Source of the DNA: an uncultured delta proteobacterium
GTDB lineage: Bacteria > Desulfobacterota > DSM-4660 > Desulfatiglandales > HGW-15
Assembly (NCBI GenBank): GCA_963815145.1
Contig: CAWFFS010000027.1
Span: 52,737 to 116,736, forward strand
Reading direction: 5' to 3'
DNA length: 64,000 nucleotides
Shown here: positions 1-64,000 of the stretch, piece after piece
How positions within the stretch are numbered: the stretch's first letter is position 1
Layout: each line of letters opens with the position of its first letter
The notes under the pieces: model-generated
The model's database searches: none
Seen by the model: the letters and a program-made list of their open reading frames with translations, nothing else
What the model was told of the DNA's origin: nothing
Made by a program: the position numbers and the translations under genes

Positions 1-8
1 GCCATACG

Positions 9-896
9 CTATTTATATTCTGGCCAATCAAGTGTATCATCAGCATCCAGACCCCAGGATTTAAACGACTGTCTATAAAAATCGGGTCTTGGAAAATCCG
101 GTCGAATAAAGGGATGATGATGACGATAGGAAAAATATCCTTTCTCACCTTTCCTCAAACTGGTAATCATGGTCTCCATTTTGGCAGCCGGGACAGCGAA
201 CATCATCTCGTCTTCCGTACCCACTCCCCTTTCCAACTCTCCGGGATCAGGCAGTACAACCCAGTATTTACCGTCCTGTATGGGATTGACCACGCTATAA
301 GAACAGGAAGGGGGAAGGTAACGGCTGTTTATTTGAGAGCTTTCCTTTCTGTCCATGGACATAATAAGTGCCCTCAGCTGGGCGTTGTTGGACCAGATGA
401 TAACCACATCAGGTATAAAACTCGCGTTTTTCAACGGGGCGGTGACAATACCTGCATATTTTCCATAGGGAAAGCAGTCATAGCCCTCGCTCTGCTGATT
501 CGGCGGAACATTTCCATAGGCAAGGGGGGCGGCCGTACACCAGTGATCCTCCTTCAGCATGGCGACCGTGATTCCGTTCCTGCGAGACAGAGCAAAGGCC
601 TGACACTGGGCATAATGTTCCCCACGGTCCTTTTTTGGTCTGAACGCTCCTTCAGGAATATCGGATTCACTTTTCAGCATCTTGGCGGCAATGGGAGATG
701 TTCGAAGCATCAGGTGATACTCGAGATCTTCTCCGTATTTATTGAATTTTCCTAAAGGTGTCATAGTTTTTCCCTCCTGTTGTTTAGATGTGGCTTCGTT
801 TTTAGTTGCAGAATTTGCAAGGCTGGATACCCCTAAAACTGCAGCACCAGCTCCTACCAGTCCCAATGCTTCACGTCGAGTGTATTTGTTTCCCAT
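9..896 (-). CDS. DUF169-family protein with twin-arginine (Tat)-like leader
   Basis: N-term TRREALGLVGAGAAVLG; DUF169-like motifs LRTSPIAAK, AQCQAFALSRR, HWC, PDVVIIW, SCSYSVV, PDPGE; RBS GGAGG. Confidence 0.7.
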   Translation of the reverse strand: MGNKYTRREALGLVGAGAAVLGVSSLANSATKNEATSKQQEGKTMTPLGKFNKYGEDLEYHLMLRTSPIAAKMLKSESDIPEGAFRPKKDRGEHYAQCQAFALSRRNGITVAMLKEDHWCTAAPLAYGNVPPNQQSEGYDCFPYGKYAGIVTAPLKNASFIPDVVIIWSNNAQLRALIMSMDRKESSQINSRYLPPSCSYSVVNPIQDGKYWVVLPDPGELERGVGTEDEMMFAVPAAKMETMITSLRKGEKGYFSYRHHHPFIRPDFPRPDFYRQSFKSWGLDADDTLDWPEYK

Positions 897-933
897 GGAA
901 AAATCCTCCTTTAAAAAGATTTAGATTGGTTTT

Positions 934-984
934 CTCGTTCCTACGGTCCCCGTGGGAACGCATGCTTTCATACGCTCTGCGTTT
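934..984. repeat. REP-like palindromic element
   Basis: CGTTCCTACGGTCCCCGTGGGAACG hairpin in intergenic space. Confidence 0.55.
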
Positions 985-1074
985 AAGGCGTGTCAGGTCT
1001 TGATTTTATTAAAAACCCCTAACAGCCTTCAGACTAAACAGCTTCAGCCTAATTACATAAACGACGGACCAGAC

Positions 1075-2676
1075 CTATTTCACAAAGGCCTCGCCCTCAG
1101 GAGTCCTTCGCCATGCAAAATACTGATCCATGACCTTAAGCGAATCTGCGCTGGGGACCGGCCCGGTGTGAGGCGTCCGGGAGAAGTACATCAGCACAGG
1201 GTTGGCGTCGCTGAAGGCGGGCCACTCCGGGAGGCCTGAGCCGTTCGGATCTCCGAATTTGGCGAAGTTCGTCCAGTAGACGGCCATGGCCTCCGAAATT
1301 GCCTTGTCTGACCTGGTGACCTGCTGATTCGGATTCATGTTCTGAAATACATAGGACACTTCCTGCCCGTGTGGCGATCCCTGCCCTGCCTTAGGTGAAT
1401 CGGCAGGATAATCCGGGTGCTGATCAAAGTAATAGTAAAACACCCTGGATTTGCCTGTCTTCGACTGTAACCGCGCCCAGATCCAGGTTTGCCATCCGAA
1501 GGCTGCATCGCGCATCAGGTCGCGTGCGGTTTTAGCCACAGTACCTGTGCCCGGGGGATAGGCCGCGATGAGTTTATCGGCGAATGGGCCAAAGCGCGAC
1601 TTCACGCTGGCAATATAATCCTCCGGGGTCCGCGCCGGAGAGAAGCTCAGGCCCTCGTCGGAATTGTAGCCTATCAAAACCGGAACATCGTTGTACCGTT
1701 TCGCTTCGTAGAGCTTGTATTGATCGTCCGGGATCACCCACCCATCGATGATCGGCCAATTGCTCAGACCGGGCGGCCCGCCGCCACGAACGGCCTGCCC
1801 GCGTCCTCCGCCGGAAAGCTTATCGGGAGAGAGCTTACGCGCTTCAGCGATGGATGCCACACCGGCTGCTTTGAGAGTTGCTTCGCCGGAGCGTTCCGCG
1901 TCAGCCAGCCGTTTCATGTTTTCTCCAGGCAATGTTGCCGGCCTCGGGGGGCCGAAAGACCCGCCGCTTTCGGAGATTGCCCCGTGGAAAAGCCCTTTGG
2001 CCAGCGGCGACGCACACAACATACTGACTGCAATTCCTCCTGCCGACTCGCCGAATATAGTTACATGATCGGGATCGCCTCCGAAGGCGGCGATGTTTTT
2101 CTGTATCCACTTGAGACTGGCGATCATGTCCAGCAGGCCGTAGTTACCGGATACATGGTTTACAGTTTCAGCGCTTAATTCCGGGTGAACAAAGAATCCC
2201 ATTTGCCCCACACGGTAGGAGATACTCACCAGCACCACCCCCTTTTTAGCCAGATTCTTTCCGTCGAAGGTGGGAGAGGATGTTGCTCCGGCTGCGAATC
2301 CGCCTCCATAGATCCACACAAAAACCGGAACACGATCCTGAGGCGATTTTGCAGGACTCCAGATATTCAAATACAGGCAGTCCTCGCAGGGAACCGGGCC
2401 GCTGCCGGCTGGACCCATCATCATGCCCTGTACACAGGCAGGAGCGAACTCGACGGTATCTTTCACACCATCCCATTTCACCACCGGCTGAGGAGCGCGC
2501 CAACGGAGGTCACCGACCGGCGGAGCTGCGAACGGTATACCTCTGTAAACAGTCAGCCCATCCTCAATGGCTCCCTGCACCAATCCGCCCTCGACGCTGA
2601 CAGGTGCCGGCGCCTGTGCCAGGCAGAATTCTGTTGAAAGAATTACGATTAATGCGACTAGAAAAAATTTCTTCAT
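1075..2676 (-). CDS. Secreted type-B carboxylesterase (pNB esterase-like)
   Basis: Signal peptide; GIPFAAPPVGDLRW, EDCLYLNIW, YGGGF, GESAG nucleophile elbow, catalytic E (NSDEG) and H (SPHGQE). Confidence 0.93.
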   Translation of the reverse strand: MKKFFLVALIVILSTEFCLAQAPAPVSVEGGLVQGAIEDGLTVYRGIPFAAPPVGDLRWRAPQPVVKWDGVKDTVEFAPACVQGMMMGPAGSGPVPCEDCLYLNIWSPAKSPQDRVPVFVWIYGGGFAAGATSSPTFDGKNLAKKGVVLVSISYRVGQMGFFVHPELSAETVNHVSGNYGLLDMIASLKWIQKNIAAFGGDPDHVTIFGESAGGIAVSMLCASPLAKGLFHGAISESGGSFGPPRPATLPGENMKRLADAERSGEATLKAAGVASIAEARKLSPDKLSGGGRGQAVRGGGPPGLSNWPIIDGWVIPDDQYKLYEAKRYNDVPVLIGYNSDEGLSFSPARTPEDYIASVKSRFGPFADKLIAAYPPGTGTVAKTARDLMRDAAFGWQTWIWARLQSKTGKSRVFYYYFDQHPDYPADSPKAGQGSPHGQEVSYVFQNMNPNQQVTRSDKAISEAMAVYWTNFAKFGDPNGSGLPEWPAFSDANPVLMYFSRTPHTGPVPSADSLKVMDQYFAWRRTPEGEAFVK

Positions 2677-2841
2677 TTGATAGTGCCTCCCTTTACTAAA
2701 AGTCTGTTTTTTAAAACAGGTTAGGCAAAAACAGCAGTGTTCAGAAAGATAGGGACCTGATTCTTGAGAGCAAGTATATGCCGGGATTACAATAGCTTGT
2801 CAAGGCAAAATGGCAACAGGTGAAAGGACAAATCTCCGTTT

Positions 2842-2874
2842 AGCTCCTTGCATTAATGAATCAGGAACCGGATA
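2842..2874 (+). repeat. 33-bp direct repeat, second copy at 9728-9760
   Basis: AGCTCCTTGCATTAATGAATCAGGAACCGGATA vs AGCTCCTGGCATTAATGAATCAGGAACCGGATA. Confidence 0.85.
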
Positions 2875-2900
2875 GTTCAATCATTCGAAGCCCGGTAAGT

Positions 2901-2997
2901 AATTCAATTGACCCCTGAATTCCGACTTCCGGTAACTGATCGTTACCTTTGGATTTCCAGAAAGGACTGTAAGTGATTCAGGGGGCGTCAATGAATT
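2901..2997. repeat. Imperfect inverted-repeat pair with CCCC ends facing inward
   Basis: AATTCAATTGACCCCTGAAT (2901) and reverse complement AATTCATTGACGCCCCCTGAATC (to 2997). Confidence 0.7.
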
Positions 2998-3017
2998 AAT
3001 TCTAATTTCAGTTATTA

Positions 3018-3323
3018 TCATATTTTGATGGTAGCCCAGACTGTTTTCAGGTCAACTCCGAAATATTCATGGATAAGCTTATCCCGCATCCCGGCGATCT
3101 CCTTCCACGGTATTTTATTGTATCGGTTTCTTATATCATCAGGAATTTTTTTAACCGCTTCTCCGATTACTTCCAGGCAATGAATAACAGCATGTTGAGT
3201 TTTTTTATCAGCCTCAAATTCTTCATAAGATATGTCAGCAGTGAAATTAAGAATATCAGATATTGAGTCGTCAATATCATTAAGATAATCTATGATTTCT
3301 CTGCCTTTATTGTCATGAGACAT
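3018..3323 (-). CDS. HEPN/HepT (DUF86) ribonuclease toxin, C-terminus probably clipped
   Basis: RX4HXY motif RDKLIHEY; EVIGEAVKKIP, IPWKEIAGMR; stops right after VWATIKI, without the usual last helix. Confidence 0.88.
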   Translation of the reverse strand: MSHDNKGREIIDYLNDIDDSISDILNFTADISYEEFEADKKTQHAVIHCLEVIGEAVKKIPDDIRNRYNKIPWKEIAGMRDKLIHEYFGVDLKTVWATIKI

Positions 3324-3609
3324 ACTTTATCTCTTCCAGGATTCTTTTTCCTATGGCTGGCTTTAAGGCATTTTTCATAACAAGATCAACTTTTATCCCG
3401 ATGATTCTGGATAGATCATTTTCAAGCCTTATAAATTTTATCAGGCTGATCGGCTTTTTAAAATCAACAAGTATATCCAGATCACTATTTGTTTTTTGCT
3501 CACCTCTTAAATATGACCCAAATATACCTACACTATTCAGGTTGTAATCTTTTTTTAGGCTTTCCAGATTGCTTTTCAGAATTTTTTCTATGTCAGCCGA
3601 TGTCTTCAC
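3313..3609 (-). CDS. MNT nucleotidyltransferase antitoxin (MntA-like)
   Basis: GSX10DXD motif GSYLRGEQKTNSDLD; likely GTG start at 3609 after AAGGTG; overlaps the HEPN start. Confidence 0.9.
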   Translation of the reverse strand: MKTSADIEKILKSNLESLKKDYNLNSVGIFGSYLRGEQKTNSDLDILVDFKKPISLIKFIRLENDLSRIIGIKVDLVMKNALKPAIGKRILEEIKYVS

Positions 3610-3836
3610 TATATTCACCTTGTAATATAAATAAAATATGAGAATATTATTTTTACTTTTCTTTGTCAATTTCTAGACGTAACAGCATTCACTCTGTTTT
3701 CTATACAGTGTGCCCCTATCTTCATTCCCTTATTAACCTGCTATGGCGTCTTGTCACGGTGCAGCCCTGATGGAGACTGAATTAAATGGCTAAAGAGCTC
3801 TGCATTGAATATATTTAACCTGGTCCTGACGCCTTA

Positions 3837-4253
3837 TTACGGATTATTTAAAAAATCAGTCACGGATAAAACAGGAACAGGAGGATTTTTCATTTTTAAC
3901 AAATGATTATCTCCTGAAATAATTACATGTGCTTTCCCTTCAACAGCACACCAGATAAAAATATCATCCCGGGGGTCATTTTCAATAAACGGCTTTCCTT
4001 CCGGGACGAAAACCGGATGAAACCATGGCAGGATCTCAACAGAGAGCAGGTAGTCAATTTCAATATCAGTAAGGTTAAATTTTGGATAGGCCAGCACCCT
4101 CAAATATTCATCAATAATGTCTTTTGAGCATACGGGTTCAATACGTTTTTCCTTCCAGAGTGTGATGAGTTCCCCGGGTGTGCCGCTGAAAAGAAGGGCC
4201 GAGACAAGAACATTTGTATCTATAACGACCCTCTTTATTTTTTTCGGGCCCAC
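3837..4253 (-). CDS. PIN-domain toxin
   Basis: VVIDTNVLVSALL, DPRDDIF, IISGDNHLL. Confidence 0.9.
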   Translation of the reverse strand: MGPKKIKRVVIDTNVLVSALLFSGTPGELITLWKEKRIEPVCSKDIIDEYLRVLAYPKFNLTDIEIDYLLSVEILPWFHPVFVPEGKPFIENDPRDDIFIWCAVEGKAHVIISGDNHLLKMKNPPVPVLSVTDFLNNP

Positions 4254-4462
4254 TTTACCGCTTCCCCTACACTATTCTCCGAGATTCCAAGCTGTTTCAT
4301 TTTGGACCTGATCCCGTCAAGGTCAGTTTCATATACCTTGACCGGTTTCAATATGACATTCCCTTCACTGTAACTCACATCAAAATATTGCACATCCGGC
4401 AGCCTGGATATCACATCTTTTGGTATAGTGATCTGGTTTTTAGCAGTAAGTTTTGCAAGCAT
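4235..4462 (-). CDS. AbrB/MazE-family antitoxin
   Basis: AKLTAKNQITIPK swapped-hairpin motif; RBS AGGAGG; overlaps the PIN gene. Confidence 0.88.
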   Translation of the reverse strand: MLAKLTAKNQITIPKDVISRLPDVQYFDVSYSEGNVILKPVKVYETDLDGIRSKMKQLGISENSVGEAVKWARKK

Positions 4463-4622
4463 TTCTTACCTCCTTATTTTCTTACATTCTGAAAATAATA
4501 CCGATAAATAAGGTTAAAGACAAGGCAATTTATACACATTCCTGGCTGTCCATCAAAATCATTGGTTTATTTCCCATTTTTGATTGCAGTATCAAATGTT
4601 TAAGCCATTTTAACAGTAATTT

Positions 4623-4658
4623 TCCCACCTGTCCCATAAATTTATGGGACAGGTGGGA
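4623..4658. repeat. Perfect 36-bp palindrome
   Basis: TCCCACCTGTCCCATAAA|TTTATGGGACAGGTGGGA. Confidence 0.9.
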
Positions 4659-4758
4659 TATATCTTTAATAAAACTATTTAAGTAATTGAAATAACGTTA
4701 ATTTAAAGAAATTGCCTTACAGATTTCGATGGACACCTCAAGAGGTGAGGACCTGGTA

Positions 4759-4797
4759 TTTTATTGCCATTCTTAAGCACAATGGTGTCGGCATTAA
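4759..4797 (-). pseudogene. Tiny remnant of a paralog of the 12960-13736 gene
   Basis: Encodes ADTIVLKNGNK, the same peptide as in the 13736 ORF; nucleotide match to 13613-13648. Confidence 0.6.
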
Positions 4798-4887
4798 ACT
4801 TGCCCGGGATGATGAAGACCTGCCATAGCCCAAAGACGACGGCGGATTACACCCAATGTTGTTGATTTAACGAATATGCCTGTAAAA

Positions 4888-4997
4888 ATCTCCCTCCCCT
4901 GGCGGGAGGGATTAAGGGAGGGGGAGAAAACAGTAATAAGGTACCGAGTTTCTGTTTTGCCACCCTCACCCAACCTCTCCCATCAAGGGAGAGGAGC
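4888..4997. repeat. REP/BIME-like inverted element (CCCTCTCCC..GGGAGAGG type)
   Basis: CCCTCCCCTGGCGGGAGGG..GGGAGGGGG followed by inverted CCCTCACCCAACCTCTCCCATCAAGGGAGAGG. Confidence 0.7.
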
Positions 4998-5390
4998 TTA
5001 AGCGGAGGCAGACTGAAGTGAAGACATAACAGCCTTCAGACTAACAGGCTTCAGGCTGCATTTCTGAGATCCAGAATATGCTGGAAGGTTCAGAGAAAAT
5101 ACGCATACAGATTTTAGGGGGATAGATAAAGGCAGGCTGAAGGTGAACAGGCTGCCGTCGTTGTCAGGGCTCAGCCGGGCCAAGGAGGGCTTTTAGGTTT
5201 TTCTGTTTTTCCTAACAGCCTTCAGCCAAAACCGCTTCCCTGGCCCGGCGTAAACTTACTTGAAACCGGCATGCTGACTTTAAAAAAATCGTCCTTCATA
5301 TACAAAATATCAGAGCTATTGAATTATAAAACACGTTCCGCTCAATACAATCTGTCAAGAGTGAAGACCCCTTTTGTTTCATCGATTGTT

Positions 5391-6236
5391 TTACTCATCT
5401 TTCAAGGTCAACTCTTTAAAACAATCACTATCTCTTATACTATCAAAGTCTTTATCATCGCGCGCAAGATTCCGATATCTTTTTTCCAGTTTAATTGATC
5501 CTTTCAGATACTCACATGCTTCTTTCGAATGTCTTAACAGTGAATTTAAGTATGCCAAATTATAGTATATCATGGGATCAAGCGAATTAAGTGCCAATGC
5601 TTTTTTTAAATCTTTGCCTGCTTGATCAAGGTTGCTTTTTTTTATCCAGGCCAGCCCCCGGTTATGATAGGCTCTGTCACCCTCAGGATTTAACTGAATG
5701 GCCGTGTCGTAATCAGCAATAGCTCTATCATAATTACCTTTAAGGTACCAGGCCAGCCCTCTGTTGCAGAAAGCTTTATCTCCTTTAGGATTTATCTGAA
5801 TGGCCATACTGTAATCGGTAATAGCCTTGTCATAATAACCTTTGGCCTGCCAAAGCGCCCCACGGTTATTGTATGCTTTATCATATTCAGGATTTACCTG
5901 AATGGCCATGTTGAAGTCAGCAATAGCTTTATCAATATTACCTTTATAGCTCCAGGCCACTCCACGGTTATGGTATGCTTTATCATATTTAGGATTCAGC
6001 TTAATGGCCATACTGTAATCGGCAATAGCCTTGTCGTAATCACCTTCAGCCTCCCGGAGCATTCCACGATCGTAGAAGACTTTATCATTCTTAGGATTCA
6101 GCTTAATTCCTATCAGCTCTTCTTTTGCCGCTATATCTTTACTTTGCTTAAAATGATCTATTTTTGTAGTCGTGTCTGAAACATGTGCGCAACCTGCTAT
6201 GAGCAAAAAACAAATTAGAAAAGCACTGGTTTTCAC
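5391..6236 (-). CDS. TPR-repeat lipoprotein
   Basis: Lipobox LIAGC; about five 34-aa TPRs (AYxNRG..YDKAIADY..AIQLNP); GTG start with RBS AGGAG. Confidence 0.9.
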   Translation of the reverse strand: MKTSAFLICFLLIAGCAHVSDTTTKIDHFKQSKDIAAKEELIGIKLNPKNDKVFYDRGMLREAEGDYDKAIADYSMAIKLNPKYDKAYHNRGVAWSYKGNIDKAIADFNMAIQVNPEYDKAYNNRGALWQAKGYYDKAITDYSMAIQINPKGDKAFCNRGLAWYLKGNYDRAIADYDTAIQLNPEGDRAYHNRGLAWIKKSNLDQAGKDLKKALALNSLDPMIYYNLAYLNSLLRHSKEACEYLKGSIKLEKRYRNLARDDKDFDSIRDSDCFKELTLKDE

Positions 6237-6272
6237 GTTTATTCTCCTACTTTGAAATTATGGGACGTAAAC

Positions 6273-6835
6273 TTACTTGAGGCCGGCAGCCTGCTTTTTT
6301 GCTTCATTATCAATCTGAACTGTAACCGGCTCCACATCCCGACATTTCTGATCAAGCTGATGAACTATTCGCTGGACCAGGGTATCAGATAGCGGCATCT
6401 CTTTTTTGCTCTTTAAAAATGTTTTTATCTGCTTCGGGTTCAACACATTTACACCACGTGGAGGAGCCTTTCTTTCCACAAACCATCCTGGTATTGTCAA
6501 AATCGCTTCAACCTCTACCTGTTCACCAACTGCACTGGTGAGCCACTTTTGAAGATGAATGGCGTTTAGTCTTGCCTGTTTGAGAGATGAGGTATCAGAA
6601 TAATGAGGAAAGTTCATATCCTAATCGCAGGCGTCTTCGCTCATTAAGATATTTCCATAGTTTTCTAAAGGAAAACAACTCGAATAACACCATGACAGCG
6701 ATAAAATAAGTAAAATTGAAATTAAAGATAAAAACAGGGGTAAGCATGAACAAAGGAAGAATTACTATCAGGCTGAAATTGACAGTGATCTCCTCACTCA
6801 CCGATTGTATTTGTTCATTAAGTGATTATCCGGGG
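6273..6835 (-). pseudogene. NERD-domain gene remnant with internal deletion and no 5' end
   Basis: 6614-6767 identical to 12266-12419; fused out of frame to a C-terminal part similar to 11940-12046; core NERD segment is missing. Confidence 0.85.
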
Positions 6836-6946
6836 ATAAAAATCAGGTTATTTTCCCTTAACAGGAAACAGCCAGGGTGCTATAGTGAATATCCGGCAAA
6901 TCGCATGAAAAACAAATTTAAATTTTTTATTAAAAGGAGAAATAAA

Positions 6947-7357
6947 ATGGCCCGGATGACAGAGAAAATTGCTGAACTCTTTGAAAAAGTACCTACAGCA
7001 CTTCTGGCTACTGCAACTCCTGACGGGGTACCCAATGCAGTGCCCATAGGAGCAAAAAAAATTATTGATAATGAAACGATCCTTATATCAGACCAGTTTT
7101 TTAATAAAACACTGGTAAACATGAAGGCCAACCCAAAGGTTTCAGTTACATTCTGGGAGGGACATGACGGTTACCAGATAAAAGGTTCGGTGGTCATAGA
7201 AACAACAGGCAGCCGTTTTGAAGAAACCGCTAAATGGATAGAGGAAATGGGAAATAAAATAGGTGTTCCATTAAAATCCAAGGGCGCTGTTATACTCAGT
7301 ATTGATGAAATATACAACCTTACACCGGGACCTGATGCCGGAAAGCGTATTGCATAA
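6947..7357 (+). CDS. Pyridoxamine 5'-phosphate oxidase-family FMN-binding protein
   Basis: LATATPDGVPNAVP, DQFFNKTLVN, GYQIKG; true start MARMTEK at 6947 with RBS AAGGAG. Confidence 0.88.
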   Translation: MARMTEKIAELFEKVPTALLATATPDGVPNAVPIGAKKIIDNETILISDQFFNKTLVNMKANPKVSVTFWEGHDGYQIKGSVVIETTGSRFEETAKWIEEMGNKIGVPLKSKGAVILSIDEIYNLTPGPDAGKRIA

Positions 7358-7373
7358 AGAGGTTATTTTCAAA

Positions 7374-7398
7374 GGGGCAGCCTGTCAAATGCTGCCCC
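7374..7398. terminator. Hairpin between convergent genes (putative terminator)
   Basis: GGGGCAGC-loop-GCTGCCCC, with a T-run on the minus strand. Confidence 0.55.
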
Positions 7399-7486
7399 GG
7401 AATCACGCCTGTTAACTGCAATTCTTCTTGATTTGATCCAACCTATATGCTTTCATCTCCTCTTAGTAACCGACTAAACTGTTACT

Positions 7487-9394
7487 TTATTTTACATAGG
7501 GATTATATATAATATCACCCGACTTCTGATCACGGGAATAATGCCTGAAGAAATCCCAGGCGATCTTACCGTATTCAGGATAAAGGGCATGCTTCAGGTT
7601 CATTGTGTAGTTGACCGCGACCATTGGAATATTATCCTTATCATTAAGCGTCCAGGAGGTGTTGTCGTATTCACCGTTCACTTTAACCTTTATCATATAA
7701 TCGGCTTTAAAACCATTGACCGGCCAGGCCTTAAAATCGTAAGGCTCAATGGTTTCCATACCATTATAACCGAGAAAAAGGTTGAGCAGTGTCTGATATC
7801 CGACCGCGATTGTTCCATTTACCTGATCGAAAGCCCCGCCCAGATCAAAGGAAGACGTGGTGAACATTATTGGCATTCGCGCTTTCTGTAATTTAGCAGC
7901 CTCCTCGGGAGTGCCGGTGTATCCTGCCGCAGCCATAGGTACAGCAGCGGCAAATAATGAGGGTTTTCCATTAACCGCACGCAGAGTGGCTGCGCCTCCC
8001 ATGGAATAGCCGGTCACATATACGCGTGATGGATCCAGTTCGGGATAGGTTTTGAGCATGTATTCGACCAGAAGCGGAAGTGATTCTGTGAGTATTTGCC
8101 CGATACTCTGATGTTCAGGAGCAACCATGGCAAACCGTTCTGCGCCAGCCAGGGGAAGCAGACCGATTTCCTCGATAAACTGACGCGGATCGTCTCCGCC
8201 TCCATGGTTAGCGAGGATCAGAGGTACCGTTCCAGCCGGAGCTGTATGATTAAGCACCTCTTCAGGCAGATATTCAAACCAGGTCTGCAAATATTCACCG
8301 TTAGCGGTCTTCACTCTATTGAACCGGTTCTCAGAATGGCCGATTACATGAATTCCATCTTTAGTGGCATCGTTAATGACAGCATTTCTCTCACACAGCG
8401 ATAATGGAGCCTGATCCATACCATAGCCCTGATAGGGAGTTGATGCGCTGTGCAGGCCGGGTCTTCCCACAGGCACGCGCATTGCTTTAATAAACAGGTT
8501 GTAATAGGCATCATTGATGATAGCGGCTATATCCGGATTTTCCTGCCGGGTCACGACTACCTTTTTTAATGGTAATGCCTGATCAAAATAAATTTTTTGA
8601 TCAGGTGTGGCAGAATATGCGTTCGTCCGGTTGGCTTTTTTATATACCTTAATCACCGTCTCCGGCGCATTCACGAGGTATACGGGAACAAGTCCTGCCA
8701 CATTTCGACCGATTCCCATGTTGCCGTTGATCAGAAGCATTCCGGCAATCCTGCTTACATAGTCAAGTGTGCCTGCAATGTAATCGTTGAGATATGTCGC
8801 ACCCCCGTCAATACCGATGACATAGGTATATCCAAAACCGCCGAAATACTCCGCGTCACTGTACCTAATCCCGCCTCTGACCCAGGGGCCGCCCTGCCCT
8901 TCACCGGCTTTCTGTGCAAATATAGCTGTCTGCAGAGCATAATAGTATTTTTGATCATTAGCACCGAATGCCTTTCCGTCCGCAGGTGTAACGAGGATCA
9001 CGCTGCCGACAGCTTCATCGATGATCCTGATCAGTCCCAGGTCTTTAAGATATTTCTTTGCAGTATCTTTATTTTTAAAAGATTTTTCCACAAATACCAG
9101 TATATCAGTATTCAGACGGGCGGCTGCGCGTCCGCCGTAAAGGTTTGGCGACCGGTAGATGTATGTGGTCCCTTGCGGATATCCATCAAGAACCGGGTGG
9201 GATTTAAATTTTCTACCGCTGTTGCCTTCAAGGTCTGCGACAGCTATGGGGCCGTTTATGCGGGCTTCCTCCAGGGTTTCAAAAGAAGAGGAATTTTTCT
9301 GCCGCCCTGAATAGTCGAGTGCAGAAACAAGATCGGGGAAAATAATTAAAGCGAATATCAATGTTAAGATTTTCATCAATTGTTTTTTAATCAT
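7487..9394 (-). CDS. Secreted alpha/beta-hydrolase (PHB-depolymerase/esterase-like C-terminal domain)
   Basis: Signal peptide; VPLILANHGGG, DPSRVYVTGYSMGG, FAAAVPMA, HAL..AWDFF. Confidence 0.75.
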   Translation of the reverse strand: MIKKQLMKILTLIFALIIFPDLVSALDYSGRQKNSSSFETLEEARINGPIAVADLEGNSGRKFKSHPVLDGYPQGTTYIYRSPNLYGGRAAARLNTDILVFVEKSFKNKDTAKKYLKDLGLIRIIDEAVGSVILVTPADGKAFGANDQKYYYALQTAIFAQKAGEGQGGPWVRGGIRYSDAEYFGGFGYTYVIGIDGGATYLNDYIAGTLDYVSRIAGMLLINGNMGIGRNVAGLVPVYLVNAPETVIKVYKKANRTNAYSATPDQKIYFDQALPLKKVVVTRQENPDIAAIINDAYYNLFIKAMRVPVGRPGLHSASTPYQGYGMDQAPLSLCERNAVINDATKDGIHVIGHSENRFNRVKTANGEYLQTWFEYLPEEVLNHTAPAGTVPLILANHGGGDDPRQFIEEIGLLPLAGAERFAMVAPEHQSIGQILTESLPLLVEYMLKTYPELDPSRVYVTGYSMGGAATLRAVNGKPSLFAAAVPMAAAGYTGTPEEAAKLQKARMPIMFTTSSFDLGGAFDQVNGTIAVGYQTLLNLFLGYNGMETIEPYDFKAWPVNGFKADYMIKVKVNGEYDNTSWTLNDKDNIPMVAVNYTMNLKHALYPEYGKIAWDFFRHYSRDQKSGDIIYNPYVK

Positions 9395-9984
9395 GATCCT
9401 GTTCTCCTTGCTTCAGTGGTTCGTATTTATCATTTTGAATATGCAGGAAAGAGTTTGAAAATTTCGTTGATAAGAATTCCTTTTTTGAAGAATGATGTAT
9501 ATAGAGTCGGGAGCTGTGTGTCAATAGTAAACTAGCCCATTATAATTAGGGGATAATCCCATAGTCTCCTGTCAAGGTGAAAATTAATTTTTGTAATTTC
9601 AGCAGGTTGAAAGGGGCATATTTTCAGGGCATACTTCCTCTTCAGCCATAAGGCTATATAAACCGGCAAGTCTCTCGCTAAAGCAAATCCAATACCTGAT
9701 CGTTACAAATCCGGCGTATTACACTTCAGCTCCTGGCATTAATGAATCAGGAACCGGATATCAAGTCCCTAATTACGAAGTATCGAATTAATATTATTGC
9801 CAGTTTTGTATTCAAAACTAGATGTAAGATGATTTATGGCTTTGGGCAACAACCCGTGAAGTCCCCTGTGATTTTCCGTACATATTCCTAATTTATTTTC
9901 ATACTTTCATGTACGTCCAGTATTTCTACTGCTTGTCTCGGCGAAGCTTAATGCGAAGACTGAATCCGCCCTTCGCGAAAAGCT

Positions 9985-10048
9985 ACTGCTGCACAGGCCG
10001 GGGAATCCATACACAGCCCGTCATTCTCCGGCTTGACCGGAGAATCCA
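9985..10048. repeat. REP-like elements (GTCATT..GAATCC family)
   Basis: GTCATTCTCCGGCTTGACCGGAGAATCC; related copy at 27898-27922. Confidence 0.65.
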
Positions 10049-10139
10049 TTTTTTTTATTTCCAGCATTAAAATTTGCAAGAGCTAATTGGAGACCCCTTT
10101 ACCCATTGGCAACTAAATTTCTAAAGAGCGTCCCACTGC

Positions 10140-10269
10140 ATTGTAACAGTTGGCGGGGCTCTTATCTCAAATCAAAAACCTCAATTGATATTTTGAGGTA
10201 TCCCCCTATCCCCACTGATTATTACAGCATTTTAAAAGTTATTTAATTATTATAGGACGTCCCTCTTCA
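10140..10269 (+). repeat. ~130-bp direct repeat, second copy at 15767-15895
   Basis: ATTGTAACAGTTG..CTTATCTCAAATCAAAAACCTCAATTGATATTTTGAGGTATCCCCCTATCCCCAC..AGGACGTCCC nearly identical in both places. Confidence 0.92.
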
Positions 10270-10289
10270 CCAAACGTCCCTCTTCACCA

Positions 10290-10348
10290 AAAAAATCCAG
10301 GGCTTTATCCAGGTCAAAAACACGAATCATTGTGTGTAGAAATTTCAT
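10290..10348 (-). pseudogene. 5' stub of a glyoxalase/lactoylglutathione lyase gene
   Basis: RBS GGAG then [20 protein letters not shown]; runs directly into the GACGTCCC motif. Confidence 0.75.
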
Positions 10349-10553
10349 TTTTATTCTCCCATTTTTTGGATATTAAAGAGTTGCACCATTCATTTATTCA
10401 TGGAAGAGTGATGCTCTTTCGTAATTCAATAACTTTTTCGTCAACTAAATTACTATAGGATTGTCCCGTTTCACTATTATCCTGCCAATAGTAAAGATTT
10501 ATCCTGTTAAACATTTTTTGTATTTATTTAACCGGGACTTGACACCTATTGTT

Positions 10554-11699
10554 TTACAAACCAAATTCTCCTGCCCATAACATTTCAAGAAAGATTTCCC
10601 ATGGCAGCACCTCAATGGAGTTATCAAGTTTTCTTGGCTGTTTTTCCATTGAGACAATTAAAGCCCGCCTGACTGAACACTCTTCCATGAGAGCCCTCAG
10701 ACTTTTTGTATGGCCGCTATGTATCTTTTGCGTCCCTTTGATCTCGATCGCAACGTCCATATCTGCGAGGATAAAATCAACTTCAAATCCTGTACTTGTT
10801 CGCCAGAAACGAATGTCCAGTTCAGGGTTCCTGTATGCCTGGTAAGCTTTAAGCTCCATTAAAATGAAATGCTCAAAAGATTTGCCAAATTCAGGTGTGC
10901 CTGTCCGGGGTTTACGGCGCGCCAGATAGTTGGAGACCCCGATATCAAAAAGATAAAATTTTTCCGTTTCTATCAATCGCCTGTTTTTGGCTTTTTTCCA
11001 CGGAGGAATACGAAAACCAAGAAGTGTATCTTCAAGTATCTGGAAATATGTCCTTACAACCTTTGCGCTTACCCCCGTTTCTCTGGCTACATTTGTATAA
11101 TTTATCAATTCCCCTGATGTAAGTGATGCTGTTCTTAAAAATTCGGAAAAAGCAGGGATGTTTTGAATGAGAGCTTCCGAAGCAATTTCTTCCTTTAAGT
11201 AATCTCCAATATATGCCCGAAGGTCCTGTATCGGGTCCGGTGATAGAAAATGCGGAGGCAAAAGACCGGAAATCATAATCTCTTCAAGGTCAAACCCCTC
11301 TGTTTCCGTGTATGAAAGGGGTGCCATTGAATATCTCCACGCCCTTCCTCCTAAAAGATTCGCGTGGTTACGCCGGAGTTTACGGGCACTTGATCCTGTC
11401 ATCAAAAATGAAGTTTTGCTGTTTTCAATCAACCAGTGAATTTCATTCAAGAGGTCAGGCACCATCTGAATTTCATCGATAATAACAAGACCGTGGTGTT
11501 CCCTGTATTGTTCTCTTAGTAATGAGGGGCGGGATACATAATCGGCAAATATATCAGTCTTCAATAAATCGATAATAATCGATTCTTTAAAATGTTCACC
11601 TATCCAGTGTGTTTTTCCTGTTTTTCGTGGGCCCCAGAGAAATGCAGAACGGTTGCCCGGCAGGTTTATGTTCAATAATCTTTTTGTAATTTTATTCAT
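10554..11699 (-). CDS. AAA_14 ATPase with DUF4143 domain
   Basis: Walker A GPRKTGKT, Walker B IIDEIQ, TGSSARKL, KFYLFDIG, EVDFI..AIEIK. Confidence 0.9.
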   Translation of the reverse strand: MNKITKRLLNINLPGNRSAFLWGPRKTGKTHWIGEHFKESIIIDLLKTDIFADYVSRPSLLREQYREHHGLVIIDEIQMVPDLLNEIHWLIENSKTSFLMTGSSARKLRRNHANLLGGRAWRYSMAPLSYTETEGFDLEEIMISGLLPPHFLSPDPIQDLRAYIGDYLKEEIASEALIQNIPAFSEFLRTASLTSGELINYTNVARETGVSAKVVRTYFQILEDTLLGFRIPPWKKAKNRRLIETEKFYLFDIGVSNYLARRKPRTGTPEFGKSFEHFILMELKAYQAYRNPELDIRFWRTSTGFEVDFILADMDVAIEIKGTQKIHSGHTKSLRALMEECSVRRALIVSMEKQPRKLDNSIEVLPWEIFLEMLWAGEFGL

Positions 11700-11886
11700 G
11701 TTAAGGGAATATAATCTAGATAATTTATCCTGTCAAGCAATATTATCCTCTTAAATATAGAGACAAATATTGTTGAATTTTTATGTTTTTATTTAATTAA
11801 AAGAGGGTGAAGTTATAATCATGTTTTCTTATATAGCCTTTTTCATACCTGAAAACAGCAATATAAGGATAAAAAACAGGGTATTT

Positions 11887-12615
11887 TTATGCATATATTG
11901 ATTGATTACAATGAGTTAGCTTGGTCCGACCCAATGCCACTTCAACCTCTACCCGTTCACCAACCGCACTGGTAAGCCACTTTTGAAGATGTATTGCGTT
12001 TAGCCTTGTCTGTTTAAGAGAATCAGTATCTGTATAATGAGGAAACTTAAGTGAGCTTCCATCATAAATAACAGTGGCAGATTCATTCTTCTTTTTTATC
12101 CGGGATTTTGACCGTGTTTTTGTTTCAACTGCATAAACACCTGAACTGCCCACAATAATATGATCTATGTTGAATTTTTTTATCTTCTCTGTGACCAGAT
12201 CATGAAACACATGAAAGCCTTCCAGCATCAGCAGGTTAAGCTCCTGCCCCACCGCCACCTCACCATCATATCCTAATCGCAGGCGTCTTCGCTCATTAAG
12301 ATATTTCCATAGTTTTCTAAAGGAAAACAACTCGAATAACACCATGACAGCGATAAAATAAGTAAAATTGAAATTAAAGATAAAAACAGGGGTAAGCATG
12401 AACAAAGGAAGAATTACTACCGCACTGGAATTGACAGTTATTTCCTCACTCACCGATTGTATTTGTTCATTAAGCGATTGTCCGGGACTTCTTAAAAATT
12501 TATCAGTAAATGGCGCTCGCTTGTTTTTTCTGATCTGATACCATTTGTAAATTGACAAAAATAAAAAAGGAATCGCAAAGGCGCAAATTGCTATAGCAAA
12601 ATATAATAGTTGCAT
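11887..12615 (-). CDS. Membrane-anchored NERD nuclease-domain protein, 3'-truncated
   Basis: TM segments; GEVAVGQEL, VFHDL, NIDHIIVGSSGVYAVETK; similarity to the 6273 copy ends abruptly at EVEVA (about 11935). Confidence 0.82.
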   Translation of the reverse strand: MQLLYFAIAICAFAIPFLFLSIYKWYQIRKNKRAPFTDKFLRSPGQSLNEQIQSVSEEITVNSSAVVILPLFMLTPVFIFNFNFTYFIAVMVLFELFSFRKLWKYLNERRRLRLGYDGEVAVGQELNLLMLEGFHVFHDLVTEKIKKFNIDHIIVGSSGVYAVETKTRSKSRIKKKNESATVIYDGSSLKFPHYTDTDSLKQTRLNAIHLQKWLTSAVGERVEVEVALGRTKLTHCNQSIYA

Positions 12616-12959
12616 TTTTTATTCTCAGAGATTCAGGGTTATTGAATTAATAAGAGACATCTCCTTCAATTGCCAACTAAATTTCTAAAGAGAGTCCTGC
12701 TCAACACTAATTTATTTTCATATTTTCATGTACCATATTCCACACATCCTTTCGGTTTTCAAGCCATCTTATACTATAACCAAGGTTCAACTCTAACAGA
12801 TTAAAATATCTAAGTATCTTACCAAGTGCTGCATTTATTCGTAATTTGCGTTCGCTGGCTAAGTTCATAATTGTGTAAAATTGATTAATATAGAGAGTCT
12901 CACTCTCATTAGTAAGTTAATAGTTAAGGGTATCCCTCTATCTCACACACATTTTATTT

Positions 12960-13736
12960 CTAAAACTTAGGAGAATCTTTTTCTGTATATTCTTTCCTTT
13001 TTTTATCTTCTATCTTCTTTTTCTCTGCCCCGTTCTGATTACCTAGCGCATTATCGGAATATTCAATCTTAATATATCCTGCCTGGTAAATCATACTTAC
13101 TGTATATTGCCTATTTGCATTCCAGATGCGCGTATCACCGAAAAGCTGTTTACTGTATTTAATTTTATTCCCATATTTACTTTTAAGCATGTTCAGTATT
13201 TCTTCTTTAAATCCTTTATTACCCGCCCCCGCAGCTGTCAAACTGACAATCACCTTATGAAGGACTCTACTGGTGGGAGTAAAACAAAGTGACACATCCG
13301 CATACCTGTCCATGAGTTTCGTTTGATAATGGAAAGCGTTAAATTTATTGATGTCTTTATAAATATTTTGATTAAACTTATTGAAAAGTGAAGGACTGCC
13401 AATCCTGGCCAATGGAATGTCATTTTTATCCGCTATTTTAAAGGCCTTTTCGATGCTTATACCAGCTTGCCATATATCAAATTCAAAAGAGTCATTTGGG
13501 GTCTCTTTTTCATAGATGACTGTCTGAACAGTGTCCTTAGGGAAACTCACAAACCCATAGGGTTTTTTCCCTTTTATCAAGCCATCTTCTTCCCATGCAT
13601 GATCAACCTCTGTTTTATTACCATTCTTAAGCACAATGGTATCCGCACTGGTTTGAACAACCAGGCAGCAGAATGAAGCAATAAAAACCAGGCATACAGA
13701 TTTTATGCTTATGATTAACCTTTTCATAATTATCAA
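12960..13736 (-). CDS. Exported hypothetical protein
   Basis: Signal peptide followed by ADTIVLKNG; long ORF directly downstream of the NERD gene. Confidence 0.7.
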   Translation of the reverse strand: MIIMKRLIISIKSVCLVFIASFCCLVVQTSADTIVLKNGNKTEVDHAWEEDGLIKGKKPYGFVSFPKDTVQTVIYEKETPNDSFEFDIWQAGISIEKAFKIADKNDIPLARIGSPSLFNKFNQNIYKDINKFNAFHYQTKLMDRYADVSLCFTPTSRVLHKVIVSLTAAGAGNKGFKEEILNMLKSKYGNKIKYSKQLFGDTRIWNANRQYTVSMIYQAGYIKIEYSDNALGNQNGAEKKKIEDKKRKEYTEKDSPKF

Positions 13737-13750
13737 TCAGCTCCCTATCC

Positions 13751-13775
13751 GTAGGGCGGGGTTTTACACCCCGCC
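13751..13775. repeat. GTAG-family REP
   Basis: GTAGGGCGGGGTTTTACACCCCGCC; near-copy at 43281. Confidence 0.75.
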
Positions 13776-13786
13776 GCTTCAAATCA

Positions 13787-14572
13787 TTAAACAGCCTTAA
13801 CGCCCCTGCATCCGGGAAACCGTTTACATCCCCAAAATTCTTTTCCTGCATCAGGGCCTTTTTTAACCTCCCGCAGGGCCATTACTCCGCCGCATTTTGG
13901 GCAACTTGGGGTTCTATTGTTTTGTTTTTCCTTTATGATTTCCCTTACATTTTGTACATGCACCCTGCTTGTATCAAAGGATCGTGCAAGCCTGTTATTT
14001 TCAATTTTATCTATTATTTCCGCAACATCAGATTCAGACAGGACCTGCTGCATTTTGGATTTTATAAACCGGATAAATCCAGATCCATATGTAACATTCT
14101 CAGGCATCGCTGTTTTAAAGGTACTGTCACCGACAAAAGCAACAACAGCGTGTATCTGATTATCATTCAGACCAAGAATGGATTGCAATGTTTTTACATG
14201 TTTGTGATTCTGGCGAAGAGGATTCTGAAATTTATTGGCATACCTGTATATCTTCTGCGTCCATGTGTTCTGGTCTGCGCTTCCGAATATCCAGCCTTTC
14301 ATGTTCTTTGTTTCAACAACAAAGACGCCATAAACAGAAACGATTATATGATCTATCTGAGTAGTTCCATTCTCTGCCGGTAATGTCACATTATTGATTC
14401 GGTGATATATGTTTTTATCCAGCCGCAGCCAGGCAAGGAAGTTGACAATAGCTTCACCAAACCAGCCCTTGAACCATGGAGTTTTGAGAATAATAATAAT
14501 AATAATAACGAATATTGGAAGGAGATACCTAATGCTACCAATAAAATGACCGATAATTGATATAGGGTCCAT
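13787..14572 (-). CDS. NERD domain protein with topoisomerase-type C4 zinc ribbon
   Basis: KGWFGE, GTTQIDHIIVS, VETKNMKG, FQNPLRQN; CPKCGGVM..FWGCKRFPGCRG. Confidence 0.92.
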   Translation of the reverse strand: MDPISIIGHFIGSIRYLLPIFVIIIIIILKTPWFKGWFGEAIVNFLAWLRLDKNIYHRINNVTLPAENGTTQIDHIIVSVYGVFVVETKNMKGWIFGSADQNTWTQKIYRYANKFQNPLRQNHKHVKTLQSILGLNDNQIHAVVAFVGDSTFKTAMPENVTYGSGFIRFIKSKMQQVLSESDVAEIIDKIENNRLARSFDTSRVHVQNVREIIKEKQNNRTPSCPKCGGVMALREVKKGPDAGKEFWGCKRFPGCRGVKAV

Positions 14573-14733
14573 TCTTCATTCCTGCATTTATGTTCGATAA
14601 AAAATAGAATGAGTTTTACAAAGGATGTTCCGGACAAAAAGAATTCCGTATCAGTATATATATCGGCAGGTTCTGTATTTTATATAATTATTATTTTTAT
14701 CCCATGTTGAGATCGCCCCCGACTGTCCGTTTC

Positions 14734-15705
14734 TCATCTCTTGAAAATCTTGTGCCGGTGTTTTTCCAGGTTAATCTGCGAAGGCCGGAATTTTTCGTCC
14801 TCAGGAGTAAAAATATTTCTATCCGTGAGTGTCAGTATGTGGCCAGGAAGATTCCGCTCCACCTGCACTCTGCCTGAAACCAGAACCTCATATTTTTTCC
14901 CAACGCTCATCAGACCCTCGTCAAAAGACCAGTGACACAGACGGCATAGTGCCATACCGTTGGAGGGCAAATCATCATGGCTCTTATTCCAGGGGACAAT
15001 ATGAGCGGCCTCAACTACCGTGTGACCTTCAGGAGTCAGCATTCTGATTCCGCAGAGGGCGCACCGGTGGTCATACAGGATCACTATAGCCCTTCTAAAA
15101 CCCTGATTTCGAACCTGTATTTCTTCCTGGTTTTCAGGAGCTTCCCATTCCGCAGGGTGTTCATTCGCATTCTTTAAGATATCCTCACTATATCTGTAAG
15201 ACTCCAGATTTACCCTCCCCTGTTTAATTATTGCGGGCTGCACCTCCGGCGAAAAATATGTCTGTATAATAACGAGTCTTAATCTCTCTCTTGCTACCGG
15301 ATCACAAATATATTGAAACAGCTCATCATCAAGCCTGGCGCCAAGATACACATCCCGAAGCCGCTTCATGGAACCGATGTTGTATTCTATATCAGAGTCA
15401 TAGCCTTCCCTGGAGATTCTGTGCCAGAAGCCGTCTGTGCGCAGTCTGGAAAAAGGGTAAGCCATGCTTGTAGGTGATCTGGAAGGCATAATCCTGGAAT
15501 AATAACCATTCCAGGTCTCTGCCAGTTCATAGGAGGGTTCAATAAAGTTTTCTGTAATCCGGCCCTGGGCGATCAGGTCCATTATAGAGAGAATAAGAAA
15601 AGGTTTGTGCGGAGCACGATAGTCAGTAAAGGACGGGTAGAGTTTACGACTCCGGTCAGTCCGTAACTTTGAGAACATTTTCATGTATTTATTAAGCATT
15701 TTCAC
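14734..15705 (-). CDS. HNH endonuclease (putative restriction enzyme, APHKP-type N-terminus)
   Basis: RAPHKPFLIL; FRRAI..YDHRCALCG, EAAHIVPW, NGMALCRLCHWSFD. Confidence 0.88.
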   Translation of the reverse strand: MKMLNKYMKMFSKLRTDRSRKLYPSFTDYRAPHKPFLILSIMDLIAQGRITENFIEPSYELAETWNGYYSRIMPSRSPTSMAYPFSRLRTDGFWHRISREGYDSDIEYNIGSMKRLRDVYLGARLDDELFQYICDPVARERLRLVIIQTYFSPEVQPAIIKQGRVNLESYRYSEDILKNANEHPAEWEAPENQEEIQVRNQGFRRAIVILYDHRCALCGIRMLTPEGHTVVEAAHIVPWNKSHDDLPSNGMALCRLCHWSFDEGLMSVGKKYEVLVSGRVQVERNLPGHILTLTDRNIFTPEDEKFRPSQINLEKHRHKIFKR

Positions 15706-15892
15706 TCATAACATTTGTCCAATGTCAAGAGGCGATCCAGTCGCTTTCATTTATTTTCTTATAGATATTGTAACAGTTGCGGGGCTCTTATCTCAAATCA
15801 AAAACCTCAATTGATATTTTGAGGTATCCCCCTATCCCCACCGATTATTACAGCATTTTAAAAGTTATTTAATTATAAAAGGACGTCCCCCT

Positions 15893-17662
15893 TCAATTAT
15901 TAAGATAGACATCCGGCTTGTGATTTCTTCTCTGTGAGGGAAATCTACCAGTCGCTAAGTCTGGTATAAAGACAACTGGATATTCTAGACCTTTTGCCTT
16001 ATGGATTGTGTGAATACTGACCGTGTTTAATTGTGTCGGATCATCTAAGCCACCTACATCAACTTTATCACTGGCATAACCATTAAGGAAAAAAACAAAG
16101 GAATTTAATCGTTTTATATTCACCCATTCATTTACAGTTTCAAAATCCAATATCAGCTGACTAAAACGCCCAAAATCATATAATTGACCTTCATCAAAAT
16201 ATTCTTTATCTATTCCCATCGATTGAAGGACTTGATGATAAACATCTTGGGGGTAAAATCTATCCCCATTACTAATATCTCCTTTTATAATCATCAATCT
16301 TTTTTCTATCTGACCCCAAAGACCTAAGTTAATGTTATTTTTGTAATATTTCATCAAGTCATTTATTGTGCATGAAATATAGCCATCTGGTGACCATATT
16401 TGGTTATCGCAAAAAAAGTTAAATATCATTTGAAGGAATCGTATTTCAGGCCTTTCGAATAATCCAGCGGTTCCCTTTGTTGTGAAAGGAATATTTTCTT
16501 TTTGAAAAGCATTAACAAATATTTTTGCTGTTTCATTAGTTCTTACTAATATAGCGAAATCACACCAGTCTAATCCCCTATATTTTTCTTCACCTGTTTT
16601 TTCATCTCGGCTTTCTAAATATTTATAGCCTCTAAGCTCTTTAATTTTGTTTATAATAAAATTAACTTCATCGCTTCTGGTCTGAAATTCTAGCTGGTAT
16701 AGATCCCCTATTTCACCTTTTTTATACTTTCTTCCAAGTTCCATTCTTTTCTCAAGTCGATTACCCCTATTATATTGAATTAAATCTCTAGCAGCTTCAA
16801 TAATAGTATCTGTAGAGCGAAAATTTTTTAGTAAGTTTATTTCCTTTACATTCTTGTAACGAACTGAAAATGTCAGAATGTTATCTACATTTGCTCCCTG
16901 AAATTCGAAAATAGACTGATCATCGTCTCCGACAATACATAAATTGCCTTCTTCTCCAGCGATTAAATTTATCAATTTTTCTTGTATTGGGTTAATATCT
17001 TGATACTCATCAACAACAACGTATTTAATTTTATTACGTATATTCAATAATTCATGTGGTTCATTTTCCAAAGTACAAACCAATTGATCTATTATCGTAG
17101 CAAAATCAATGAATTTGTGCTCGCTCATAAGTTGATAATATTTTTTATAACACTCATAAAAAGCGGGGGAGTCATTTTTAATCAGGATCTCTGAAATTTG
17201 ATTCTGTTTTATTATATCTACTGTTTTCACAAATTTCTTGATCGGCTCAAATGGAGGTTTTCTTCCGGTTGATAATTGATTAATTCCTATATCCCATCCA
17301 TGTCTCGCTAGAAATAAAAGTTGTTTGTTTTCATCTATAATATCGTAGTTCCTAAATTCCGGTTTTATTTCTTTTAAATATTGAAAGCAAAATGAATGAA
17401 TTGTTCCGATATACATACTACCTAATTCCGGATCGTCAGGTAGTGTTTCTTCTAATTGCGCACGAATTCTAAGTTTCATTTCGTTGGCAGCTTTTTCTGT
17501 AAATGTAAAAGCAAGAATATGTTCTTTAGGAATTCCTGAGAGAACCATGTTGGCAATTCTTGCAGAAATAGTTTGTGTTTTGCCTGAGCCAGCACACGCA
17601 ATTATTTGAAGATTTCCATTTATATGATTTATAGCGTCTATTTGAGATGGTGTGTATTTCAT
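15893..17662 (-). pseudogene. UvrD/PcrA-like SF1 helicase, N-terminal part (3'-truncated)
   Basis: ACAGSGKT, TFTEKAA, TIHSF, VDEYQD, GDDDQSIF, NFRS, TIHKAKGLEY; ends before motif VI (R..YVA.TRA); start 17662 with RBS AAGGAG. Confidence 0.88.
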
Positions 17663-17737
17663 AATAAACTCCTTCGCAAGGGATGAACCAGAACATACCA
17701 AATGCTTAAATAATTTATGAGTTCGCCAAATATTAAG

Positions 17738-18181
17738 TTACGGGATTTCAACCTTTTCTTCGGTTGAATTTATCCACTTAATTAAATCAATTATTGAACT
17801 ATCGTATAATTTCTCATTTTTAAGACCACATTCCCAAATAACCGCCACTCGCCACTCTAGTTTGAGTAAACTTGCTATATTTTCTTTATCCCTTTCCATA
17901 GTGCGGCCAATTTTTTTCTTCCAAAATTCGGACCTTGTTGTGGGGAGATTGCTTTTACTACAGCCTTTATGTCCATGCCAAAAACAACCATTGATAAAAA
18001 CAACAGCTTTATATTTAGGTAAGACGATGTCAGGACGACCCGAAAGTTTTTTATCATTCTTTCTAAAGCGATATCCCTTTTTATGCAGGGAGGACCTAAC
18101 TATTTGTTCTATTTTTGTTTCGGAACAACGGACTTTTGACATTGCGTTACTTCGTTGCTCTTTTGTCATAAAGTCTGCCAT
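17738..18181 (-). CDS. vsr: Very short patch repair endonuclease
   Basis: RSNAMSKV..TKIE, GRPDIV, FINGCFWHGH, WECGL. Confidence 0.95.
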   Translation of the reverse strand: MADFMTKEQRSNAMSKVRCSETKIEQIVRSSLHKKGYRFRKNDKKLSGRPDIVLPKYKAVVFINGCFWHGHKGCSKSNLPTTRSEFWKKKIGRTMERDKENIASLLKLEWRVAVIWECGLKNEKLYDSSIIDLIKWINSTEEKVEIP

Positions 18182-18196
18182 GAAAAGGATATACCT

Positions 18197-18961
18197 CTAT
18201 GCTATAAATGCTTCACGATGCATTTGTAATGCTTGGGGATCTGGTAAAAATCGCTGAGGTAAGTTTAAAGCTACACCTTCAAAGGTTATAAAATTATTTT
18301 TTTGAAAATCAGGGATATTTCCTTTTTTTAATTCGCTAGAAACAACAAGTCTATAATCTTCATCAAAGGTTATTAAATGTCGATCGAAGGCTTTATCATG
18401 TAGGACATTCAAACAGAGTCCATTGGTTGGGTCGGCGCGACGATCTTCATTTTCACTCCATGGGATAATATGACTTGCAACAAGAATTTGGCGAATTGCA
18501 ATTCCTGTTAAAGCACATCTATTTTCATAGCTCGATAGAATAACTTTTCTGAAAAATTGTTGGAGACGTCGTGTCTTGACTGTTCTTTCGGCTTCGGAAG
18601 GACCATCCGGCACCTGATCTTCTATCCTATCCTCAGTGACTTGGGTAGTTTCATCTGACATTAACGATTCAAAAGCAGCTTCGCTTTGTTCTGCCATCTT
18701 GGACCAGTTCTCTTGAAACGCTGCCCAAACTTTTTTATCCAGATTGCTTGCACTCCTAAGTCCAACAACTCCACGCTGTTGATGATAGGGATCAATAGAT
18801 GCAATATTACTCAGCTTCATTGCAAGTGAACTTGACGATCGACCCAATTTTTCGGCAACTTTCATAACAAGTTTGTTTGTTTTATTAAATTGGCCAAAAG
18901 GTAGATTACAATAAAGATTCATTGCAATGAGTAGTTCTTGCTCTGTCCAGTTTCTTACCAT
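18197..18961 (-). CDS. HNH endonuclease (putative restriction endonuclease)
   Basis: NWTEQELLIAMNLY; QQFFRKVIL..CALTG, ASHIIPW, NGLCLNVLHDKAFD. Confidence 0.9.
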   Translation of the reverse strand: MVRNWTEQELLIAMNLYCNLPFGQFNKTNKLVMKVAEKLGRSSSSLAMKLSNIASIDPYHQQRGVVGLRSASNLDKKVWAAFQENWSKMAEQSEAAFESLMSDETTQVTEDRIEDQVPDGPSEAERTVKTRRLQQFFRKVILSSYENRCALTGIAIRQILVASHIIPWSENEDRRADPTNGLCLNVLHDKAFDRHLITFDEDYRLVVSSELKKGNIPDFQKNNFITFEGVALNLPQRFLPDPQALQMHREAFIA

Positions 18962-19218
18962 ATTCTCAATTTGGCAATATAAGGTTGTTAGTGTAAATCT
19001 TGAATTCGTTCAATTGGTGTGATAGTACTCAAAAATATGCATCGAAACAACCTAATATTTTATCGATCTCTATCCTGTTTACCATGTGATTCCTTATTTT
19101 TACTTATAATGAACGACCGCAACACAAACAAGAGACTATCAGCTATTGATTAAATCTATTTTATCGTTGCAAGTGTCAAGGTATTAGCCCCAAAGCTTCG
19201 AAATAAATACAGATATAA

Positions 19219-20790
19219 TTAGGATCTTCTTAGCCACTCAGACTCATCAATACCTACGCGAGAGATCATTGCCGCAAATTTATTCGCTATTTTTTGTGCA
19301 TACGAATCCTTTAAATCCAATACCCATTCATATTTATTATTTTGAGCGTCAATAAAAATGGAGTTATCTGCGGTTACAATCCCATTGTTAGCAGCTTTAA
19401 AGCTTATTGTTTTTAGATCTTGGCAGTTAAGTTTCTCTTTCAATTGGATATAATTTCCTTCTTTATCTTTATAAAGAAAGGAAAATTTTTTATCCTGTTT
19501 TTCCAAAGGCAGGAACATAAAGCTTCGTTTTTCTTCTGAGGCAATTCGTACACTATCACATCGTTGCTGTATGCAAAGCAAGTGCATTTCACTTTTAATC
19601 GGTCTAATTATTGAGCCTAAGGTAAGTTTAGGAGAATAACCTTCTCTGTAAAAATTACTCTTATGATGGGAAAGAATAGCAAACTCTTCATTTATATTGT
19701 TATCTGGTGAAAATATACTTTGTATATCTTTTTTTAATTTCCCTCTTTCATATTGCTCCCATTGCAAATCATTGATATCTGCTGACTTTTCTTTTAAGTT
19801 TTTACGCAAACAACTTTCAGCTCCACATTCCATCCATTCTTTAAGAAGACCCAATGTAACCGATACCTTTCTTTTTTTATTAATTTCAAGTTCAGTGGGG
19901 CTAAACGCATAGTTATCCAACCAAAGTTTGACACGATTTATATCACAATACTTTATCGTATTTTCGCATGTAAGAATTGAGCTAATAGACCCTATAATAT
20001 TTTCTAAAATTAGCTCCTCTGCATCTTCCGGTTCGGGACACATCGCTCGATGTGTTAAATATGCTAAGTCCAACTGCTTATTATATTCCTGTAGTAATTT
20101 ATTTGTGTTGTTCCTTAATATTGCTATTGAGCTAATTGCCGCATTTGAAATTAGTCCTCCTGTAAGTTTGGCGAATTCTTGAGAAATTACATCTGGCAAA
20201 TCCATGTAGTCAATATATTTTGATTTTATAGCCGGATCTACTGCGTTTTTTAAGGCAGGTTTAAAACGTATTACGACTCGATAATTCTCGTTTTGGACCC
20301 AAAGGTCTTCTTTATCGCTTTCAAAAACATTGTTGAACAATTTTAATATTTCACTAAAAATTGGCTCAGCCTCACGCTCACCTGTATATACTATTATCAA
20401 TTTTGGGGCACAATCTGATTCAGCTATTATAGCTTTTAATAAATCAATTGCATGCTTTCCCCTTCCGGCAGTGTCCTCTACATCTTCTTCACCTTCTTCT
20501 TCGGTTATATCTCTTGTGCAAACAGGAGGTAAATTTATCCTCCAATCAAGAATGCAAACATCCGTAGCTTTGACCAATTTAAGAATGTTACTTTTGTCAT
20601 TGATATCCTGTATTTTAAAGATAGTGCAAGCCTTACCGCTTTCGGCAAAAGCTTTGGTTATCCTATTTGCACTTAGACTATGGTCTCTATCAACATCGTT
20701 AGAAAAATCTGGCTCATCATCTATTATGGAAATTGACTTTATATATTCATCAGCAGCTTTCACAGATTCTGAAAAGAAGGTATCAGTCAT
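19219..20790 (-). CDS. Receiver-domain protein with long C-terminal region and no recognisable HTH output
   Basis: IIDDEP acidic pocket, CILDW phosphoacceptor Asp, IVYTGE; probable start MTDTFF at 20790, just after the kinase stop. Confidence 0.82.
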   Translation of the reverse strand: MTDTFFSESVKAADEYIKSISIIDDEPDFSNDVDRDHSLSANRITKAFAESGKACTIFKIQDINDKSNILKLVKATDVCILDWRINLPPVCTRDITEEEGEEDVEDTAGRGKHAIDLLKAIIAESDCAPKLIIVYTGEREAEPIFSEILKLFNNVFESDKEDLWVQNENYRVVIRFKPALKNAVDPAIKSKYIDYMDLPDVISQEFAKLTGGLISNAAISSIAILRNNTNKLLQEYNKQLDLAYLTHRAMCPEPEDAEELILENIIGSISSILTCENTIKYCDINRVKLWLDNYAFSPTELEINKKRKVSVTLGLLKEWMECGAESCLRKNLKEKSADINDLQWEQYERGKLKKDIQSIFSPDNNINEEFAILSHHKSNFYREGYSPKLTLGSIIRPIKSEMHLLCIQQRCDSVRIASEEKRSFMFLPLEKQDKKFSFLYKDKEGNYIQLKEKLNCQDLKTISFKAANNGIVTADNSIFIDAQNNKYEWVLDLKDSYAQKIANKFAAMISRVGIDESEWLRRS

Positions 20791-20797
20791 GATTGAC

Positions 20798-23779
20798 TCA
20801 CTTTTGTTCCTTTTTGAATATTTTGAATGTGACTGAACTATTTTTTCTGGGTATATCCGCAATAATTTCATAACCCACGCTACGAAGGACCTCCCTAGAG
20901 ATAGCCAAACCCATCCCTCTGCCATTTTCTTTTCTTGAAAAACCGAGCTCAAAGATCTTATCATAATCACCTTCATTAATGCTTGTCCCATTATTTGAAA
21001 TATAGAAAGATCCTTCACTATCAGCATGTAATCGTATGATCTTTTCTTCCTGATCTTGTTTTTGTTTTAACCAATGAATTGCATTATCAACAACATTCAC
21101 AAACACAGGATAGAATACCGAACGATACCCCTCTATTTTACTTGCTGCAAAATATTTTGATCGTTTAAGGATAACGCTATGCCTTTCAAATCTTCCGCGG
21201 AAAACATCCAACAAAAATATGTATATGTCTTCAGCGCTAATTTTTTCTGTTTTTCGATATAAACGCCGGTTGAAGGGAGTCAATAGAGATAAATAACCAT
21301 CTAAATGTTCAAAATTTGTACGGATATTTCCATAAATAGTTTCAAGCGTATCATCCACATCTGCCCATCGTTTAAGGTCCCTTATACTATTTCTTAAAGA
21401 TTTTACAGTACTATTGAATTCATGGTGAACTATATTAACAGCCAACCCTAATTGAGTTAGTTCAACATCACTTATTAGTTTTTCCTGTAACTCTTCAATT
21501 TCTTCTTCCATGGATGCTTCAATTTGTTTGTTTGTGACTATTCTTCCTGATTTGTCTTTCTCCCAATAAATAGAGTCAATTTGCTCAATTATATTTTCAA
21601 GAACTCCATTCGCATATTCTGTTTCTTCTATGATAGGAAGTTCGCGTTTTTTTAATTCTTCATAAATATCCGCATCCCCTTCATCGTCTATCTTTAATGT
21701 ACTGAGGTTAATCTGAACACTTCTAATGGTTTGCTCCAGGTTTGCCATTAATTCTTGAGTTAATTTTCGGACTTTGGCCGACATATCTTCACTTAATGAC
21801 CTTGCTTCTTCCCTTTTTTTCTTTGTAATATCTTTTGCTTCCATTGAGAGTTGTTCTAATGCTTTTTCAATTCTTTTCCTTTTACTTATTTGAAGTTTTA
21901 AATCTCTGCGGCATTCTTCCGTAAGATAGGATAGCTCTCTTTCACATTTGGAAAAAACCTCATCTTCAAATATAATATATCTGTCACGATATGCTTCATA
22001 GTCTCTTCGCGTCTCTTTGGATGGTGCAAAACCTCGAGGAGCGTTAATTTTATAATCCTTGCGTAACTGATTAAGCATTGTTCGTGCTTCAATTTCATAA
22101 TTAATAAGTGTTTGGGCTGCCATATCTGGGTCTTCGATTGATGCAATCGATAACAATTTATTTTCAAAGGATTGTAATAATTCGTTTGCTTGCCTATTTA
22201 TCTCTCCTGATTGTGCATTATTGAAAAAATCATTTAACTCTTTTTCAAATATTTTCTTGCGTTCTTTTGCACGCTTTTCTCTTTCTTCTTTTACCTTGAA
22301 ATAATTTTCTCTTTCACTTCTTTTACTTAACCACAATTCAGTATACTCACCAGTACCCTGTTCTCGAAAGAAATCGTTAGCAAGCTGATAAAAGAAGTTT
22401 TTTAGAATATCTCGGATCTGTTTATAAGCCTTATTTTCTATAAATCCTTCTCTCCCGGCTTTCTCTACTAAGTTGGGGTTGTTTTCTTTTGAGATATTAA
22501 TAACTCCGAACATTCTACGGTAGGAAAAGAAATAATATGATGCACTTTTTGTTCGGTTTCTCTCAATATCTATAAAGTCATAATCGGTGTCACCATATGG
22601 CAAAATTCTTATATTGTTCTTATACATATATAGTCCCCCGAACCTATTTAATTTGGACATAAGACGATTCCAAGTAACAGGATCAAGGTATGACTGTTGT
22701 TGGCGTCCTGGGACATAAGAGAAATTAATAGAGAAAGGACCACAATGTGTAAGATTGAAATTATTTTCTGACCAGGGGATTTTGTGTTTAATTCCTTTTT
22801 CATTATAGATTGATACGACTCCATCGAATTGCCCATATGGATCAAAAATGCCGGAAATATGATGATCGGCCTTTAAGAATTCGTCTGGCGTAAAGAAGCT
22901 TTCCTTATCAATTAAATCTTCATATGTATCATTTTCAGTTCGAAAATCTCTGAAAGAGGCTTCAATATTTGGCTTAGGATGGTCAGGTGTCATCGTATTG
23001 GTAAATCCGGATAAGAGTTTTTCCAACTTGGAAGCGGTCTGCGGGCTTCCGTCAATATCAGAGTTTAGTGACTCATCTACCGGAGATATGTAAAATTGTG
23101 TGCCGGAATTATGAAATAATGAAAGGTTTCCGGGCAATTTATTGTTGAGATCCTTTGGATTTACATAAAAACTATTTATCTCTTTAATAAGATTTTTAGA
23201 TTCATTATCAAATAATAATTTTTTTTTATATAATGTATCTATTGATCTAATTAATTCATTTTTCATTGATGACACTACGGACTCGTCGGGAATTTCGCTA
23301 TTCTGGAATTCTCTAACCGGAATAACAATATCATCCAAATCCAAGCCTGGGATCTCAAAGATTCCCCAATTAATAAAAGCCGCGACAATGTCTGTTAACT
23401 TATCATCTCTTATAGCCCTGGAAAGAATCAATACTTGCCTGCCTATGGCTGATATGGCTAAACGGCCAATACCTTTTTCTCCCATTATAGGACGTTTAGG
23501 TTTATTCGTTGGAGTTGGTGGTGGGAGAATGCGTTTGTTATCGAACTTACTTTCAGTGCCTAGGACCAACCATCGTTTTTCAAAATCAACTTTTGTCATT
23601 CCCAGTCCATCATCACGCAAAATAAATAACTTTTTAATTCGGAAATAATCGACATCAACATGATCTGCATATGCATCATGTGCATTTTTAAACAATTCAT
23701 TTATCGCCGTGGGGATACCAGCTATCTGCTGTCGTCCCAATAAGTCGATGGCCCTAGCTCTTGTTTTAAATTTAGCCAT
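20798..23779 (-). CDS. MutL/MORC-type GHKL ATPase - coiled coil - histidine kinase fusion
   Basis: N-term ELFKNAHDA, DDGLGM, GEKGIGR; coiled-coil middle; C-term H-box VHHEF, NVVDNA, NNG, IFELGF..GRGMGL. Confidence 0.88.
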   Translation of the reverse strand: MAKFKTRARAIDLLGRQQIAGIPTAINELFKNAHDAYADHVDVDYFRIKKLFILRDDGLGMTKVDFEKRWLVLGTESKFDNKRILPPPTPTNKPKRPIMGEKGIGRLAISAIGRQVLILSRAIRDDKLTDIVAAFINWGIFEIPGLDLDDIVIPVREFQNSEIPDESVVSSMKNELIRSIDTLYKKKLLFDNESKNLIKEINSFYVNPKDLNNKLPGNLSLFHNSGTQFYISPVDESLNSDIDGSPQTASKLEKLLSGFTNTMTPDHPKPNIEASFRDFRTENDTYEDLIDKESFFTPDEFLKADHHISGIFDPYGQFDGVVSIYNEKGIKHKIPWSENNFNLTHCGPFSINFSYVPGRQQQSYLDPVTWNRLMSKLNRFGGLYMYKNNIRILPYGDTDYDFIDIERNRTKSASYYFFSYRRMFGVINISKENNPNLVEKAGREGFIENKAYKQIRDILKNFFYQLANDFFREQGTGEYTELWLSKRSERENYFKVKEEREKRAKERKKIFEKELNDFFNNAQSGEINRQANELLQSFENKLLSIASIEDPDMAAQTLINYEIEARTMLNQLRKDYKINAPRGFAPSKETRRDYEAYRDRYIIFEDEVFSKCERELSYLTEECRRDLKLQISKRKRIEKALEQLSMEAKDITKKKREEARSLSEDMSAKVRKLTQELMANLEQTIRSVQINLSTLKIDDEGDADIYEELKKRELPIIEETEYANGVLENIIEQIDSIYWEKDKSGRIVTNKQIEASMEEEIEELQEKLISDVELTQLGLAVNIVHHEFNSTVKSLRNSIRDLKRWADVDDTLETIYGNIRTNFEHLDGYLSLLTPFNRRLYRKTEKISAEDIYIFLLDVFRGRFERHSVILKRSKYFAASKIEGYRSVFYPVFVNVVDNAIHWLKQKQDQEEKIIRLHADSEGSFYISNNGTSINEGDYDKIFELGFSRKENGRGMGLAISREVLRSVGYEIIADIPRKNSSVTFKIFKKEQK

Positions 23780-24875
23780 TTATTTCCTTTATATGGTTGG
23801 CAAAATGCCTTCCCATTGCATAGGCAAGGTCAACAGGTACAGCATTTCCTATCTGTTTAGCCATTGAATTTAGACTGCCAGTGAATTCAAAATTATCATC
23901 AAATCCTTGAAGGCGCGCTGCTTCTCTAATACTTAATGCCCTATGTTGTTCCGGATGTCCGAATCTTCCGTTGGAATAGCTGATACAACGAGTTGTTAAT
24001 CCTGTTGCAGGTTTATCCCACCACAAACGACCATAACAATCGGTATGTCCGGAATGTTTTTTGCCTCTTTCATTAGTACGCGTATAACACTCAGGTAAAA
24101 GTTCTTCCGGCCAGTTATTACGCCCACCTCCATCGGGTTTGGAGGCTTTTATGCGCTTCATATTTAGTTCTGATAATTCGGCTGCCCGATGATTAAGTAC
24201 ATCTGGATCATTGTATGTTTCTCCAGCGGCAATAGCTGGGAGATCCTCAATTGCATCTTTAACAGTTTTGTATGGATTGTCACGATTATTGCCATGGGTT
24301 GGTTCAGGAATGCTTATGGGACCATGTTTACTTGCAACCAAAACAAAACGACGACGTAATTGTGGTGCTCCGTAATCTTGAGCCGCTATAACTCCAAAAT
24401 CCATCTTGTAAGCTAACTCATGCAACAATTTTTCAAAGGCCGGAAATGGACCTTTTTTTTTCTTTTGAACTTTCTGTAATCCTGGAACATTTTCAACAAA
24501 TACAAAGTCTGGCTTATGCTTTTCTATTATTGATCCAAAATGTGTTAATAAATTCCTGCGTACATCATATTTTCGACTTTCTGTATATTGTTTAGTAAAT
24601 GGCTGACAAGGCGCGCATCCACAAAATAGAGTATAGCTATCTTTATGCTTATCAAGAGTTGGTTGTAAATCATCTGCTGAGAGTAAAGAGATGCTTTTCT
24701 CACAAAAATGTGTGTCAGGAAAATTTTTTATAAAAGTACTTTTTGCATCAGGATCTATATCCAATGCAAAAACAATATCCATACCGGCTTTTTGAAAACC
24801 CCGGCTGGTCCCCCCACATCCGCAAAAGAAATCATATACAGCTATGCGGTTGCGATTATTGTCTTTTTTCATCAT
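23772..24875 (-). CDS. dcm: DNA (cytosine-5) methyltransferase
   Basis: Motifs I FFCGCGG, IV PCQPF, VI ENV, VIII QLRRR, IX REAARLQGF, X QIGNAV. Confidence 0.93.
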   Translation of the reverse strand: MMKKDNNRNRIAVYDFFCGCGGTSRGFQKAGMDIVFALDIDPDAKSTFIKNFPDTHFCEKSISLLSADDLQPTLDKHKDSYTLFCGCAPCQPFTKQYTESRKYDVRRNLLTHFGSIIEKHKPDFVFVENVPGLQKVQKKKKGPFPAFEKLLHELAYKMDFGVIAAQDYGAPQLRRRFVLVASKHGPISIPEPTHGNNRDNPYKTVKDAIEDLPAIAAGETYNDPDVLNHRAAELSELNMKRIKASKPDGGGRNNWPEELLPECYTRTNERGKKHSGHTDCYGRLWWDKPATGLTTRCISYSNGRFGHPEQHRALSIREAARLQGFDDNFEFTGSLNSMAKQIGNAVPVDLAYAMGRHFANHIKEING

Positions 24876-25082
24876 AGTTCAAGGGTAAATTATTTAAGTT
24901 ATAACATGTTGATTTCTGATTTATTCCTCTTAATTATTGCCGATTAAAAAAATTAATTACTCTTTTTATAATCCTAAATCAAGGTATAATGATGCATACT
25001 TTAGATAGCCATAGTAAATCTAAATCAAATTATAATTAATCAAACAAATTTAAAATTTAAAACGAAAAATAATAATTTAAAA

Positions 25083-25490
25083 TTATTTTGAGCAAATTAA
25101 ATGGAAATCGCAGCTATCACAATTTTTTCCAGGCTTCTTACCAAATCTTCTACTCTTAATACCTTTGACAGCTTTATTAATATCTTTTCTGGCATTAACA
25201 AGATTTTCCTCTGAAACATCCACATCAAACCTTACATTATCAGATAAATAATGGATATGAGATGATATAGGATTTAAACCCAATGATTTACCTGCTGCCA
25301 GGGCATAAAGCCTAAGTTGTAATCTATTTAAAGGATCTCTCTCCCTGCGCCCCTCTTTCTTCTCGGTTTTAAAATCAATTAAGTCTACATCCAATATTTT
25401 ATTCGACTCAGGGTCTGTTTTCACAATCAAATCAATCTGTCCGGATATCAAAGCATCATCCAAAATAAATTCAAATGGTTTTTCTGGAAT
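25083..25490 (-). pseudogene. C-terminal PD-(D/E)XK nuclease fragment typical of UvrD-nuclease fusions
   Basis: EKPFEF..ISGQIDLI..LIDFKT..QLRLYA..CDSCDFHLIC; no start or RBS; begins abruptly at about 25490. Confidence 0.8.
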
Positions 25491-25967
25491 GGGGTGGAAT
25501 GGGGCCCTTGACTCTTATTCAACATGCACCACAAATTCATATAATAATTTCTTTTATACGTCCTACGATTCCATTTTCCAATCGTAGAATGGGTCAAATC
25601 TCCTATTAGCTCTTTTAGCCATAACCCATTGGTTTACTAAATAATTTCCTTCACTTTTCCCAAAAAGTAATAGCAGTTTCTTTATCAATTAAACGCTCAG
25701 ATATTCCTATATATTCAAATACACCACAGAATACATTGATAAGGACTTTAAAAATGGAATTTACTCTTTCACGGACCGGAATTCAAGGTATGGATTTTTG
25801 AAGAAACTCCGGCGTTACGAGCTTTCCATAGTATGGAAGTAGTTCTCGAAAGATTTTCCAGCGTTTTTCTTTTTCAGATTCAGACATAGACAATACCAGA
25901 TATCAGAAATCAGAGATCAGTTATCAGTAAAAACAAAACCAAAAAATTCCTATCTAACCGCGGAACA

Positions 25968-26070
25968 CCCTGTTAAATAGATTTATAAAATCTTCCCTCC
26001 GGGATTTCACAGGGCAGGCCCTGTTAAATAAAATTTATCAACTCTTCCCTACGGGATTTCACAGGGCAGG
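25968..26070. repeat. Two tandem ~51-bp REP-like units
   Basis: CCCTGTTAAAT..GGGATTTCACAGGGCAGG x2. Confidence 0.85.
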
Positions 26071-26143
26071 CCGCGAAAGTTTATGTAAAAAAAGACATAT
26101 TTTTTTACATAATCAACACCAAATGTAAAGAAAGGTCTACTAA

Positions 26144-27746
26144 CCCAAAATCCGAGATTGAAATAGAACAAGTCTCTAGAATATATAATTCAAGCCAAAA
26201 AAAAGGGTAGAGAGGGTCTGCGCTACATCTTTTTTTGCCGGGAGCTGGTGCTGATTCACCATCATAACTGAGACAAAGGCAATCTACCTTTGCTTCAGAC
26301 ACACCTCACCCTTTAAGTTATTATTCTCCAAGGATATCCGTTCTACCTTCTAGGTGTTTGCAAACTCCCATATCCTTAGACGAATATCGTCAAACAATGA
26401 AAAGAAGCTTCTACTCACTTTGAGATAAATCTGGCCACCATGAAATACTATCTTTCCGGCTATCTGGTACAATCTCCATCTGACCGTTTGAACCTGATAA
26501 TGGTGCCAGCTTTTACCAAGTGCCTTAAGGATAAAAAGCCGGTATGCATTATATGCCAGAGCGCCTATTCTGAAATATACAGCATTGGCTTCCGTCTGAC
26601 CACAAGGCATTCTTTCCATACCAAACCCTATCTTGAGATCCTTTATTCGGTTTTCGCTACAATCGCCACGCTGATTGTACCACCACACTACCCTTTCCGC
26701 TTGTTCAAACTTATTAGTTACTATTACAGTATACTTTACCTTCTCACCTTCTTCTTCAAACATATTCTGCTGATAGGGCCTGCGGATCACTATAAGGCGG
26801 AAACTGTTCTCAGTCTTATTCATAGTGTGAATAGCTTCAGCTATATATCCTCCTTTATAGGTGCGCCAATCCTCTTCCGGGATATTATTTATCACCTTTA
26901 ATACTGCTGCGTCTAAATCACCGCCTATAGCAAATTCAATCCCTTCTTTTTCACAGTAATTTATTATATCAGCCTGATACCCAGCGCTGTCAGACCTGAA
27001 TGCTTTAACTTCTTTACCCTTCGGAAGTTGACGACGACAGTATTTAATAAACTCAAGGTTTCTCCCTCCAGGGGATTCATTGCCCTCCCTGAAATCATCT
27101 CCCAATACCAATCCATTTTCTGCTATATGACCAACCATCGGCATATAACCCTTAAATCCCTTATAGGTCATTTTTGCCGATTCCTTCTCCGCTACTATCC
27201 CTGTTGCATCTATATCAAGAGTATACCCCTTGAGACCATCATACTTCATGCCTCGCTTTAATAGTTGCCTGTTAACTTTGCCAAGCCCTTCAAGACCACC
27301 ATTCTGTCCTGTCCTACGTAACCAATCTCCTATAGCATCTGATGAAGGAACTCGGTCTAATGGTAATATCTCTCGCATCCCTTCATCCCCTCTTATCTCT
27401 CGAGTGTCCTCCAGGTTTCTTCCTCCACCATTTAATGTCAATAGAATGGGGAACACATATTCTGAGGCTTTATACCCAGCGCCACTGCCAGGCTTTGGTA
27501 AGTATTTATCTACTGTCTTTAATATGCCCAAGCCCACCGCAAATTCTCCAAACAGACTCAGGCCTGCATGAGAAGTTATCATATCTTTGGTCATTTCTAG
27601 CTTGAATGGGAGAAGACTTTGTCGTATCATCTTTTTCACCTCGTTGGTTCAGTTTGTGTTTCTTTGTCGTTACACATATCTACCTGATTCAACGAGGTTT
27701 TTCAATTTATAACTCCATTTTTATCTCTTCAATCGCGGGTTTTGGG
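26144..27746 (-). mobile_element. IS1380-family insertion sequence
   Basis: Terminal IRs CCCAAAATCCGAGATTGAA / CCCAAAACCCGCGATTGAA around a single transposase; no exact target duplication (CTAA vs ATAA). Confidence 0.88.
26350..27639 (-). CDS. IS1380-family DDE transposase
   Basis: TSHAGL, TLDIDAT, YKGFKGYMP, FRSDSAGY, YNQRGDCSENRIKDLK. Confidence 0.93.
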   Translation of the reverse strand: MKKMIRQSLLPFKLEMTKDMITSHAGLSLFGEFAVGLGILKTVDKYLPKPGSGAGYKASEYVFPILLTLNGGGRNLEDTREIRGDEGMREILPLDRVPSSDAIGDWLRRTGQNGGLEGLGKVNRQLLKRGMKYDGLKGYTLDIDATGIVAEKESAKMTYKGFKGYMPMVGHIAENGLVLGDDFREGNESPGGRNLEFIKYCRRQLPKGKEVKAFRSDSAGYQADIINYCEKEGIEFAIGGDLDAAVLKVINNIPEEDWRTYKGGYIAEAIHTMNKTENSFRLIVIRRPYQQNMFEEEGEKVKYTVIVTNKFEQAERVVWWYNQRGDCSENRIKDLKIGFGMERMPCGQTEANAVYFRIGALAYNAYRLFILKALGKSWHHYQVQTVRWRLYQIAGKIVFHGGQIYLKVSRSFFSLFDDIRLRIWEFANT

Positions 27747-27957
27747 ATAATAGGCCACACAGCGAATCAATCGCTTTCCTGGTATCCTATGAAAATAATT
27801 GGTTTTATCACTCGGCATTTTATCCATTGGCATGGAAATTCCATAATAAAACCTTCCTGACAATTTTAAGGTAATTATGGATAACCGCGATTAATACGTC
27901 ATACCCGCGCAGGCGGGTATCCGGCGGGTCCGGATTCTTATTTTCCCATTTTCAATA

Positions 27958-28395
27958 TTATTTGCACGGACGCTCAATGTCACTCGAAAAATACTTCTTC
28001 AGCTTGATCGCTACCTGCTTTTTTTCTTCTTCGGTTAATTTTTTATATTTTCGGTCATAATCCCACCCATAACCCCACCTGTACCAGTTATAAAAGTAAG
28101 GGCTTCCTCCCAGGCGTACACCCCGGTATATGATTTTTGCAAGGTTATCATTTCCTGTTTTCCTATGAACACATTCCCGCAGCGTCTCATCCGCTTTTAA
28201 ACGTTCTTCTTCAGTACCACCCTGCCAGTAGGCTATGTCATGCTGAAAACAGCATTCACACCAGTCCGCCTTGAGTATGAGGGAACTGTCAGGGAAAAGC
28301 GTGCATCCGTCACTGGTAAAATCCTTTATCTTTTTCTCATCCCCGTTGGATCCAAGGGCGGCCAGAATCAATAATATAATAGTTATTCGATACAT
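27958..28395 (-). CDS. Secreted hypothetical protein with PLA2-like CxxHD motif
   Basis: Signal peptide; FTSDGCT..WCECCFQHDIAYW..RLKADETL. Confidence 0.7.
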   Translation of the reverse strand: MYRITIILLILAALGSNGDEKKIKDFTSDGCTLFPDSSLILKADWCECCFQHDIAYWQGGTEEERLKADETLRECVHRKTGNDNLAKIIYRGVRLGGSPYFYNWYRWGYGWDYDRKYKKLTEEEKKQVAIKLKKYFSSDIERPCK

Positions 28396-28402
28396 GAATC
28401 CT

Positions 28403-28858
28403 CTATATTATAAATTTCTTCATGTCAGAATCTAAAGATATGAGTCGTTTCGCGTCATCAGAATTCGGATCAATCAATTTGAAATCGGAAAACTCAAAAC
28501 CCGGTGCAACAGAACAGCCGACAAGCACTGTATCCGAAACAGGCTCTGCAGCCTGCCAGGTGTCAGCCGGTACTACATGGCAGAAATTGTTACCGTCTGC
28601 TGAAAGCCTAACACACTCAGGCGGTTTATCAGAACCAGCCCATATATAGAGATTAAGCGCACTGCCCTGATACAGGTTCCAGACCTCGTCTGATGCCACC
28701 CTGTGAAAGCGGCTTGTTTCACCCGGCTTTAGCGAAAAATAGATATGGGTGAGAGCAGATCTGGTATTGCCTGTTTGTGTAGTAACGGTCCTTATGGACC
28801 TGAAAACTTCACGAAATTGACCTCCTTCCGGATGATCGATGAGATCAATGGGTTTCAT
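28403..28858 (-). CDS. Cupin_5 (DUF985) protein
   Basis: HPEGGQFRE, THIYF, FHRVASDEVW, WQAA, CSVAPGFEF. Confidence 0.9.
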   Translation of the reverse strand: MKPIDLIDHPEGGQFREVFRSIRTVTTQTGNTRSALTHIYFSLKPGETSRFHRVASDEVWNLYQGSALNLYIWAGSDKPPECVRLSADGNNFCHVVPADTWQAAEPVSDTVLVGCSVAPGFEFSDFKLIDPNSDDAKRLISLDSDMKKFII

Positions 28859-29020
28859 AGACAGATTAACTCCGGAAAATAAAGTATTATTATTTTTTTT
28901 CGTTTAACAATCATCGCGATTCAAGAATCTGTTGATCTTTTTATAAAGGATGCCTAAAAAGGATACAACATTAATCTATTATTCTGCAATGGGGATGAAT
29001 TAAATCAACGGAGAAATGCA

Positions 29021-31672
29021 ATGTTAACTCTAAGAGACAGACTTTCACATCTTACTTATACCGGAGCGTGTAAACTTTTAGGACCGGAAGGGAAAAAACT
29101 GATACTTCTGGGTGGAAAATACGAAATAAGCATCGACGAACAAGTAATCCTGAACAACACTTCTTTTAAGCTTGATCTGGGCGAGACACTTGTTTCAATC
29201 AGCCTTGATCCGATGAATAACAAACATTTGAAGTTTGAATGCAGTACCTGTGATAATAGGTGTGAACATCTCGGTGCCGCATTTTCCCTTATTCTCGAAG
29301 AGAAATTGGCCCTCGGACTTTCCGCGCCTCCCCTGGAAAAAATCCCAATAGAGAGTCTGACCGATGAAGAGCTTATAAATCAGGAACTTGCAGACCGGAT
29401 AGAACGGGCTGAAAATCAAAAAATGAGGATCCAGGCAAATGATAAATCCATATTGTGGACAGATTATTTAATAACAAATCACACATCAGGAAAAACCTAC
29501 AGGGTTGCCTTACGAGGTTGGGAAAGGGGAGAATCCTATTGCACATGCCCTGATTTCAGGAAGAACACACTTGGGACCTGCAAACATATCCTCCATATCA
29601 TTAACAAGGTTAAAAACAGGTTCCCTAAAAAAATAAAAGATACGCCATACAGGATCAAGGATCTGGCAGTATACCTGCATTATGGTGTCAACCTGGAGCT
29701 AAGGCTTCTGATACCGAAAGATCTTGATAAGCATACATTGACTATCATCACACCTTTTATAAACAGACAAATAGAGGATGTTGAAGGGCTTGTAAAAACC
29801 ATCCGCAACCTTGAGTTGTCCGGGACAGATGTAATCATTTATCCTGATGCCGAAGAATATATAAACGACTTTCTTTACAGGAAGCGTGTCAGCAATAAAG
29901 TGAGTGAGATTCGTGCAAATCCCTTAAAACATCCTCTTAGGAAAAGCCTGCTGAAAACCGAACTGCTCCCATACCAGTTGGACGGTATTGCCTTTGCGGT
30001 AGGTCGTGGGAGAGCGGTAATAGCGGATGACATGGGGCTTGGTAAGACGATACAGGGGATCGGCGTTTCGGAATTACTTGCTCAGGATGCCGATATCTCA
30101 AAGGTGCTCATAATCTGTCCCGCGTCACTCAAAAGCCAATGGAGGATAGAGATAGAACGCTTTACCGGCCGTAACTGCCAGCTCATTTTAGGAAGTTTAA
30201 AAGAAAGGGGTGCCCAGTATAATAATGAATGTTTTTTCACAATCTGTAATTATGAACAGGTTTTAAGAGATATCAACACCATTGAGAAGGTAAAATGGGA
30301 TCTTATCATCCTGGATGAAGGACAGAGAATAAAGAACTGGGAAACAAAAACCAGCCAGACAATTAAGGCGTTGAAATCCCGTTTTGCGCTCGTCCTTACA
30401 GGAACACCGCTTGAGAATCGCCTTGACGAACTTCATTCTATTATTGAATTTATTGATGACAGGAGGCTTGGACCGGCCTTCAGGTTTTATAACCAGCACA
30501 GGATAACCAATGAAAAGGGTAAGCTGCTGGGGTACAAGAACCTTGATCTCTTACGTGAAAAACTTAAACCCATTCTCATCCGCCGCACCAGAAAAAAGGT
30601 TTTAAGGGAATTACCTCCAAGGACAACAGAAATAAGACGCATAACACCTACTGAAGAACAGTTAACTGTTCACAACCAGAATAAAAAGATAGTCAGTCAG
30701 ATCCTTAATAAAAAATATATATCGGAAATGGATCTTTTACGGCTGCAAAAGGCATTGCTGATATGCCGGATGTCTGCAAACAGCACCTTCCTTGTTGATA
30801 AGCAGCCGCCCGGTTATTCCAGCAAGCTGAAAGAGATCGATTCGCTTCTGGATCAATTGATGTCTGAGGATGACAGAAAGGTTGTGTTATTCAGCGAATG
30901 GACAACCATGTTAAACCTGATAGAGCCAATACTTGAAAAGAAGAATATCAGGTATGTAAGGCTGGACGGTTCTGTGCCGCAAAAAAAGAGACTCGGTCTG
31001 GTAAGCATATTTCAAAAAGAACCTGATTGCAGGTTCTTTATCACGACAAACGCAGGATCAACCGGGCTCAATCTTCAGGCTGCCAACACTGTTATCAATG
31101 TTGACCTTCCATGGAATCCGGCGATACTTGAACAAAGGATCGGTCGTGCTCACAGGATGGGACAAAAAAGACCTGTGCATATATTCCTTTTAGTGACAGA
31201 GGATACCCTTGAAGAAAATCTGCTGGGTACACTGTCTGCAAAGCAGGCATTGTTTACTGCTGCCCTTGATCCATCATCCGATACCGACTCCCTTGACCTG
31301 TCTGCTGGTATTGATGAACTCAGAAGGCGACTGGAAGTTTTAACCGGTGAAAAACCGGAAGCTCCGATAGATATAACCATGAAGGAGCAGCGTGAAAAAG
31401 AGGCAGAGACACTTACTAAAAAAGAGAAAATCGCAGACGCCGGCGGTCAGCTTATTGGTGCCGCCTTTAATTTTTTAGGTGAATTTTTTACACGGGAGAA
31501 AGAAACAGAACAAATAGCGCAATTGACAAATGCATTTAAAGAACGACTTACTGAATGCATGGACAGGGATGAGAATGGAAAAATAACATTGAAAGTATCA
31601 TTTCCTGACGAATCGATTATTGACAACATGGCGAGGTCACTTGCCGGACTGCTGAATTATAATCAGCGGTAA
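29021..31672 (+). CDS. SNF2-family helicase with SWIM zinc fingers
   Basis: CSTC..CEH and CTCPDF..CKH; ADDMGLGKT, DEGQRIKN, TGTPLEN, GLNLQ, QRIGRAHR. Confidence 0.92.
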   Translation: MLTLRDRLSHLTYTGACKLLGPEGKKLILLGGKYEISIDEQVILNNTSFKLDLGETLVSISLDPMNNKHLKFECSTCDNRCEHLGAAFSLILEEKLALGLSAPPLEKIPIESLTDEELINQELADRIERAENQKMRIQANDKSILWTDYLITNHTSGKTYRVALRGWERGESYCTCPDFRKNTLGTCKHILHIINKVKNRFPKKIKDTPYRIKDLAVYLHYGVNLELRLLIPKDLDKHTLTIITPFINRQIEDVEGLVKTIRNLELSGTDVIIYPDAEEYINDFLYRKRVSNKVSEIRANPLKHPLRKSLLKTELLPYQLDGIAFAVGRGRAVIADDMGLGKTIQGIGVSELLAQDADISKVLIICPASLKSQWRIEIERFTGRNCQLILGSLKERGAQYNNECFFTICNYEQVLRDINTIEKVKWDLIILDEGQRIKNWETKTSQTIKALKSRFALVLTGTPLENRLDELHSIIEFIDDRRLGPAFRFYNQHRITNEKGKLLGYKNLDLLREKLKPILIRRTRKKVLRELPPRTTEIRRITPTEEQLTVHNQNKKIVSQILNKKYISEMDLLRLQKALLICRMSANSTFLVDKQPPGYSSKLKEIDSLLDQLMSEDDRKVVLFSEWTTMLNLIEPILEKKNIRYVRLDGSVPQKKRLGLVSIFQKEPDCRFFITTNAGSTGLNLQAANTVINVDLPWNPAILEQRIGRAHRMGQKRPVHIFLLVTEDTLEENLLGTLSAKQALFTAALDPSSDTDSLDLSAGIDELRRRLEVLTGEKPEAPIDITMKEQREKEAETLTKKEKIADAGGQLIGAAFNFLGEFFTREKETEQIAQLTNAFKERLTECMDRDENGKITLKVSFPDESIIDNMARSLAGLLNYNQR

Positions 31673-31701
31673 AGACCTTATCGCTCATAATGTAATTATC
31701 T

Positions 31702-31880
31702 AGTGCCCATCCATAAACTATTTTCTGGCACTAGTCAGTTTCCAATTCAGAAACGGATGATTTTTAGCAAGTTCAAGGAAATCAAAGGATTACGCGGAGA
31801 TGTACTTAAGTACATCGCACAGGTGATCCTGCAGATTGACGCAGAAATTGTTAAAAAGGGCCGTTTATGGATGGAAACGA
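31702..31880. mobile_element. MITE-like element
   Basis: Terminal IRs GTGCCCATCCATAAAC / GTTTATGGATGGAAAC, about 180 bp, non-coding. Confidence 0.6.
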
Positions 31881-32190
31881 GATGGTTTGGCTGTCTGACC
31901 AGTAATAAATTGACTTTCCAAACCAATTTTGTAAAATACACGGGTTTATAAATACTGGATACGTTCTTTTTATTAACCTGAATGGAGGACTCGTTATGAG
32001 CGACTCGGATGGCAGTCATAGTTACCCGAAAATGCCCCATAAATTGAGCCAAAATAATTTCGAAGACCCTGGATCGCGATATTTACGCCACGCGACTCAC
32101 GACGTGAACGGTTTGCGCCGCCTGGCATAACCTGCCGGTTCACCTCCGGTCGCGTCCAACCTTCCGTCGTGGCCGAAATTGAGGTGAACA

Positions 32191-32265
32191 ATGAAAAACA
32201 AAAATCCCATGCCTGTCCCTGAATTATGCCAGGGAGTGTTGCATCATGAAAAAGATCCAGTTTAA
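32191..32265 (+). promoter_or_regulatory. Putative proline-containing leader peptide (MKNKNPMPVPELCQGVLHHEKDPV) overlapping the mgtA start
   Basis: RBS GAGGTG; PxPxP codons overlap TCCCTG, which can pair with CAGGGA in the mgtA RBS. Confidence 0.45.
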
Positions 32266-34900
32266 CAACACCTCTAACCACAATGGCGCCACGCTGCCCA
32301 CCCAACGCGTGTCGAATGAGCATGAACGCCGTCTTGTGGAACTCTGCAGCTGTCCCATCCAGGAGGCGGTGGACGGACTCAAAACAACGCTTCAGGGCCT
32401 GACAACAGAATCGGCGGATCAATGTCTGGACGAATTCGGTCCCAACGAACTCACCCATCTCAAACGCCCCGGATTCTGGGCCGATATGTTCCATCGATTC
32501 AGAAGTCCCCTGGTTATTCAGCTTCTGGTGATCGCTGTCGTCTCGGCAATCATCGGCGAGATCAAGTCCACAGTAATTGTCGGAGCGATGGTCCTTCTCA
32601 GCGTGGGGCTTTCTTATATTCTTGACAGACGCTCCGGCCAGGCAGTGGAAAATCTCGGCAAGCGCGTCCAATCCCGCACCTTTGTTTTAAGAGACGGGGC
32701 GGAATCGGAGGTTCGAATTTCGGATATAGTTCCCGGAGATGTCGTACTTTTACAGGCCGGCTCCATCGTCCCGGCTGACCTTCGACTGATAGCCGCCAAG
32801 GACTTTTTTATCAGCGAATCGGCCCTGACAGGCGAATCCATGCCGGTTGAAAAGGTCGTTGCGATTCCCGATTCCCGGGGCACATCTGCCCTGGAACTGC
32901 CTAATGCCTGTTTTTTCGGTACATCGGTCACAAGCGGCACTGCCCGCGGTCTGGTCATCAACACCGGTACCCATACACTGTTCGGAGCCATTTCGGAACG
33001 CCTGGCCGAGAAGCGTGAAGAGACCGATTTTGACCGTGGAGTGCGTTCCTTCACCTGGCTGATGATCAGATTCATGGTGGTCATGGTTTGCGCGGTTTTC
33101 TTTATCGTCGGAATGACCAAAGGCAACTGGCTGGAGGCTCTTTTATTCGGACTATCCATTGCAGTCGGCCTTACCCCCGAAATGCTGCCCATGATCGTAA
33201 CTGTCAACCTGGCAAAGGGTGCACTAACCATGGCAAAAAAGAAAGTGATCGTCAAACGGCTTCCGTCTATCCAGAACTTCGGGGCAATCGATATCCTGTG
33301 CACTGACAAAACAGGAACACTCACTCAGGACAAGGTGGTTCTGGAACAACACGTCGATATCCTGGGACATACCAGCGAGGTGGTGCTTAATTACGCCTAT
33401 CTTAACAGTCAGTTCCAGACAGGCCTGCGCAACCTGATCGACCATGCAGTACTTGAATATGCAGACCTGGACACCCGGCAGTGTCGATTGGTCGATGAGC
33501 TGCCTTTCGATTTCCATCGCCGGCGGATGTCCGTGGTCGTTGATTACGAAGGAGACCATGTGCTCATCTGTAAAGGCGCGGTCGAGGAGATTTATGCATG
33601 CTGCAACCGCTATCAGATCGATGACCAGGTTTATCCCCTGGTCGACATGATTCGCGGTGACCTCTTCGAAGAGGTCGAAAAGCTCAACCGCGATGGTTTC
33701 CGGGTTCTCGGCATCGCCTATCGTGAATTCCCCAGTGACAAGACCGTATTTTCGGTTGAAGACGAATCACAGCTTACCCTGCTGGGGTATATCGCCTTTT
33801 TCGATCCGCCCAAGGCAAAAGCAGGAGAAGCCCTGGAGGTTCTTTCAGGAGCCGGGGTGGGGATCAAGGTGCTTACCGGCGACAACGGCCTGGTGACTGA
33901 GAAGATCTGCCGGGATGTCAGGCTCGGCATCGACCGTATGGTCACGGGGGCCGAACTGGCCCGGCTTTCACCGGACGAGTTTTCCGCAACTGTTGAGGAA
34001 GCCAATGTTTTCGTCAAGCTGTCCCCGGCACAAAAGGAGGATATCGTCAGGGATCTGCGTCGCAACGGCCACGTGGTGGGGTTTATGGGCGACGGCATAA
34101 ACGATGCGCCGGCACTCAAGGCCGCTGACGTGGGCATTTCCGTGGATTCCGCCGTGGATGTTGCCAAGGAAGCAGCCGATATCGTGCTCCTGGAGAAAAG
34201 CCTGCTGGTTCTGGAAGAGGGCATCATGGAGGGTCGAAGGGTTTTCGCCAATATCATCAAATACATCCGAATGGGAGCCAGTTCCAATTTCGGCAACATG
34301 TTCAGTGTCGTGGGCGCCAGCTATCTACTGCCTTTCCTGCCCATGCAGCCTGTGCAGATTCTCACCAACAATCTGTTGTACGATTTCTCCCAGACCGGCA
34401 TCCCGGCCGATACGGTGGATGAAGAACTGGTTGCCAGGCCCCTCAAATGGAATATCAGCAACATCAAGCGTTTCATGGTATTCGTCGGGCCGATCAGTTC
34501 CATTTTTGATTACGCGACATTCGGTTTGATGTGGTTCTTTTTCCATTGCAGCGCATTTCTCGACCCTGCAACAACTGTCGCGCAAAAAGATGGACTGGCC
34601 AGGCTTTTTCAGACCGGGTGGTTCGTGGAATCACTGCTCACACAAACGCTGATCGTCCACATCATCCGGACAAGGCGTATTCCCTTTTTCGGCAGTCGGG
34701 CTTCGGCGCATTTGACCATGACCACCCTCATCATCATGGTAATCGGGGCCTGGTTACCCTACTCGCCATTTGCCGGCAATCTGGGGATGGTGCCGTTGCC
34801 GGCGGTCTATTGGGCCTGGATAGCGTTTTTTCTGTTAATTTACGCCACCTTGACCCACCGGGTTAAGACCTGGTTTTTCAAAAAGTACGGAGGTGATTGA
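32246..34900 (+). CDS. mgtA: Magnesium-translocating P-type ATPase
   Basis: TGES, AVGLTPEMLP, DKTGTLT, KGA, TGDN, GDGIND, SSNFGNMFS, FQTGWFVES. Confidence 0.95.
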   Translation: MKKIQFNNTSNHNGATLPTQRVSNEHERRLVELCSCPIQEAVDGLKTTLQGLTTESADQCLDEFGPNELTHLKRPGFWADMFHRFRSPLVIQLLVIAVVSAIIGEIKSTVIVGAMVLLSVGLSYILDRRSGQAVENLGKRVQSRTFVLRDGAESEVRISDIVPGDVVLLQAGSIVPADLRLIAAKDFFISESALTGESMPVEKVVAIPDSRGTSALELPNACFFGTSVTSGTARGLVINTGTHTLFGAISERLAEKREETDFDRGVRSFTWLMIRFMVVMVCAVFFIVGMTKGNWLEALLFGLSIAVGLTPEMLPMIVTVNLAKGALTMAKKKVIVKRLPSIQNFGAIDILCTDKTGTLTQDKVVLEQHVDILGHTSEVVLNYAYLNSQFQTGLRNLIDHAVLEYADLDTRQCRLVDELPFDFHRRRMSVVVDYEGDHVLICKGAVEEIYACCNRYQIDDQVYPLVDMIRGDLFEEVEKLNRDGFRVLGIAYREFPSDKTVFSVEDESQLTLLGYIAFFDPPKAKAGEALEVLSGAGVGIKVLTGDNGLVTEKICRDVRLGIDRMVTGAELARLSPDEFSATVEEANVFVKLSPAQKEDIVRDLRRNGHVVGFMGDGINDAPALKAADVGISVDSAVDVAKEAADIVLLEKSLLVLEEGIMEGRRVFANIIKYIRMGASSNFGNMFSVVGASYLLPFLPMQPVQILTNNLLYDFSQTGIPADTVDEELVARPLKWNISNIKRFMVFVGPISSIFDYATFGLMWFFFHCSAFLDPATTVAQKDGLARLFQTGWFVESLLTQTLIVHIIRTRRIPFFGSRASAHLTMTTLIIMVIGAWLPYSPFAGNLGMVPLPAVYWAWIAFFLLIYATLTHRVKTWFFKKYGGD

Positions 34901-35700
34901 TCATGGACACGATTCTGGATGCACTGCAGGAGGGTAGACTCTTCGAGCTCCCGGATAACGACAAAACCGACGCGCTTCAGTTTCTGGCACATGTAATTGA
35001 AGCATTCCCGGAAGTTCCGGCCGGAACGGACATTGTCGGGCATGTGATGAAAAGAGAAAAGGCGACCAATACGGCCCTTGGCAAGGGCTGGGCCTGTCCG
35101 CATGCGCGTGTGCCCTTTGATGAAGATCTCATGTGCGTGATCGGCTGGAGCCCTGCGGGCATTGATTACGGCGCACCGGATGAAAAATCCGTGGCGCTGG
35201 TCGTTATGTATCTGGTGCCGGAAAACCAGAAGAATCATTTTCTGCGTGAAGTATCCGTGCTGGCCAAGGCCCTTGAAACCTATCCGGGGCTTGATAAGCT
35301 GCGTGAAGTAAAGGACCTGGATGATATCCGAAACTATTTGCTGGACCTGATCGACGTCACAAAAGAATCGTCCGGGTCGGATACCAGGGCCCGGATGATC
35401 CGTTTGCAGGCCAGGACAGTTCCTGGACCATCGGCTTCCGGTGATTTGTCAAACCTTATAATTGAGCCGGTCACAATAGTAAGCGGCCCTGACGTTAAAA
35501 CCACTGCCCTCACCCAGAATGCGGATCTCCTGGAATGGCTGGAAACTGTGAAAGATCTGTCAGGGATAATAAAAATACAGGGCGCTTACCAGAATGGCGG
35601 ATGGCGCATTATTCGGAGGGGAATCACAGCCTATCAGGGCGATCGTGTAGTATATGACTGTATCGCTGTAAAAGTGATGTCACAGGATAAAGGAAAATGA
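34897..35700 (+). CDS. PTS EIIA (Ntr/fructose-type) domain protein
   Basis: RE..NTALGKGWACPHAR phospho-His motif; overlaps the mgtA stop. Confidence 0.82.
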   Translation: MIMDTILDALQEGRLFELPDNDKTDALQFLAHVIEAFPEVPAGTDIVGHVMKREKATNTALGKGWACPHARVPFDEDLMCVIGWSPAGIDYGAPDEKSVALVVMYLVPENQKNHFLREVSVLAKALETYPGLDKLREVKDLDDIRNYLLDLIDVTKESSGSDTRARMIRLQARTVPGPSASGDLSNLIIEPVTIVSGPDVKTTALTQNADLLEWLETVKDLSGIIKIQGAYQNGGWRIIRRGITAYQGDRVVYDCIAVKVMSQDKGK

Positions 35701-36289
35701 AATGATGCCGGGGGAAGCCCACCCAAGGCTACACATTTTTGTTATGGTCTTCGGAGGTCTGGCTTGTATTAGCTGCCTGAAAAGAACCAATGTATCAGAC
35801 AACAATTGCAAGAAACAATTGAATTGGAGCGATCCTGGTTACTGCTATCATAAAGTTGTATTCAGCCATATTAATCCCTGGAAATGGGTTTGGGCCGCCC
35901 TGCCTGCATTACAGGCCGGGCTACGTTTTATCGCCAGCCTGTAATGCAGAGATGAAATTATCAATAGCTCACTGGTGCTGTCAATTTGATTGTGTGAAAT
36001 TCATTTCTGGCAACTTTTTAAAGAAAGGCAGGTCCCCGGGCACTTGTCTTAAAATGTCACAGAACCTTGAAATACGGATCTGGTGAGATAGCAGCATGCC
36101 ACGTTAAGTATCTGCTTTAAAAAAACCGACCAGGTTTATTACAGCCCTAATGTTTCCGTTTTATAAATTATTAAGACTTGATTCTTTGTTTACATATTTT
36201 TAAAGTATATAATTAGTTTTTTACCTTATTTTAAAATCTATTGATCAAGTGATAGGCTCCGATAAACCTTAGATAAAATACAAGGCTAC

Positions 36290-37800
36290 ATGAAAAAATC
36301 AAAAACCAATTATACTTACTGCCTGATCTGCCGGATAATAATTCCGGCGTTATTAATCATATGCATATCACAATATATCTATGCAGCAGGAAAAGATAAA
36401 AATCAGAAGGCCTGGCTTGCCCGACTTGAAGCCCAGGCGGAGGTTATATGGGGGCCGGACAACACCTGGCTCCCGAGACCCATTTAGTGGTCCAATATGA
36501 ACGGGGTCTGGGTGAACGCAGTATGGTTGATTTGAGAGAGGTAAGGCCTGTGTTCAGATAATTTTAAAGGCTGATGATGATCCCTGGAGGGAAGCGGTCC
36601 TAGCGCATCTTAAACAGGGCGTTGGCAATCTGATCTTCCAGAAACCGGAAGATCCAGTGGAATGATAAAAAATCGGATAAAAAAAACCTGTCCCCTGTTG
36701 TGGCGGATTCCGGGCCAATGGAAATGCCGCCAGGAAAGGGAATAAGAATCTATCTCATTGAAAAAGGAGATTCCCTGTGGAAGATTTCCCGCAGATTTGG
36801 AATGAAAATAGAAGATCTTGTCGGCTAAACAAATTAAACAAAAAAGAAACTTTGCATCCCGGGCAACCGATAAAGGTTCTCGTTTATGCGTCCCACGATC
36901 TAACACTGGATTCCGGGCCTGATAACAGAGCGGATGGCCCATTGCTCCTGGACCAGATACGCATGGCTAGACGGCCGCCCGGTTCAGCCCTGTCAATGGT
37001 GCGGGATTTTGCGGAGGATTACTTGAAAACCATCCGCGAAAATGGGAAAAAATAACTGGTAAAGATGGAATTGAGCGGCTTGCAGTCAGCATTGAATTTA
37101 TCTCGTCTCAAATCATGTGGAAATTCGCGCCAGAAAATTTTACCCCATGGTCCGGAAACAGGCTGAGAAAATAGATGTTGATCCTGCTGTAGTAATGGCA
37201 ATTATTCACACCGAATCCATGTTCAACCCGATGGCAAGATCCAACACCCCTGCCTATGGACTTATGCAGCTTGTCCCGCGATGGAGGAGGCCTTGAGGCA
37301 TACAATGCAATGACTGAAGAGACCCGGAAACTGACACCCAATATCTGTATATCCTGAATAACAATATCGAACTGGGAACTGCGTATTACAAAATTTTGAA
37401 AACTAGATATATGGGGGATATCGATGAACCCGTAAGCCGTAAGATATTGTGCAGTGGCCGCATACAATGCCGGGGCCTCAAATGTTGGTTATGCATTTAT
37501 TTCAACGAAATCTATCAACCAGGCGGCCCCTGGATTAACCGGATGGCACCCCGGAAGGTTTATCAAAGGTCTGATTAAAAAACTTCCTATCCAAAGAGAG
37601 TCGAGACTATGTCCGCAAGGTATTTGACTCGTGTAAAACTTTATCGTGACTGGAAAAGTCTTATCGATAGTCCTCAGATTTTATTTGCCGGAGATGATAA
37701 ATCTGCGATCCGATTTATTTTTTTACGATATCCGGTTCCAATTTATCCATCCGGATCAGTACCTGATCCAGGCAGGAGTCTGCACAAATTAAAATCCCGA
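36290..37800 (+). pseudogene. MltC-like lytic transglycosylase (DUF3393 + LysM + SLT) with multiple frameshifts
   Basis: Pieces in different frames: ERSMVD, LysM-like KGDSLWKISRRFG, MAIIHTESMFNP, AYGLMQLVP, NIELGTAY, AAYNAG; end approximate. Confidence 0.75.
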
Positions 37801-39185
37801 TTCTGCCATGATCAGCATACGGCATGCTTTGCAGTCAAATTCGAGTCTGTAGGTATGTTGCCTGTCACCTATCCTTAAAGGTCCGGCTATCATAGGATTA
37901 TTTTGCCTGTTGGCTGATTTGAGACAGGCATCCAGTTCGTACCGCAGGCAATACCTGGTGGTCATCAGCACCCGGCTGAATTTATTGTTTACAGAGCCAT
38001 CGCTTTCCGATTCAAGGGCCATTTCCCTGACTTCTACCCCGTGTTTTTTATAAAAGGCCAGTGCTTTTGTATTCAGGATATTAGCGCGGTAATCCACCTC
38101 TTTTTCGGGATAGGGTATATTGTTTGTGATAATTGCAGCCTCAGGACGCGGCATGGCAGGGATACGTGCCTGTGTAAGCTGAGTAAGCGCCCTCCGCCTG
38201 ATGTCGTTTATGATGCTCAAGGCAAGAAAACCAGGCTGATCAGGATAGATAGTTACTGACCTTACCCTGTATGGTGTATCCCCTGTCCTCATTAATTGTG
38301 TTTCAATAACAGAGCGTGCACGCTGAGGATTTTGGGCCGGTTGAAATTCGGCCTCCTGTGATATTTCAACAGTGACACCATCTTCATCTTTTACAGTCAA
38401 CCGGATGCCCTTGTCACCCTGGTTGAATATCATCTCAACGTCAATTGCGCGGCAGTGTGCGGAGCCCCTTAAAACACTTAAAAAATCAGTATCCGAATTT
38501 CTGTATAATTCTGTGCCTGCTGTAAGACCGGTCATGGTGTTAGGATAAATTTTGTTGCCTGCCACCCTTTCTACCTTAAATCCTGTAAGTTCACTGTCCC
38601 TGTTGAAAAAACAGATACCATCCCCGTTTCGCAGATCATGGTCCTGAAGCCGGAAAAAATTCCTGCCCGGTTTAACTATCCGGCCTATAAATTTTCCGAT
38701 GGATTTTGGGGTATCCATGGCGGCTATCTTTTCACGTTTCCCTTCAATGAAATATCCGGTAAACCCGCGATTAAATGTTTTTTCAGGATCAGGTTTAAAG
38801 CCAAAGGTACAGGTACCGCTGCTTTCCCTGCGATATTGCGAATGAGCGGCAATATACTCATCAATGACCAGCCTGTAGAGAGCAGTGATATTTTTTACAT
38901 ATTCTATCTCCTTATAGCGGCCTTCTATCTTAAAGGAGGTAACACCGGCAGCTACAAGATCACCTATGGATTCGAGGCGGTTCATATCCTTCAGGGAGAG
39001 AGGGTATTTATTGTCCAGGACAGTTTGATTGCTGCCATTGATAAGGCTGTATTTATGCCGGCATAGCTGGGCACATACCCCACGGTTACCGCTGCGTCCT
39101 GCTGCATACTGACTAAGGTAGCACTGGCCGCTGTATGACACGCACAGGGCACCGTGAACAAATACCTCCAGTTCCACTGATGTTC
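37789..39185 (-). pseudogene. U32 peptidase/RlhA-like gene lacking its N-terminal part
   Basis: ELEVFVHGALCVSYSGQC, RSGNRGVCAQLCR, SFKIEGR, DUF3656-like C-term; homology starts mid-domain at about 39185. Confidence 0.85.
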
Positions 39186-39194
39186 CATAAATAC

Positions 39195-39245
39195 AGGGAT
39201 ATGCCGGATGTATCCGGGCATATAGTGACGCGTTGCCCCGGCCAT
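39195..39245 (-). mobile_element. 5' stub of a RAYT/Y1 HUH transposase (second subtype)
   Basis: MAGATRHYMPGYIRHI resembles the MARxxRHYIPGxxWHI N-termini of this family (recalled, not searched). Confidence 0.55.
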
Positions 39246-39409
39246 GGATTCTTTCTAAAAAGGCTTTATTACCATAAAAACTCAATATAGGTCTATTTTA
39301 TAAGTATGCAGGTTGGGTTAAGCAAAGCAACCCCAAAATATTTCAAATGTCAAATGGACTCCCTAAAACATGGTCGATTTCCTGTGCGCTTGTCAACACA
39401 AGCTTAAGT

Positions 39410-39504
39410 CTTTCATTATCTCTGAATATATTTCCGCCTTCAACACCTCTGGCAATGATATGGTGTAATGCACCCGGTGTGTTTATCCTCGATTGTCTTG
39501 GCAT
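39410..39504 (-). mobile_element. 5' stub of a REP-associated tyrosine transposase (RAYT)
   Basis: MPRQSRINTPGALHHIIARGVEGGNIFRD is a typical RAYT N-terminus; HUH and catalytic Tyr are absent. Confidence 0.8.
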
Positions 39505-39539
39505 GGTCCCCGCAGTCCCTGCCAGCACCAGGTTAGACG

Positions 39540-39790
39540 TTATTTTCCTGTTACTGCTGATTGATAAGCTGCAAGGAGTTCTGCGTCATCGATCGAGCCA
39601 TGGTGGTGAGTTTGTCGCCATTTGTTGTCAACCTTCCGAAATATTCTGCTCGTTCGAATATACAAGTCAACCCGATTTTTACCCAGTTGAAAAAATCCCC
39701 TCTCCCTTCCAACTGCGTAGAATACCTTATCGTGCTCGTGAATGGTATAATCGTAATATTCAACATATACCTTCGCTGGCCCGTTGAATA
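39540..39790 (-). pseudogene. 3' part of an NTF2/SnoaL-like gene (not in the ORF track)
   Basis: FNGPAKVYVEYYDYTIH..YAVGRERG..IRTSRIFRKVDNKWRQTHHHGS; no start; begins at the 39794 motif. Confidence 0.75.
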
Positions 39791-39793
39791 GAT

Positions 39794-39862
39794 GGGGACG
39801 CTCTTTAATAATTTAATATTTCCTTAGTAACTAAATTTTTAAAGAGCGTCCCACTCTACCAC
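39794..39862. repeat. REPIN-like inverted element with outward-facing CCC ends
   Basis: GGGGACGCTCTTTAATAATTTA..TAAATTTTTAAAGAGCGTCCC; right arm also at 10110-10137 and 12674-12700. Confidence 0.85.
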
Positions 39863-40019
39863 TCTAGGCGCTAGCTCCACCGGGAGCCGGGTATTTGCGA
39901 AGCGCCTCTAAAATACGCGTGAGGAGAATAGATGAAGTCGGTACCCACGCCGTCCGCGGCTACTTCATTGGTTTCAGGTTTAAACTGATAAACAAGTTTT
40001 TCGTATTTTCTTTCAGGCA

Positions 40020-40496
40020 TTATTTTCCTTTTTTATTTTTCGCGGCCTGGTATGTGGGGCGCGCGACGCTGGCGATCTTTTCCGGTCGAACAGACGCTTC
40101 CTGGGTGATGCTGGCATCAACGAAGATGAATGGTTTACCCACTCGTTTAACCTCTAATGGACAATGTTTTGTGTGCTTGGGAATGAAGATATAACACGGG
40201 TAGTCGATTTTAATGATCTCATCATCAAGAGTAAATTCGATATCGGCGTCAAGCTCGGCAAAGTTTTCAGAGTCTCCGATGAGATAGACCCATTGATCAA
40301 ATGGATGCGTATGCGTTGGACTGCCCAATATATCGGGTTCAGTGATGCGCGCGAATCCCATTGCCAGAGCGGAATCGTGAATATCAGAAGGACCCAGGCC
40401 GGTAACCAGCGGCGATTTTATCGTATTCAGTATTGATTTCCAGGGACCGAGTTGAATGATATTTGGTTCTCGTTGAATGTTTTCTATTTTTGGCAT
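40020..40496 (-). CDS. Cupin-like hypothetical protein
   Basis: HTHPFDQWVYLIG..CYIFIPKHTKHCPL; probable start MPKIEN. Confidence 0.7.
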   Translation of the reverse strand: MPKIENIQREPNIIQLGPWKSILNTIKSPLVTGLGPSDIHDSALAMGFARITEPDILGSPTHTHPFDQWVYLIGDSENFAELDADIEFTLDDEIIKIDYPCYIFIPKHTKHCPLEVKRVGKPFIFVDASITQEASVRPEKIASVARPTYQAAKNKKGK

Positions 40497-40813
40497 TTGA
40501 GCCTTATCAACCTCCATGTTATTGGTTAATGAAAGGGGGCAAGTCTCGGTTAAAAAATAACAAAAAAGGTTTAACTGAATAAATCTGCTCTTGACTCCCG
40601 GTAGTATCAATAAGCACAAATCGAAAAACCGGGCAGACACAGGGATCTGCCCCTACAAGGTAATGTGGAAGCAACGTGAGTCAGTCCTTCACATTATACA
40701 TGTTCCAGCCAGCATGAAGTATGATCGGGTAAGCCAGTTGTTTTTGATTTATAATTATGTACCCTGCCAGTGGATTAAACTGGCAGGGGTAAAGACCTGG
40801 ACCCCGTTTTACA

Positions 40814-43193
40814 TTATGCCTTTCCAAGGGCTATGAGAACCTTGTCAGGAGTAGCAGGAGGGTCAACCCAGCGTCCTATTGCATTTTGTATGGCACAGAT
40901 AACAAGATGTGTATTGGCAAGCGAATGGCTTATGCCATTGGCCCCGTATGCAGCATTGCCTGCCCGTGTTTCCAGAACTTTCATATCAACGGGGGGCATG
41001 TCCAGCATGGAAACCTTCTTGTATTCATACATATTTGCATTCAGTTTTACTCCTGTCTTTTTATCATAGAAAAAATCTTCAAGGAGCTGGCATCCGGTAC
41101 TGAAATCCATCACCTGGTGAATCTGACTTTCCAGTGAAGTAGGCCGGATTACTTTGCCCGGGTCTGCAACCACTCCAAACCGGAGTATCTCCACTTCCCC
41201 GGTCTCTGTATCTACCGCTACCTCACACATTGCAATATTCATGGTATCGAGATACCTCCCCATACCGGTAGCCCAAAGGGCTGTAGGAGGCCTTCCCTGA
41301 TAGGTGGCAAACAGGTGGGCATTTCCTACAGCCTTTGCAAGAGGCAATGCTTTTTTGGAGTTCGATTTGACGTATACATTACCATCTGCCATGTCAAGGT
41401 CCTCAGGTTTATAACCTTTAAGCGGGCTTGGTGCAGGCTTTTTTGCCGGACCAAAACCAAATCCGGCAGGGGCCGGAGGATTGTCTGCATTTTCAACAGC
41501 AGCTTCCAGTATCCGCTGTTTAAGGATGTTGGCGCACTCCTTTGTAACCCATGCCGAAGCCGTTGTACCGTCGCTTCCACCGCCCACAGGAGCAAAAGGT
41601 TCATTATAGTCAAAGTCAATCTGGACATCTTCGTAATTAAGACCGAGTTCTTCAGCAATGACCATTGCATTCCCTTCAACCGCAAAGATACCGGTACAGC
41701 AGCCCTGGGTTCCCATGCGTACTTTTCCGTTTCTGAGCTCCAGCTTGGAGTGGTAACCCGAAAAGGAATGCCGGGGACACATCTGGTACCGGAAGCTTGT
41801 ACCGTGCATTCTCCCGTCATCGAGTTTTTTATCGCCTGCAGGATGCCATTTCCAGTTCATCAGCTTTTTCCCCTCTTTTACGCATGCCTCATAGCTGGGC
41901 ACAGGATCGGGGTCAGTATAGTCCGATGGACCATGAAGGTTGAGGGTGGCAATATCAACAGGGTCCTTCCCCAGCTTCTCAGCGATAAGCTGTATTGCCA
42001 TGGTCAAAGAATCCCAGTTAAAGGGACCATGCTGTCCGGCAGTATACATCTTGCCCCTGTTGCTGTTTACCGTTTCCATTTCCTGCCTGACGTTCAGACA
42101 CCTTGTTGTATAATAGGGACCATAACTTTGATCGCCGTTGGTGCCGAGTGTTGAAACAGGAGGGGCACCTGCATCGGCAATAGAAAAATCATCGATCGCC
42201 GTGATCAGGCCGTTCTTTTTAAACCCGACCTTCAGATGGCAGAAACGCTGATTCATATTAAAATCGTACATTTCTTTACGTTCCAGCGCCATCCGGACCG
42301 GTCTTCCGACTCTTTTTGAGAGCATAGGTGTGATCTGCTGCACTTTCCGAAAACCCCAGTCACAATATTTACCTCCCTGAAAATAGCCTTCCTGCCTCAC
42401 CTTTTCGGGATCAAGCCCGTACATGGCACCCACGGCATTTTTTCCCTGGGTTGCAGTCCATACTGCCCCCTCAAGACGCAGGCTCTGCTGTTCAGGATTA
42501 TGTCTCGGATCATCATACCAGTATGCGGCAGACGCAAAAGGATTGGGAACATGGCCGGAGAATGCAGGCATGTTGAGATCATATTCAATGATATGATCCG
42601 CGTTCCTGAAACCGGTTTCGATATCACCCCGGTTCACGTTGAAAAAGTTAACATTGCCTTTTGGAGGGGGATTTGGAGTTCCTCCCATGGAAAAACCACC
42701 CTGACTTTTCCTGTTGGGTCTGATGATCGGCGCGTTTTCCTTTCTGCCTTCGCGTATATCAACAACGTGAGGCATGACCTCCCACTTAGGATTAAGAGCC
42801 TTCAATGCTTCATCACACAGGTCTTCTGTTTCAGCAACAACGATCACAGCTACTTCATCGTCTTCCATATCTGCAATTCGGTCTACATAGGGTTCAGAAG
42901 GGCCCTGCCGGGAATCCGAAACTCATCAGGTCCGGGTCTTCCCATGTGATGACATCTATAACACCCGGAATCTTTTTTGCAGCCACAGTGTCAACACTTA
43001 TGACCTCCGCATTTCCATGGGGACTTCTGAGAAACTTTGCATGAAGCATGTCAGGGAAGACGTAGTCAGATCCGAACTTTGCCATACCTGTTGCTAATGA
43101 ATAAGATAACTTGCCGGGAAGGTTTGGTTTCCCTACAACTTTAAACTCTTTTCTCTGTCCGTTTACTCCTGCCAGATCAGCCATACTATACAC
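40814..43193 (-). CDS. Xanthine dehydrogenase/aldehyde oxidoreductase family molybdopterin-binding subunit, one frameshift near 42900
   Basis: ATGMAKFGSD..MLHAKFLRSPH in one frame continues as EVAVIVVAETE, EVAVDTETGEV, DPGKVI in another. Confidence 0.85.
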
Positions 43194-43280
43194 TCCTTAA
43201 ATAAAATCAAAATACACTAATGCTGTGTCAACGATCCAGTGTCGCTATGTGTCATTTTGACCAGCGGGAGGAATCCCTTC

Positions 43281-43370
43281 GTAGGGTGGGGTTTTATACC
43301 CCACCATGTAGAGACAAGGTATACCTTGTCTCTACAGAAAAACCGGTCGGGAGTAAGTCCCGACCCTACG
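43281..43370. repeat. Cluster of three GTAG-family REPs
   Basis: GTAGGGTGGGG..CCCCACC; GTAGAGACAAGG..CCTTGTCTCTAC; GGTCGGGA..TCCCGACCCTAC. Confidence 0.75.
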
Positions 43371-43410
43371 AAAATACTTATTTAAATGACAATCGACGCA
43401 TGACACGACA

Positions 43411-44559
43411 CTAGCCTGTTTTAGAGAACTCGTAATTTCTACCTGTTTCGAGCATGATCCTGAAATTTTCAGGCTTTACATTAGGCGGTACGCAGCAGCC
43501 CGAGCTCAATATAAATCCTCCATCTCCTCCAACCTCATCGATGAGTTTTTTGCAGTAGGCCTCCACATCTTCCGGCTTACTGACAGACAGCAATATGCCG
43601 GAAACATCCCCGCAAAGTGTCTGGTGACCACCTAAAATCTCTTTAGCAAGGAAAATATCGGTAGCACTGTCCAGCTCAAGTGCTACACTGCCTCTCGGCA
43701 ACTTTTTGAAGTACGGGAGATTCTTGTCCCAGCATGTATCCATATGGATAAACGTCACGATGCCTTCTGACCAGAAGGCATCCACTATTTCCTCAAGATA
43801 CGGCCACCAGAATCGTTCAAATATTGATAAAGGATAGTAGTAGTTCGACGCCCTTTCTTCGCCAAGCTGCCACCTTTTTAAACCGGATTTTTTAGCAGCC
43901 GGAAGTTTCTCTGAAATCAGGTCGGCCGTCATTCTTTTCATTGTTTTTTCCACCATGTCCGGTTTAAAATACAAGTCCTTTGTAAATTCAACGAGCGAAC
44001 GCATCATGGAGAGTGCGAAAAAGGGATGGGACCCCATATCAGATACGAGCGGTTCGATTCCTCTTTCAGAACATTGTCTCCCAACTTTATCTGCAGTGAC
44101 TTTTAAATCATTCATCACCCCGGCCACCTCTTCTCGCTTGATATCGCAGATGCGAAAAAGATAATCTTCGTAATAAAAGTTATTAAACCCCATCTCACAG
44201 ATTTTTTCGTAGTCCTCATACTTGAGCACATCCTCTTCCACTGCCTGGACGATTTCGTCTTCCGGTAAATCAATGCCTGGAACCCGTTGCTTCATCGGGT
44301 TGACTCCAACTACCTGAAAAGCAGCAGCTGATAACCCGCCACCAAAAAAGCTGTCCCACCCGCCATATTTGTCGAATACCTGAAAGGATAAATCTGATGC
44401 CAGCGCCATGTCGTTATAAACATTTGCCAGATTATGATAACCCATGAGATTTGCTGCAGCTGCTTCGGATACAAGAGGCGCTACTGGAACACGGTCAGGT
44501 TTTTCCAGTCTTAATGCCGCTTCTACTCTTTCTTTTGGTGACATAGTTTCTTCTGACAT
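43411..44559 (-). CDS. UroD/MtaA-CmuA-fold methyltransferase-like protein
   Basis: KERVEAALRLEKPDRVPV, FIHMD, TLCGDV, GGFILSSGC..PPNVKPEN. Confidence 0.85.
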   Translation of the reverse strand: MSEETMSPKERVEAALRLEKPDRVPVAPLVSEAAAANLMGYHNLANVYNDMALASDLSFQVFDKYGGWDSFFGGGLSAAAFQVVGVNPMKQRVPGIDLPEDEIVQAVEEDVLKYEDYEKICEMGFNNFYYEDYLFRICDIKREEVAGVMNDLKVTADKVGRQCSERGIEPLVSDMGSHPFFALSMMRSLVEFTKDLYFKPDMVEKTMKRMTADLISEKLPAAKKSGLKRWQLGEERASNYYYPLSIFERFWWPYLEEIVDAFWSEGIVTFIHMDTCWDKNLPYFKKLPRGSVALELDSATDIFLAKEILGGHQTLCGDVSGILLSVSKPEDVEAYCKKLIDEVGGDGGFILSSGCCVPPNVKPENFRIMLETGRNYEFSKTG

Positions 44560-44560
44560 A

Positions 44561-45193
44561 TTAATTCTCCTTTATCACGTTCACGCAATACTCTACCCCT
44601 TCCATCGCGTTTTTAGTCTGGAAGTCAGCGCCAACATACGCTTTCACGTCGTCATCAGTCATAGCTCCTCCGATGATGAGCTTTACACTGTCTCTCCGTC
44701 CTGTTTCGATGAGTAAATCGACGGCCTTTTTCATAGTGTCGAATGTCGTAGTGAGGAGTGCCGAAAATCCAACGATCTCCGGCTCGATTTCTTTTATCTT
44801 ATCGACCACCACGGTCGGTTCCACGTCAACACCAAGGTCATATACCTCGAAACCATATGCAGTAAGCAGGGTGGCGACAATATTCTTTCCCAGGTCATGG
44901 ATATCACCTCTCAACGTGGCCAGGACCACCTTGCCTATTCCTTTTTTAGTGCGTTGTTTGTCCAGGTAAGGTTTAAGAATGCTGGTGACTTCTTTGAAAA
45001 TCTCGGCGGACAACATTAACTCAGCAAGAAAATATTTACCTTCCTGATATTTTTTACCTATAATATCCATAGCCTGGCGACATTCATTGAGAATGTGAAG
45101 GGGGTCGTCTCCTCGATCGATATCATTTTTTAGCTGTTTTATAACTTCCTCCAGATTTAACTCCTCAAACACCACGATCAGTTCTTTTGACAT
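44561..45193 (-). CDS. Corrinoid (B12-binding) methyl-acceptor protein
   Basis: YFLAELM cap domain; DxHxxG motif GDIHDLGK, DLGVDV, SALLT, IIGGA. Confidence 0.93.
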   Translation of the reverse strand: MSKELIVVFEELNLEEVIKQLKNDIDRGDDPLHILNECRQAMDIIGKKYQEGKYFLAELMLSAEIFKEVTSILKPYLDKQRTKKGIGKVVLATLRGDIHDLGKNIVATLLTAYGFEVYDLGVDVEPTVVVDKIKEIEPEIVGFSALLTTTFDTMKKAVDLLIETGRRDSVKLIIGGAMTDDDVKAYVGADFQTKNAMEGVEYCVNVIKEN

Positions 45194-45314
45194 TTCATTA
45201 AATCTCCATTCGAGAATAAAATGATTGTGTGAGATCAATTTCGATAACTTTTCATGATCCCTTAAGGGAGTCCCTCTTCACGATTTACAATTCAGATATC
45301 TCAAAGTGAAATTG

Positions 45315-46403
45315 TTAAGTGTTGTAACCATACATTTCAACAGCTTCTCTTACAGCAAAGATGTTGGACAGAGGCATTCTCCAGTCAGGGGTACAATGAG
45401 GAGCAAGTATAAGTCTGTTGGTAGATCCGAGCTTTTCAATGACCTGTCTGGCTTTCTCAATAACCTGTTCAGGTGTGCCTTTCTGAAAGATATCATTAAC
45501 ATACAGAGTCACACCCATAATCACAATATCGGGGTACTTTTCATTAAATCTGACCCAGTAATCAAGATCAAGGGGATGCCCTCCGTTAATACCTATGACC
45601 GGGACACCTTCTTCTGCAAATTTATCTATGGTTTCCTCCCAATATGGTTCAAACCCGCAATTATGAATAACCAGCGGCAATCCGGTTTCTTTCGCGTACC
45701 TTGCAACAAATTGCCCTTCAAATTTCCATGCGTCTTCAAAGCTTAACATTTGCCGGTTAAAGGCATATTGACAATTGAACATTGATTGGGGCTCGCCGCA
45801 AATTTTTCGGAATGCATTATAAAAATCAATGTGTGATTCATAAATTTTTTCACAGAGTTTCAATAAGAGTTCAGGATTACGTTTTGTATCCAAATAGGCC
45901 TGACTGCCTCGAAGCATCTGAACGTTTGACCAGGTAAGGCTGGGTGCAAAAATGGGAGAACACCCGGTTTTTTCAGTAAGAATTGCCGTAGCTTCCAGGA
46001 TGGTTTTTAATGGTTCCATATTCAAATGGTCCGGTATCTGAAGGTTATCAATATCTTCTTCAGTCTTGCAAAGCAGCCCTTCCTGGATATGCGGTGTACG
46101 GTAATCAAACCATACAAACTTATCAGCCTTTCCATTTGCTTTCGCAAAGCCCAGTGCCTCGATCGGCCCCGCATATGGTGGAACTACAGTGTCCAGATTA
46201 TCAGTTCCCAGAACCTCATATGTAGTAAGGCTTGCTTCAGCCAGTTTTTTGGGACTTGATAACATTTCTTTGACAGTAAGGCCTGTAATTCGTGCACCGG
46301 TTGACTCTCCGGATAGAATGGCGAAAGGAATCCTGTCAGAGGCTTCGCCGGTAAAAACGGCTCTCATTCTTTCGTTGGATGCTGCCCAATCATGTTTCAT
46401 CAT
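45315..46403 (-). CDS. UroD/MtaA-CmuA-fold methyltransferase-like protein
   Basis: ERMRAVF..DRIPF, HxC motif VIHNCG, GTPEQV, LILAPHC. Confidence 0.82.
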   Translation of the reverse strand: MMKHDWAASNERMRAVFTGEASDRIPFAILSGESTGARITGLTVKEMLSSPKKLAEASLTTYEVLGTDNLDTVVPPYAGPIEALGFAKANGKADKFVWFDYRTPHIQEGLLCKTEEDIDNLQIPDHLNMEPLKTILEATAILTEKTGCSPIFAPSLTWSNVQMLRGSQAYLDTKRNPELLLKLCEKIYESHIDFYNAFRKICGEPQSMFNCQYAFNRQMLSFEDAWKFEGQFVARYAKETGLPLVIHNCGFEPYWEETIDKFAEEGVPVIGINGGHPLDLDYWVRFNEKYPDIVIMGVTLYVNDIFQKGTPEQVIEKARQVIEKLGSTNRLILAPHCTPDWRMPLSNIFAVREAVEMYGYNT

Positions 46404-46409
46404 TCCCTC

Positions 46410-47048
46410 CTATTTTTTTAATAAGTTTTTGATGGTTTTGATTCCTGCCCAGGCATCTTTACCGTATGCATCAGCTTTCATGGAATCAGCAACTTCTTGA
46501 GAAACAGCAGCACCTCCTACGATTATTTTAGCTTGAACTCCACGTTCTTTAAGTGTGGTAACTGTATCAAACATGCCTGAAACAGTTCCGGACAACAATG
46601 CTGACAAAGCGACAACGTCAGGATTTATTTCGGAAATCTTTTCTAAAAAAGTCTCAGTAGATACATCAACGCCAATATCATGGACCTCAAATCCGTTTCC
46701 TTCCAGCAAAGCGCCTACTATGTTTTTTCCAATGTCATGAATGTCACCCTGGACAGTGCCTAAGACAACTTTGCCTTCTGACTTGATTCCGCTTGCTTTC
46801 ATATAAGGTTCCAGAATGTGAAAAGCAGATTTCATAATTTCCCCGCTATGCATTAATTCCGGTAAAAAATACTCATGCTTTTCAAAGCCGTCACCAATAA
46901 CCTTGATCCCTTCTATAAGGCCTTTGGATATAATTTCCTGTGCCGGTACTTTTTCAGAAATAGCCAGGTTGGTAAGTCTCTCAGCCTCGTCCTGATCAAG
47001 GTTTACGATAGAATTTTTTAATTGGCTAAAGATTTCTTCAGACACCAT
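46410..47048 (-). CDS. Corrinoid (B12-binding) methyl-acceptor protein
   Basis: YFLPELM; GTVQGDIHDIGKNIV, DIGVDV, SALL, IVGGA. Confidence 0.94.
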   Translation of the reverse strand: MVSEEIFSQLKNSIVNLDQDEAERLTNLAISEKVPAQEIISKGLIEGIKVIGDGFEKHEYFLPELMHSGEIMKSAFHILEPYMKASGIKSEGKVVLGTVQGDIHDIGKNIVGALLEGNGFEVHDIGVDVSTETFLEKISEINPDVVALSALLSGTVSGMFDTVTTLKERGVQAKIIVGGAAVSQEVADSMKADAYGKDAWAGIKTIKNLLKK

Positions 47049-47080
47049 AAATCCCCTCCTTTTTAATTGAATGATTAATA

Positions 47081-49486
47081 TTATATGTTTACTTCACTTC
47101 TTGTAATTATTTCATTCTGAAGGTCCTCATAAAGCTCAACAAAATATGCTGAAAAACCTGCAACCCTTACCACGAGATCTTTATAATCATCAGGGTTTGC
47201 CTGTGCCTGTTTTAATGTGTCAGCATCTACGACGTTGTACTGGAGCTGCATTCCCCCCTGTTTGAAAAAGCTCTTAATAAACTGTTTCATCTTTTCGGTT
47301 CCTGCCGCGCCTTCAACTGATGAAGGGTGGAATTTCATATTAAACTGCAGGCCGTTGCTGAAATTTGAAGGATTCAGCGCCAGTACTGATCTTGCAACAC
47401 CTGTGGGTCCGTTTTTTATTGCTCCGCGGGAAGGAGAAGCCGAGTCTGATATGGGCTGACCGTTATGACGCCCGTCAGGCGTTGCCCATGTCTGGTAACC
47501 ATGGAGGACATGTGCACCGGCAGAATATATTCCGGGCCTGTATTTGCCCCGGGAGTTTTCGTATGTGTAGGTTCGGCTGGTGTAAAGATCAGCCACCCAT
47601 GATGCTATTTCATCAGAATATGGATCACCGTTTCCGTAATGGGGAACCTCATTTACAACCTGCTGCCTGAGCAGTTCATAACCTTTCCAGTCGGCCATTA
47701 CTGCAACATAAAGTTCCTTTGCAGTGCATAACTTTTTATCATAAACCATGTACTTGATGGCGGAAAGGCTGTCCACAACAGAGGCAATACCCAGAATCAC
47801 CGTGCCTGTAGAATTATATTTTGCGCCTCCGTGCATCATGTCCCGGCCGTTTTCCATGCAGCCGTCCATTGTGGCGGAAGCCATTGGAACTGGCAGAAGC
47901 TCAAAGGCAATATCACCGACAATCTTATTTACATTGAAATGCCAGTCCATGAAGTATTCAAGCTGCTTTTTAAATGCATCTTTTACCTGTTCAAAGCTTT
48001 CCATTTCATAGAGATACCCGGTCTCAAGACCTCCCTGTTCACTGTTCTGAGGGTTTACGCCGTTATTAATGGCCTGAAGAAGTACATTGATAATATTCAG
48101 GATTCCCTGGGAACAGGGTGAACTCACGTTAGACCATTCACAGCCCGACCCTGAAAGTTCAACACAGCCTATTACGCAGTAATTTCTCGCATCTTCTATC
48201 GCAAGTCCCCGTTTGTGCAGCATGTCGATGATCAGGTCGGCATTTTCAATGCATGGAATCCCGAATACGATCTTTGATGTTTCAATGCCTGCTTCCAGCA
48301 GTTCTTCCGGCGAGTCATCATGAATACCAAGTGACAGGGTAGGGTCATGCAGTTTGAGCCGCGATGCTGACTGGAGACAGAGGAAGCTTGCCTCATTTGT
48401 GGCATCACTTCCATCGGGTTTTCGTCCCCCTATTGTTATGCGAAGGTTATTGGAATAGGAGCCTGCAACCCGTGAAATCATCAGGGGGCCGCTGAAGAAC
48501 AGGTCTGCGGTTTTAATAAAAAAGCAGTCCATAAGTTCCTGGGCTTCATCCATTGTAAGATTTCCTGAGTCCAGATCTGCCTTAAGGTAATCCCCAACAT
48601 GCTGATCAAGACGGCCGATTGTGATACCAAGATAATTGCCTTCTATCAAGAGGATATACTGATAGAGCAGGCATACCTGGAGCGCATCATGAAAATTGCG
48701 GGCAGGATTTTCCATGATCCAGTCAAGGGACTCAGCCATTTTTAAAAGTTCTTCACGGCGTTTAACTTCATTCAGCTTATCTGCCTGGGCACGGCACTCT
48801 TCTGCATAGCGTTTTGCCAGAAGCACAGCTGAATCACAGCTGATGACTACTGCCCTGTAAAAAGATTCTTTCTGAAAATTATCATCTTCAGGTCCGACTT
48901 TTAATTCTTCCAGATATTTCAGGGCCTCCTGCTTTATGGCGCCAAAGCCTTTTTCTACGGCCTTGCGGTAATTTGCATTATAGTGCCCTGCCGGTACTGA
49001 CCCGTTAAATAATGCATTTATACCTGTACCGGTTGTACCGAGCCTGTGGACCTCTTCCGGCATTTTCCCTTTTAATTTTGCAGCAAGGCAGTTCTCCTGC
49101 CAGTAATCTGCAACGGAATGTACATAAGCCCTGTCTTCTTCATCCATGTGCATGAAGCCGTCCCTGACTTCTTTTTTATCAAACATTCCGCTGTCAAGTT
49201 CATCAACCAGCCAACCGATCCCGCCAAATTCCGGCCATAAACAGCACCCGCGAAATTTTTTTGCCATATTGCCAACAAGGAGTTCATTTGGCTCAACCCT
49301 TACAGTCATATTGGCAAGTATTGCATGAAGCGCTTTTGCCTGCCGTAACAGGGGCTCCTCATCATTGTTTTCTTTTGTGAATTCAGTAAGTATTCTTACT
49401 CTTTCGGCATCCAGTGTGGGTATTGTTTCCCTGTACCGATCACGAAGTCCCTGAACCCGCGGATTGACTGGTTTTAATTTAAACAT
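47081..49486 (-). CDS. Glycyl radical enzyme (PFL2/dehydratase-eliminase-like), substrate unknown
   Basis: Cys loop IGCVE; Gly loop RVAGFSAYF; ATPDGR; 801 aa. Confidence 0.92.
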   Translation of the reverse strand: MFKLKPVNPRVQGLRDRYRETIPTLDAERVRILTEFTKENNDEEPLLRQAKALHAILANMTVRVEPNELLVGNMAKKFRGCCLWPEFGGIGWLVDELDSGMFDKKEVRDGFMHMDEEDRAYVHSVADYWQENCLAAKLKGKMPEEVHRLGTTGTGINALFNGSVPAGHYNANYRKAVEKGFGAIKQEALKYLEELKVGPEDDNFQKESFYRAVVISCDSAVLLAKRYAEECRAQADKLNEVKRREELLKMAESLDWIMENPARNFHDALQVCLLYQYILLIEGNYLGITIGRLDQHVGDYLKADLDSGNLTMDEAQELMDCFFIKTADLFFSGPLMISRVAGSYSNNLRITIGGRKPDGSDATNEASFLCLQSASRLKLHDPTLSLGIHDDSPEELLEAGIETSKIVFGIPCIENADLIIDMLHKRGLAIEDARNYCVIGCVELSGSGCEWSNVSSPCSQGILNIINVLLQAINNGVNPQNSEQGGLETGYLYEMESFEQVKDAFKKQLEYFMDWHFNVNKIVGDIAFELLPVPMASATMDGCMENGRDMMHGGAKYNSTGTVILGIASVVDSLSAIKYMVYDKKLCTAKELYVAVMADWKGYELLRQQVVNEVPHYGNGDPYSDEIASWVADLYTSRTYTYENSRGKYRPGIYSAGAHVLHGYQTWATPDGRHNGQPISDSASPSRGAIKNGPTGVARSVLALNPSNFSNGLQFNMKFHPSSVEGAAGTEKMKQFIKSFFKQGGMQLQYNVVDADTLKQAQANPDDYKDLVVRVAGFSAYFVELYEDLQNEIITRSEVNI

Positions 49487-49511
49487 GGCAACCTCTTTTT
49501 ATTAATAAAAT

Positions 49512-49664
49512 TTACCACGGAGGACACGGAGTTCACGGAGAAAAAGCTTTTATGTTATTATAAACAAATCGTTATTTTGTCTTTCTCTGCGTTCTCTGTG
49601 AGTTCTGTGAGAGATATAGTTAGTATTTGTTTTTCTCCGTGTTTTCCGTGCTCTCCGTGGTTAA
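49512..49664. repeat. CACGGAG-type inverted repeat element
   Basis: ACCACGGAGGACACGGAG..CTCCGTGTTTTCCGTGCTCTCCGTGGT; similar element at about 57035-57112. Confidence 0.7.
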
Positions 49665-49775
49665 CAAAAGTAATTTTTATATTTTGCTGCAGTTATGTTT
49701 GCACTAAGTCGACAACATTGGGTGTAACCCGTCTTCGCTAAAGCTGCGTCGTGACAGGAACCTCACCCCAATTTC

Positions 49776-50639
49776 TCAATCTTTAACAGGATATTCACCC
49801 GCCTGTTTTACAATATCACGACGGAAATCCTCAAAGGCCATTCGGGAGGGAGGCACCTCCTGATCATGGGGTATTGAATCATCTATCACCCTGTAGATCT
49901 CACGCAATTCCTCTGTGAAATCAGCATGAGTGATAATGTACTGAGAATTGTTCCGAATACCTTCCACAACCATTGCCCCCAGTTCAACGGGGTCCATGGC
50001 GCCTTCCTTAAAACTTTTTATCAGTTCCTGTGCGTCAGGATCATCTTTAGCTGCATCTATAAGGCGCGTATTTGTGGCGCCCGGGCATAATAACGAAACA
50101 CCTATTCCATGGGGTGCAATCGTGAGCCTTAATCCTTCGGTAAAACCGCGCACTGCGGCCTTTGCAGTCATGTATGCTCCCCCTCCCAGCGGATTCGGGA
50201 CCAGGCTGGCTATAGAACCTGTATTAACAACATGTCCGCCTTCACCTGAGGCTAATATATGGGGGACTATAATCTTGGTTCCATTTACAACGCTTCCAAG
50301 GTTTACACTCATGGCTTTGTCCCAGGCATCAAAGTCAGGGTCTTCAGCGTTTCCGCCTCCGCCGATACCTGCGTTGTTACACAGGACATTGATTTTACCA
50401 AATACCCTGAGAGCTTCATCAGCAGCTGAACGTACCTGTTCCCGGCTGCTTACATCTACCTGCACTACATGCACAGACGGGTTTCCTTCGTGAATCTGGC
50501 GCACTTCATCACAATGATCCGGGTTATAATCAGCTATTACAGCTTTCATACCCAGTTTTAAAAAGTTTTGGACCATCCCATACCCGATACCGCTTGCCCC
50601 GCCTGTAACAAATGCCACACGATCTTTAAAAATTTTCAT
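49776..50639 (-). CDS. SDR-family oxidoreductase
   Basis: TGGASGIG, NNAG, YxxxK (YMTAK). Confidence 0.93.
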   Translation of the reverse strand: MKIFKDRVAFVTGGASGIGYGMVQNFLKLGMKAVIADYNPDHCDEVRQIHEGNPSVHVVQVDVSSREQVRSAADEALRVFGKINVLCNNAGIGGGGNAEDPDFDAWDKAMSVNLGSVVNGTKIIVPHILASGEGGHVVNTGSIASLVPNPLGGGAYMTAKAAVRGFTEGLRLTIAPHGIGVSLLCPGATNTRLIDAAKDDPDAQELIKSFKEGAMDPVELGAMVVEGIRNNSQYIITHADFTEELREIYRVIDDSIPHDQEVPPSRMAFEDFRRDIVKQAGEYPVKD

Positions 50640-50731
50640 ACTTACCTCCTGAAATCCGGGTTTAACTTAACTGTCATGACAGTTTTATTTCTGCACAAAA
50701 GGGTAACATCCTCGATGTTCAGGCTGAAGTG

Positions 50732-51466
50732 TTACCAGGATTCTAAAATCTCAGCATTTTTCATATCGATATCCAGGCTCATTCGGGTACACTCCAGATT
50801 TTTTTTAACAGGTACCTGATGCCATGGATCGAGCTCGGACAAACCGGAATAGCTGCAATTGCCTTCACCATTCCAGATTTCTTTCGGCTTGAACTCGAGT
50901 TCTCCTTTAACCAGCTCCACCAGGGAATAACGGACCTTCGGATCAGGGCTGATGATCACTCTAAGGTTGATGCCTTTAATGTTGATGCTTTCCGGTACCG
51001 GTTCCACAGGGCTGATCTCGCGAAATACCGCTGTAATGAGTCGCAGACCCTGGGGCCGCTCATAGTATATCCCCACTATATCTTCGTGGCGGACAAAACT
51101 GATCTCCCCCACCTTTTTGGGAAAACCAAAGGTTTCCCGCCCTGCCATCAGGGGAATGCTGTGACTTACACCTGCCTGCGTAAAGAAAACACACTCCTCC
51201 CCTTTATATTCTACATCCACAGCCTGTAGAAGCTCCATATACGGCCCTGCTGTAGTCCAGTCATAAGTCGCGCATATCAATCGCGCAGTTGTCGGATTTG
51301 TCAGCGTCAGCTGTTCGGGAACATACTGTGCGACGATTGTCGGATCTGTCTCATAGGTGAATGTGTAATAGGTTGCTCCCCTCCAGTACGGTGGTTTTTC
51401 CACAAAGGCTGGAGCGGTGACCGGCATGGTCCGTCCGAACATTTCTTTTGTAAGTCTTCCTTTCAT
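50732..51466 (-). CDS. Acetoacetate decarboxylase-family protein
   Basis: YETDP..VPEQL, GPYME, AGRETFGFPKK Schiff-base Lys motif, DPWHQVPV. Confidence 0.88.
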   Translation of the reverse strand: MKGRLTKEMFGRTMPVTAPAFVEKPPYWRGATYYTFTYETDPTIVAQYVPEQLTLTNPTTARLICATYDWTTAGPYMELLQAVDVEYKGEECVFFTQAGVSHSIPLMAGRETFGFPKKVGEISFVRHEDIVGIYYERPQGLRLITAVFREISPVEPVPESINIKGINLRVIISPDPKVRYSLVELVKGELEFKPKEIWNGEGNCSYSGLSELDPWHQVPVKKNLECTRMSLDIDMKNAEILESW

Positions 51467-51613
51467 GGGCTTGAATTGTCTCCCTTTATTCTTTAAATAG
51501 TTTTGACATTAACCGGATTATTCTCATGTATCACCCCTCTCCTGGACAACATTGCAGTCATGCGGTTAAGTCTTCTTTAAATTTCAAAATTTCGATTACC
51601 AGGAGTTAATCTC

Positions 51614-51646
51614 ACTTACTAAGTTAGCTTGACTAACTTAGTAAGT
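51614..51646. promoter_or_regulatory. Palindromic operator (probable TetR site) overlapping a minus-strand promoter
   Basis: ACTTACTAAGTTAG-N5-CTAACTTAGTAAGT perfect IR; TTGACA on the minus strand at 51659-51664. Confidence 0.7.
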
Positions 51647-52090
51647 TCTGCTAACTCTTGTCAATCACTTTTACAATCATGGCGTAAATTTATTTTCGAA
51701 TATATTATAATGTCAAATTTACTCCTTTTATTGTGCAGGTAAATCATGGCGATTTTATTGAGAAGTGCAAAGTCTAATAACTCGTCGCTTGCGGCGGTCA
51801 AAATAGATTTAATCAATAATTGATACCCCGTTGCTTGCTGCAGGGTTGTTCATTGAAATGACATCCTGATAGGAAAACCAATTGAAGGAATTAATCTATT
51901 AATGTAAATATATAGATAGAGCCAGTTTCTAAACGCTCGATTTTAAGCAATATCTGTGTCAGACTCAAATTATAATCCCCAAAATACTATGTGTATTCCT
52001 GTGGTTATAATTTTTGTCTTCCTTGATCTTGCTCAAACTTAAACGTTTTGAAACCACCTCGATAAATTAATAAAATAAAAAAAGAGAATA

Positions 52091-52696
52091 ATGATAATGA
52101 AATCTTACAGATCTATTCGAAGGGAACAGACAAAGGAAAAAATAATTTCGGAAGCAATAAACAGCATCAATGAGTCCGGCCTTGAAAACCTGAATTTTAA
52201 ACGCATTGCACAAAATCTTAATTATTCATCAACAGCCTTGTATAAATATTTTAAAAACAAACAGGAACTTATAGATGAAGTAAAGATTGAAGGCGAAAAA
52301 AGGGCAATTGAATACGTTTTTAAAAAAAAGCAAAAAGATCTTGAGGCGGATGAATTACTTTTTGAAGTAACCAATAGACTGCTCAAGTGGGCCAAAAATA
52401 ATGCTAATCTTTTTATGGTCACATACGCCAACAAAAAAGAATCCCCATCTTCGGACAAAAGGTCCGGTGAAAACAGTCCGATGTTTAATAAATTTTCTGA
52501 AATTATTAAAGAGCGTTTTGAAGAAGGTGACTTAAAACTTCCGGATGATTTCTCATTCAGTTCTTTTCTTACAATGCTGATATATTTGATTTACGGTATA
52601 TCAATAGCACGTGTTGTTTTTGATACTGATGTTCCGACAAAATTCGATAAAAATATTTCCTTGATGTTAAAATCTCTTTATAAAATGTTTGTTTAA
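52091..52696 (+). CDS. TetR/AcrR-family regulator
   Basis: HTH IAQNLNYSSTALYKYFKNKQEL; divergent from the GRE cluster. Confidence 0.9.
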   Translation: MIMKSYRSIRREQTKEKIISEAINSINESGLENLNFKRIAQNLNYSSTALYKYFKNKQELIDEVKIEGEKRAIEYVFKKKQKDLEADELLFEVTNRLLKWAKNNANLFMVTYANKKESPSSDKRSGENSPMFNKFSEIIKERFEEGDLKLPDDFSFSSFLTMLIYLIYGISIARVVFDTDVPTKFDKNISLMLKSLYKMFV

Positions 52697-52788
52697 ATAA
52701 GACTCAACATCTTTTTTCTATGTTAGGTTCGGCCGCGTATCCTTCTGATATTTCAATATATAACGCTCTACTATTTTGGGAGGTAACA

Positions 52789-52884
52789 ATGAAACAATTT
52801 AAATGGTTTACATTCAACTGGTGGGTTCTTCACATTTTGGCCGTATTATTTTTCTTCTGGCTCGGTCATGCAATTCATTTTTAA
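52789..52884 (+). CDS. 31-aa hydrophobic microprotein (below ORF-track cutoff)
   Basis: RBS GGGAGGT; MKQFKWFTFNWWVLHILAVLFFFWLGHAIHF. Confidence 0.55.
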   Translation: MKQFKWFTFNWWVLHILAVLFFFWLGHAIHF

Positions 52885-53051
52885 CAGTTTGCGGTTCTCA
52901 AAGATATTCCGGTATTGCTCTGTTAGTTTTATCAACCGGTAAATGGCATTCAAAATCGCCTAACAAGTCTCCTCGCAAGCTGCGGCAAGAAGCCTCCTTC
53001 ATATATTGTCGAACATTGAGAGCCAGCCTGCTGTATCACCCTTGCACTGTT

Positions 53052-53966
53052 TCACCGTTTAACGACAATACCTGTGAGCTTATAGAGGTGTTCGAATCCG
53101 TAATTGGTCAGGTAAACACCGGACAGGACCAGTACTGTTCCGACTAAAAGCGAGATGGTTATGGGTTCACCCAGGAGCAGGAACCCCATGAAGATGGCAC
53201 TAATGGGAACCAGGTTGATGAAGAGGCCTGCACGTGTGGCACCGATATGTTCTATGCCCTGGTAGTACCAGACAAATCCAAACGCAGTTCCAAAGATGCC
53301 GAGGAATAATATATTGCCCCAGTCGCGGAATGTATAGGAGCCAAGATTTTCAAAGACGCCATCCATGATGGCTGGAAAGAGAAGTAATAACGCTCCCACG
53401 GTTGACGCATAGGTAATGGCTGTCAGCGGTGATATATGTGCGACCACAGTCTTACCGATCAGCGAAAATGCCACCCAGCTTAACACGCACCCAAAAATCA
53501 TCACATCGCCCCAACCGAAAGCACCCCCCAACAGCCCTGCCACATCTCCTTTTGATATGGCAATGACAGCACCAGTCACCGAAACGAGTACTCCCAGTGA
53601 TTTGATCAGGCCCAGCCGCTCATGGAAAATGAGGCTTGCAAACACAGCGATGAAGATCGGATTGTTTGCAACGATTACCGATGCCCGGCCTGCATCAACC
53701 GAATGCATACCCCAGAGGAATAAAATATTATAACTGAATATGCCGGTAAGGCTGAGAAAAAATATAGGCAGAAAAAGACGCTTTGAAACACGAGGAAAGC
53801 CGCGGTTTTTTCTATAAAGTACAATCAGCAGAATCGAGGATGCTGCTACGAATCGCAAAAAAGCTGCACAAAAAGGAGAGACATGCCCCGCAAGCAGTCG
53901 GCCTGCAATAAAAGTCCCTCCCCAGAATATCATGGTGAGTATGAGTTTGATGTATATCCCGGACAC
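53052..53966 (-). CDS. DMT/EamA transporter
   Basis: FWGGTF, two EamA repeats, about 10 TM segments. Confidence 0.92.
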   Translation of the reverse strand: MSGIYIKLILTMIFWGGTFIAGRLLAGHVSPFCAAFLRFVAASSILLIVLYRKNRGFPRVSKRLFLPIFFLSLTGIFSYNILFLWGMHSVDAGRASVIVANNPIFIAVFASLIFHERLGLIKSLGVLVSVTGAVIAISKGDVAGLLGGAFGWGDVMIFGCVLSWVAFSLIGKTVVAHISPLTAITYASTVGALLLLFPAIMDGVFENLGSYTFRDWGNILFLGIFGTAFGFVWYYQGIEHIGATRAGLFINLVPISAIFMGFLLLGEPITISLLVGTVLVLSGVYLTNYGFEHLYKLTGIVVKR

Positions 53967-54208
53967 CTGTCAGCTATCCCTTGCCTGAATATGATCTTCC
54001 CCGGCTGATGAAGCGACGAATATAAGCTCATCATCCTGCGAGGTCAAGTGCGAATCCATTGGAAATGAAAGTATTATTGAAATAAGTAAAAAAATCAACT
54101 AACCTTTAATATGATCTGAGCGTGTCAAAAAGACACACGCTGCTTAATAAGTAATGCCTGCCAAATATATTCCACCGCCTGTTAACAGTGGATGAAAGGA
54201 TAGATAAT

Positions 54209-55256
54209 ATGAGTGACAGGACCATAGATTTGAGGAGTGACACGGTTACGAAACCAACACAGGCCATGCGTAAAGCAATGGCCGAAGCGGAAGTAGGCGA
54301 TGATGTCCTTGGAGACGATCCGACAGTAAAGGAGCTGGAGCGACGCACTGAAGAGATCCTTGGCAAGGATGCCGCGGTCTTTGTCCCGTCAGGAACCATG
54401 GCGAATCAGCTGGCACTCCGCTGCCAGACGCAGCACGGCGATGAAATACTGCTCGATGCCAACGCCCATATCTACTGGTACGAAGCCGGTGCATCGGCAG
54501 CACTGTCAGGAGTGATTTGCCGTACTTTGCCGGGAGTGCGCGGGGATATTCTCATCATCCGACGTTCGTACCGCGCTTCGCCCTAAGACATACATTTTCC
54601 ACGGACACGACTGCTTGCAATAGAGAATACGCATAACAGGGGCGGCGGAGCGATCTGGACGCTGGAACAGATACAGGAGGTATGCAGCGTTGCCCGCGAA
54701 GCAGGCATTCGCATCCATCTTGACGGGGCTCGATTATGGAATGCGTCGGTGGCTACAGGAATCCCGGAATCGGAGTATGCCAAGGACTTTGACAGTGTGA
54801 GCGTTTGCTTCTCCAAGGGCCTGGGAGCCCCAGTGGGATCGGCACTCGCTGGAGAGCGCAGAACTTGCGGAAAAAGCCCGTCGTTTCCGAAAGCAGTTTG
54901 GCGGCGGGATGCGGCAATCTGGAATAATCGCGGCCGGTGCGCTAAATGCATTGGAAAACCATCGCGATCGGCTGGCTGATGACCACTCAAACGCGAAACA
55001 ACTCGCGTCAGGGTTGAGCGAGATTCCAGGGATCAGTGTCAACTGCGGCACGATTGACACAAATATGGTTTATTTCGATGTCGGGTACCCTTCTGCTATG
55101 GAATTAACCGGATTATTGAAGGAAATGAACGTACTGGTTTCGCCTACAGGTGAACACACGATCCGTGCTGTGACAAGCCTTGCCGTGGATGCCGATGATA
55201 TCCTCCGGGCAGTCGATGCTGTACGGGACATCATGTCCGTATCACCAGTGCGATAG
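54209..55256 (+). pseudogene. ltaE: Low-specificity L-threonine aldolase with three frameshifts
   Basis: [51 protein letters not shown]; shifts near 54543, 54586 and 54855. Confidence 0.85.
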
Positions 55257-55527
55257 CTGGAAATTGTTGAATATTCTGTAAATTATCGTATTTGATAAAA
55301 AGATACTACATGGGGCAACAGCAGTTTTTTTGATCCCTTTTAATTTAGCAAGGAGAGACGAGATGGAAGAAAATATCATAGCAGACTGTCCGTTTTGCAG
55401 AAGCAGCGATATTGTAAGGAATATCACGATGTCACAGCTGGTCAATGGATAAAATTGACATGTTATTCAATATAAATATATATTATACAGGGCTCTAAAT
55501 TGCTCAACCGAGTTTACTGGAGACGGC

Positions 55528-56643
55528 ATGAAGCAGACGAATACGGCTATAATATGTAATGTTAAACAATACAGGCAGGCAAACGGCTGGTCTCAGCAGC
55601 AACTGGCAGATATGATAGATGTCAGACGCCAGGCGATCTATGATATTGAAAACGGTCGCTATATGCCCAACACCGCCATTGCCCTTCGCATGGCAAAGCT
55701 GTTCGGATGCAGGGTTGAAGACCTGTTTACAGAAGATGATCAGGGGGATAACCAGGCAGTTCACATTATAAACGGTGAAAAAACACCGTTCGCCCGCCTG
55801 GCAATTGGAAAGGTCAGAAACCGGCTGGTCGGCATACCCTTAAGGGGAGACAGATCGACTTCATTCGGTCTTTTACCTGCCGATGGTATTCTCGACCAGA
55901 AGGGCGAAAAGGCCAGGATATTTTCAAGACAGCAGACTGATAAAACCATTATATTAATGGGGTGTGACCCTGCCTTTGAAATCCTGAGCCATCATATTTC
56001 CCGGGTTTCTCCCCGGTCCAGGGTCCATTGCCTGTTCGCCTCAAGTAACCGTGCACTGACAAGCCTTGCGGACGGTGTGACCCATATCGCAGGCACACAT
56101 TTCCACAACAGCGACGAAAATGAATCCAATGTTGAAATTGCCTCACATAAGCTGGGCGGGATGAAGGCCCATGTTATAGGCTTTTCTCTTCTTGAAGAAG
56201 GCCTTATGGTGGCTAAAAACAATCCCCTTGGAATAAGGAATGTCAGCGATCTTGCGCAGCCGATGGTAAGATTTACAAACAGGGAACCGGGAGCTGCACT
56301 CAGAACACTGCTGGACGACATCCTTGCCCGTGAGGGCATAAAGGGGTCAGATATAAACGGATATTACAACGAGACAACCTCCCATCGTGAAGGCGCCTAT
56401 CAGATCGCCTGCCATGTTGCCGATGCGGCACTCGGCTTAAGGGTTATTTCTGATATATACGGGCTTGATTTTGTTCCGCTCACTTCAGTCAGGTGCGATC
56501 TTGTTATTCCGGATGACATGTTGAACCACCCCACAGTGCAGGTCCTTACTGATATCCTGCAATCTGCAGCATTGATTCATGAGATAAACGCCATACCCGG
56601 TTATGAAAGCTCGGCCACAGGCAGGATTATTGCCACGCTGTAA
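55528..56643 (+). CDS. XRE HTH + periplasmic-binding (molybdate-type PBP) domain regulator
   Basis: SQQQLADMIDVRRQAIYDIENG; GCDPA, HIAGTH, FTNREPGAALR. Confidence 0.88.
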   Translation: MKQTNTAIICNVKQYRQANGWSQQQLADMIDVRRQAIYDIENGRYMPNTAIALRMAKLFGCRVEDLFTEDDQGDNQAVHIINGEKTPFARLAIGKVRNRLVGIPLRGDRSTSFGLLPADGILDQKGEKARIFSRQQTDKTIILMGCDPAFEILSHHISRVSPRSRVHCLFASSNRALTSLADGVTHIAGTHFHNSDENESNVEIASHKLGGMKAHVIGFSLLEEGLMVAKNNPLGIRNVSDLAQPMVRFTNREPGAALRTLLDDILAREGIKGSDINGYYNETTSHREGAYQIACHVADAALGLRVISDIYGLDFVPLTSVRCDLVIPDDMLNHPTVQVLTDILQSAALIHEINAIPGYESSATGRIIATL

Positions 56644-56767
56644 ATTTTACAGGACCTTGACAATATCAGGCTGCACAGGTAGTTATATCCCCGGTAGTAA
56701 CGTCTGTTTTACAAAAGGATAATGCACGCCTCAAAATATATAACCAATTTAAAGGAAAATTAATATT

Positions 56768-56938
56768 ATGGATGAAGATAAAAACACAAAACAGCCAAAA
56801 CCGGGGCGAGTAGAGGTTTTTCGTAACCTGCCTGAAAATATATTAAAGACCCTCTCAAAGGATGAAATAAAGGCGTTCATGTTTGATGATGAATGGCCTG
56901 AATCCCTGGCAGAAAAATTAAAGGATTATATAGTTTAG
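56768..56938 (+). CDS. Small hypothetical protein (56 aa)
   Basis: RBS AAGGA; MDEDKNTK..EVFRNLPENILKTLSKDEIKAFMFDDEWPESLAEKLKDYIV. Confidence 0.6.
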   Translation: MDEDKNTKQPKPGRVEVFRNLPENILKTLSKDEIKAFMFDDEWPESLAEKLKDYIV

Positions 56939-57130
56939 GCACTACCCAAAACCGGAGCCTAAAAGTAATGTAAACTTAGGCAATAAGTATCTATAAAACA
57001 GAAAAATCTCTCGCCCGTTCCCTTCGGTCACTAGAGTTCACAGAGAGCACAGAGAAAGGCTAAAAATATAAATAAAAGTTTTTTTCTCTGTGTACTCTGC
57101 GGGCTCTGCGAGATATACGTTTTATCTACC

Positions 57131-57237
57131 CTATGCGCTATGCCCCATGCGCTCTGCGCTCTGCGCTCTGCGCTCTGCGCTCTGCGCTATGCCCCATGCT
57201 CTATGCCCCATGCCCCATGCTCTATGCGCTATGCTCC
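57131..57237. repeat. Heptamer tandem repeat
   Basis: About 15 units of CT(A/C)TGCG / CCATGC(T/C/G). Confidence 0.9.
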
Positions 57238-57245
57238 AAGCTCTC

Positions 57246-57599
57246 TCACCGAGGCAATATAAGGTTGGATTTCTCTGCCTGCTCTTTTTTATCCATCTCC
57301 TGCTGCATCTTTTGTAACCGCTCCATCATTTGAGCCATTTCATTATCCATGGCAGCCGGGAAACGGTCTATTGCCTCTTCAAGGGTTGAGGCATTCAGCC
57401 GTGCCTGAATGGGCAGCGGCCCCTGCGGGGACATAAGCTGTGTATGTCCAACAAAGATCCTGGTTCGGCTTTCATCCACTGTCCCGTCTAAATTAACAGG
57501 TATGAGGACCCGTATTGAGGCTGTCTTGAGATCAGTAATACCTTCTTCTCTATAAAGGTTCTTTTTGTCCACCTTAAAATCTATCTGATTGTCAGCCAT
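57246..57599 (-). CDS. Conserved-looking hypothetical cytoplasmic protein
   Basis: NLYREEGITDLK..GPLPIQA..TLEEAI; RBS AGGAG. Confidence 0.75.
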   Translation of the reverse strand: MADNQIDFKVDKKNLYREEGITDLKTASIRVLIPVNLDGTVDESRTRIFVGHTQLMSPQGPLPIQARLNASTLEEAIDRFPAAMDNEMAQMMERLQKMQQEMDKKEQAEKSNLILPR

Positions 57600-57712
57600 A
57601 TGCTACTCCTGAAATTAAAGGGTTTTTGATTCGTATGTCTTTTTGAAGCTGACACCTATAACCTATTTATTGCTTTTATGCAAATTAGACATTATTTAAC
57701 TCTGTCTTTGCT

Positions 57713-58120
57713 TCAGCCTTCAGCCTTAACTGCTTTAGCCTGCTTTTCAAAATATTCCTTTTTTGAAAAAAATGCCTTATCGAGGATATCCAATTCCTTC
57801 CGGGAACAAACCTTTTTCGCATGAAGTTTTAATTTTTCAGATTTAACAAAGGCATCCTTTATGAGCTTACATGGATATTCATCACAGAACCCGCAATTTT
57901 GAACCTTTCCGGCATTAACACATGACCGGAGTTCCGTGTAAGCGCAGTTATTTTCGGGCCTGCAGCCATAACAGATCAAGTCTTCCGCCGGAAAGTCAGG
58001 GCTTCTTAATCCAAGGCGTACCCATAACTCCTTTACCTTTTCAAGTTCATCCATGCCGCCCTTTTGTGTTGCCACATATCGAGGGCAGAATGCACAGTTG
58101 TCACCGCATGTACCAATCAT
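57713..58120 (-). CDS. DUF3795 Cys-rich protein
   Basis: CGDNCAFCP, CYGC, NCGFCDEYPC. Confidence 0.82.
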   Translation of the reverse strand: MIGTCGDNCAFCPRYVATQKGGMDELEKVKELWVRLGLRSPDFPAEDLICYGCRPENNCAYTELRSCVNAGKVQNCGFCDEYPCKLIKDAFVKSEKLKLHAKKVCSRKELDILDKAFFSKKEYFEKQAKAVKAEG

Positions 58121-58134
58121 GTTTGTCTGTACCT

Positions 58135-59514
58135 CTATTTAAACAATATCCCGCGCTTTTTAAACTCAAAACCAAGCCAGGTCAACCCGGCAAGGAATGT
58201 CATCATATCGGAGATCGGAAATGATACCCACAGGCCTGTCACACCGAAGATCGGGGACAGGATAACAATCATCGGGAAAAGGAATAACAGCTGTCTTGCC
58301 CCGGACAGGATTGTTGCCGGTAAACCTTTCCCAATACCCTGAAAGAAAAAGCCCGGTATCATCTGTATTCCCAGTATAAAGATAAAGATAAAATATATGT
58401 GAACGGCATGAACGCCTTCCTTTAAGAATACCGGATCCGAATTGAACATGGTAAGCATATGCCCTGGGAAAAGCATTATTACTGCCCAGCAGAATCCTGA
58501 CCAGATAATACCCGAAAGGGCAGCCTTCAGGACAAGTTCGGTTACCCTCTTCATTTTACCGGCACCAAAATTATATCCTATAAGGGGTAGTAAGCCCTGC
58601 CCCACACCAATGGCAGGCATCTGGACAAAGCGGCTCACGCGGATGAGTACACCGATCAATGCCAGTGTGATTACACCATGGGATGCGGCAGTCCTGTTTA
58701 CCACTCCCATAACTACGAACTGGACCCCTGACCTTACTATTGACGCCACGCCGATCCTGTATATCTCAAACACGACTCTGGGACGGGGTAGAAAGTAGGA
58801 AGGCCTGAATTTATAACCTGCCCTGCTGGATGTCAGATAGGCAAGATAAACAATCGAACTTGTGGCCTGGGCAATTACAGTGGCAACGGCCGCCCCGGAA
58901 ATCCCCATCGCACGCACAGGACCAAGGCCAAAGATAAATACAGGATCCAGAATGATATTCATGATTGATGAAAAAATCATAACCGAACTGGAGAACACAG
59001 GGTTTCCTTCTGCCCTTATAATGTTGCCAAGGACCATGGAAAGGCACGAAAAAATAAAGCATTTTATCAGTATTGAGACATATTCTTCGGCCAGGGATAA
59101 AACAGCACCTTTTGCGCCAAGCAGGGCCAGTATGGGTTTAATATTCGGCAGGCATACGAGTGCAATAAGGATGCTCAGGAAAGGGCAGAGTGTCATGGCA
59201 ACGCAGGCTGCCCTGTCAGCATTTATCTTATCACCCGCACCAAGGCTCCTGGAGATCAGGGAAGTTGCACCTATTCCGGTACCGGCTGCAAGGGCGAGAA
59301 ACGACATCAAGAGCGGATATGTAACGCTCATGGCTGCCAGGGCTTCAGATCCGAGGCGACCGACAAAAATGGCATCGACCAGATTATATGTCGATGCCAC
59401 TGTCATTGAAATAATGGCCGGTCCCGAGAACCGGAAAAGGAGCCGCCATATGGGGTCTTGGCCCATTGTCTCAGACCTGTTTTGCTTATATCCCCTTAAT
59501 TTATTGTTTTCCAT
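58135..59514 (-). CDS. MATE efflux transporter
   Basis: YNLVDAIFVGRLG, NIILDPVFIF, GAAVATVIAQ. Confidence 0.93.
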   Translation of the reverse strand: MENNKLRGYKQNRSETMGQDPIWRLLFRFSGPAIISMTVASTYNLVDAIFVGRLGSEALAAMSVTYPLLMSFLALAAGTGIGATSLISRSLGAGDKINADRAACVAMTLCPFLSILIALVCLPNIKPILALLGAKGAVLSLAEEYVSILIKCFIFSCLSMVLGNIIRAEGNPVFSSSVMIFSSIMNIILDPVFIFGLGPVRAMGISGAAVATVIAQATSSIVYLAYLTSSRAGYKFRPSYFLPRPRVVFEIYRIGVASIVRSGVQFVVMGVVNRTAASHGVITLALIGVLIRVSRFVQMPAIGVGQGLLPLIGYNFGAGKMKRVTELVLKAALSGIIWSGFCWAVIMLFPGHMLTMFNSDPVFLKEGVHAVHIYFIFIFILGIQMIPGFFFQGIGKGLPATILSGARQLLFLFPMIVILSPIFGVTGLWVSFPISDMMTFLAGLTWLGFEFKKRGILFK

Positions 59515-59605
59515 TAATGTTTTTTACAGATATTAATCTGCTTTTCTTTCCTTCAGACTTCCATGGCCCGGCGTAGCCTTTGGCGAAGACGGCAGCCTGT
59601 ATTGC

Positions 59606-60940
59606 TTACTCACCTGTATGCTGTCTGGCGGCCTTCTTTCCTCTTTCTTCATCAACAAAAAATGCAATAATCACTGCCATTAAAAAAAATGCAGAACAGA
59701 CAAGTATTGCCCTTTGAAGGCCTAAAAGGTTTTGCAGTAATCCCAGACCCATCAGCCCCATTATGGCTGCCAGACGGTTCGAAAAGCTCCATAGACCGAA
59801 AAACTCCCCTGCCTTTGTTTCGGGTGAAAACAACCCTACCATTGCCCGGCAGGCAGACTGCAATGACCCCATCCCAAGCCCTGCAACAGAGCCTATGATA
59901 AGAAAAAGGTGCTCGTTTTTTAAGGATGTGCCGAACAGGTCATTAACAAACCCGGTAATATCGATAACATCATAGATCAGGAATATGGTTATAAACCAGA
60001 GCGCCAGGGTCAATATGAATGTCTTTTTCGCCCCCCATTTATCCTGTATGTTGCCGAATAAAAAGGCCCCGCCCGCGGCAGTCAGTTGTGTGATGATAAA
60101 CATGACTGTCTGGATACCTTTTGACCATCCTATTATCTGGTCACCATATATAAATGCAAAGGATATGACAATGGAAAGCCCCGCGTAGGCAAAGAAAAAC
60201 GACAAGAGAAGAATGATCAGGTCCCTGAATTCCCTGATCTCGTTAAAGGTCTGTTTAAGCCTGTGAAAGCCGACTGAAAAATAGCTTTCATCTTGAGGCA
60301 GCACCTTGGGCAGTGTCCTGTCTTTTACCCAGAGGAACGTCGGGATTGCAGTTACAAGGAAGAACAGACCTGTTACAGGGCCAACCAGCCTGAGATTTGC
60401 AAAATTGCCCAAGGTATATACACCTGCATTGACCCCGAACAACACAATTGCAGTTGAAGCCAGCCCGCCGAAATACCCCAGCCCCCATGCGTAACCTGAT
60501 ATCCTGCCCAGGTCCTCAGGGGGACCAAGCCCCGGAAGAAAACTCGATACAAATGCCTCGCTGTAAGAAAAACCTACATTCGAAAGGATTATCAGAATCA
60601 TCCCCGGTATGATGAACCCGGGTTTCACAAAATAAAGGGCGGCTGTTGCAATAACTGTAAGGATATAACTTCCAAAAAGGAATTTCTTTTTTGTCCCTGT
60701 AAAATCCATTATTGCGCCAAGAATAGGAGATGAGATAAGTACTATCAGGTAGCTGATGGAAAGTGCCACACTCCAGAGGAGATTGCCGAGACGGAATTCC
60801 GGCCCATCGCCCACTATAATCCTGGGGAAAATAATACAAAACACAACAGTAATTATCACTGTGGTATAGGAAGAATTGGCAAAGTCAAACATTGCCCATC
60901 CGAACAACTCTTTACGTGAAGCCCGCCTTAATTCGGACAT
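59606..60940 (-). CDS. MFS transporter (UMF1/ATG22-like)
   Basis: GWAMFDFANS, GRISGYAWGLGYFGG, GEFFGLW. Confidence 0.9.
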   Translation of the reverse strand: MSELRRASRKELFGWAMFDFANSSYTTVIITVVFCIIFPRIIVGDGPEFRLGNLLWSVALSISYLIVLISSPILGAIMDFTGTKKKFLFGSYILTVIATAALYFVKPGFIIPGMILIILSNVGFSYSEAFVSSFLPGLGPPEDLGRISGYAWGLGYFGGLASTAIVLFGVNAGVYTLGNFANLRLVGPVTGLFFLVTAIPTFLWVKDRTLPKVLPQDESYFSVGFHRLKQTFNEIREFRDLIILLLSFFFAYAGLSIVISFAFIYGDQIIGWSKGIQTVMFIITQLTAAGGAFLFGNIQDKWGAKKTFILTLALWFITIFLIYDVIDITGFVNDLFGTSLKNEHLFLIIGSVAGLGMGSLQSACRAMVGLFSPETKAGEFFGLWSFSNRLAAIMGLMGLGLLQNLLGLQRAILVCSAFFLMAVIIAFFVDEERGKKAARQHTGE

Positions 60941-61114
60941 ATTATGTCTCCTTGAAACCAATATATTTAAACACAGGTATTATTTCAAACAAATATGAGC
61001 TTTATTTTGCAATTTCCAGTCAAAAAATTGTAGTTATTAAAGAAATTTAATTTACAATTCGGAGATCGTGAAATATCCTGATAGGATATTTAAAAATGAT
61101 AAGAGAGTGATTTT

Positions 61115-62389
61115 ATGCAATCAATTGATGATAAACCGGAAGAGACAACAGGACCTGGAACAGACAATCAGCCTGAAAAACAGGATAAAAAGAAACCTAA
61201 GGATGAGACGTTTAAGAAAAGGCTTCGCAAGCCTGCCATGATTGTTATAGGCATCGGAATAGTCATTTCACTCATATTTTATATCCACTCGCTTTCCTAC
61301 GAATCCAGCAACGATGCATTCATCGACGGCGACATTGTCCCAGTCAGTGTACGTGTCTCCAGCTATGTAAAAAAGGTATATATTTCGGACAATCAAAGAG
61401 TAAAATCAGGTGATCTGCTTGTTGAACTCGACCCTGAAGATTACAAGGCGCAGCTGAATCTGGCGCAGGCGGCGCTCGAAGCGGCAAAGGCGGTCAATAA
61501 GGCTGATATCATTAATATCGACCTGACGACCGTATCATCTACCTCAGATCTGGATTCAGCACGGGCTGAACTAGACTATGCATCCGCATCACTGGCGGAA
61601 GCCGAGTCGGATCTCAATGCCTCAAAAGCCCGTCACCAGAAGGACCAGGGTGATTTAAAACGATACCGTGATATACCCAATTCTGTCACTGTTCAACAGC
61701 TGGATCATGCCATAGCCGCCGAAAAAGTGTCTGCAGCCGATGTTGAATCAGTCCAACGAAAAGTAACAGCCAAGCAGGCAATGGTACGCCAGGCCGAGGT
61801 AGCGCTTAATAACGCAAAATCCGCTCCGCAACGGATCCAACAGACCCGTTCCAGGGCAGATGTTTCTTCTGCAGATATCCATAAGGCAATGGCAACATTG
61901 AAGCAGGCCGAATTGAACCTTTCATATACCAGAATTTATGCACCCTGTGACGGGTACGTAACGAAAAAAAACGTGGAACCGGGTGCCTATGTTCAGTCTG
62001 GCCAGGGCCTGATGGCTATTGTCTCTCCCAGGGTATGGGTTACCGCAAATTTCAAGGAAACCCAGTTGACTAATATGAAACCCGGACAGCCTGCCACCAT
62101 TTCAGTGGATGCCTATCCCGGTGTTGAATTTGCCGGGCATGTGAAGAGCATACAGCGTGGAACAGGTTCACGCTTCAGCCTCCTTCCGCCTGAAAATGCC
62201 ACGGGTAACTATGTCAAGGTTGTACAGCGCGTACCTGTCAAGATAGTTTTTGACGATTACGAGCAGACACAAAAATATCTGCTTGCCCCAGGCATGTCGG
62301 CAGTACCGGAGGTTAATGTCAAGGCAAGGGTGAATCCTGCAAACCCCGAACCTGCGCCACCCGTAAAAAAGGCGGGGTTCGGATCATAA
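61115..62389 (+). CDS. HlyD/EmrA-type membrane fusion protein
   Basis: ANFKETQL, GSRFSLLPPENATGNYVKVVQRVPVKI. Confidence 0.92.
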   Translation: MQSIDDKPEETTGPGTDNQPEKQDKKKPKDETFKKRLRKPAMIVIGIGIVISLIFYIHSLSYESSNDAFIDGDIVPVSVRVSSYVKKVYISDNQRVKSGDLLVELDPEDYKAQLNLAQAALEAAKAVNKADIINIDLTTVSSTSDLDSARAELDYASASLAEAESDLNASKARHQKDQGDLKRYRDIPNSVTVQQLDHAIAAEKVSAADVESVQRKVTAKQAMVRQAEVALNNAKSAPQRIQQTRSRADVSSADIHKAMATLKQAELNLSYTRIYAPCDGYVTKKNVEPGAYVQSGQGLMAIVSPRVWVTANFKETQLTNMKPGQPATISVDAYPGVEFAGHVKSIQRGTGSRFSLLPPENATGNYVKVVQRVPVKIVFDDYEQTQKYLLAPGMSAVPEVNVKARVNPANPEPAPPVKKAGFGS

Positions 62390-62392
62390 AAC

Positions 62393-63982
62393 ATGCAGTC
62401 TATCCGGAATACCAATCAGTCAACACCGTTTACCGGGCAGGTCACTCACGCCAGTCCGAACAAATGGCTGATCGCCATTACTGTAATGTTCGGCGCGTTT
62501 ATGGCGGTCATGGACATCAGCGTTGTCAACGTTGCGCTGCCGCATATGATGGGGAGTTTCGGCCAGGATATATCGGCAATCACATGGATCGCGACCAGTT
62601 ATTCCATTGCCGAAGTGATCATGGTTACCATGGCCGGCTGGTTGAGCACAGTTTTAGGGCGAAAAAGGCTTTACCTTATATCTTTCGCCGTCTTTACCAT
62701 CGGGTCGATCATGTGCGGTACGGCGCAGACATACACCCAGATGCTGATCTACAGGACCTTCCAGGGAATCGGCGGAGGGGCATTGATCCCCGTGTCCCAG
62801 GCGATCCTGCGGGAGACATTCCCATCAGAGGAACAGGGGATGGCCATGGGGATTTTCGGCATGGGTGTGGTGCTTGCTCCGGCCATCGGGCCTGTTCTCG
62901 GCGGGTGGCTCACAGACCGCTACGGCTGGCCCTGGATTTTTTATATCAATATCCCGATCAGTGTCGCGGGTATCTTTATGGTATGGACATATGTACATGA
63001 CCCGTCCTACCTGCGCCGCGGTATTCGTAAAATAGACTGGCAGGGTATCATCCTTTTGACAATCACGCTGACGTTAATGCAGATTGTACTGGAACGGGGA
63101 CAATCGGAAAACTGGTTTGAATCCAACCTGATTGTTGCCGGTAGTGTAATTTGTACGATCGTTATGCTGGCGCTGATCTTCTGGGAGATGAAGATCCCGG
63201 AACCGGTCATCAATCTAAGGCTGTTACGCGATATCCCCCTGACTGTTGGGTCTTCAATGGGGATTGTTTTCGGTATCTCGCTGTTCGGCACAACGTTTAT
63301 CCTCCCGCAGTTTACCCAGGAATTACTGGGATATTCGGCGTTTGATGCAGGGCTTGTTCTTGCGCCGCGGGCGTTCATGCTGGTTCTTTTCATGCCCATC
63401 GCCGGATGGCTGTACCGCCGCTCGGATGCCCGCCTGCTGGTTTTTGCAGGAATCATCCTCATTTACTGGTCTTATTACGATCTGGCCCATCTGTCGCTCG
63501 AAGCCGGTTTCTGGAACCTTGCACCCATGCTCGTGGTAATGGGTATCGGAATGCCTTTAATGTTTGTTACAACCAGCACGATTTCACTGAGTTCCATTCC
63601 TCAAGCGGATATGACCGATGCCTCTAGCCTCTATACTCTCTCCCGCCGCATCGGCGGAAATATAGGTTATGCGCTTGTAGCTACGCTGGTTTCACGCGAA
63701 ACCCAGACCCACCACGCATATCTGGCAGGAAATATCAACCCCTATAACAACAACTTTTCACGGTTCCAGTCGGAGACAACGTCAAAGCTGCTCCATTCGG
63801 GATTAAACCCCAGTGAAGCTAAGACCGCGGTATATTCCATGATAAGCCTCATACTCAACCGCCAGGCAACCATGCTTGCGTATAATGATGTCTCCAGGAT
63901 ACTCGGTATTCTATTTTTACTCACTATTCCAATGGTTCTTCTTTTACCGGGCAGGGAAAAAATTCAGAAATCAGAACGCTGA
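62393..63982 (+). CDS. DHA2 (EmrB-type) MFS efflux permease
   Basis: DISVVNVALP, RTFQGIGGGALIP, GPVLGGWL..WPWIFYINIP. Confidence 0.93.
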   Translation: MQSIRNTNQSTPFTGQVTHASPNKWLIAITVMFGAFMAVMDISVVNVALPHMMGSFGQDISAITWIATSYSIAEVIMVTMAGWLSTVLGRKRLYLISFAVFTIGSIMCGTAQTYTQMLIYRTFQGIGGGALIPVSQAILRETFPSEEQGMAMGIFGMGVVLAPAIGPVLGGWLTDRYGWPWIFYINIPISVAGIFMVWTYVHDPSYLRRGIRKIDWQGIILLTITLTLMQIVLERGQSENWFESNLIVAGSVICTIVMLALIFWEMKIPEPVINLRLLRDIPLTVGSSMGIVFGISLFGTTFILPQFTQELLGYSAFDAGLVLAPRAFMLVLFMPIAGWLYRRSDARLLVFAGIILIYWSYYDLAHLSLEAGFWNLAPMLVVMGIGMPLMFVTTSTISLSSIPQADMTDASSLYTLSRRIGGNIGYALVATLVSRETQTHHAYLAGNINPYNNNFSRFQSETTSKLLHSGLNPSEAKTAVYSMISLILNRQATMLAYNDVSRILGILFLLTIPMVLLLPGREKIQKSER

Positions 63983-64000
63983 TACCAGAAAAATTGACGG

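Follow-up and report, generated by a model that had tools for sequence, protein, structure and literature searches.

TIRtrons encode proteins called TIRYTs, have the end motif GGGGWSAS, and give rise to repeats that occur singly, as dimers and in groups (Di Nocera, De Gregorio and Rocco 2013, PMC3733652). Among the TnpA_REP proteins, subclass 2.1 has a Bac_DnaA_C domain (Quentin et al. 2018, PMC6006769). The portions of PMC3733652 and PMC6006769 consulted contain no experimental demonstration of TIRYT activity.

The window analyzed here is a 64,000-nt stretch (forward-strand positions 52,737–116,736 of contig CAWFFS010000027.1, assembly GCA_963815145.1) from an uncultured delta proteobacterium (Desulfobacterota; DSM-4660; Desulfatiglandales; HGW-15). 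The genome appears to be a metagenome-assembled draft with 29 contigs, 89.7% completeness, and 3.45% contamination. The original prediction, covering positions 2901–45282 of the window, linked a short CCC-ended motif to broken genes. The motif probably forms the outer end of terminal inverted repeats belonging to ~1.09-kb transposon-like elements, TIRtrons, which multiplied in this genome, with the adjoining gene pieces being scars of insertion and deletion. An element family with a RAYT-like tyrosine transposase is of a kind already known, but little studied. The part of the window from ~3 to 28 kb is a defence and mobile-element island that collects such scars.

TIRYT genes and the repeats at their ends

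The sole gene of each ~1.09-kb element, as read from the element anatomy, encodes a 335-aa protein. It contains a Y1_Tnp domain (PF01797) with an E-value of 2e-8, above the Pfam cut-off. The C-terminus matches Bac_DnaA_C with an E-value of 2.4e-4 and 21.5 bits, below the Pfam cut-off of 31.5 bits; other copies score 25–28 bits, also below the cut-off, and the match recurs at the same place. The sequence fits the type of protein called TIRYT, in which a Y1 HUH domain at the N-terminus is combined with a C-terminal helix-turn-helix, here putative and DnaA_C-like. The genome contains 20 full-length TIRYT genes, all of which retain the HUH motif and 18 the catalytic tyrosine. Four TIRYT lineages include copies that are at least 95% identical in protein sequence, and several element lineages multiplied recently.

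The 20 complete elements measure 1070–1095 bp between their CCC tips, include 978–1050 nt of TIRYT homology, and carry the transposase gene only. Wherever both ends were detected (20 elements), the motif occurs at them in inverted orientation. The predicted tie between the motif and RAYT-like HUH/Y1 genes was borne out, as inspected intact genes of the main family carry similar sequences at one or both ends of each full-length copy (19/19). From the outside inward, an end consists of six to nine subfamily-specific bases, GGGGACG, a subfamily-specific hexamer, and an AT-rich stretch; read outward, it finishes in CGTCCCC. The inverted repeats are ~45 bp long, and the end on the 5′ side of the gene contains a promoter-like TTGACA-17-TAAATT right before the start codon. 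At least eight cognate end subfamilies coexist in the genome. No GTAG-tagged REP hairpin was found in the element end sequences, and no target-site duplication is visible. Of the 31 related genomes, a set that includes G000, 24 contain the family, and the GGGACG core occurs at both ends of the relatives' elements in five of five cases. The relatives have 0–16 matches, versus 50 in this genome.

A search with nhmmer identified 183 end copies in the genome, of which 64 adjoin TIRYT genes or fragments, 32 belong to doublets, 10 are stacked, and 77 are solo. Eight of them lie in the span 2901–45282, compared with ~1.3 expected from its length. The strict CGTCCC copies form a single cluster of 110, and three or more neighbors were counted for 130 of the 1263 CGTCCC sites, versus 2–22 for four control hexamers without overlap with the motif. 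Miniature two-end doublets of ~57 bp number at least 12 in the genome (12 measure 56–61 bp), and doublets fold as single-stranded DNA hairpins (z −6.6 and −8.3); the palindromes found are such transposon-end doublets, located on many contigs. Tandem tip duplications are present at 17 of the 183 ends, and a terminal duplication also occurs in a relative (G010, 4 contigs; L003). Three element copies are internally deleted, and many copies are decayed, nested or truncated.

Copies of the end repeat in the window

Family membership of individual sites was judged from ungapped 36-nt comparisons: each site was given its highest identity to any of 118 family copies located outside the window. Among 5000 random CCC-containing genome sites, the 99.9th percentile of this identity was 24/36 and the maximum 26. 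The leftmost copy (2981–3021, minus strand; nhmmer E 5e-5; 28/36, 0/5000) is a degenerate repeat of the gene-distal type with its tip pointing leftward beside the HepT stop codon. A degenerate repeat of the promoter-side type is located at 9899–9925 (plus strand; E 2e-3; 27/36, 0/5000).

The end repeat at 10096–10142 (plus strand; E 2.5e-12), reading ...AACTAAATTTCTAAAGAGCGTCCCACTGCATT, includes the predicted extra site 10124 (30/36, a member). Next comes a 130-bp miniature (10140–10270, plus strand; E 3.9e-12) that holds two end repeats (10179–10210 and 10223–10270), the second of which includes site 10254 (CGTCCC at 10258–10263; 30/36, with 0/5000 random sites as good). Another copy of this miniature spans 15767–15895 (plus strand), and contains site 15880 (CGTCCC at 15884–15889; 30/36, a member). 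The two miniatures are 96% identical, and no third copy exists elsewhere in the genome. Reading of the sequence showed that the first miniature is followed by a 17-nt tandem duplication of its tip (10274–10290, plus strand; ACGTCCCTCTTCACCAA), which repeats 10257–10273. Farther on, a degenerate doublet (10403–10470) has a minus arm at 10403–10444 (E 4e-5; 27/36) and a plus arm at 10435–10470 (E 4e-3; 23/36); its hairpin fold is lost. Site 10457 in the plus arm is a weak member (p = 0.007).

Two same-direction end repeats are stacked at 12637–12705 (plus strand; E 1.5e-7), one degenerate (12637–12668; 24/36, p = 0.001) and one clear (12666–12705; 27/36, 0/5000), the latter including member site 12687. 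Two weak remnants at 12885–12940 (plus strand; E 0.0075 and 0.046 when 140 nt were searched) immediately precede the stop codon of ORF 12960–13736. A possible terminal remnant, TTAAGGGAGTCCCTCTTCAC, lies between two intact genes at 45260–45281 (plus strand; nhmmer 5–6 bits, tip only). The corresponding sites 12926 and 45263 are borderline, each with 21/36 (p = 0.05). The miniature doublet at 39788–39859 is formed of two inverted end repeats with GGGACG at 39795–39800 and CGTCCC at 39847–39852 (E 4e-10 and 2e-10). Its single-stranded hairpin has a predicted energy of −18.5 kcal/mol (z −6.6), and its left arm is site 39794 (28/36, a member).

The original prediction placed six gene breaks at related motifs; those at 10258, 15884 and 39795 belong to the family, and those at 11923, 25501 and ~39200 lie outside it. 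Site 11923 (GGTCCGACCC; 21/36, p = 0.05) was rejected as a member, although the breakpoint is real: another kind of repeat ends there (11824–11932, plus strand), which finishes in GGTCCGACCC, abuts the truncated NERD gene and has an 83% copy at C7:136733-136841. Site 25501 was rejected (19/36, p = 0.35), with nhmmer scores of ~0–1 bits at two candidate arms and at most 5.1 bits anywhere in a 400-nt stretch, and without a hairpin. The site at ~39200 was also rejected (17/36, p = 0.85), and is located inside the U32 coding sequence. From the six additional copies proposed between genes, three to four match the family, and 19171 (p = 0.35) does not belong to it. Copies overlooked in the prediction are at 2986 (−), 9922 (+), 10204 (+), 10408 (−), 12660 (+), 15829 (+), and 39852 (+).

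Broken genes and their origin

The glyoxalase stub (10288–10350, minus strand), comprising ~21 codons of the gene's 5′ end, is genuine: it is a 99% copy of part of C27:46236-46655. The copied segment (10288–10380, 93 bp) corresponds to the 5′ end of an intact 139-aa glyoxalase gene 16 kb away together with the DNA upstream of that gene, and begins immediately past the 17-nt tip duplication. In a metagenome contig, a repeat tip like that at 12700 is fused straight to 10288, representing the site without the 130-bp miniature, which indicates insertion next to an existing end. In total, position 10288 has three different partners across the window and metagenome contigs. The native 3′ part of the NERD gene (11887–12615, minus strand) is replaced from 11940 downstream. 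Its homology to paralogues and relatives starts at 11940–11942, where the relatives' genes run on into sequence like that at 6310–6614; metagenome contigs contain a recurrent joint of 11932 to 12487/12494.

The UvrD-type helicase (15893–17701, minus strand; Pfam; tblastn aa 20–580) lacks the C-terminal nuclease domain. It has 602 aa, whereas its closest homologue has 922 aa and a C-terminal PD-(D/E)XK domain (PDDEXK_1). The stop codon of the helicase is formed by the last three nucleotides of the repeat ending at 15895. A PD-(D/E)XK nuclease C-terminal fragment (25083–25484, minus strand; Pfam positions 124–246/247; tblastn aa 790–918) aligns to aa 797–920 of the 922-aa homologue (BLASTP E 3e-17); it is a real gene fragment, though 25501 is not a family repeat. 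The two complementary pieces lie on either side of a self-contained five-gene Dcm-Vsr module with their order permuted, and the N-terminal part ends at a tip. This arrangement is the remaining puzzle of the locus.

The peptidase U32 gene (37789–39285, minus strand) is without its N-terminal part (the Pfam profile starts at 82/233), and its break is not at any end repeat. A SnoaL-like fragment (39543–39788, minus strand) retains only the C-terminal half and is cut at the doublet; the match to Pfam SnoaL_3 (positions 65–118/121) has an E-value of 4.7e-4, just under Pfam's cut-off. Between them is a TIRYT N-terminal stub of aa 1–31 (39412–39504, minus strand; tblastn E 8e-9); the second of the two RAYT stubs reported originally was not found with three query proteins. 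The breakpoints at 11932, ~25490, and ~39285 have no family repeat, and other processes therefore break genes here too.

Truncation at family ends holds in the window and genome-wide. Of 101 frames abutting ends, 33 have Pfam matches: 15 are cut on the end-proximal side, two probably so, 10 are intact, and six undecided. The cut frames encode IS110, an IS5-type DDE transposase, DUF772, three integrases, a resolvase, a group II maturase, three TIRYTs, RhuM, GH2, RACo, and DJ-1. The broken genes beside the motif look like ordinary scars of insertion and deletion, not like the product of gene capture. The HUH enzyme may cut single-stranded DNA at or near the tip, and its helix-turn-helix would read the subfamily-specific part of the repeat. 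Elements could then land in or beside genes, preferentially beside existing ends. Later deletions from an element end, or recombination between copies, would remove one flank and leave a gene piece abutting a CCC tip. Two-end miniatures (doublets), internally deleted copies, same-direction stacks and solo ends are the derivatives left behind in this genome. No element was seen with the two halves of a single gene at its sides, so that a simple insertion into a gene was not observed directly and each truncation requires a second event. Empty sites were not recovered, and the mobility and exact termini of the elements are therefore deduced from copy comparisons only.

The original prediction proposed that a RAYT-like enzyme captures arbitrary DNA at cut-and-join ends and so builds a co-oriented, integron-like accessory array. 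Gene fragments abutting outer tips in the window and at at least 15 loci genome-wide, the distant glyoxalase segment joined at a tip, the changing partners of 10288, and the permuted helicase-nuclease pieces around a self-contained module are in line with this idea. So is the hydrolase gene 7487–9418, which has differing contexts in relatives, with tips facing the gene in two of the three relatives with examined flanks. Capture is nevertheless unlikely. Complete elements are uniform, and the 43 adjacent outward-facing end pairs include none in which ends of one subfamily enclose foreign cargo; four pairs enclose other DNA, but all four mix subfamilies and one is an artefact of a missed partner. 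No combination of cargo and end is shared by several loci: the repeats alone recur, and none of the window's other duplicated segments recurs with an end attached. Half of the six claimed cut motifs are outside the family, and no integrase (Phage_integrase) was found among 50 window ORFs scanned. The co-orientation of the genes matches the genome-wide strand bias (1519 long ORFs on the G-rich strand versus 856). The pattern is accounted for by insertions, some of them nested, and by adjacent deletion in a defence and mobile-element island, and no capture function is needed.

The dispersed ends and doublets could instead be terminators, promoters or protein-binding sites, kept REP-like by a domesticated enzyme, with the gene breaks incidental. 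Domestication has been argued for RAYT/REPIN systems (PMC5581495), and the strong doublet hairpins between genes and the promoter-like site in the gene-side end agree with a host function. That explanation is improbable given the multi-copy genes with nearly identical copies in four lineages, unlike single-copy RAYTs, the decay, nesting and truncation of many copies, and the fluctuation in copy number among relatives. It is very unlikely that the gene breaks are unreal, created by chimeric joins of strains at short shared repeats during metagenome assembly. The draft is fragmented and contaminated to the extent given above, public contigs of related populations stop beside repeats at 9914, 10417, and 11865 with other arrangements, and, among the matches listed, none of 30 contig pieces bridges a repeat junction besides that at 15767. 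However, the latter is bridged by a contig of run X2 (15536–15827), the repeats of at most ~50 bp (130 bp for the miniature) are short for mis-joining, and tip truncations are spread over many contigs. Furthermore, the four-contig relative also has the terminal duplication, and real events have left traces within the stubs, among them the 17-nt tip duplication. Insertion of TIRtrons with deletion beside them is the preferred reading.

Comparison with known systems

IS91/ISCR elements and Helitrons are HUH systems that capture flanking DNA; in contrast, the same foreign cargo travelling with an end to several loci was not found here among the 43 end pairs. Integron cassette arrays resemble the locus in their co-oriented accessory genes with short imperfect palindromes near gene ends. 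However, no IntI was found among the 50 window ORFs scanned, cassette units of gene and site do not recur, and the palindromes are transposon ends distributed genome-wide, not in one array. MITEs, such as Correia elements and Tn3-derived TIMEs, are short non-autonomous two-end derivatives of an autonomous element that occur genome-wide. The doublets share these properties, but they are only ~57–70 bp long and derive from an HUH rather than a DDE element.

IS200/IS605 elements (IS608, ISDra2) have the same Y1_Tnp catalytic domain and likewise show no visible target-site duplication. They differ in having subterminal hairpins instead of terminal inverted repeats of ~45 bp, and a TnpA of ~150 aa compared with 335 aa here, where a DNA-binding domain is added and tnpB is missing. 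RAYT/REP/REPIN systems have a related HUH Y1 enzyme, a gene located between inverted copies of a repeat that is dispersed, and non-autonomous two-repeat doublets that fold as hairpins. In contrast to them, the elements described here lack the GTAG-tagged REP hairpin, their protein scores 52.4 bits with the NCBIfam RAYT model NF047646, below its cut-off of 80, and their genes are multi-copy and IS-like, whereas RAYT genes typically occur once per genome.

TIRtrons share with these elements a Y1 HUH protein that is longer than RAYTs, long terminal inverted repeats that flank the gene and start with GGGG, and dispersed repeat families occurring as singles, dimers, and groups. TIRYTs also have a C-terminal helix-turn-helix resembling Bac_DnaA_C, HTH_23 or HTH_28, to which the sub-cut-off Bac_DnaA_C match of the proteins here would correspond. 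The family differs from the published TIRtrons in its core, GGGGACG(C/T) versus GGGGWSAS, with G instead of A at position 7. It is further distinguished by its at least eight end subfamilies, 20 full-length genes of which several are near-identical, uniform size of ~1.09 kb, and tip duplications at 17 of 183 ends.

End repeats and their transposase

A sequence ending in AACTAAATTTCTAAAGAGCGTCC was found three times in the window by a repeat search, and 26 copies of the motif with up to four mismatches are present in the source genome, a draft of 5.94 Mb in 29 contigs (89.7% complete, 3.45% contamination) that may be metagenome-assembled. A profile search of this genome gives 74 matches at E values up to 10. 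At least three neighbours sharing at least 17 of 24 inner bases accompany 130 of its 1263 CGTCCC sites, compared with only 2–22 sites for control hexamers of the same composition and without motif overlap, and clustering places 110 CGTCCC sites in one family. Searches by nhmmer with 38 subfamily profiles identify 183 end copies at E < 0.01. Eight of them fall in positions 2901–45282, where about 1.3 are expected by our own arithmetic, because the span represents 0.71% of the genome. The distribution of solo ends between the strands (43:34) is not striking.

The repeats form the termini of transposon-like elements of about 1.09 kb, in which inverted copies enclose a gene for a 335-residue protein. 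The protein matches the Pfam family Y1_Tnp (E 2e-8), its C-terminal region is weakly similar to Bac_DnaA_C (E 2.4e-4, under the Pfam cut-off), and it scores 52.4 bits on the NCBIfam model of REP-associated tyrosine transposases, under the cut-off of 80. Such genes and elements were named TIRYT and TIRtron, respectively, by Di Nocera et al. 2013, who, in the accessible part of the article, report a GGGGWSAS end motif and single, dimeric, and grouped repeat families (PMC3733652). According to tblastn, the source genome contains 20 full-length TIRYT copies and many fragments, and a second family with 35% identity is represented by five copies. All 20 full-length copies retain the HUH motif, 18 of them also keep the tyrosine of LFQNRYKS, and copies at least 95% identical to each other occur in four lineages. 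The original prediction tied the motif to RAYT-like genes, and inspection of the gene ends confirms the connection: the repeat adjoins each of the 19 main-family TIRYT copies on at least one side, and its copies are inverted in every element with both ends detected. The second of two RAYT N-terminal stubs predicted in the window was not found in the searches.

From the outside inward, each end consists of six to nine lineage-specific bases (TAAAGC, GTAAAGG, TCAATG, GTGGATTAG, and others), GGGGACG, a lineage-specific hexamer, and an AT-rich stretch. The gene-side end contains TTGACA-17-TAAATT directly upstream of the start codon, which is a consensus match only. The genome has 43 adjacent outward-facing pairs of ends. 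Twenty are complete elements of 1070–1095 bp, each with 978–1050 nt of transposase homology; twelve are doublets, miniature derivatives of 56–61 bp made of two inverted ends; four are short pairs of 79–130 bp; three are internally deleted copies; and four hold other DNA, in each case flanked by two ends that differ in subfamily. The elements show no visible target-site duplication. As single-stranded DNA, doublets fold into hairpins of −18.5 and −22.7 kcal/mol (z −6.6 and −8.3). Comparison of the subfamilies by eye did not favour a conserved, covarying hairpin at the tip, as the register varies and some subfamilies are stemless. An IS608-like strand bias was also discarded, since the proportion of TIRYT genes on the G-rich strand (15 of 20) is not striking relative to that of long open reading frames (1519 of 2375). 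Two IS110-family transposase genes, one intact and one truncated, abut end repeats at C6:69891–70928 and C1:13044–13493 on other contigs of the genome. In the repeat subfamily at the C6 copy, conservation at four loci extends to 45 nt of flanking sequence. It is possible that an IS110-type element targets TIRtron end repeats.

Membership of the window sites was assessed by the best ungapped identity over 36 nt to family copies outside the window, relative to 5000 random CCC sites. Half of the six motifs originally described as cutting genes belong to the end-repeat family, as do three to four of the six further motifs described between intact genes. The listed members are 10134, 10263, 12698, 15889, and 39795, and sites at 39852, 2986, 9922, 10204, 10408, 12660, and 15829, which had not been listed, belong as well. 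The site at 10463 is a weak member, 12935 and 45270 are borderline, and 11932, 19190, 25502, 25560, and 39196 are non-members. Chance is thereby ruled out as the origin of at least ten window sites; the listed motifs at 19171 and about 39200 are likely chance matches. A candidate doublet at 25490–25565 was rejected (19 of 36 identical positions, about 0–1 bits in nhmmer at both candidate arms, fold z −0.13).

The island and the genes broken beside tips

The region at 3–29 kb of the window is a defence and mobile-element island, as determined by Pfam and PADLOC scans. It encodes HepT/MNT and PIN toxin–antitoxin pairs, two NERD proteins and a DUF4143 ATPase, HNH nucleases and a UvrD/GajB-like helicase, a PD-(D/E)XK fragment, and a five-gene module (a Dcm methylase, a HEF_HK ATPase/kinase-like protein, a Response_reg_2 protein, an HNH_2 nuclease, and Vsr) at 17738–24875. 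The island also contains an IS4-like element at 26138–27755 with a 429-residue DDE_Tnp_1_4 transposase; four other copies of the element (99.6–99.8% identity) are on contigs C7, C8, C10, and C15. Genes resembling those of ordinary metabolism follow from about 40.8 kb on. No Rfam family reaches the gathering score in the window, and the search for known RNA families in 2900–16100 returned a single chance-level match. The sequence directly upstream of the window (C27:36000–52736) and window positions 1–12700 form a diverged paralogous pair, including a DUF169 gene (88%), NERD fragments (98%), PIN-region pieces (88–90%), and an intact glyoxalase gene corresponding to a stub, a pattern suggestive of an ancient segmental duplication of the island.

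Several other repeats are present in the window. A repeat of about 150 bp at 4847–4998, unrelated to the CCC-ended repeats, has at least 11 further copies in the genome at 83–95% and many in relatives. Two further short dispersed families, at 9548–9729 and 4618–4751, occur in the source genome and relatives, and a repeat of about 180 bp at 31698–31881 has copies at 81–98% on C14, C16, C17, and C23. Positions 57115–57274 are a tandem array of 7-nt units of the CTCTGCG and CCCATGC types, which shows as a 14-nt periodicity.

At least six genes had been predicted to be cut at the motif, and six were listed. The glyoxalase, helicase, and SnoaL-like genes are indeed broken at family tips, but the NERD, nuclease, and U32 genes are broken elsewhere. 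The glyoxalase stub reproduces the initial 93 bp of the 5′ region of the intact gene at 99% identity and is attached behind a duplicated tip. The stop codon of the helicase gene is formed by the last three bases of the repeat, and the SnoaL-like gene retains only positions 65–118 of the 121 in its profile. The NERD copy at 11887–12615 is broken at 11940 and adjoins a different repeat, positioned at 11824–11932, which ends in GGTCCGACCC and has a copy at C7:136733–136841. Metagenome contigs join position 11932 to NERD positions other than that in the window, and 11932 may therefore be where another kind of mobile element ends. The nuclease fragment is truly broken; an end repeat is not recognisable next to it. 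The U32 gene is truncated N-terminally, and its break lies between 39285 and a transposase stub at 39412–39504, away from any tip.

Throughout the genome, an open frame of at least 50 residues reaches the tip at 102 of the 183 ends. Pfam matches at E values up to 1e-4 were obtained for 33 of the 101 distinct end-abutting frames scanned, and their profile coverage indicates that 15 of the 33 are cut on the tip side, a plain count rather than an enrichment test. The cut genes include those of mobile elements (an IS110 transposase, an IS5-type DDE transposase, DUF772, three phage-type integrases, a resolvase, a group II intron maturase, and three TIRYTs) and others (RhuM, a GH2 glycosidase, RACo, and DJ-1). 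Two more, IS66 and the window helicase, are probably cut, ten are intact on the tip side, and six are not judgeable. No element or doublet has the same family on both flanks, and thus no gene was seen to be interrupted by simple insertion. For annotation, the CCC-ended motifs flag transposon scars, and adjoining gene fragments should therefore be treated as pseudogenes.

Stacked ends, alternative joints, and permuted genes

Ends of the same direction are stacked in the window, with four in 9899–10290 and up to four in 12637–12940. Junctions were compared with Logan contigs that come from four runs within a single study (containing 0.30–0.34 of the words) and were aligned to positions 2900–22000; these are contigs of related populations, not raw reads. 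Alternative joints are seen among the contig pieces. One contig bridges the 15767 junction, the only repeat junction bridged among the pieces listed. In a metagenome contig, a tip like that at 12700 is joined directly to 10288, a site without the 130-bp miniature element found at 10140–10270 and 15767–15895, which suggests insertion directly beside existing tips. The outermost 8–43 nt are tandemly duplicated at 17 of the 183 ends, compared with 94 of 20,000 random positions. The duplicated tips include those at 10257–10290 and 39852 and one in a relative's element. They might be guessed to result from repeated cutting and rejoining at the tip.

The closest homologue of the helicase is a 922-residue protein with a C-terminal PDDEXK_1 domain (40% identity over residues 29–581). 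In tblastn, it matches only two places in the whole genome: 15962–17614, in the gene at 15893–17701 (residues 20–580), and 25092–25484, in the gene fragment at 25083–25484 (residues 790–918). The two pieces (residues 1–602 and about 790–922) share a strand without overlapping, and their order is permuted: read in the direction of transcription, the C-part comes first, then the five-gene module, then the N-part. The module is self-contained in another genome (G129), where its five genes keep their order with no adjoining helicase, and a sample of 400 other genomes from the phylum contained the Response_reg_2 protein in one case. The hydrolase gene (S9/alpha-beta) at 7487–9418 is 90–94% identical in five relatives, and the homology stops within about 25 bp of the gene. 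Flanks compared for three relatives differ in each genome and from those of the window, and tips face the gene in two of the three (G001 and G006).

The original prediction interpreted the motifs as sites at which arbitrary DNA is captured into an integron-like array. Several observations argue against such an array: the elements are uniform in size and content, none of the 43 outward-facing pairs is a matched pair of ends enclosing cargo, no unit of cargo plus end recurs, no integrase was found among the 50 window open reading frames scanned, and the co-orientation of genes follows a genome-wide strand bias. The four pairs that enclose other DNA were rejected as cargo-bearing composite elements on account of their mismatched subfamilies, and the apparent pair 10408...12698 is false because 10403–10470 is already a doublet. 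Capture would explain the permuted helicase–nuclease halves and the differing surroundings of the hydrolase gene in relatives. The permuted order would also be produced by a tandem duplication followed by two deletions, or by a circle that had opened within the gene and then integrated. A related reading, which we consider rather unlikely, is that TIRtron ends are active joining points, at which the HUH enzyme or recombination between copies excises and re-inserts neighbouring DNA, perhaps as circles, in the manner of IS26 units and ISCR/Helitron transduction. If correct, active joining would account for the permuted helicase–nuclease halves on either side of an intact five-gene Dcm–Vsr module and the exact coincidence of the N-part's end with a tip, for the copy of the glyoxalase 5′ end at a tip, for the joining of 10288 to several partners in related populations, for the hydrolase gene between inward-facing tips in relatives, and for the tandem tip duplications, which would be footprints of repeated cutting and rejoining.

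Relatives and related transposases

The TIRtron family is present in 24 of 31 related genomes, the source genome included, with 50 matches in the source genome and 0–16 in the others. The GGGACG core is at both ends of five out of five elements from relatives. Searches of the genus for empty sites of one doublet and one element, each with its flanks, found none; the sole flank match, in G001, likewise abuts a repeat end.

The source genome provides unusually rich TIRYT material, with about 20 intact genes in at least eight lineages, each with a cognate end sequence, as well as recent near-identical copies, miniature two-end derivatives, and duplicated tips as possible markers of the cleavage site. 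With this material, a possible recognition code, for which the helix-turn-helix and the variable hexamer are the candidate partners, and the cutting chemistry become directly testable. The name TIRYT was found in a full-text literature search only in PMC3733652 and PMC6006769, the accessible parts of which contain no experimental demonstration of TIRYT activity. Most TIRYTs are assigned to TnpA_REP subclass 2.1, with Bac_DnaA_C or HTH C-terminal domains, in the available text of Quentin et al. 2018 (PMC6006769). RAYTs are described as typically single-copy in the accessible part of Bertels et al. 2017 (PMC5581495), whereas the TIRYT genes reported here are IS-like in copy number. In TIRtrons, the RAYTs, single-copy and supposedly domesticated, have an IS-like counterpart.

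Follow-up and report, generated by a model that had tools for sequence, protein, structure and literature searches.

Five intact open reading frames (ORFs), all on the minus strand, form a cluster at positions 17738-24875 of the window (the whole 64,000-nucleotide stretch of DNA that was analysed). The genes, and the domains delimited within their products, are as follows.

17738-24875, minus strand: whole five-gene cluster, 5 intact ORFs
23772..24875, minus strand: dcm, C5 DNA cytosine methyltransferase, 367 aa (PF00145)
20798..23779, minus strand: GHKL (paraMORC-like) and HEF_HK histidine kinase, 993 aa, soluble (Pfam)
23411..23710, minus strand: N-terminal GHKL ATPase module of MORC/MutL type, kinase residues 24-123 (PF13589, HATPase_c_3)
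21254..21454, minus strand: HEF_HK dimerisation and phosphotransfer (DHp) domain of the kinase, with the H-box H785-H786-E787-F788 (PF19191)
20819..21109, minus strand: HATPase_c catalytic (CA) domain at the kinase C-terminus, residues 891-987 (PF02518, E 8.7e-14)
19219..20790, minus strand: Response_reg_2 receiver protein, 523 aa, ATG taken at 20790 (PF19192)
20254..20745, minus strand: REC domain, receiver residues 16-179, with D24-D25, D82, T136 and K177 (Pfam match)
19666..20235, minus strand: helical middle domain, receiver residues 186-375 (secondary structure of the model)
19222..19632, minus strand: C-terminal output domain, receiver residues ~387-523, beta barrel and long helix (predicted MazF/CcdB-like fold)
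18197..18961, minus strand: HNH_2 nuclease, 254 aa, accessory gene (PF13391)
17738..18181, minus strand: Vsr very-short-patch repair endonuclease, 147 aa, accessory gene (PF03852)

All five ORFs lie where a preliminary description of the locus had placed them, and the tight spacing that it reported is correct: the dcm stop overlaps the kinase start by 8 nt, and the receiver ATG is 7 nt from the kinase stop. That account did not include the 257 nt that separate the receiver stop from the HNH start. The block had also been described as AT-richer than the core genes, in agreement with its GC content of 0.356 (vs. 0.462 at 32-64 kb of the window). The low-GC stretch extends beyond the cassette, from about 3 to 31.7 kb (GC 0.386), and an IS and further defence-type genes adjoin the cassette.

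The dcm product was recognized by Pfam (PF00145, E 1e-58), PADLOC (MTase_II, 4.5e-92) and NCBIfam (TIGR00675, 161 bits vs. a cut-off of 100.65), and its translation contains the PCQ and ENV motifs. The HNH and Vsr genes were correctly named from the outset. The HNH protein matches PF13391 (E 3.4e-13) and, over nearly its full length, the PADLOC HNH model PDLC04132 (8.3e-90); residues 103-212 correspond to the HNH domain seen in PDB 6yex (E 5.8e-15), and H164, N180 and H188 are retained. Vsr matches PF03852 (E 1.9e-30) and TIGR00632 (143.9 bits vs. a cut-off of 97.85). PADLOC models match dcm, HNH and Vsr; for the kinase and the receiver it has none.

Pfam resolves the kinase into HATPase_c_3, HEF_HK and HATPase_c, which bears out the earlier reading of a protein with two ATP-binding modules, an H-box and no transmembrane sensor; its Kyte-Doolittle means over 19 residues do not exceed 1.29, which gives no sign of a membrane segment. 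The N-terminal module (PF13589, E 7.5e-11) carries the GHKL motifs E28/N32/D35, DxGxG at 56-60 and GEKGIGRL at 100-107, conserved in at least 90-98% of 64 kinase homologues. It is the best-conserved part of the protein, with residues 1-60 being 72-98% identical in 7 homologues with an intact N-terminus (a range that excludes L009, whose kinase ends at a contig edge). Residues 10-122 also resemble the GHKL part of the BbrUII/HgiDII restriction enzymes (NCBIfam NF050001, E 1.8e-15), which likewise have a C5 methylase alongside. However, this match covers only the N-terminal part (108 of 659 model positions, 56.6 bits vs. a cut-off of 550) and the remainder of the protein is a kinase; the kinase is not a member of that family.

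At the other end of the kinase, HEF_HK spans residues 776-842 (97.6 bits vs. a cut-off of 24.1, E 6e-28), and H786, E787 and F788 are each at least 98% conserved among the 64 homologues. Residues 758-976 align with the DHp and CA domains of FixL (E 1.8e-5), the H-box falling on the FixL ‘HELNQP’ motif, which we take to contain the phospho-accepting histidine of FixL. The CA domain has a conserved N-box (D898, N899) and a conserved G2 box (GRGMGL from 953). Family-wide, the G1 box reads N929-N930-G931 rather than the canonical DxGxG; given the missing Asp, ATP use by this domain is not certain. The GHKL module is connected to the DHp-CA core by a middle region that is conserved and by a variable stretch (residues ~480-720). 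Overall, the kinase is 43-68% identical to the genes at the same position in related loci.

The receiver matches PF19192 (E 1.2e-20, 74.8 bits vs. a cut-off of 27), and 258 full-length homologues were found. An alignment of 42 homologues (A1) shows little or no variation at D24, D25, D82, T136 and K177, while residues 180-523 have no match in Pfam, PADLOC or NCBIfam and Pfam scans found neither a helix-turn-helix (HTH) nor another known nucleic-acid-binding output. The preliminary description, which had noted the DD/D/T residues, a long C-terminal region and no HTH, was accurate on each point. An AlphaFold2 model of the protein (pLDDT 84.7, pTM 0.80) resembles, at full length, the solved response regulators RcsB, LvrB and PorX (Foldseek E 0.003-0.01). 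The middle domain, a part that the search tool marks as barely tested, yielded generic helical fold matches only.

The C-terminal domain is predicted to have the MazF/CcdB toxin fold, a likeness at the level of fold and not of sequence. In a VIA-align comparison of model residues ~387-513 with some 48,000 solved chains, MazF, CcdB and Kid proteins took the first 11 places, and all 50 structure matches listed belong to the MazF/CcdB toxin superfamily. The best match, 8zws_A, has a Z of 8.3, a level that, according to VIA-align itself, models lacking any true match often reach (rmsd 2.8 Å, 96 of 105 residues aligned). Foldseek placed E. coli MazF first (probability 0.99 but E 0.029), its E-values for the tail being 0.03 or worse, and in a viral library a phage PemK/MazF protein matched (probability 0.91, E 0.15). 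The toxins in question, the MazF/PemK/Kid endoribonucleases and the gyrase poison CcdB, belong to type II toxin-antitoxin systems; the modelled likeness to them (Z 6.1-8.3, 86-102 aligned residues) covers most of the toxin chains. In contrast, there is no detectable sequence relation: a tail profile compared with 24 MazF sequences gave a probability of 1.1%, with the Pfam threshold relaxed to E 10, still none of 42 receivers matched PemK or CcdB, and no MazF-type catalytic residues could be matched in the tail. The tail is moreover part of a fusion, preceded by a receiver and a helical domain, whereas the toxins are paired with an antitoxin gene.

This tail is the best-conserved part of the receiver, above the REC domain. 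C406, Q408, C411, R415, R511, E518 and R521 are invariant polar residues in two alignments (A1 and A3); A3 adds D412 and R422, which in A1 are almost invariant. A tail profile search returned 1436 cluster representatives; the best 150 are mostly proteins of 480-610 aa with the tail domain C-terminal, and the shorter ones likewise end in it.

Related loci were gathered via motifs of the receiver C-terminal domain, so the counts that follow state how often a receiver is accompanied by other genes and not the reverse. Where 4.3 kb or more of upstream sequence was available, the order dcm-kinase-receiver, with similar spacing, recurs in 63 of 64 loci, from other genomes and several phyla; where the upstream sequence reached 3.1 kb or more, the kinase adjoins the receiver in 64 of 65. 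An HNH match occurs somewhere in 7 of 54 fully flanked loci; of 59 loci, only 5 have an HNH homologue in the 1.5 kb that follow the receiver. Vsr is present in 21 of the 54, on the dcm side or the receiver side of the trio, and 30 of the 54 have neither homologue. By these counts the conserved core is three genes, dcm, kinase and receiver, and HNH and Vsr are optional add-ons. The earlier expectation that all five genes co-occur elsewhere was borne out only in part, for the trio. The dcm-kinase-receiver arrangement is not due to chance, but as a set of five the genes do not recur. In seven loci (L040, L041, L045, L047, L061, L065, L076) the nearest ORFs on both sides belong to no nuclease or defence family, these neighbours being mostly housekeeping genes (glmS, purA and guaA among them). 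Trios occur with no nuclease neighbour, and no other part of the receiver is conserved as well as the tail; the receiver's own C-terminal domain is thus a more likely effector than HNH.

In the related locus L006 the dcm copy is 75% identical to that of the present locus yet its kinase only 43%, while in L004 dcm is 32% identical yet the kinase 68%. The methylase is exchanged independently of the kinase. Segment-wise comparison of homologues found no part of the kinase or receiver that varies in step with the methylase. The preliminary description proposed that the GHKL clamp would sense unmethylated DNA; such swapping beside a highly conserved kinase is hard to square with the reading of one specific unmethylated site. 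Response_reg_2 was found in 2 of 41 related genomes, the present one counted. The same genome contains a second HEF_HK kinase-partner pair, whose partner, from a divergent family, shares only the tail domain with the receiver (hhalign probability 75%, E 2.5e-5); no methylase or other restriction-modification (R-M) gene occurs near this pair (ORFs of at least 100 aa, 14 kb around).

The preliminary description had noted that MORC/MutL-type ATPases, some of them fused to histidine-kinase modules, were already known from R-M neighbourhoods. Its domain reading stands, but the layout itself, including the receiver, HNH_2 and Vsr, was already described in 2021 by Bellieny-Rabelo, Pretorius and Moleleki (PMC8011034). 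Both HEF_HK (PF19191) and Response_reg_2 (PF19192) are existing Pfam families, and the present proteins score far above both cut-offs. According to the available text of that paper, linkage is 91.6% over 644 regions, with kinase and receiver adjacent, a C5 methylase upstream and HNH_2 and Vsr nearby; both proteins are soluble, and the predominant ‘group 1’ architecture (HATPase_c_3, HEF_HK, HATPase_c) is that of the present kinase. No feature of its architecture sets the cluster apart from the module, so it is a member. The literature yielded only this comparative-genomic study and no experimental or mechanistic work on any family member, as the preliminary description had anticipated; a defence role is therefore proposed from context only.

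We hold, with moderate confidence, that this HEF_HK / Response_reg_2 module is a horizontally mobile three-gene conflict system of the defence or addiction type. We would give about an even chance to a methylation-linked form of it, in which phosphotransfer from His786 to Asp82 gates the toxin-like output domain. The methylase would mark the host's own DNA, while the N-terminal GHKL clamp of the kinase would monitor DNA, or the methylase at work on it, and convert the state sensed into autophosphorylation of His786. Transfer of the phosphoryl group to Asp82 of the receiver would release or restrain the output domain, which could arrest growth or attack nucleic acid once non-self or unprotected DNA appears. 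At the present locus, the HNH_2 nuclease may contribute DNA cleavage and Vsr may repair T:G mismatches arising from m5C deamination. Detocs is a precedent with the same logic: in the available text of Rousset et al. (preprint 10.1101/2023.01.24.525353), defence was lost when either the kinase His or the Asp of the receiver was mutated. In Detocs, as would be the case here, a cytoplasmic sensor kinase hands phosphate to a receiver in which a cell-harming effector takes the place of the usual DNA-binding output. As described in that text, however, Detocs senses via TPR repeats, whereas the present kinase has a GHKL clamp; it lacks a methylase and acts mostly through PNP ATP nucleosidases as effectors, and its third gene, the stand-alone buffer receiver DtcB, has no counterpart in the cassette.

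A different division of labour is that of a strict R-M system, in which a separate nuclease (HNH_2 here; OLD-like ATPases or NOV_C elsewhere) is the effector. We consider this unlikely, and equally doubtful its corollary that kinase and receiver only license or recruit the nuclease while the tail is a docking or adaptor domain rather than a toxin. The slot after the receiver is often filled by a nuclease-type gene: 57 first-downstream ORFs scanned comprise 12 AAA_15/AAA_21 ATPases (about 600 aa), 5 HNH_2 proteins, 3 NOV_C proteins and 1 GHKL REase-like protein. Besides its near full-length PADLOC match, the HNH protein weakly matches PADLOC PDC-S36 in its N-terminal 140 residues (3.5e-5), the family of the NOV_C proteins of the same slot (2.8e-99), which hints at a shared N-terminal domain with alternative nuclease heads; however, BLASTP and a small profile comparison did not confirm this link. 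ParaMORCs have also been proposed to act with nucleases in R-M systems (Iyer et al. 2008, PMC2292703, available text). Yet HNH and Vsr homologues are both absent from 30 of the 54 fully flanked loci, the seven lone trios have no nuclease or defence neighbour, the receiver and HNH genes are 257 nt apart here, and an adaptor role leaves the top conservation of the tail in nuclease-less loci unexplained.

The kinase and receiver features are canonical, and the authors of the family's only paper (PMC8011034) propose in its available text a regulatory two-component system. The pair would then respond to an intracellular cue (nucleotide level, DNA state) by tuning the activity or expression of neighbouring R-M genes and would itself harm neither cell nor invader. 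This we judge improbable: the receiver lacks a known nucleic-acid-binding output, the pair moves together with a methylase, in a mobile unit of patchy distribution, and not with a regulon, and no R-M gene occurs among the ORFs of at least 100 aa in the 14 kb around the second pair. Still less probable is a role in DNA repair or epigenome maintenance, with the MutL-like GHKL module and Vsr acting on methylase-made T:G mismatches and the phosphorelay reporting damage load. Both dcm and Vsr are present here, and a functional interaction of E. coli MutL and Vsr is cited in the available text of PMC2292703, but Vsr is missing from 33 of 54 loci, and a toxin-like output domain in a defence-island context is a poor fit. 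Finally, each of dcm, HNH and Vsr matches standard R-M models (PADLOC), as expected of an ordinary Type II system into which an unrelated two-component pair was inserted by chance. This is very improbable, given that dcm overlaps the kinase start and that HNH is rare while the trio's order is kept across several phyla; the synteny counts contradict it.

Compared with the MORC/paraMORC proteins of Iyer, Abhiman and Aravind (2008, PMC2292703, in its available text), the conflict system favoured here shares an intact N-terminal GHKL ATPase, lateral mobility and association with cytosine methylases, Vsr and HNH nucleases. ParaMORC1-5, as described there, combine GHKL and S5 with a C-terminal domain (nuclease, TIR or unknown) or with helicases, whereas the present kinase has a C-terminal histidine kinase core and a receiver partner; the word ‘receiver’ is absent from the available text. 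As for the module described in PMC8011034, Response_reg_2 proteins are stated there to have no other known domain. To what is found in the available text of that paper, our analysis adds a strict trio core able to stand alone, a predicted MazF/CcdB-like fold for the receiver tail, a methylase-less pair whose partner shares the tail domain, and a kinase G1 box that reads NNG.

The preliminary description had reported a head-to-tail cluster of five minus-strand genes at 17738-24875, and every detail that it gave is confirmed by ORF calls and domain matches. The genes of this cassette are:

24875-23772, minus strand: dcm, C5 methylase, 367 aa (PF00145, E 1e-58; TIGR00675 above its cut-off; PCQ and ENV motifs visible)
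23779-20798, minus strand: kinase, 993 aa (HATPase_c_3 at residues 24-123; HEF_HK at 776-842, 97.6 bits vs 24.1; HATPase_c at 891-987)
20790-19219, minus strand: receiver protein, 523 aa (Response_reg_2 at residues 16-179, 74.8 bits vs 27)
18961-18197, minus strand: HNH protein, 254 aa (HNH_2; PADLOC HNH model, 8.3e-90)
18181-17738, minus strand: Vsr, 147 aa (TIGR00632, 143.9 bits vs 97.85; PF03852, 105 bits vs 27)

As described earlier, the coding regions of dcm and the kinase overlap (by 8 nt), 7 nt lie between the kinase stop and the receiver ATG, the kinase has no membrane segment (highest hydropathy mean 1.29) and the cassette is AT-richer, with a GC content of 0.356 vs 0.462 in the right half of the window. 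The receiver and HNH genes are separated by a gap of 257 nt. An operon-boundary scan recorded promoter-like sites at chance level (41 vs 39.9 ± 6.9) and 10 terminator-like sites vs 6.1 ± 2.3, the sole minus-strand one lying outside the cassette, at ~15.8 kb. Vsr is identified by scores above both the NCBIfam and the Pfam cut-offs. The HNH_2 protein also matches the PADLOC ‘Type II restriction enzyme’ model (1.6e-35), and its HNH domain matches PDB 6yex, which we take to be a modification-dependent enzyme. The methyltransferase expected of a Type II restriction-modification (R-M) system is present, and the HNH_2 protein is a candidate for the cognate endonuclease.

The cassette belongs to a catalogued, experimentally untouched gene family, and its layout is in itself neither a discovery nor a new kind of system. 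HEF_HK (PF19191) and Response_reg_2 (PF19192) were defined from exactly such a neighborhood by Bellieny-Rabelo, Pretorius and Moleleki in 2021 (PMC8011034), whose Results and Discussion give a linkage of the two genes of 91.6% over 644 regions in 628 strains, with a C5 methylase frequently upstream of the pair, HNH_2 as the commonest nuclease domain in the vicinity and Vsr often just downstream. The C5 methylase of our cassette, which runs into the kinase start, stands directly upstream in the same way. Those sections also relate the kinase N-terminus to paraMORC ATPases (see also Iyer et al. 2008, PMC2292703), assign no other known domain to Response_reg_2 proteins, and merely suggest a regulatory link to R-M. 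Our literature search returned no experimental work on the family, and no report of His-to-Asp phosphotransfer for any HEF_HK or Response_reg_2 member. Relative to the Results and Discussion of the 2021 paper, the present analysis adds a three-gene core, a predicted toxin-like fold for the output domain of the receiver, and a second kinase-partner pair for which no methylase was seen in the vicinity. Detocs, as described in 10.1101/2023.01.24.525353, combines DtcA, a sensor kinase with TPR repeats, with the stand-alone receiver DtcB and the receiver-effector DtcC; judged by these parts the cassette is not a member, as no TPR repeats were found in the kinase (Pfam scan) and the cassette has no stand-alone receiver gene. 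PADLOC holds a model for neither the kinase nor the receiver.

By their residues, both the kinase and the receiver look functional. The kinase has the group 1 architecture of PMC8011034 (N-terminal HATPase_c_3, HEF_HK, C-terminal HATPase_c), and its HEF_HK match scores above the Pfam gathering threshold. The N-terminal GHKL module (PF13589, E 7.5e-11) retains intact ATP-binding motifs of the MORC/paraMORC type (E28, N32, D35, DxGxG at 56-60, GEKGIGRL at 100-107), which are at least 90-98% conserved across 64 homologues. The H-box (H786-E787-F788), the N-box (D898-N899) and the G2 box are likewise conserved in this set, H786-E787 at ≥98%, as are residues ~220-480. The FixL kinase core aligns with residues 758-976, placing the H-box on the FixL ‘HELNQP’ motif, presumably the site of FixL's phospho-accepting His. 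The G1 box, DxGxG in canonical kinases, is N929-N930-G931 (window 20987-20995) in at least 90-98% of the 64 homologues. The gene 7 nt from the kinase matches Response_reg_2 above the gathering score and carries the DD/D/T/K pattern; the DD/D/T residues claimed earlier are upheld by alignment A1 (42 receiver homologues), in which D24, D25, D82 and K177 are invariant and T136 nearly so.

For gene order, we assembled 74 loci with receiver relatives from a one-genome-per-species set and located relatives of the window proteins by tblastn; because receiver motifs served to find the loci, all counts are frequencies given a receiver. The kinase lies directly upstream of the receiver in 64 of the 65 loci with ≥3.1 kb upstream, and dcm then kinase precede it in 63 of the 64 loci with ≥4.3 kb upstream, the exception (L069) being a receiver fragment only. 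The accessory genes are far less constant. Among 54 loci with ≥4.3 kb upstream and ≥4 kb downstream, Vsr occurs anywhere in 21, an HNH match in 7 and neither in 30, and an HNH homologue lies within 1.5 kb past the receiver in 5 of 59 loci (full receiver, ≥1.5 kb downstream). Co-occurrence of the five genes in other genomes, which the preliminary description had made a condition of its proposal, is thus found for the dcm-kinase-receiver trio (63/64), but not for HNH (7/54) or Vsr (21/54).

Of 132 downstream ORFs, 57 were compared with Pfam, namely the first ORF of each of 57 loci (near-duplicate or truncated loci left out). The first downstream ORF is an AAA_15/AAA_21 ATPase of ~600 aa in 12 of these loci (L005, L008, L011-L013, L015, L021, L032, L033, L052, L054, L072; whole in nine, with shorter ORFs in L015, L033 and L052), HNH_2 in 5, Vsr in 4, NOV_C in 3, a second dcm in 3, and an ordinary gene (such as purA, dus, glmS, dnaX or yicC) in about a dozen. 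The ATPase gene fills the slot of the window HNH, often 20-30 nt past the receiver stop; three of the 12 ATPases (L005, L011, L021) were run against PADLOC and matched HEC-04 best and AriA, GajA and Old more weakly. With the upstream scan included (18 ORFs, 15 loci), seven loci (L040, L041, L045, L047, L061, L065, L076) have the trio flanked by genes, chiefly of housekeeping function, that show no nuclease or defence family. On these locus counts and ORF scans, the conserved and putatively self-sufficient unit is the three genes, with HNH and Vsr as accessories of the window's locus.

Some of the accessory proteins may be related to one another. Residues 4-139 of the window HNH (18545-18952) weakly match the PADLOC family PDC-S36 (E 3.5e-5), to which the NOV_C protein after the receiver in L017 (10651-11487) belongs; the NOV_C proteins of L038 and L073 are probably also PDC-S36, as they carry the same NOV_C domain. 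The HNH and NOV_C proteins could have an N-terminal domain in common and differ in the nuclease head attached to it. Neither BLASTP nor hhalign, the latter run on very small alignments, confirmed a common HNH/NOV_C N-terminus, and a comparison with the unassigned 251-aa gene of L014 likewise showed nothing.

Conservation of the receiver protein extends over its whole length in 258 homologues, and residues 180-523 have zero matches in Pfam, PADLOC and NCBIfam. An AlphaFold2 model built on the 42-sequence alignment (pLDDT 84.7, pTM 0.80) places a REC domain at residues 1-180, a helical region at 186-375 and, at 376-522, a beta domain that closes with a long helix; a separate model of residues 180-523 has a pLDDT of 83.4. 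Searched against ~48,000 solved chains with VIA-align, the C-terminal output domain (residues ~387-523) had MazF, CcdB and Kid toxins as its first 11 matches, led by 8zws_A (rmsd 2.8 Å, 96 of 105 residues aligned) with a Z of 8.3, a value near 8 being common for models without a true match according to the fold-search tool. In a second fold look, all 50 of the 50 listed entries belong to the MazF/PemK/CcdB toxin superfamily (Z 6.1-8.3). Foldseek ranks E. coli MazF first (probability 0.99, TM 0.56 on target, E 0.029), and a viral library yielded a phage PemK/MazF protein (probability 0.91, E 0.15). At the sequence level, hhalign of the output domain against 24 MazF sequences returned a probability of 1.1%, which does not indicate a profile relation; a Pfam scan of the 42 receivers at E up to 10 gave Response_reg_2 only, with neither PemK nor CcdB in any of them; the receiver alignment profile found only glomulin among PDB sequences (E 0.049, taken as chance); and the ESM Atlas gave only unnamed clusters for residues 376-523. 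A two-copy (homodimer) test of the output domain with its alignment A3 scored 0.02 vs a mark of 0.42 and counts neither way. Taken from the models, the receiver tail probably has a MazF/CcdB fold, and we infer a toxin function for it. No antitoxin-like small gene was found in the cassette, in which the output domain is fused to the receiver.

Across seven homologues compared, identity in the tail is 42-68% (windows 401-440 and 481-520) vs 12-52% across REC. An output-domain profile found 1436 cluster representatives, and the best 150 of these are mostly proteins of 480-610 aa with the output domain at the C-terminus; proteins of 129-430 aa among the same 150 also end with it and resemble contig-truncated genes, and no free-standing toxin gene with the domain was seen among the best 150 of the 1436.

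The same genome, at ~582.7-587.3 kb of the contig, encodes a second HEF_HK kinase of 794 aa (HATPase_c_3, HEF_HK, HATPase_c; locus L003, 4751-9276, plus strand) with an overlapping partner of 714 aa that has no Pfam or PADLOC match. The N-terminus of the partner's family has a DD / D / S / K pattern, and the only part that this family has in common with Response_reg_2 proteins is the output domain (hhalign probability 75%, E 2.5e-5). In the 14 kb around the pair, the scanned ORFs of ≥100 aa include no methylase. That the output domain is conserved more than any other part of the receiver, is C-terminal in the profile matches and is common to the second pair points to it as the business end of the protein. 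The second pair adjoins an integrase fragment and type III CRISPR genes (Cas10, Csm2).

By sequence identity, the methylase is exchanged independently of the kinase: the dcm of L006 is 75% identical to that of the window and its kinase only 43%, and in L004 the values are 32% for dcm and 68% for the kinase. A mosaic test, comparing 7 receiver and 8 kinase homologues of the 64 available, found no segment that tracks the methylase. Given this independent exchange and the lack of a tracking segment, the sensor may respond to a generic cue (for example the methylase, stalled complexes or DNA ends) and not to a sequence, which complicates sensing of unmethylated sites by the GHKL clamp as first proposed. 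L004, from Candidatus Electrothrix laxa, is the closest relative and has two methylase ORFs before the kinase (3386-5456). One is a dcm of 412 aa; the other, of 276 aa, corresponds to the N-terminal two-thirds of C5 methylase models. The methylase may be split or duplicated here.

The trio is, as read from its genes, a compact and mobile unit with intact ATPase, kinase and receiver residues, ending in a conserved, non-DNA-binding output domain of predicted toxin-like fold, and the earlier interpretation of a phosphorelay-containing restriction-like system is partly supported. As its most likely mode of action, at about even odds, we propose a methylation-linked conflict system. The methylase would mark self DNA, the GHKL clamp would read DNA or methylase activity, phosphate would pass from His786 to Asp82, and the phosphorylation state of the receiver would gate the output domain, which would stop growth or attack nucleic acid. 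R-M-like immunity without a restriction enzyme is a bolder reading, a possibility rather than an expectation. In it, phosphotransfer would switch on a toxin domain of MazF/CcdB fold within the receiver, and the cell would respond to unmethylated or foreign DNA by arresting growth, not by cleaving DNA; HNH_2, NOV_C and OLD-like nucleases would be bolt-on modules; and the output domain would also serve kinase pairs without a neighboring methylase. The relay logic has a precedent in Detocs, in which mutation of the kinase His or the receiver Asp is described as abolishing defence (10.1101/2023.01.24.525353).

The frequent presence of a nuclease-type gene after the receiver, along with the weak hint of an N-terminal domain common to the window HNH and the NOV_C/PDC-S36 proteins, would suit a separate nuclease as the true effector and the receiver as an adaptor; we regard this as unlikely, since the hint was not confirmed and trios without a nuclease exist. 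A receiver without a DNA-binding output argues against the purely regulatory two-component system proposed in the 2021 paper, to which we give a low probability. A MutL-like repair module working with Vsr is more doubtful still, as most loci have no Vsr, and that a two-component pair landed by chance in a Type II system is very improbable, being contradicted by the synteny.

In many genomes, prokaryotic MORC-like GHKL ATPases are encoded next to methylases; from them the eukaryotic MORC chromatin proteins presumably descend. Here the GHKL clamp is wired to a histidine kinase, so its state should be readable as phosphorylation, of His786 and then of Asp82; such a read-out would make the DNA cue of a MORC-type clamp directly measurable, and the family would be a tractable one for this. 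If the tail is a phospho-gated toxin, the trio would represent a second, independent use of two-component signaling in immunity, beside Detocs, and an R-M-like system with a non-nuclease output.

The cassette lies in a low-GC stretch (~3000-31700 of the window, GC 0.386) that includes an IS and toxin-antitoxin genes and resembles a defence island. Its other genes include:

3018-3669: HepT/MNT pair
3837-4253: PIN protein
10554-11699: DUF4143 ATPase (PADLOC PDC-S01 match)
11887-12615 and 13787-14572: two NERD proteins
14734-15705: second HNH_2 protein
15893-17701, minus strand: UvrD-type helicase, 602 aa, PADLOC GajB-like, without a nuclease domain, just downstream of vsr
25083-25463, minus strand: PD-(D/E)XK / Cas4-like nuclease, 126-aa C-terminal fragment, just upstream of dcm
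26350-27639, minus strand: DDE_Tnp_1_4 transposase, next to the Cas4-like fragment
29021-31672, plus strand: SNF2 helicase (DpdE/ZorD model matches)

Insertion of the cassette into a helicase-nuclease gene, with the UvrD helicase (15893-17701) and the Cas4-like fragment (25083-25463) as its two parts, was considered and rejected, as the strand order misfits a simple insertion; the two may be what is left of helicase-nuclease genes after rearrangement around the cassette. No flanking direct repeats were found around the cassette as insertion scars, no tRNA genes in the window, and no Rfam families in the 13-29 kb part of the window. Response_reg_2 has a patchy distribution, occurring in 2 of 41 related genomes (including this one), and the receiver matches 1 of 72,556 plasmid records and 0 of 50,697 phage records. 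In three unrelated gammaproteobacterial genomes (L041, L047, L061) the trio directly adjoins glmS, a site at which mobile elements are known to insert often.

Follow-up and report, generated by a model that had tools for sequence, protein, structure and literature searches.

A CXE-type glycyl radical enzyme of an uncharacterised clade beside two corrinoid protein/methyltransferase cassettes: an apparently local combination of genes

Genes and control elements of the cluster

We analysed a 64,000-nt stretch of DNA from an uncultured delta proteobacterium (the window), in which seven genes on the minus strand follow each other in the order acetoacetate decarboxylase (ADC)-like protein, SDR, glycyl radical enzyme (GRE), corrinoid protein CP1, methyltransferase MT1, corrinoid protein CP2 and methyltransferase MT2 (Table 1). 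A preliminary description had listed this gene set, a TetR gene running in the opposite direction and a perfect inverted repeat; open reading frames and Pfam and NCBIfam scans bear out the genes, and the repeat is present with a 14+5+14 structure. The intergenic gaps measure 92 nt (ADC-SDR), 289 nt (SDR-GRE), 32 nt (GRE-CP1), 6 nt (CP1-MT1), 76 nt (MT1-CP2) and 1 nt (CP2-MT2). At a genome GC content of 43.4%, the seven genes range from 39.6% (CP1) up to 48.8% (ADC), and both GC and GC3 of CP1 and MT1 are below those of the ADC-like, SDR and GRE genes.

Table 1. Features of the cluster and its flanks, with positions in the window
Feature	Position	Strand	Description	Basis
Xanthine-dehydrogenase (XDH)-family molybdenum subunit	40814..43193	-	two reading frames (99 aa + 684 aa)	ORFs, profile scans
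Terminator-like hairpin	43345..43365	-	after MT2; 8 pairs, 6 G-C, then T run	
MT2, URO-D-fold methyltransferase	43411..44559	-	382 aa	PF01208 98 bits
CP2, corrinoid protein	44561..45238	-	225 aa, DIHDLG	B12-binding and B12-binding_2 domains
MT1, URO-D-fold methyltransferase	45315..46403	-	362 aa	PF01208 85 bits
CP1, corrinoid protein	46410..47048	-	212 aa, DIHDIG	B12-binding and B12-binding_2 domains
GRE	47081..49486	-	801 aa, CXE type	PFL-like PF02901 562 bits; Gly_radical PF01228 98 bits
GRE Gly777 codon	47156-47158	-		
GRE Cys441 codon	48164-48166	-		
Long imperfect hairpin	49510..49661	-	SDR-GRE spacer; CACGGAG-type arms, then U-rich run	
Classical SDR	49776..50639	-	287 aa	solved relatives; conserved partner of GRE clade
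ADC-like protein	50732..51466	-	244 aa	PF06314 145 bits
Perfect 14-nt inverted repeat, 5-nt spacer	51614..51646	.	candidate TetR operator	repeat search
Sigma-70-like match	51687..51716	-	TTGACA, 18 nt, TAAATT; just upstream of inverted repeat	
TetR-family regulator, divergent	52091..52696	+	GC 31.5%	PF00440 39 bits

The inverted repeat (ACTTACTAAGTTAG, 5 nt, CTAACTTAGTAAGT) is unique as a paired site in the 5.94-Mb genome, even with one mismatch allowed per half-site, and would be the palindrome bound by the TetR-family regulator. The sigma-70-like match next to it should be considered weak, since promoter-like matches in the region are no more frequent than in shuffled sequence (13 against a mean of 16.9). 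Another such match (ATTACA, 16 nt, TATAAT) overlaps the 3' end of GRE, just before CP1. The GRE-CP1 gap itself has an AGGAGG that resembles a ribosome-binding site and is free of terminator-like sites, and the hairpin after MT2 is the only strong terminator-like site in the cluster.

The hairpin in the SDR-GRE spacer had escaped the preliminary description. Its predicted fold has an energy of -80.3 kcal/mol (z = -5.3; none of 200 shuffles folds as well) and its CACGGAG-type arms recur at four further sites in the genome; an Rfam search of the hairpin gave only chance miRNA-like matches, and a weak terminator-like call lies inside the spacer (49529-49515). Because such a strongly folding, U-tailed hairpin separates SDR from GRE, ADC-SDR and GRE-CP-MT may be transcribed separately, in which case TetR would control only the former.

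The glycyl radical enzyme and its partners

GRE combines a PFL-like domain with a C-terminal glycine-radical domain bearing RVxG (here RVAG777F), as expected for the glycyl radical enzyme superfamily. Its active-site loop reads G440-C441-V-E443, the single-cysteine GCVE that had been described, and this is the CXE signature of 1,2-eliminases and isomerases. The residues H168, C441, E443 and G777 are invariant among 37 clade members, as is a second cysteine (C449) in GCVExSGSGC. All characterised GRE eliminases and isomerases keep CXE according to a June 2026 review (PMC13450708), whose classes include glycerol/propanediol dehydratases, HypD, HpyG/HpzG, HpfG, CutC, IslA/IseG and HpsG; HplG, YbiW and PflD.

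GRE shares with these CXE enzymes the PFL-like fold, the glycine-radical motif, a single catalytic cysteine and a glutamate two residues on. Nonetheless, it stays below every NCBIfam equivalog cut-off tested, which rules out HypD (522 against 1100 bits), HpfG (513 against 1000), HpsG (510 against 1000) and CutC (475 against 1050). Pyruvate formate-lyase is likewise ruled out (one cysteine instead of a Cys-Cys pair; TIGR01255 120 against 994 bits). The best solved relative is the B12-independent glycerol dehydratase 1r8w (468 bits), followed by diol dehydratase (432 bits), but even the cut-off of the generic subfamily TIGR01774 is missed (559 against 678 bits) and the GHS and HD positions of the dehydratases, which we take to be substrate-binding residues, read YLG and CS. 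Since no curated equivalog is reached, GRE is assigned by sequence to an uncharacterised clade of CXE-type eliminases/isomerases. It is 84-87% identical to relatives in other genomes, and close relatives of GRE are recorded under Desulfatiglandales or Desulfatiglans.

A further difference from the characterised CXE enzymes, which the preliminary description had not mentioned, is that no activase gene adjoins GRE: none is present in the 64,000-nt window, and all activases of the genome are located on other contigs. Two intact activases (C10:177896 and C10:385150, each beside other GREs) stand against six intact GRE genes, and another GRE/activase pair, on contig C13, is broken. With no activase nearby, GRE activity would therefore depend on one encoded on another contig. 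At the loci of GRE relatives, no activase was found within 10 kb of any GRE of at least 70% identity; because this whole clade lacks adjacent activases, its members apparently rely, as a rule, on an activase encoded in trans.

The conserved partners of GRE are SDR, a UGSC selenoprotein and beta-keto-acid enzymes. Orthologs of SDR (74-76% identical) adjoin GRE in three other genomes (L010, L196 and L206) that span both sister subclades of a quick GRE tree, which amounts to only three of the eight loci with a GRE at least 70% identical and usable flanks. Its own genome has no second ortholog of SDR (the next best match is 39% identical), and the GRE paralog cluster on contig C7 is without exactly this SDR, having 24 nt at the position it occupies in L010 and L206. 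The beta-keto-acid enzymes are found in L010, L206 and C7: a 3-oxoacid CoA-transferase (TIGR02429, 243 against 128.5 bits), a thiolase (NF004810, 558 against a cut-off of 403 bits), an HMG-CoA-synthase-like/DUF35 protein and a two-subunit biotin carboxylase.

Among solved structures, SDR matches 3ioy (an unnamed SDR, 176 bits) best, closely followed by the 'C alpha-dehydrogenase' entries 4yae (175 bits), 4ya6 (173 bits) and 4y98 (133 bits); the SDR that follows is well behind the top matches, at 118 bits. The latter three, which we take to be LigD/LigL/LigO-type enzymes of the Sphingobium beta-aryl-ether pathway, are its best-scoring characterised relatives, and the alignments cover some 250 residues and take in the C-terminal extension. 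Identity, however, is about 40% (by eye from the alignments), the present host is an anaerobe and, unlike in the beta-aryl-ether setting, no glutathione-dependent etherase genes were seen here.

The ADC-like protein belongs over its full length to the Pfam ADC family and has the acetoacetate decarboxylase fold with the Schiff-base lysine: its FPKK lysine pair aligns with PKK of 3bh2 and 3bgt. Against the solved acetoacetate decarboxylases (3bh2, 3bgt, 3c8w) it nevertheless scores just 53-59 bits, and it fails the NCBIfam acetoacetate decarboxylase model (NF002614, 76 against 150 bits). Two residues of the clostridial enzyme, Arg29 and Glu61, which presumably belong to its active site, are unaligned in these comparisons. 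Judged by these scores and alignments, the protein may be no decarboxylase.

Corrinoid cassettes and conservation of the neighbourhood

CP1 and CP2 each have the B12-binding and B12-binding_2 domains and the DxHxxG motif of methyltransferase-cognate corrinoid proteins, at 177 and 161 bits under the TIGR02370 cut-off of 215. MT1 and MT2 stay below the cut-off for MtaA/CmuA methyltransferases (TIGR01463, 38 and 42 against 235 bits), and for neither was a characterised close relative found; the only solved relative of MT2 is CdmB of Acetobacterium (47 bits). MT1 is a probable substrate:corrinoid methyltransferase. Its H247-x-C249 and C337 are invariant in 29 sequences and correspond to HxC...C, which we take to be the zinc motif of the MtaA/CmuA methyltransferases; the MT2 sequence has no HxC motif. 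In 58 of 64 loci with MT1 relatives (bacteria and Asgard archaea), the gene immediately upstream encodes a CP1-like protein, and CP2 adjoins MT2 relatives or lies within 4 kb of them in 8 of the 10 loci fetched. By these neighbourhoods, each CP/MT pair is an autonomous two-gene cassette.

Bacterial O-demethylases combine a URO-D-fold methyltransferase with a corrinoid protein (PMC9768040). The cassettes, with their DxHxxG protein adjoining such a methyltransferase, resemble three-component systems (bacterial O-demethylases, the CdmBCA chloromethane system), which consist of MT I, corrinoid protein, MT II and reductive activase. Unlike these systems, the window is without MT II or reductive activase, which are on other contigs: pterin-binding genes and RACo-type activases lie beside corrinoid-protein genes at C15:413268-416777 and C26:4377-7783. 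In three other genomes (L104, L111, L116) a pterin-binding methyltransferase gene follows the CP/MT1 pair.

Neighbourhoods were compared over 149 GRE-relative loci (5 + 69 + 75 new); loci L009 and L012 are near-duplicates, so they do not count as independent. Genes like MT1, MT2 or ADC are present in none of the 149, and a corrinoid-protein gene in one (L051, GRE 45% identical). Conversely, a related GRE occurs in none of the 64 MT1 loci and none of the 10 MT2 loci; one MT1 locus has a GRE-like match (25% identical, 8 kb off). Most GRE relatives of 50-87% identity occupy unrelated contexts, such as mobile elements (L011), a ribosomal-protein string (L032) or HDOD genes (L028, L029, L033), and more distant ones adjoin XDH-family, U32, peptide-type ABC or TRAP transporter genes. 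In L216 a 54%-identical GRE is followed, after a single intervening 2Fe-2S gene, by an intact 792-aa counterpart (63-70% identical) of the XDH-family gene that in the window is cut off from GRE by the 3.7-kb cassette block. Possibly, this XDH-family gene belonged to an older neighbourhood of GRE.

Because the combination of GRE with CP/MT genes is absent from all other genomes examined, it looks like a one-off assembly. The preliminary description had interpreted the cluster as an anaerobic pathway coupling radical cleavage with B12-dependent demethylation. Of this, a CXE-type GRE outside all characterised groups tested, with CP/MT genes close behind, is supported; a single conserved pathway is not, and the pairing looks like a local arrangement of the source genome. 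Two findings had been named as speaking jointly against it: corrinoid genes not conserved beside GRE orthologs, which is what we observe, and a GRE in a characterised clade, which this GRE is not.

Alternative explanations of the cluster

The reading we prefer, tentatively and at somewhat less than even chances, is that of a mosaic: a GRE-SDR core, feeding a beta-keto-acid step, beside appended demethylase cassettes. Signs of a mosaic are the spread of GC content among the genes, including TetR, and the position of the cassette block between GRE and the XDH-family gene, which in L216 lie close together. The analysis shows what the genes are, which motifs they carry and which neighbours are or are not conserved, whereas chemistry, step order, co-transcription and regulation are inferred. 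The core would consist of the CXE-type GRE and the usual SDR of its clade, here joined by the ADC-like Schiff-base enzyme. The Cys441 thiyl radical would abstract hydrogen from a carbinol carbon, Glu443 would deprotonate the hydroxyl and a neighbouring leaving group would be lost, giving a carbonyl product. SDR could then interconvert a beta-hydroxy and a beta-oxo group, and the ADC-like protein could decarboxylate the resulting beta-keto acid; in the sister clade this acid would instead be activated by the 3-oxoacid CoA-transferase and split by the thiolase. The two cassettes probably demethylate a methoxy, methylthio or methylammonium compound, and the methyl groups would pass to tetrahydrofolate via a pterin-binding methyltransferase and an activase from elsewhere in the genome. 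Control by TetR, bound to the unique palindrome, would extend to ADC-SDR at least.

Less probable, though a serious competitor, is mere juxtaposition: the cassettes would have landed between GRE and the XDH-family gene and would serve a separate methylotrophic substrate, GRE-SDR would act on another compound, and proximity alone would connect the two. The mutual absence of related GREs and MT genes from each other's loci, the lower GC and GC3 of CP1 and MT1, the sigma-70-like match ahead of CP1 and the XDH-family gene after GRE in L216 all agree with this. The GRE-CP1 gap, however, is short and free of terminator-like sites, the sole strong one follows MT2, and the promoter-like match counts for little where such matches are no commoner than in shuffles. 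Catabolic operons, moreover, are often built from cassettes acting on one substrate class.

We consider improbable a strong form of the preliminary interpretation, in which all parts of the cluster make up one pathway for a substrate both methylated and hydroxylated, specifically methoxylated aryl-C3 lignin fragments. Here the group lost in the GRE reaction would be a beta-aryloxy or hydroxyl group beside a carbinol, SDR would act as C-alpha dehydrogenase, the ADC-like protein would remove CO2 from an aroylacetate, and the cassettes would O-demethylate guaiacyl/syringyl rings. The SDR matches to 'C alpha-dehydrogenase' entries (nearly as good as to 3ioy), the O-demethylase layout of the cassettes and the Desulfatiglandales or Desulfatiglans origin of close GRE relatives argue for it, as does the sister-clade operon (biotin carboxylase, CoA-transferase, thiolase/DUF35), which we take to resemble aryl-ketone carboxylation routes. 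On the other hand, the gene association is conserved at no other locus examined, about 40% identity fixes no substrate for SDR, and MT1 and MT2 are without a characterised close relative. Profile scans found no aromatic-ring genes in the 64,000-nt window, the neighbours of distant GRE relatives (XDH-family, U32, ABC/TRAP transporters) point elsewhere, and none of the papers searched brings together glycyl radical enzymes, aryl ethers, lignin and anaerobic conditions.

It is very unlikely that GRE is a non-functional or silent orphan: the missing activase, the two intact activases for six GREs and the broken C13 pair would fit, but its reading frame is intact with all catalytic motifs, its 84-87% identity to relatives and the clade-wide invariant residues speak for function, and apparent trans-activation is shared by the whole clade of at least 70% identity. 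Hardly credible is an ordinary glycerol/1,2-propanediol dehydratase in a diol-utilisation locus, for despite the best solved matches and a retained histidine aligned with dehydratase GVGH, the neighbourhood has no genes for an activase, a microcompartment or a 1,3-propanediol dehydrogenase, and GRE both misses TIGR01774 and differs at the GHS and HD positions.

Gene content and candidate regulatory sites of the cluster

The preliminary description had proposed that radical cleavage by a glycyl radical enzyme (GRE) is coupled to B12-dependent demethylation in one undescribed anaerobic pathway. The gene layout behind this proposal stands: gene identities in the window were derived from the ORF listing together with Pfam and NCBIfam scans, and all seven cluster genes were found, co-oriented on the minus strand. 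A conserved coupling, on the other hand, does not: at 149 loci around GRE relatives that we compared with the window proteins (5 genome loci, 69 metagenome loci and another 75 from genomes), no MT1-, MT2- or ADC-like gene occurs, and a corrinoid-protein gene is present in a single case (L051, whose GRE is 45% identical). Among all loci examined, this genome alone (5.94 Mb, 29 contigs, 89.7% complete) joins radical elimination to genes for B12-dependent demethylation. The window corresponds to C27:52737-116736 of its contig set.

Features of the cluster and its flanks (window positions)
Feature	Position	Strand	Basis or remark
ADC-like	50732-51466	-	ORF + Pfam/NCBIfam
SDR	49776-50639	-	ORF + Pfam/NCBIfam
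GRE	47081-49486	-	ORF + Pfam/NCBIfam
Corrinoid protein CP1	46410-47048	-	ORF + Pfam/NCBIfam
URO-D-fold methyltransferase MT1	45315-46403	-	ORF + Pfam/NCBIfam
Corrinoid protein CP2	44561-45238	-	ORF + Pfam/NCBIfam
URO-D-fold methyltransferase MT2	43411-44559	-	ORF + Pfam/NCBIfam
TetR	52091-52696	+	ORF + Pfam/NCBIfam
Palindrome ACTTACTAAGTTAG / 5 nt / CTAACTTAGTAAGT	51614-51646		
Sigma-70-like match	51716-51687		consensus match, just upstream of palindrome
Strong terminator-like hairpin	43365-43345		after MT2

As a paired site the palindrome occurs once in the whole genome, and consensus matches in the cluster region show no excess over shuffles. The gap between GRE and CP1 measures 32 nt with AGGAGG inside, and the 289-nt spacer between SDR and GRE is predicted to fold into a long hairpin (-80.3 kcal/mol, z = -5.3, none of 200 shuffles being as stable) followed by a U-rich run. 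Given this gap and this folded spacer, a single transcript from the ADC-like gene to MT2 is possible. The sequencing runs listed include no RNA set, and two soil-metagenome DNA sets account for small shares (0.09 and 0.06). The hairpin itself could represent either an attenuator or a small palindromic repeat element. It lies at window 49510-49661 and has CACGGAG-type arms that recur at four other places in the genome; short arm copies are located at C27:600035-601888 (the contig of the window), C7:44834-44861 and C15:83320-83353 (other contigs of this genome). No explanatory Rfam family was found for the spacer (chance hairpin-like miRNA matches only), and over the entire window no family reached its gathering score, so that no cobalamin riboswitch was detected.

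The glycyl radical enzyme and its partners

The GRE, which carries the motifs G440-C441-V-E443 and RVAG777F, belongs to a known mechanistic class as a new, uncharacterised member. It stays below all NCBIfam cut-offs, including those of the generic PFL2/glycerol dehydratase subfamily (559 against 678), HypD (522 against 1100), HpfG and HpsG (513 and 510 against 1000) and CutC (475 against 1050), and scores at most 468 bits against all characterised eliminases and isomerases with solved structures. In the printed alignment the GHS and HD positions of glycerol/propanediol dehydratases, which we take to be substrate-binding, are replaced by YLG and CS, while the His of their GVGH is kept. The block GCVExSGSGC is invariant across the 37 members of the clade alignment (the query plus 36 of the 120 matches listed). 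Characterised eliminase and isomerase classes have been catalogued, with entire GRE clades still unvalidated in function, in a review of June 2026 (PMC13450708) that never mentions corrinoid, ether, lignin, methyltransferase or acetone. The present work delimits one such clade and supplies testable partners for it: an SDR with C-alpha dehydrogenases as closest characterised solved relatives, a UGSC-domain selenoprotein and beta-keto-acid enzymes.

A second copy in the same genome (C7:262476-264878) is 78% identical to the window GRE. In a quick-search tree (38 rows, SH-aLRT support) both fall in sister subclades: the window enzyme groups with L009 (a Desulfatiglandales record) and sequence rows P0001, P0002 and P0016, the C7 enzyme with L010, P0015 and P0004. 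Among 400 other genomes sampled from the phylum, none has a copy more than 46% identical, and 47 of the 149 loci, many of them short contigs, carry a GRE at least 50% identical. Eight loci combine at least 70% identity with usable flanks (L009, L010, L011, L012, L196, L206, L213 and C7; L009 and L012 are near-duplicates). Three of these contain an ortholog of the window SDR (74-76% identical; L010, L196 and L206), and six a UGSC-domain selenoprotein (L009, L012, L010, L196, L206 and, 9 kb off, C7). The dependable partners of the GRE are the SDR and the selenoprotein, not corrinoid proteins. An activase is missing within 10 kb in all eight, and is adjacent for five relatives of 50-64% identity (L036, L039, L040, L044 and L209). 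Contexts at the other GRE-relative loci varied. Across all kinds of fetched loci, Pfam coverage of ORFs was 64/82, 69/118, 51/79, 43/66 and 27/33 in five sets.

With its in-frame TGA decoded as Sec, the selenoprotein gives a Pfam UGSC match that runs across the codon. At L010:11732-13456 (minus strand) and C7:273825-275546 the gene encodes 109 aa, the TGA and then 448 aa; it adjoins the GRE clade in several genomes, and tblastn with its C-terminal part gives 28 matches in the own genome, of which some are neighbours of other GRE or URO-D-like genes.

Several further GRE settings were encountered. On a metagenome contig (L032:1341-6221) a GRE of 61% identity occupies the expected place of rplA, between rplK and rplJ in a secE-nusG-rplK ... 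rplJ-rplL-rpoB string. In the own genome, C13:45229-48591 holds a GRE and an activase, each fragmented by stops and frame changes into several pieces, and on C10 (L019:12350-13339) a URO-D-family gene without a corrinoid-protein gene, adjoining nitroreductase and MFS genes, lies 2.5 kb from another GRE-activase pair (GRE 44% identical to that of the window). A small cupin-like protein without Pfam match occurs within a few kb of GRE genes at three places (window 40020-40640, L009:2466-2792 and C11:335207-335539 of the own genome; 31-33% identical).

The methyltransferase cassettes

As a single-protein query MT1 gave no match on genome contigs; with an MT1 alignment as query, relatives (39-73% identical) were obtained at 64 loci, from delta-proteobacterial and Thermodesulfobacteriota records, Dehalococcoidales, Candidatus Formimonas warabiya and many Asgard archaea. 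In 58 of them the gene immediately upstream is CP1-like (the six exceptions are mostly contig edges), and in L104, L111 and L116 the gene after the pair encodes a pterin-binding methyltransferase. Related GRE, ADC and MT2 genes are absent from the 64 loci, one of which has a GRE-like match of 25% identity 8 kb off. No solved structure is related to MT1 at E <= 0.001. Relatives of MT2 (E <= 1e-60) occur in 14 of the 400 phylum genomes; CP2 is adjacent or within 4 kb in eight of the ten loci fetched, and a GRE in none of the ten. The comparison shows that two subfamilies of corrinoid protein and URO-D-fold methyltransferase pairs move as self-contained cassettes, one of them common to sulfate-reducer-like bacteria and Asgard archaea. 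Since contigs C15 and C26 of the own genome encode, next to additional corrinoid proteins, both pterin-binding proteins and RACo-type activases, the cassettes could be served in trans. Literature searches (hydroxyproline betaine, MttB, glycyl radical) listed no study tying a GRE to a corrinoid methyltransferase operon.

Behind the terminator-like hairpin, an XDH-family molybdenum-subunit gene (window 40814-43193) is split over two frames (99 aa and 684 aa), as a frameshift, pseudogene formation or an assembly indel could explain. The aligned pieces of a paralog at C27:7955-10355 are likewise out of frame. At L216 the counterpart is intact (792 aa), lies after a GRE of 54% identity and is accompanied by 2Fe-2S and FAD subunits, an SDR and a peptide-type ABC transporter; at L240 two intact copies and a U32 gene, also found in the window, lie near a 46%-identical GRE. 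In the window a 3.7-kb cassette block separates the GRE from the XDH-family gene, which fits a cassette insertion.

The reading of the cluster that we favour is a mosaic whose parts may be co-regulated and may serve one methylated substrate. If the local fusion of modules does reflect one substrate, it would point to a so far undescribed route for anaerobic breakdown of a methylated, hydroxylated compound; if the modules do not share a substrate, the locus cautions against reading pathways from a single neighbourhood.

Putative side-chain enzymes, candidate substrates and the wider window

The sister-clade loci L010, L206 and C7 have in common a pyruvate-carboxylase-B-like carboxyltransferase/BCCP, a biotin carboxylase, an HMG-CoA-synthase-like/DUF35 protein, a thiolase and the GRE. 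After this run, L010 and L206 carry a convergent block of UGSC selenoprotein, SDR, 3-oxoacid CoA-transferase A and B and a TetR gene. The same block in C7 lacks the SDR, with 24 nt in its place, and the window SDR is the sole own-genome ortholog of the L010/L206 SDR (next best match 39% identical), which ties the SDR-GRE pair of the window to the conserved module. The CoA-transferase and thiolase at one locus and the ADC-like enzyme at the other suggest a putative shared beta-keto-acid node. The ADC-like protein keeps the lysine pair, yet is distant from true decarboxylases; its relatives (33-40% identical, 6 of the 400 genomes) are never near a GRE or cassette. Literature searches joining glycyl radical enzyme with acetoacetate decarboxylase (unrelated reviews only), or glycyl radical with biotin carboxylase, thiolase and DUF35 (one benzene study surfaced), gave nothing useful.

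Among solved structures the SDR comes closest to 3ioy, an unnamed SDR (176 bits), and to three 'C alpha-dehydrogenase' entries (175, 173 and 133 bits), presumably enzymes of the lignin beta-aryl-ether pathway; the next solved SDR scores 118 bits. The boldest among our readings, which we consider quite improbable, is that the GRE clade comprises anaerobic radical eliminases of lignin arylglycerol/beta-aryl-ether fragments. The GRE would abstract a hydrogen adjoining a hydroxyl and release the aryloxy or hydroxyl group beside it, the LigD-like SDR and a beta-keto-acid step would process the side chain, and the methoxy groups would be removed, in this genome, by dedicated corrinoid O-demethylases. 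If true, the sphingomonad beta-etherase pathway would have an oxygen-free equivalent. No literature combining glycyl radical, aryl ether, lignin and anaerobic was retrieved, and nothing relevant on ether cleavage was among the matches listed.

Elsewhere in the window, a 132-aa beta-eliminating lyase fragment (54188-54586) and the U32-family protein (37789-39285, Pfam match from profile position 82) are apparently truncated. Window 10000-31700 is a low-GC stretch (32-38%) with genes for NERD, HNH, a UvrD-like helicase, Vsr, a C5 DNA methylase, a HEF_HK kinase with a response-receiver protein, a DDE transposase and an SNF2 helicase, and looks like a defence or mobile island.
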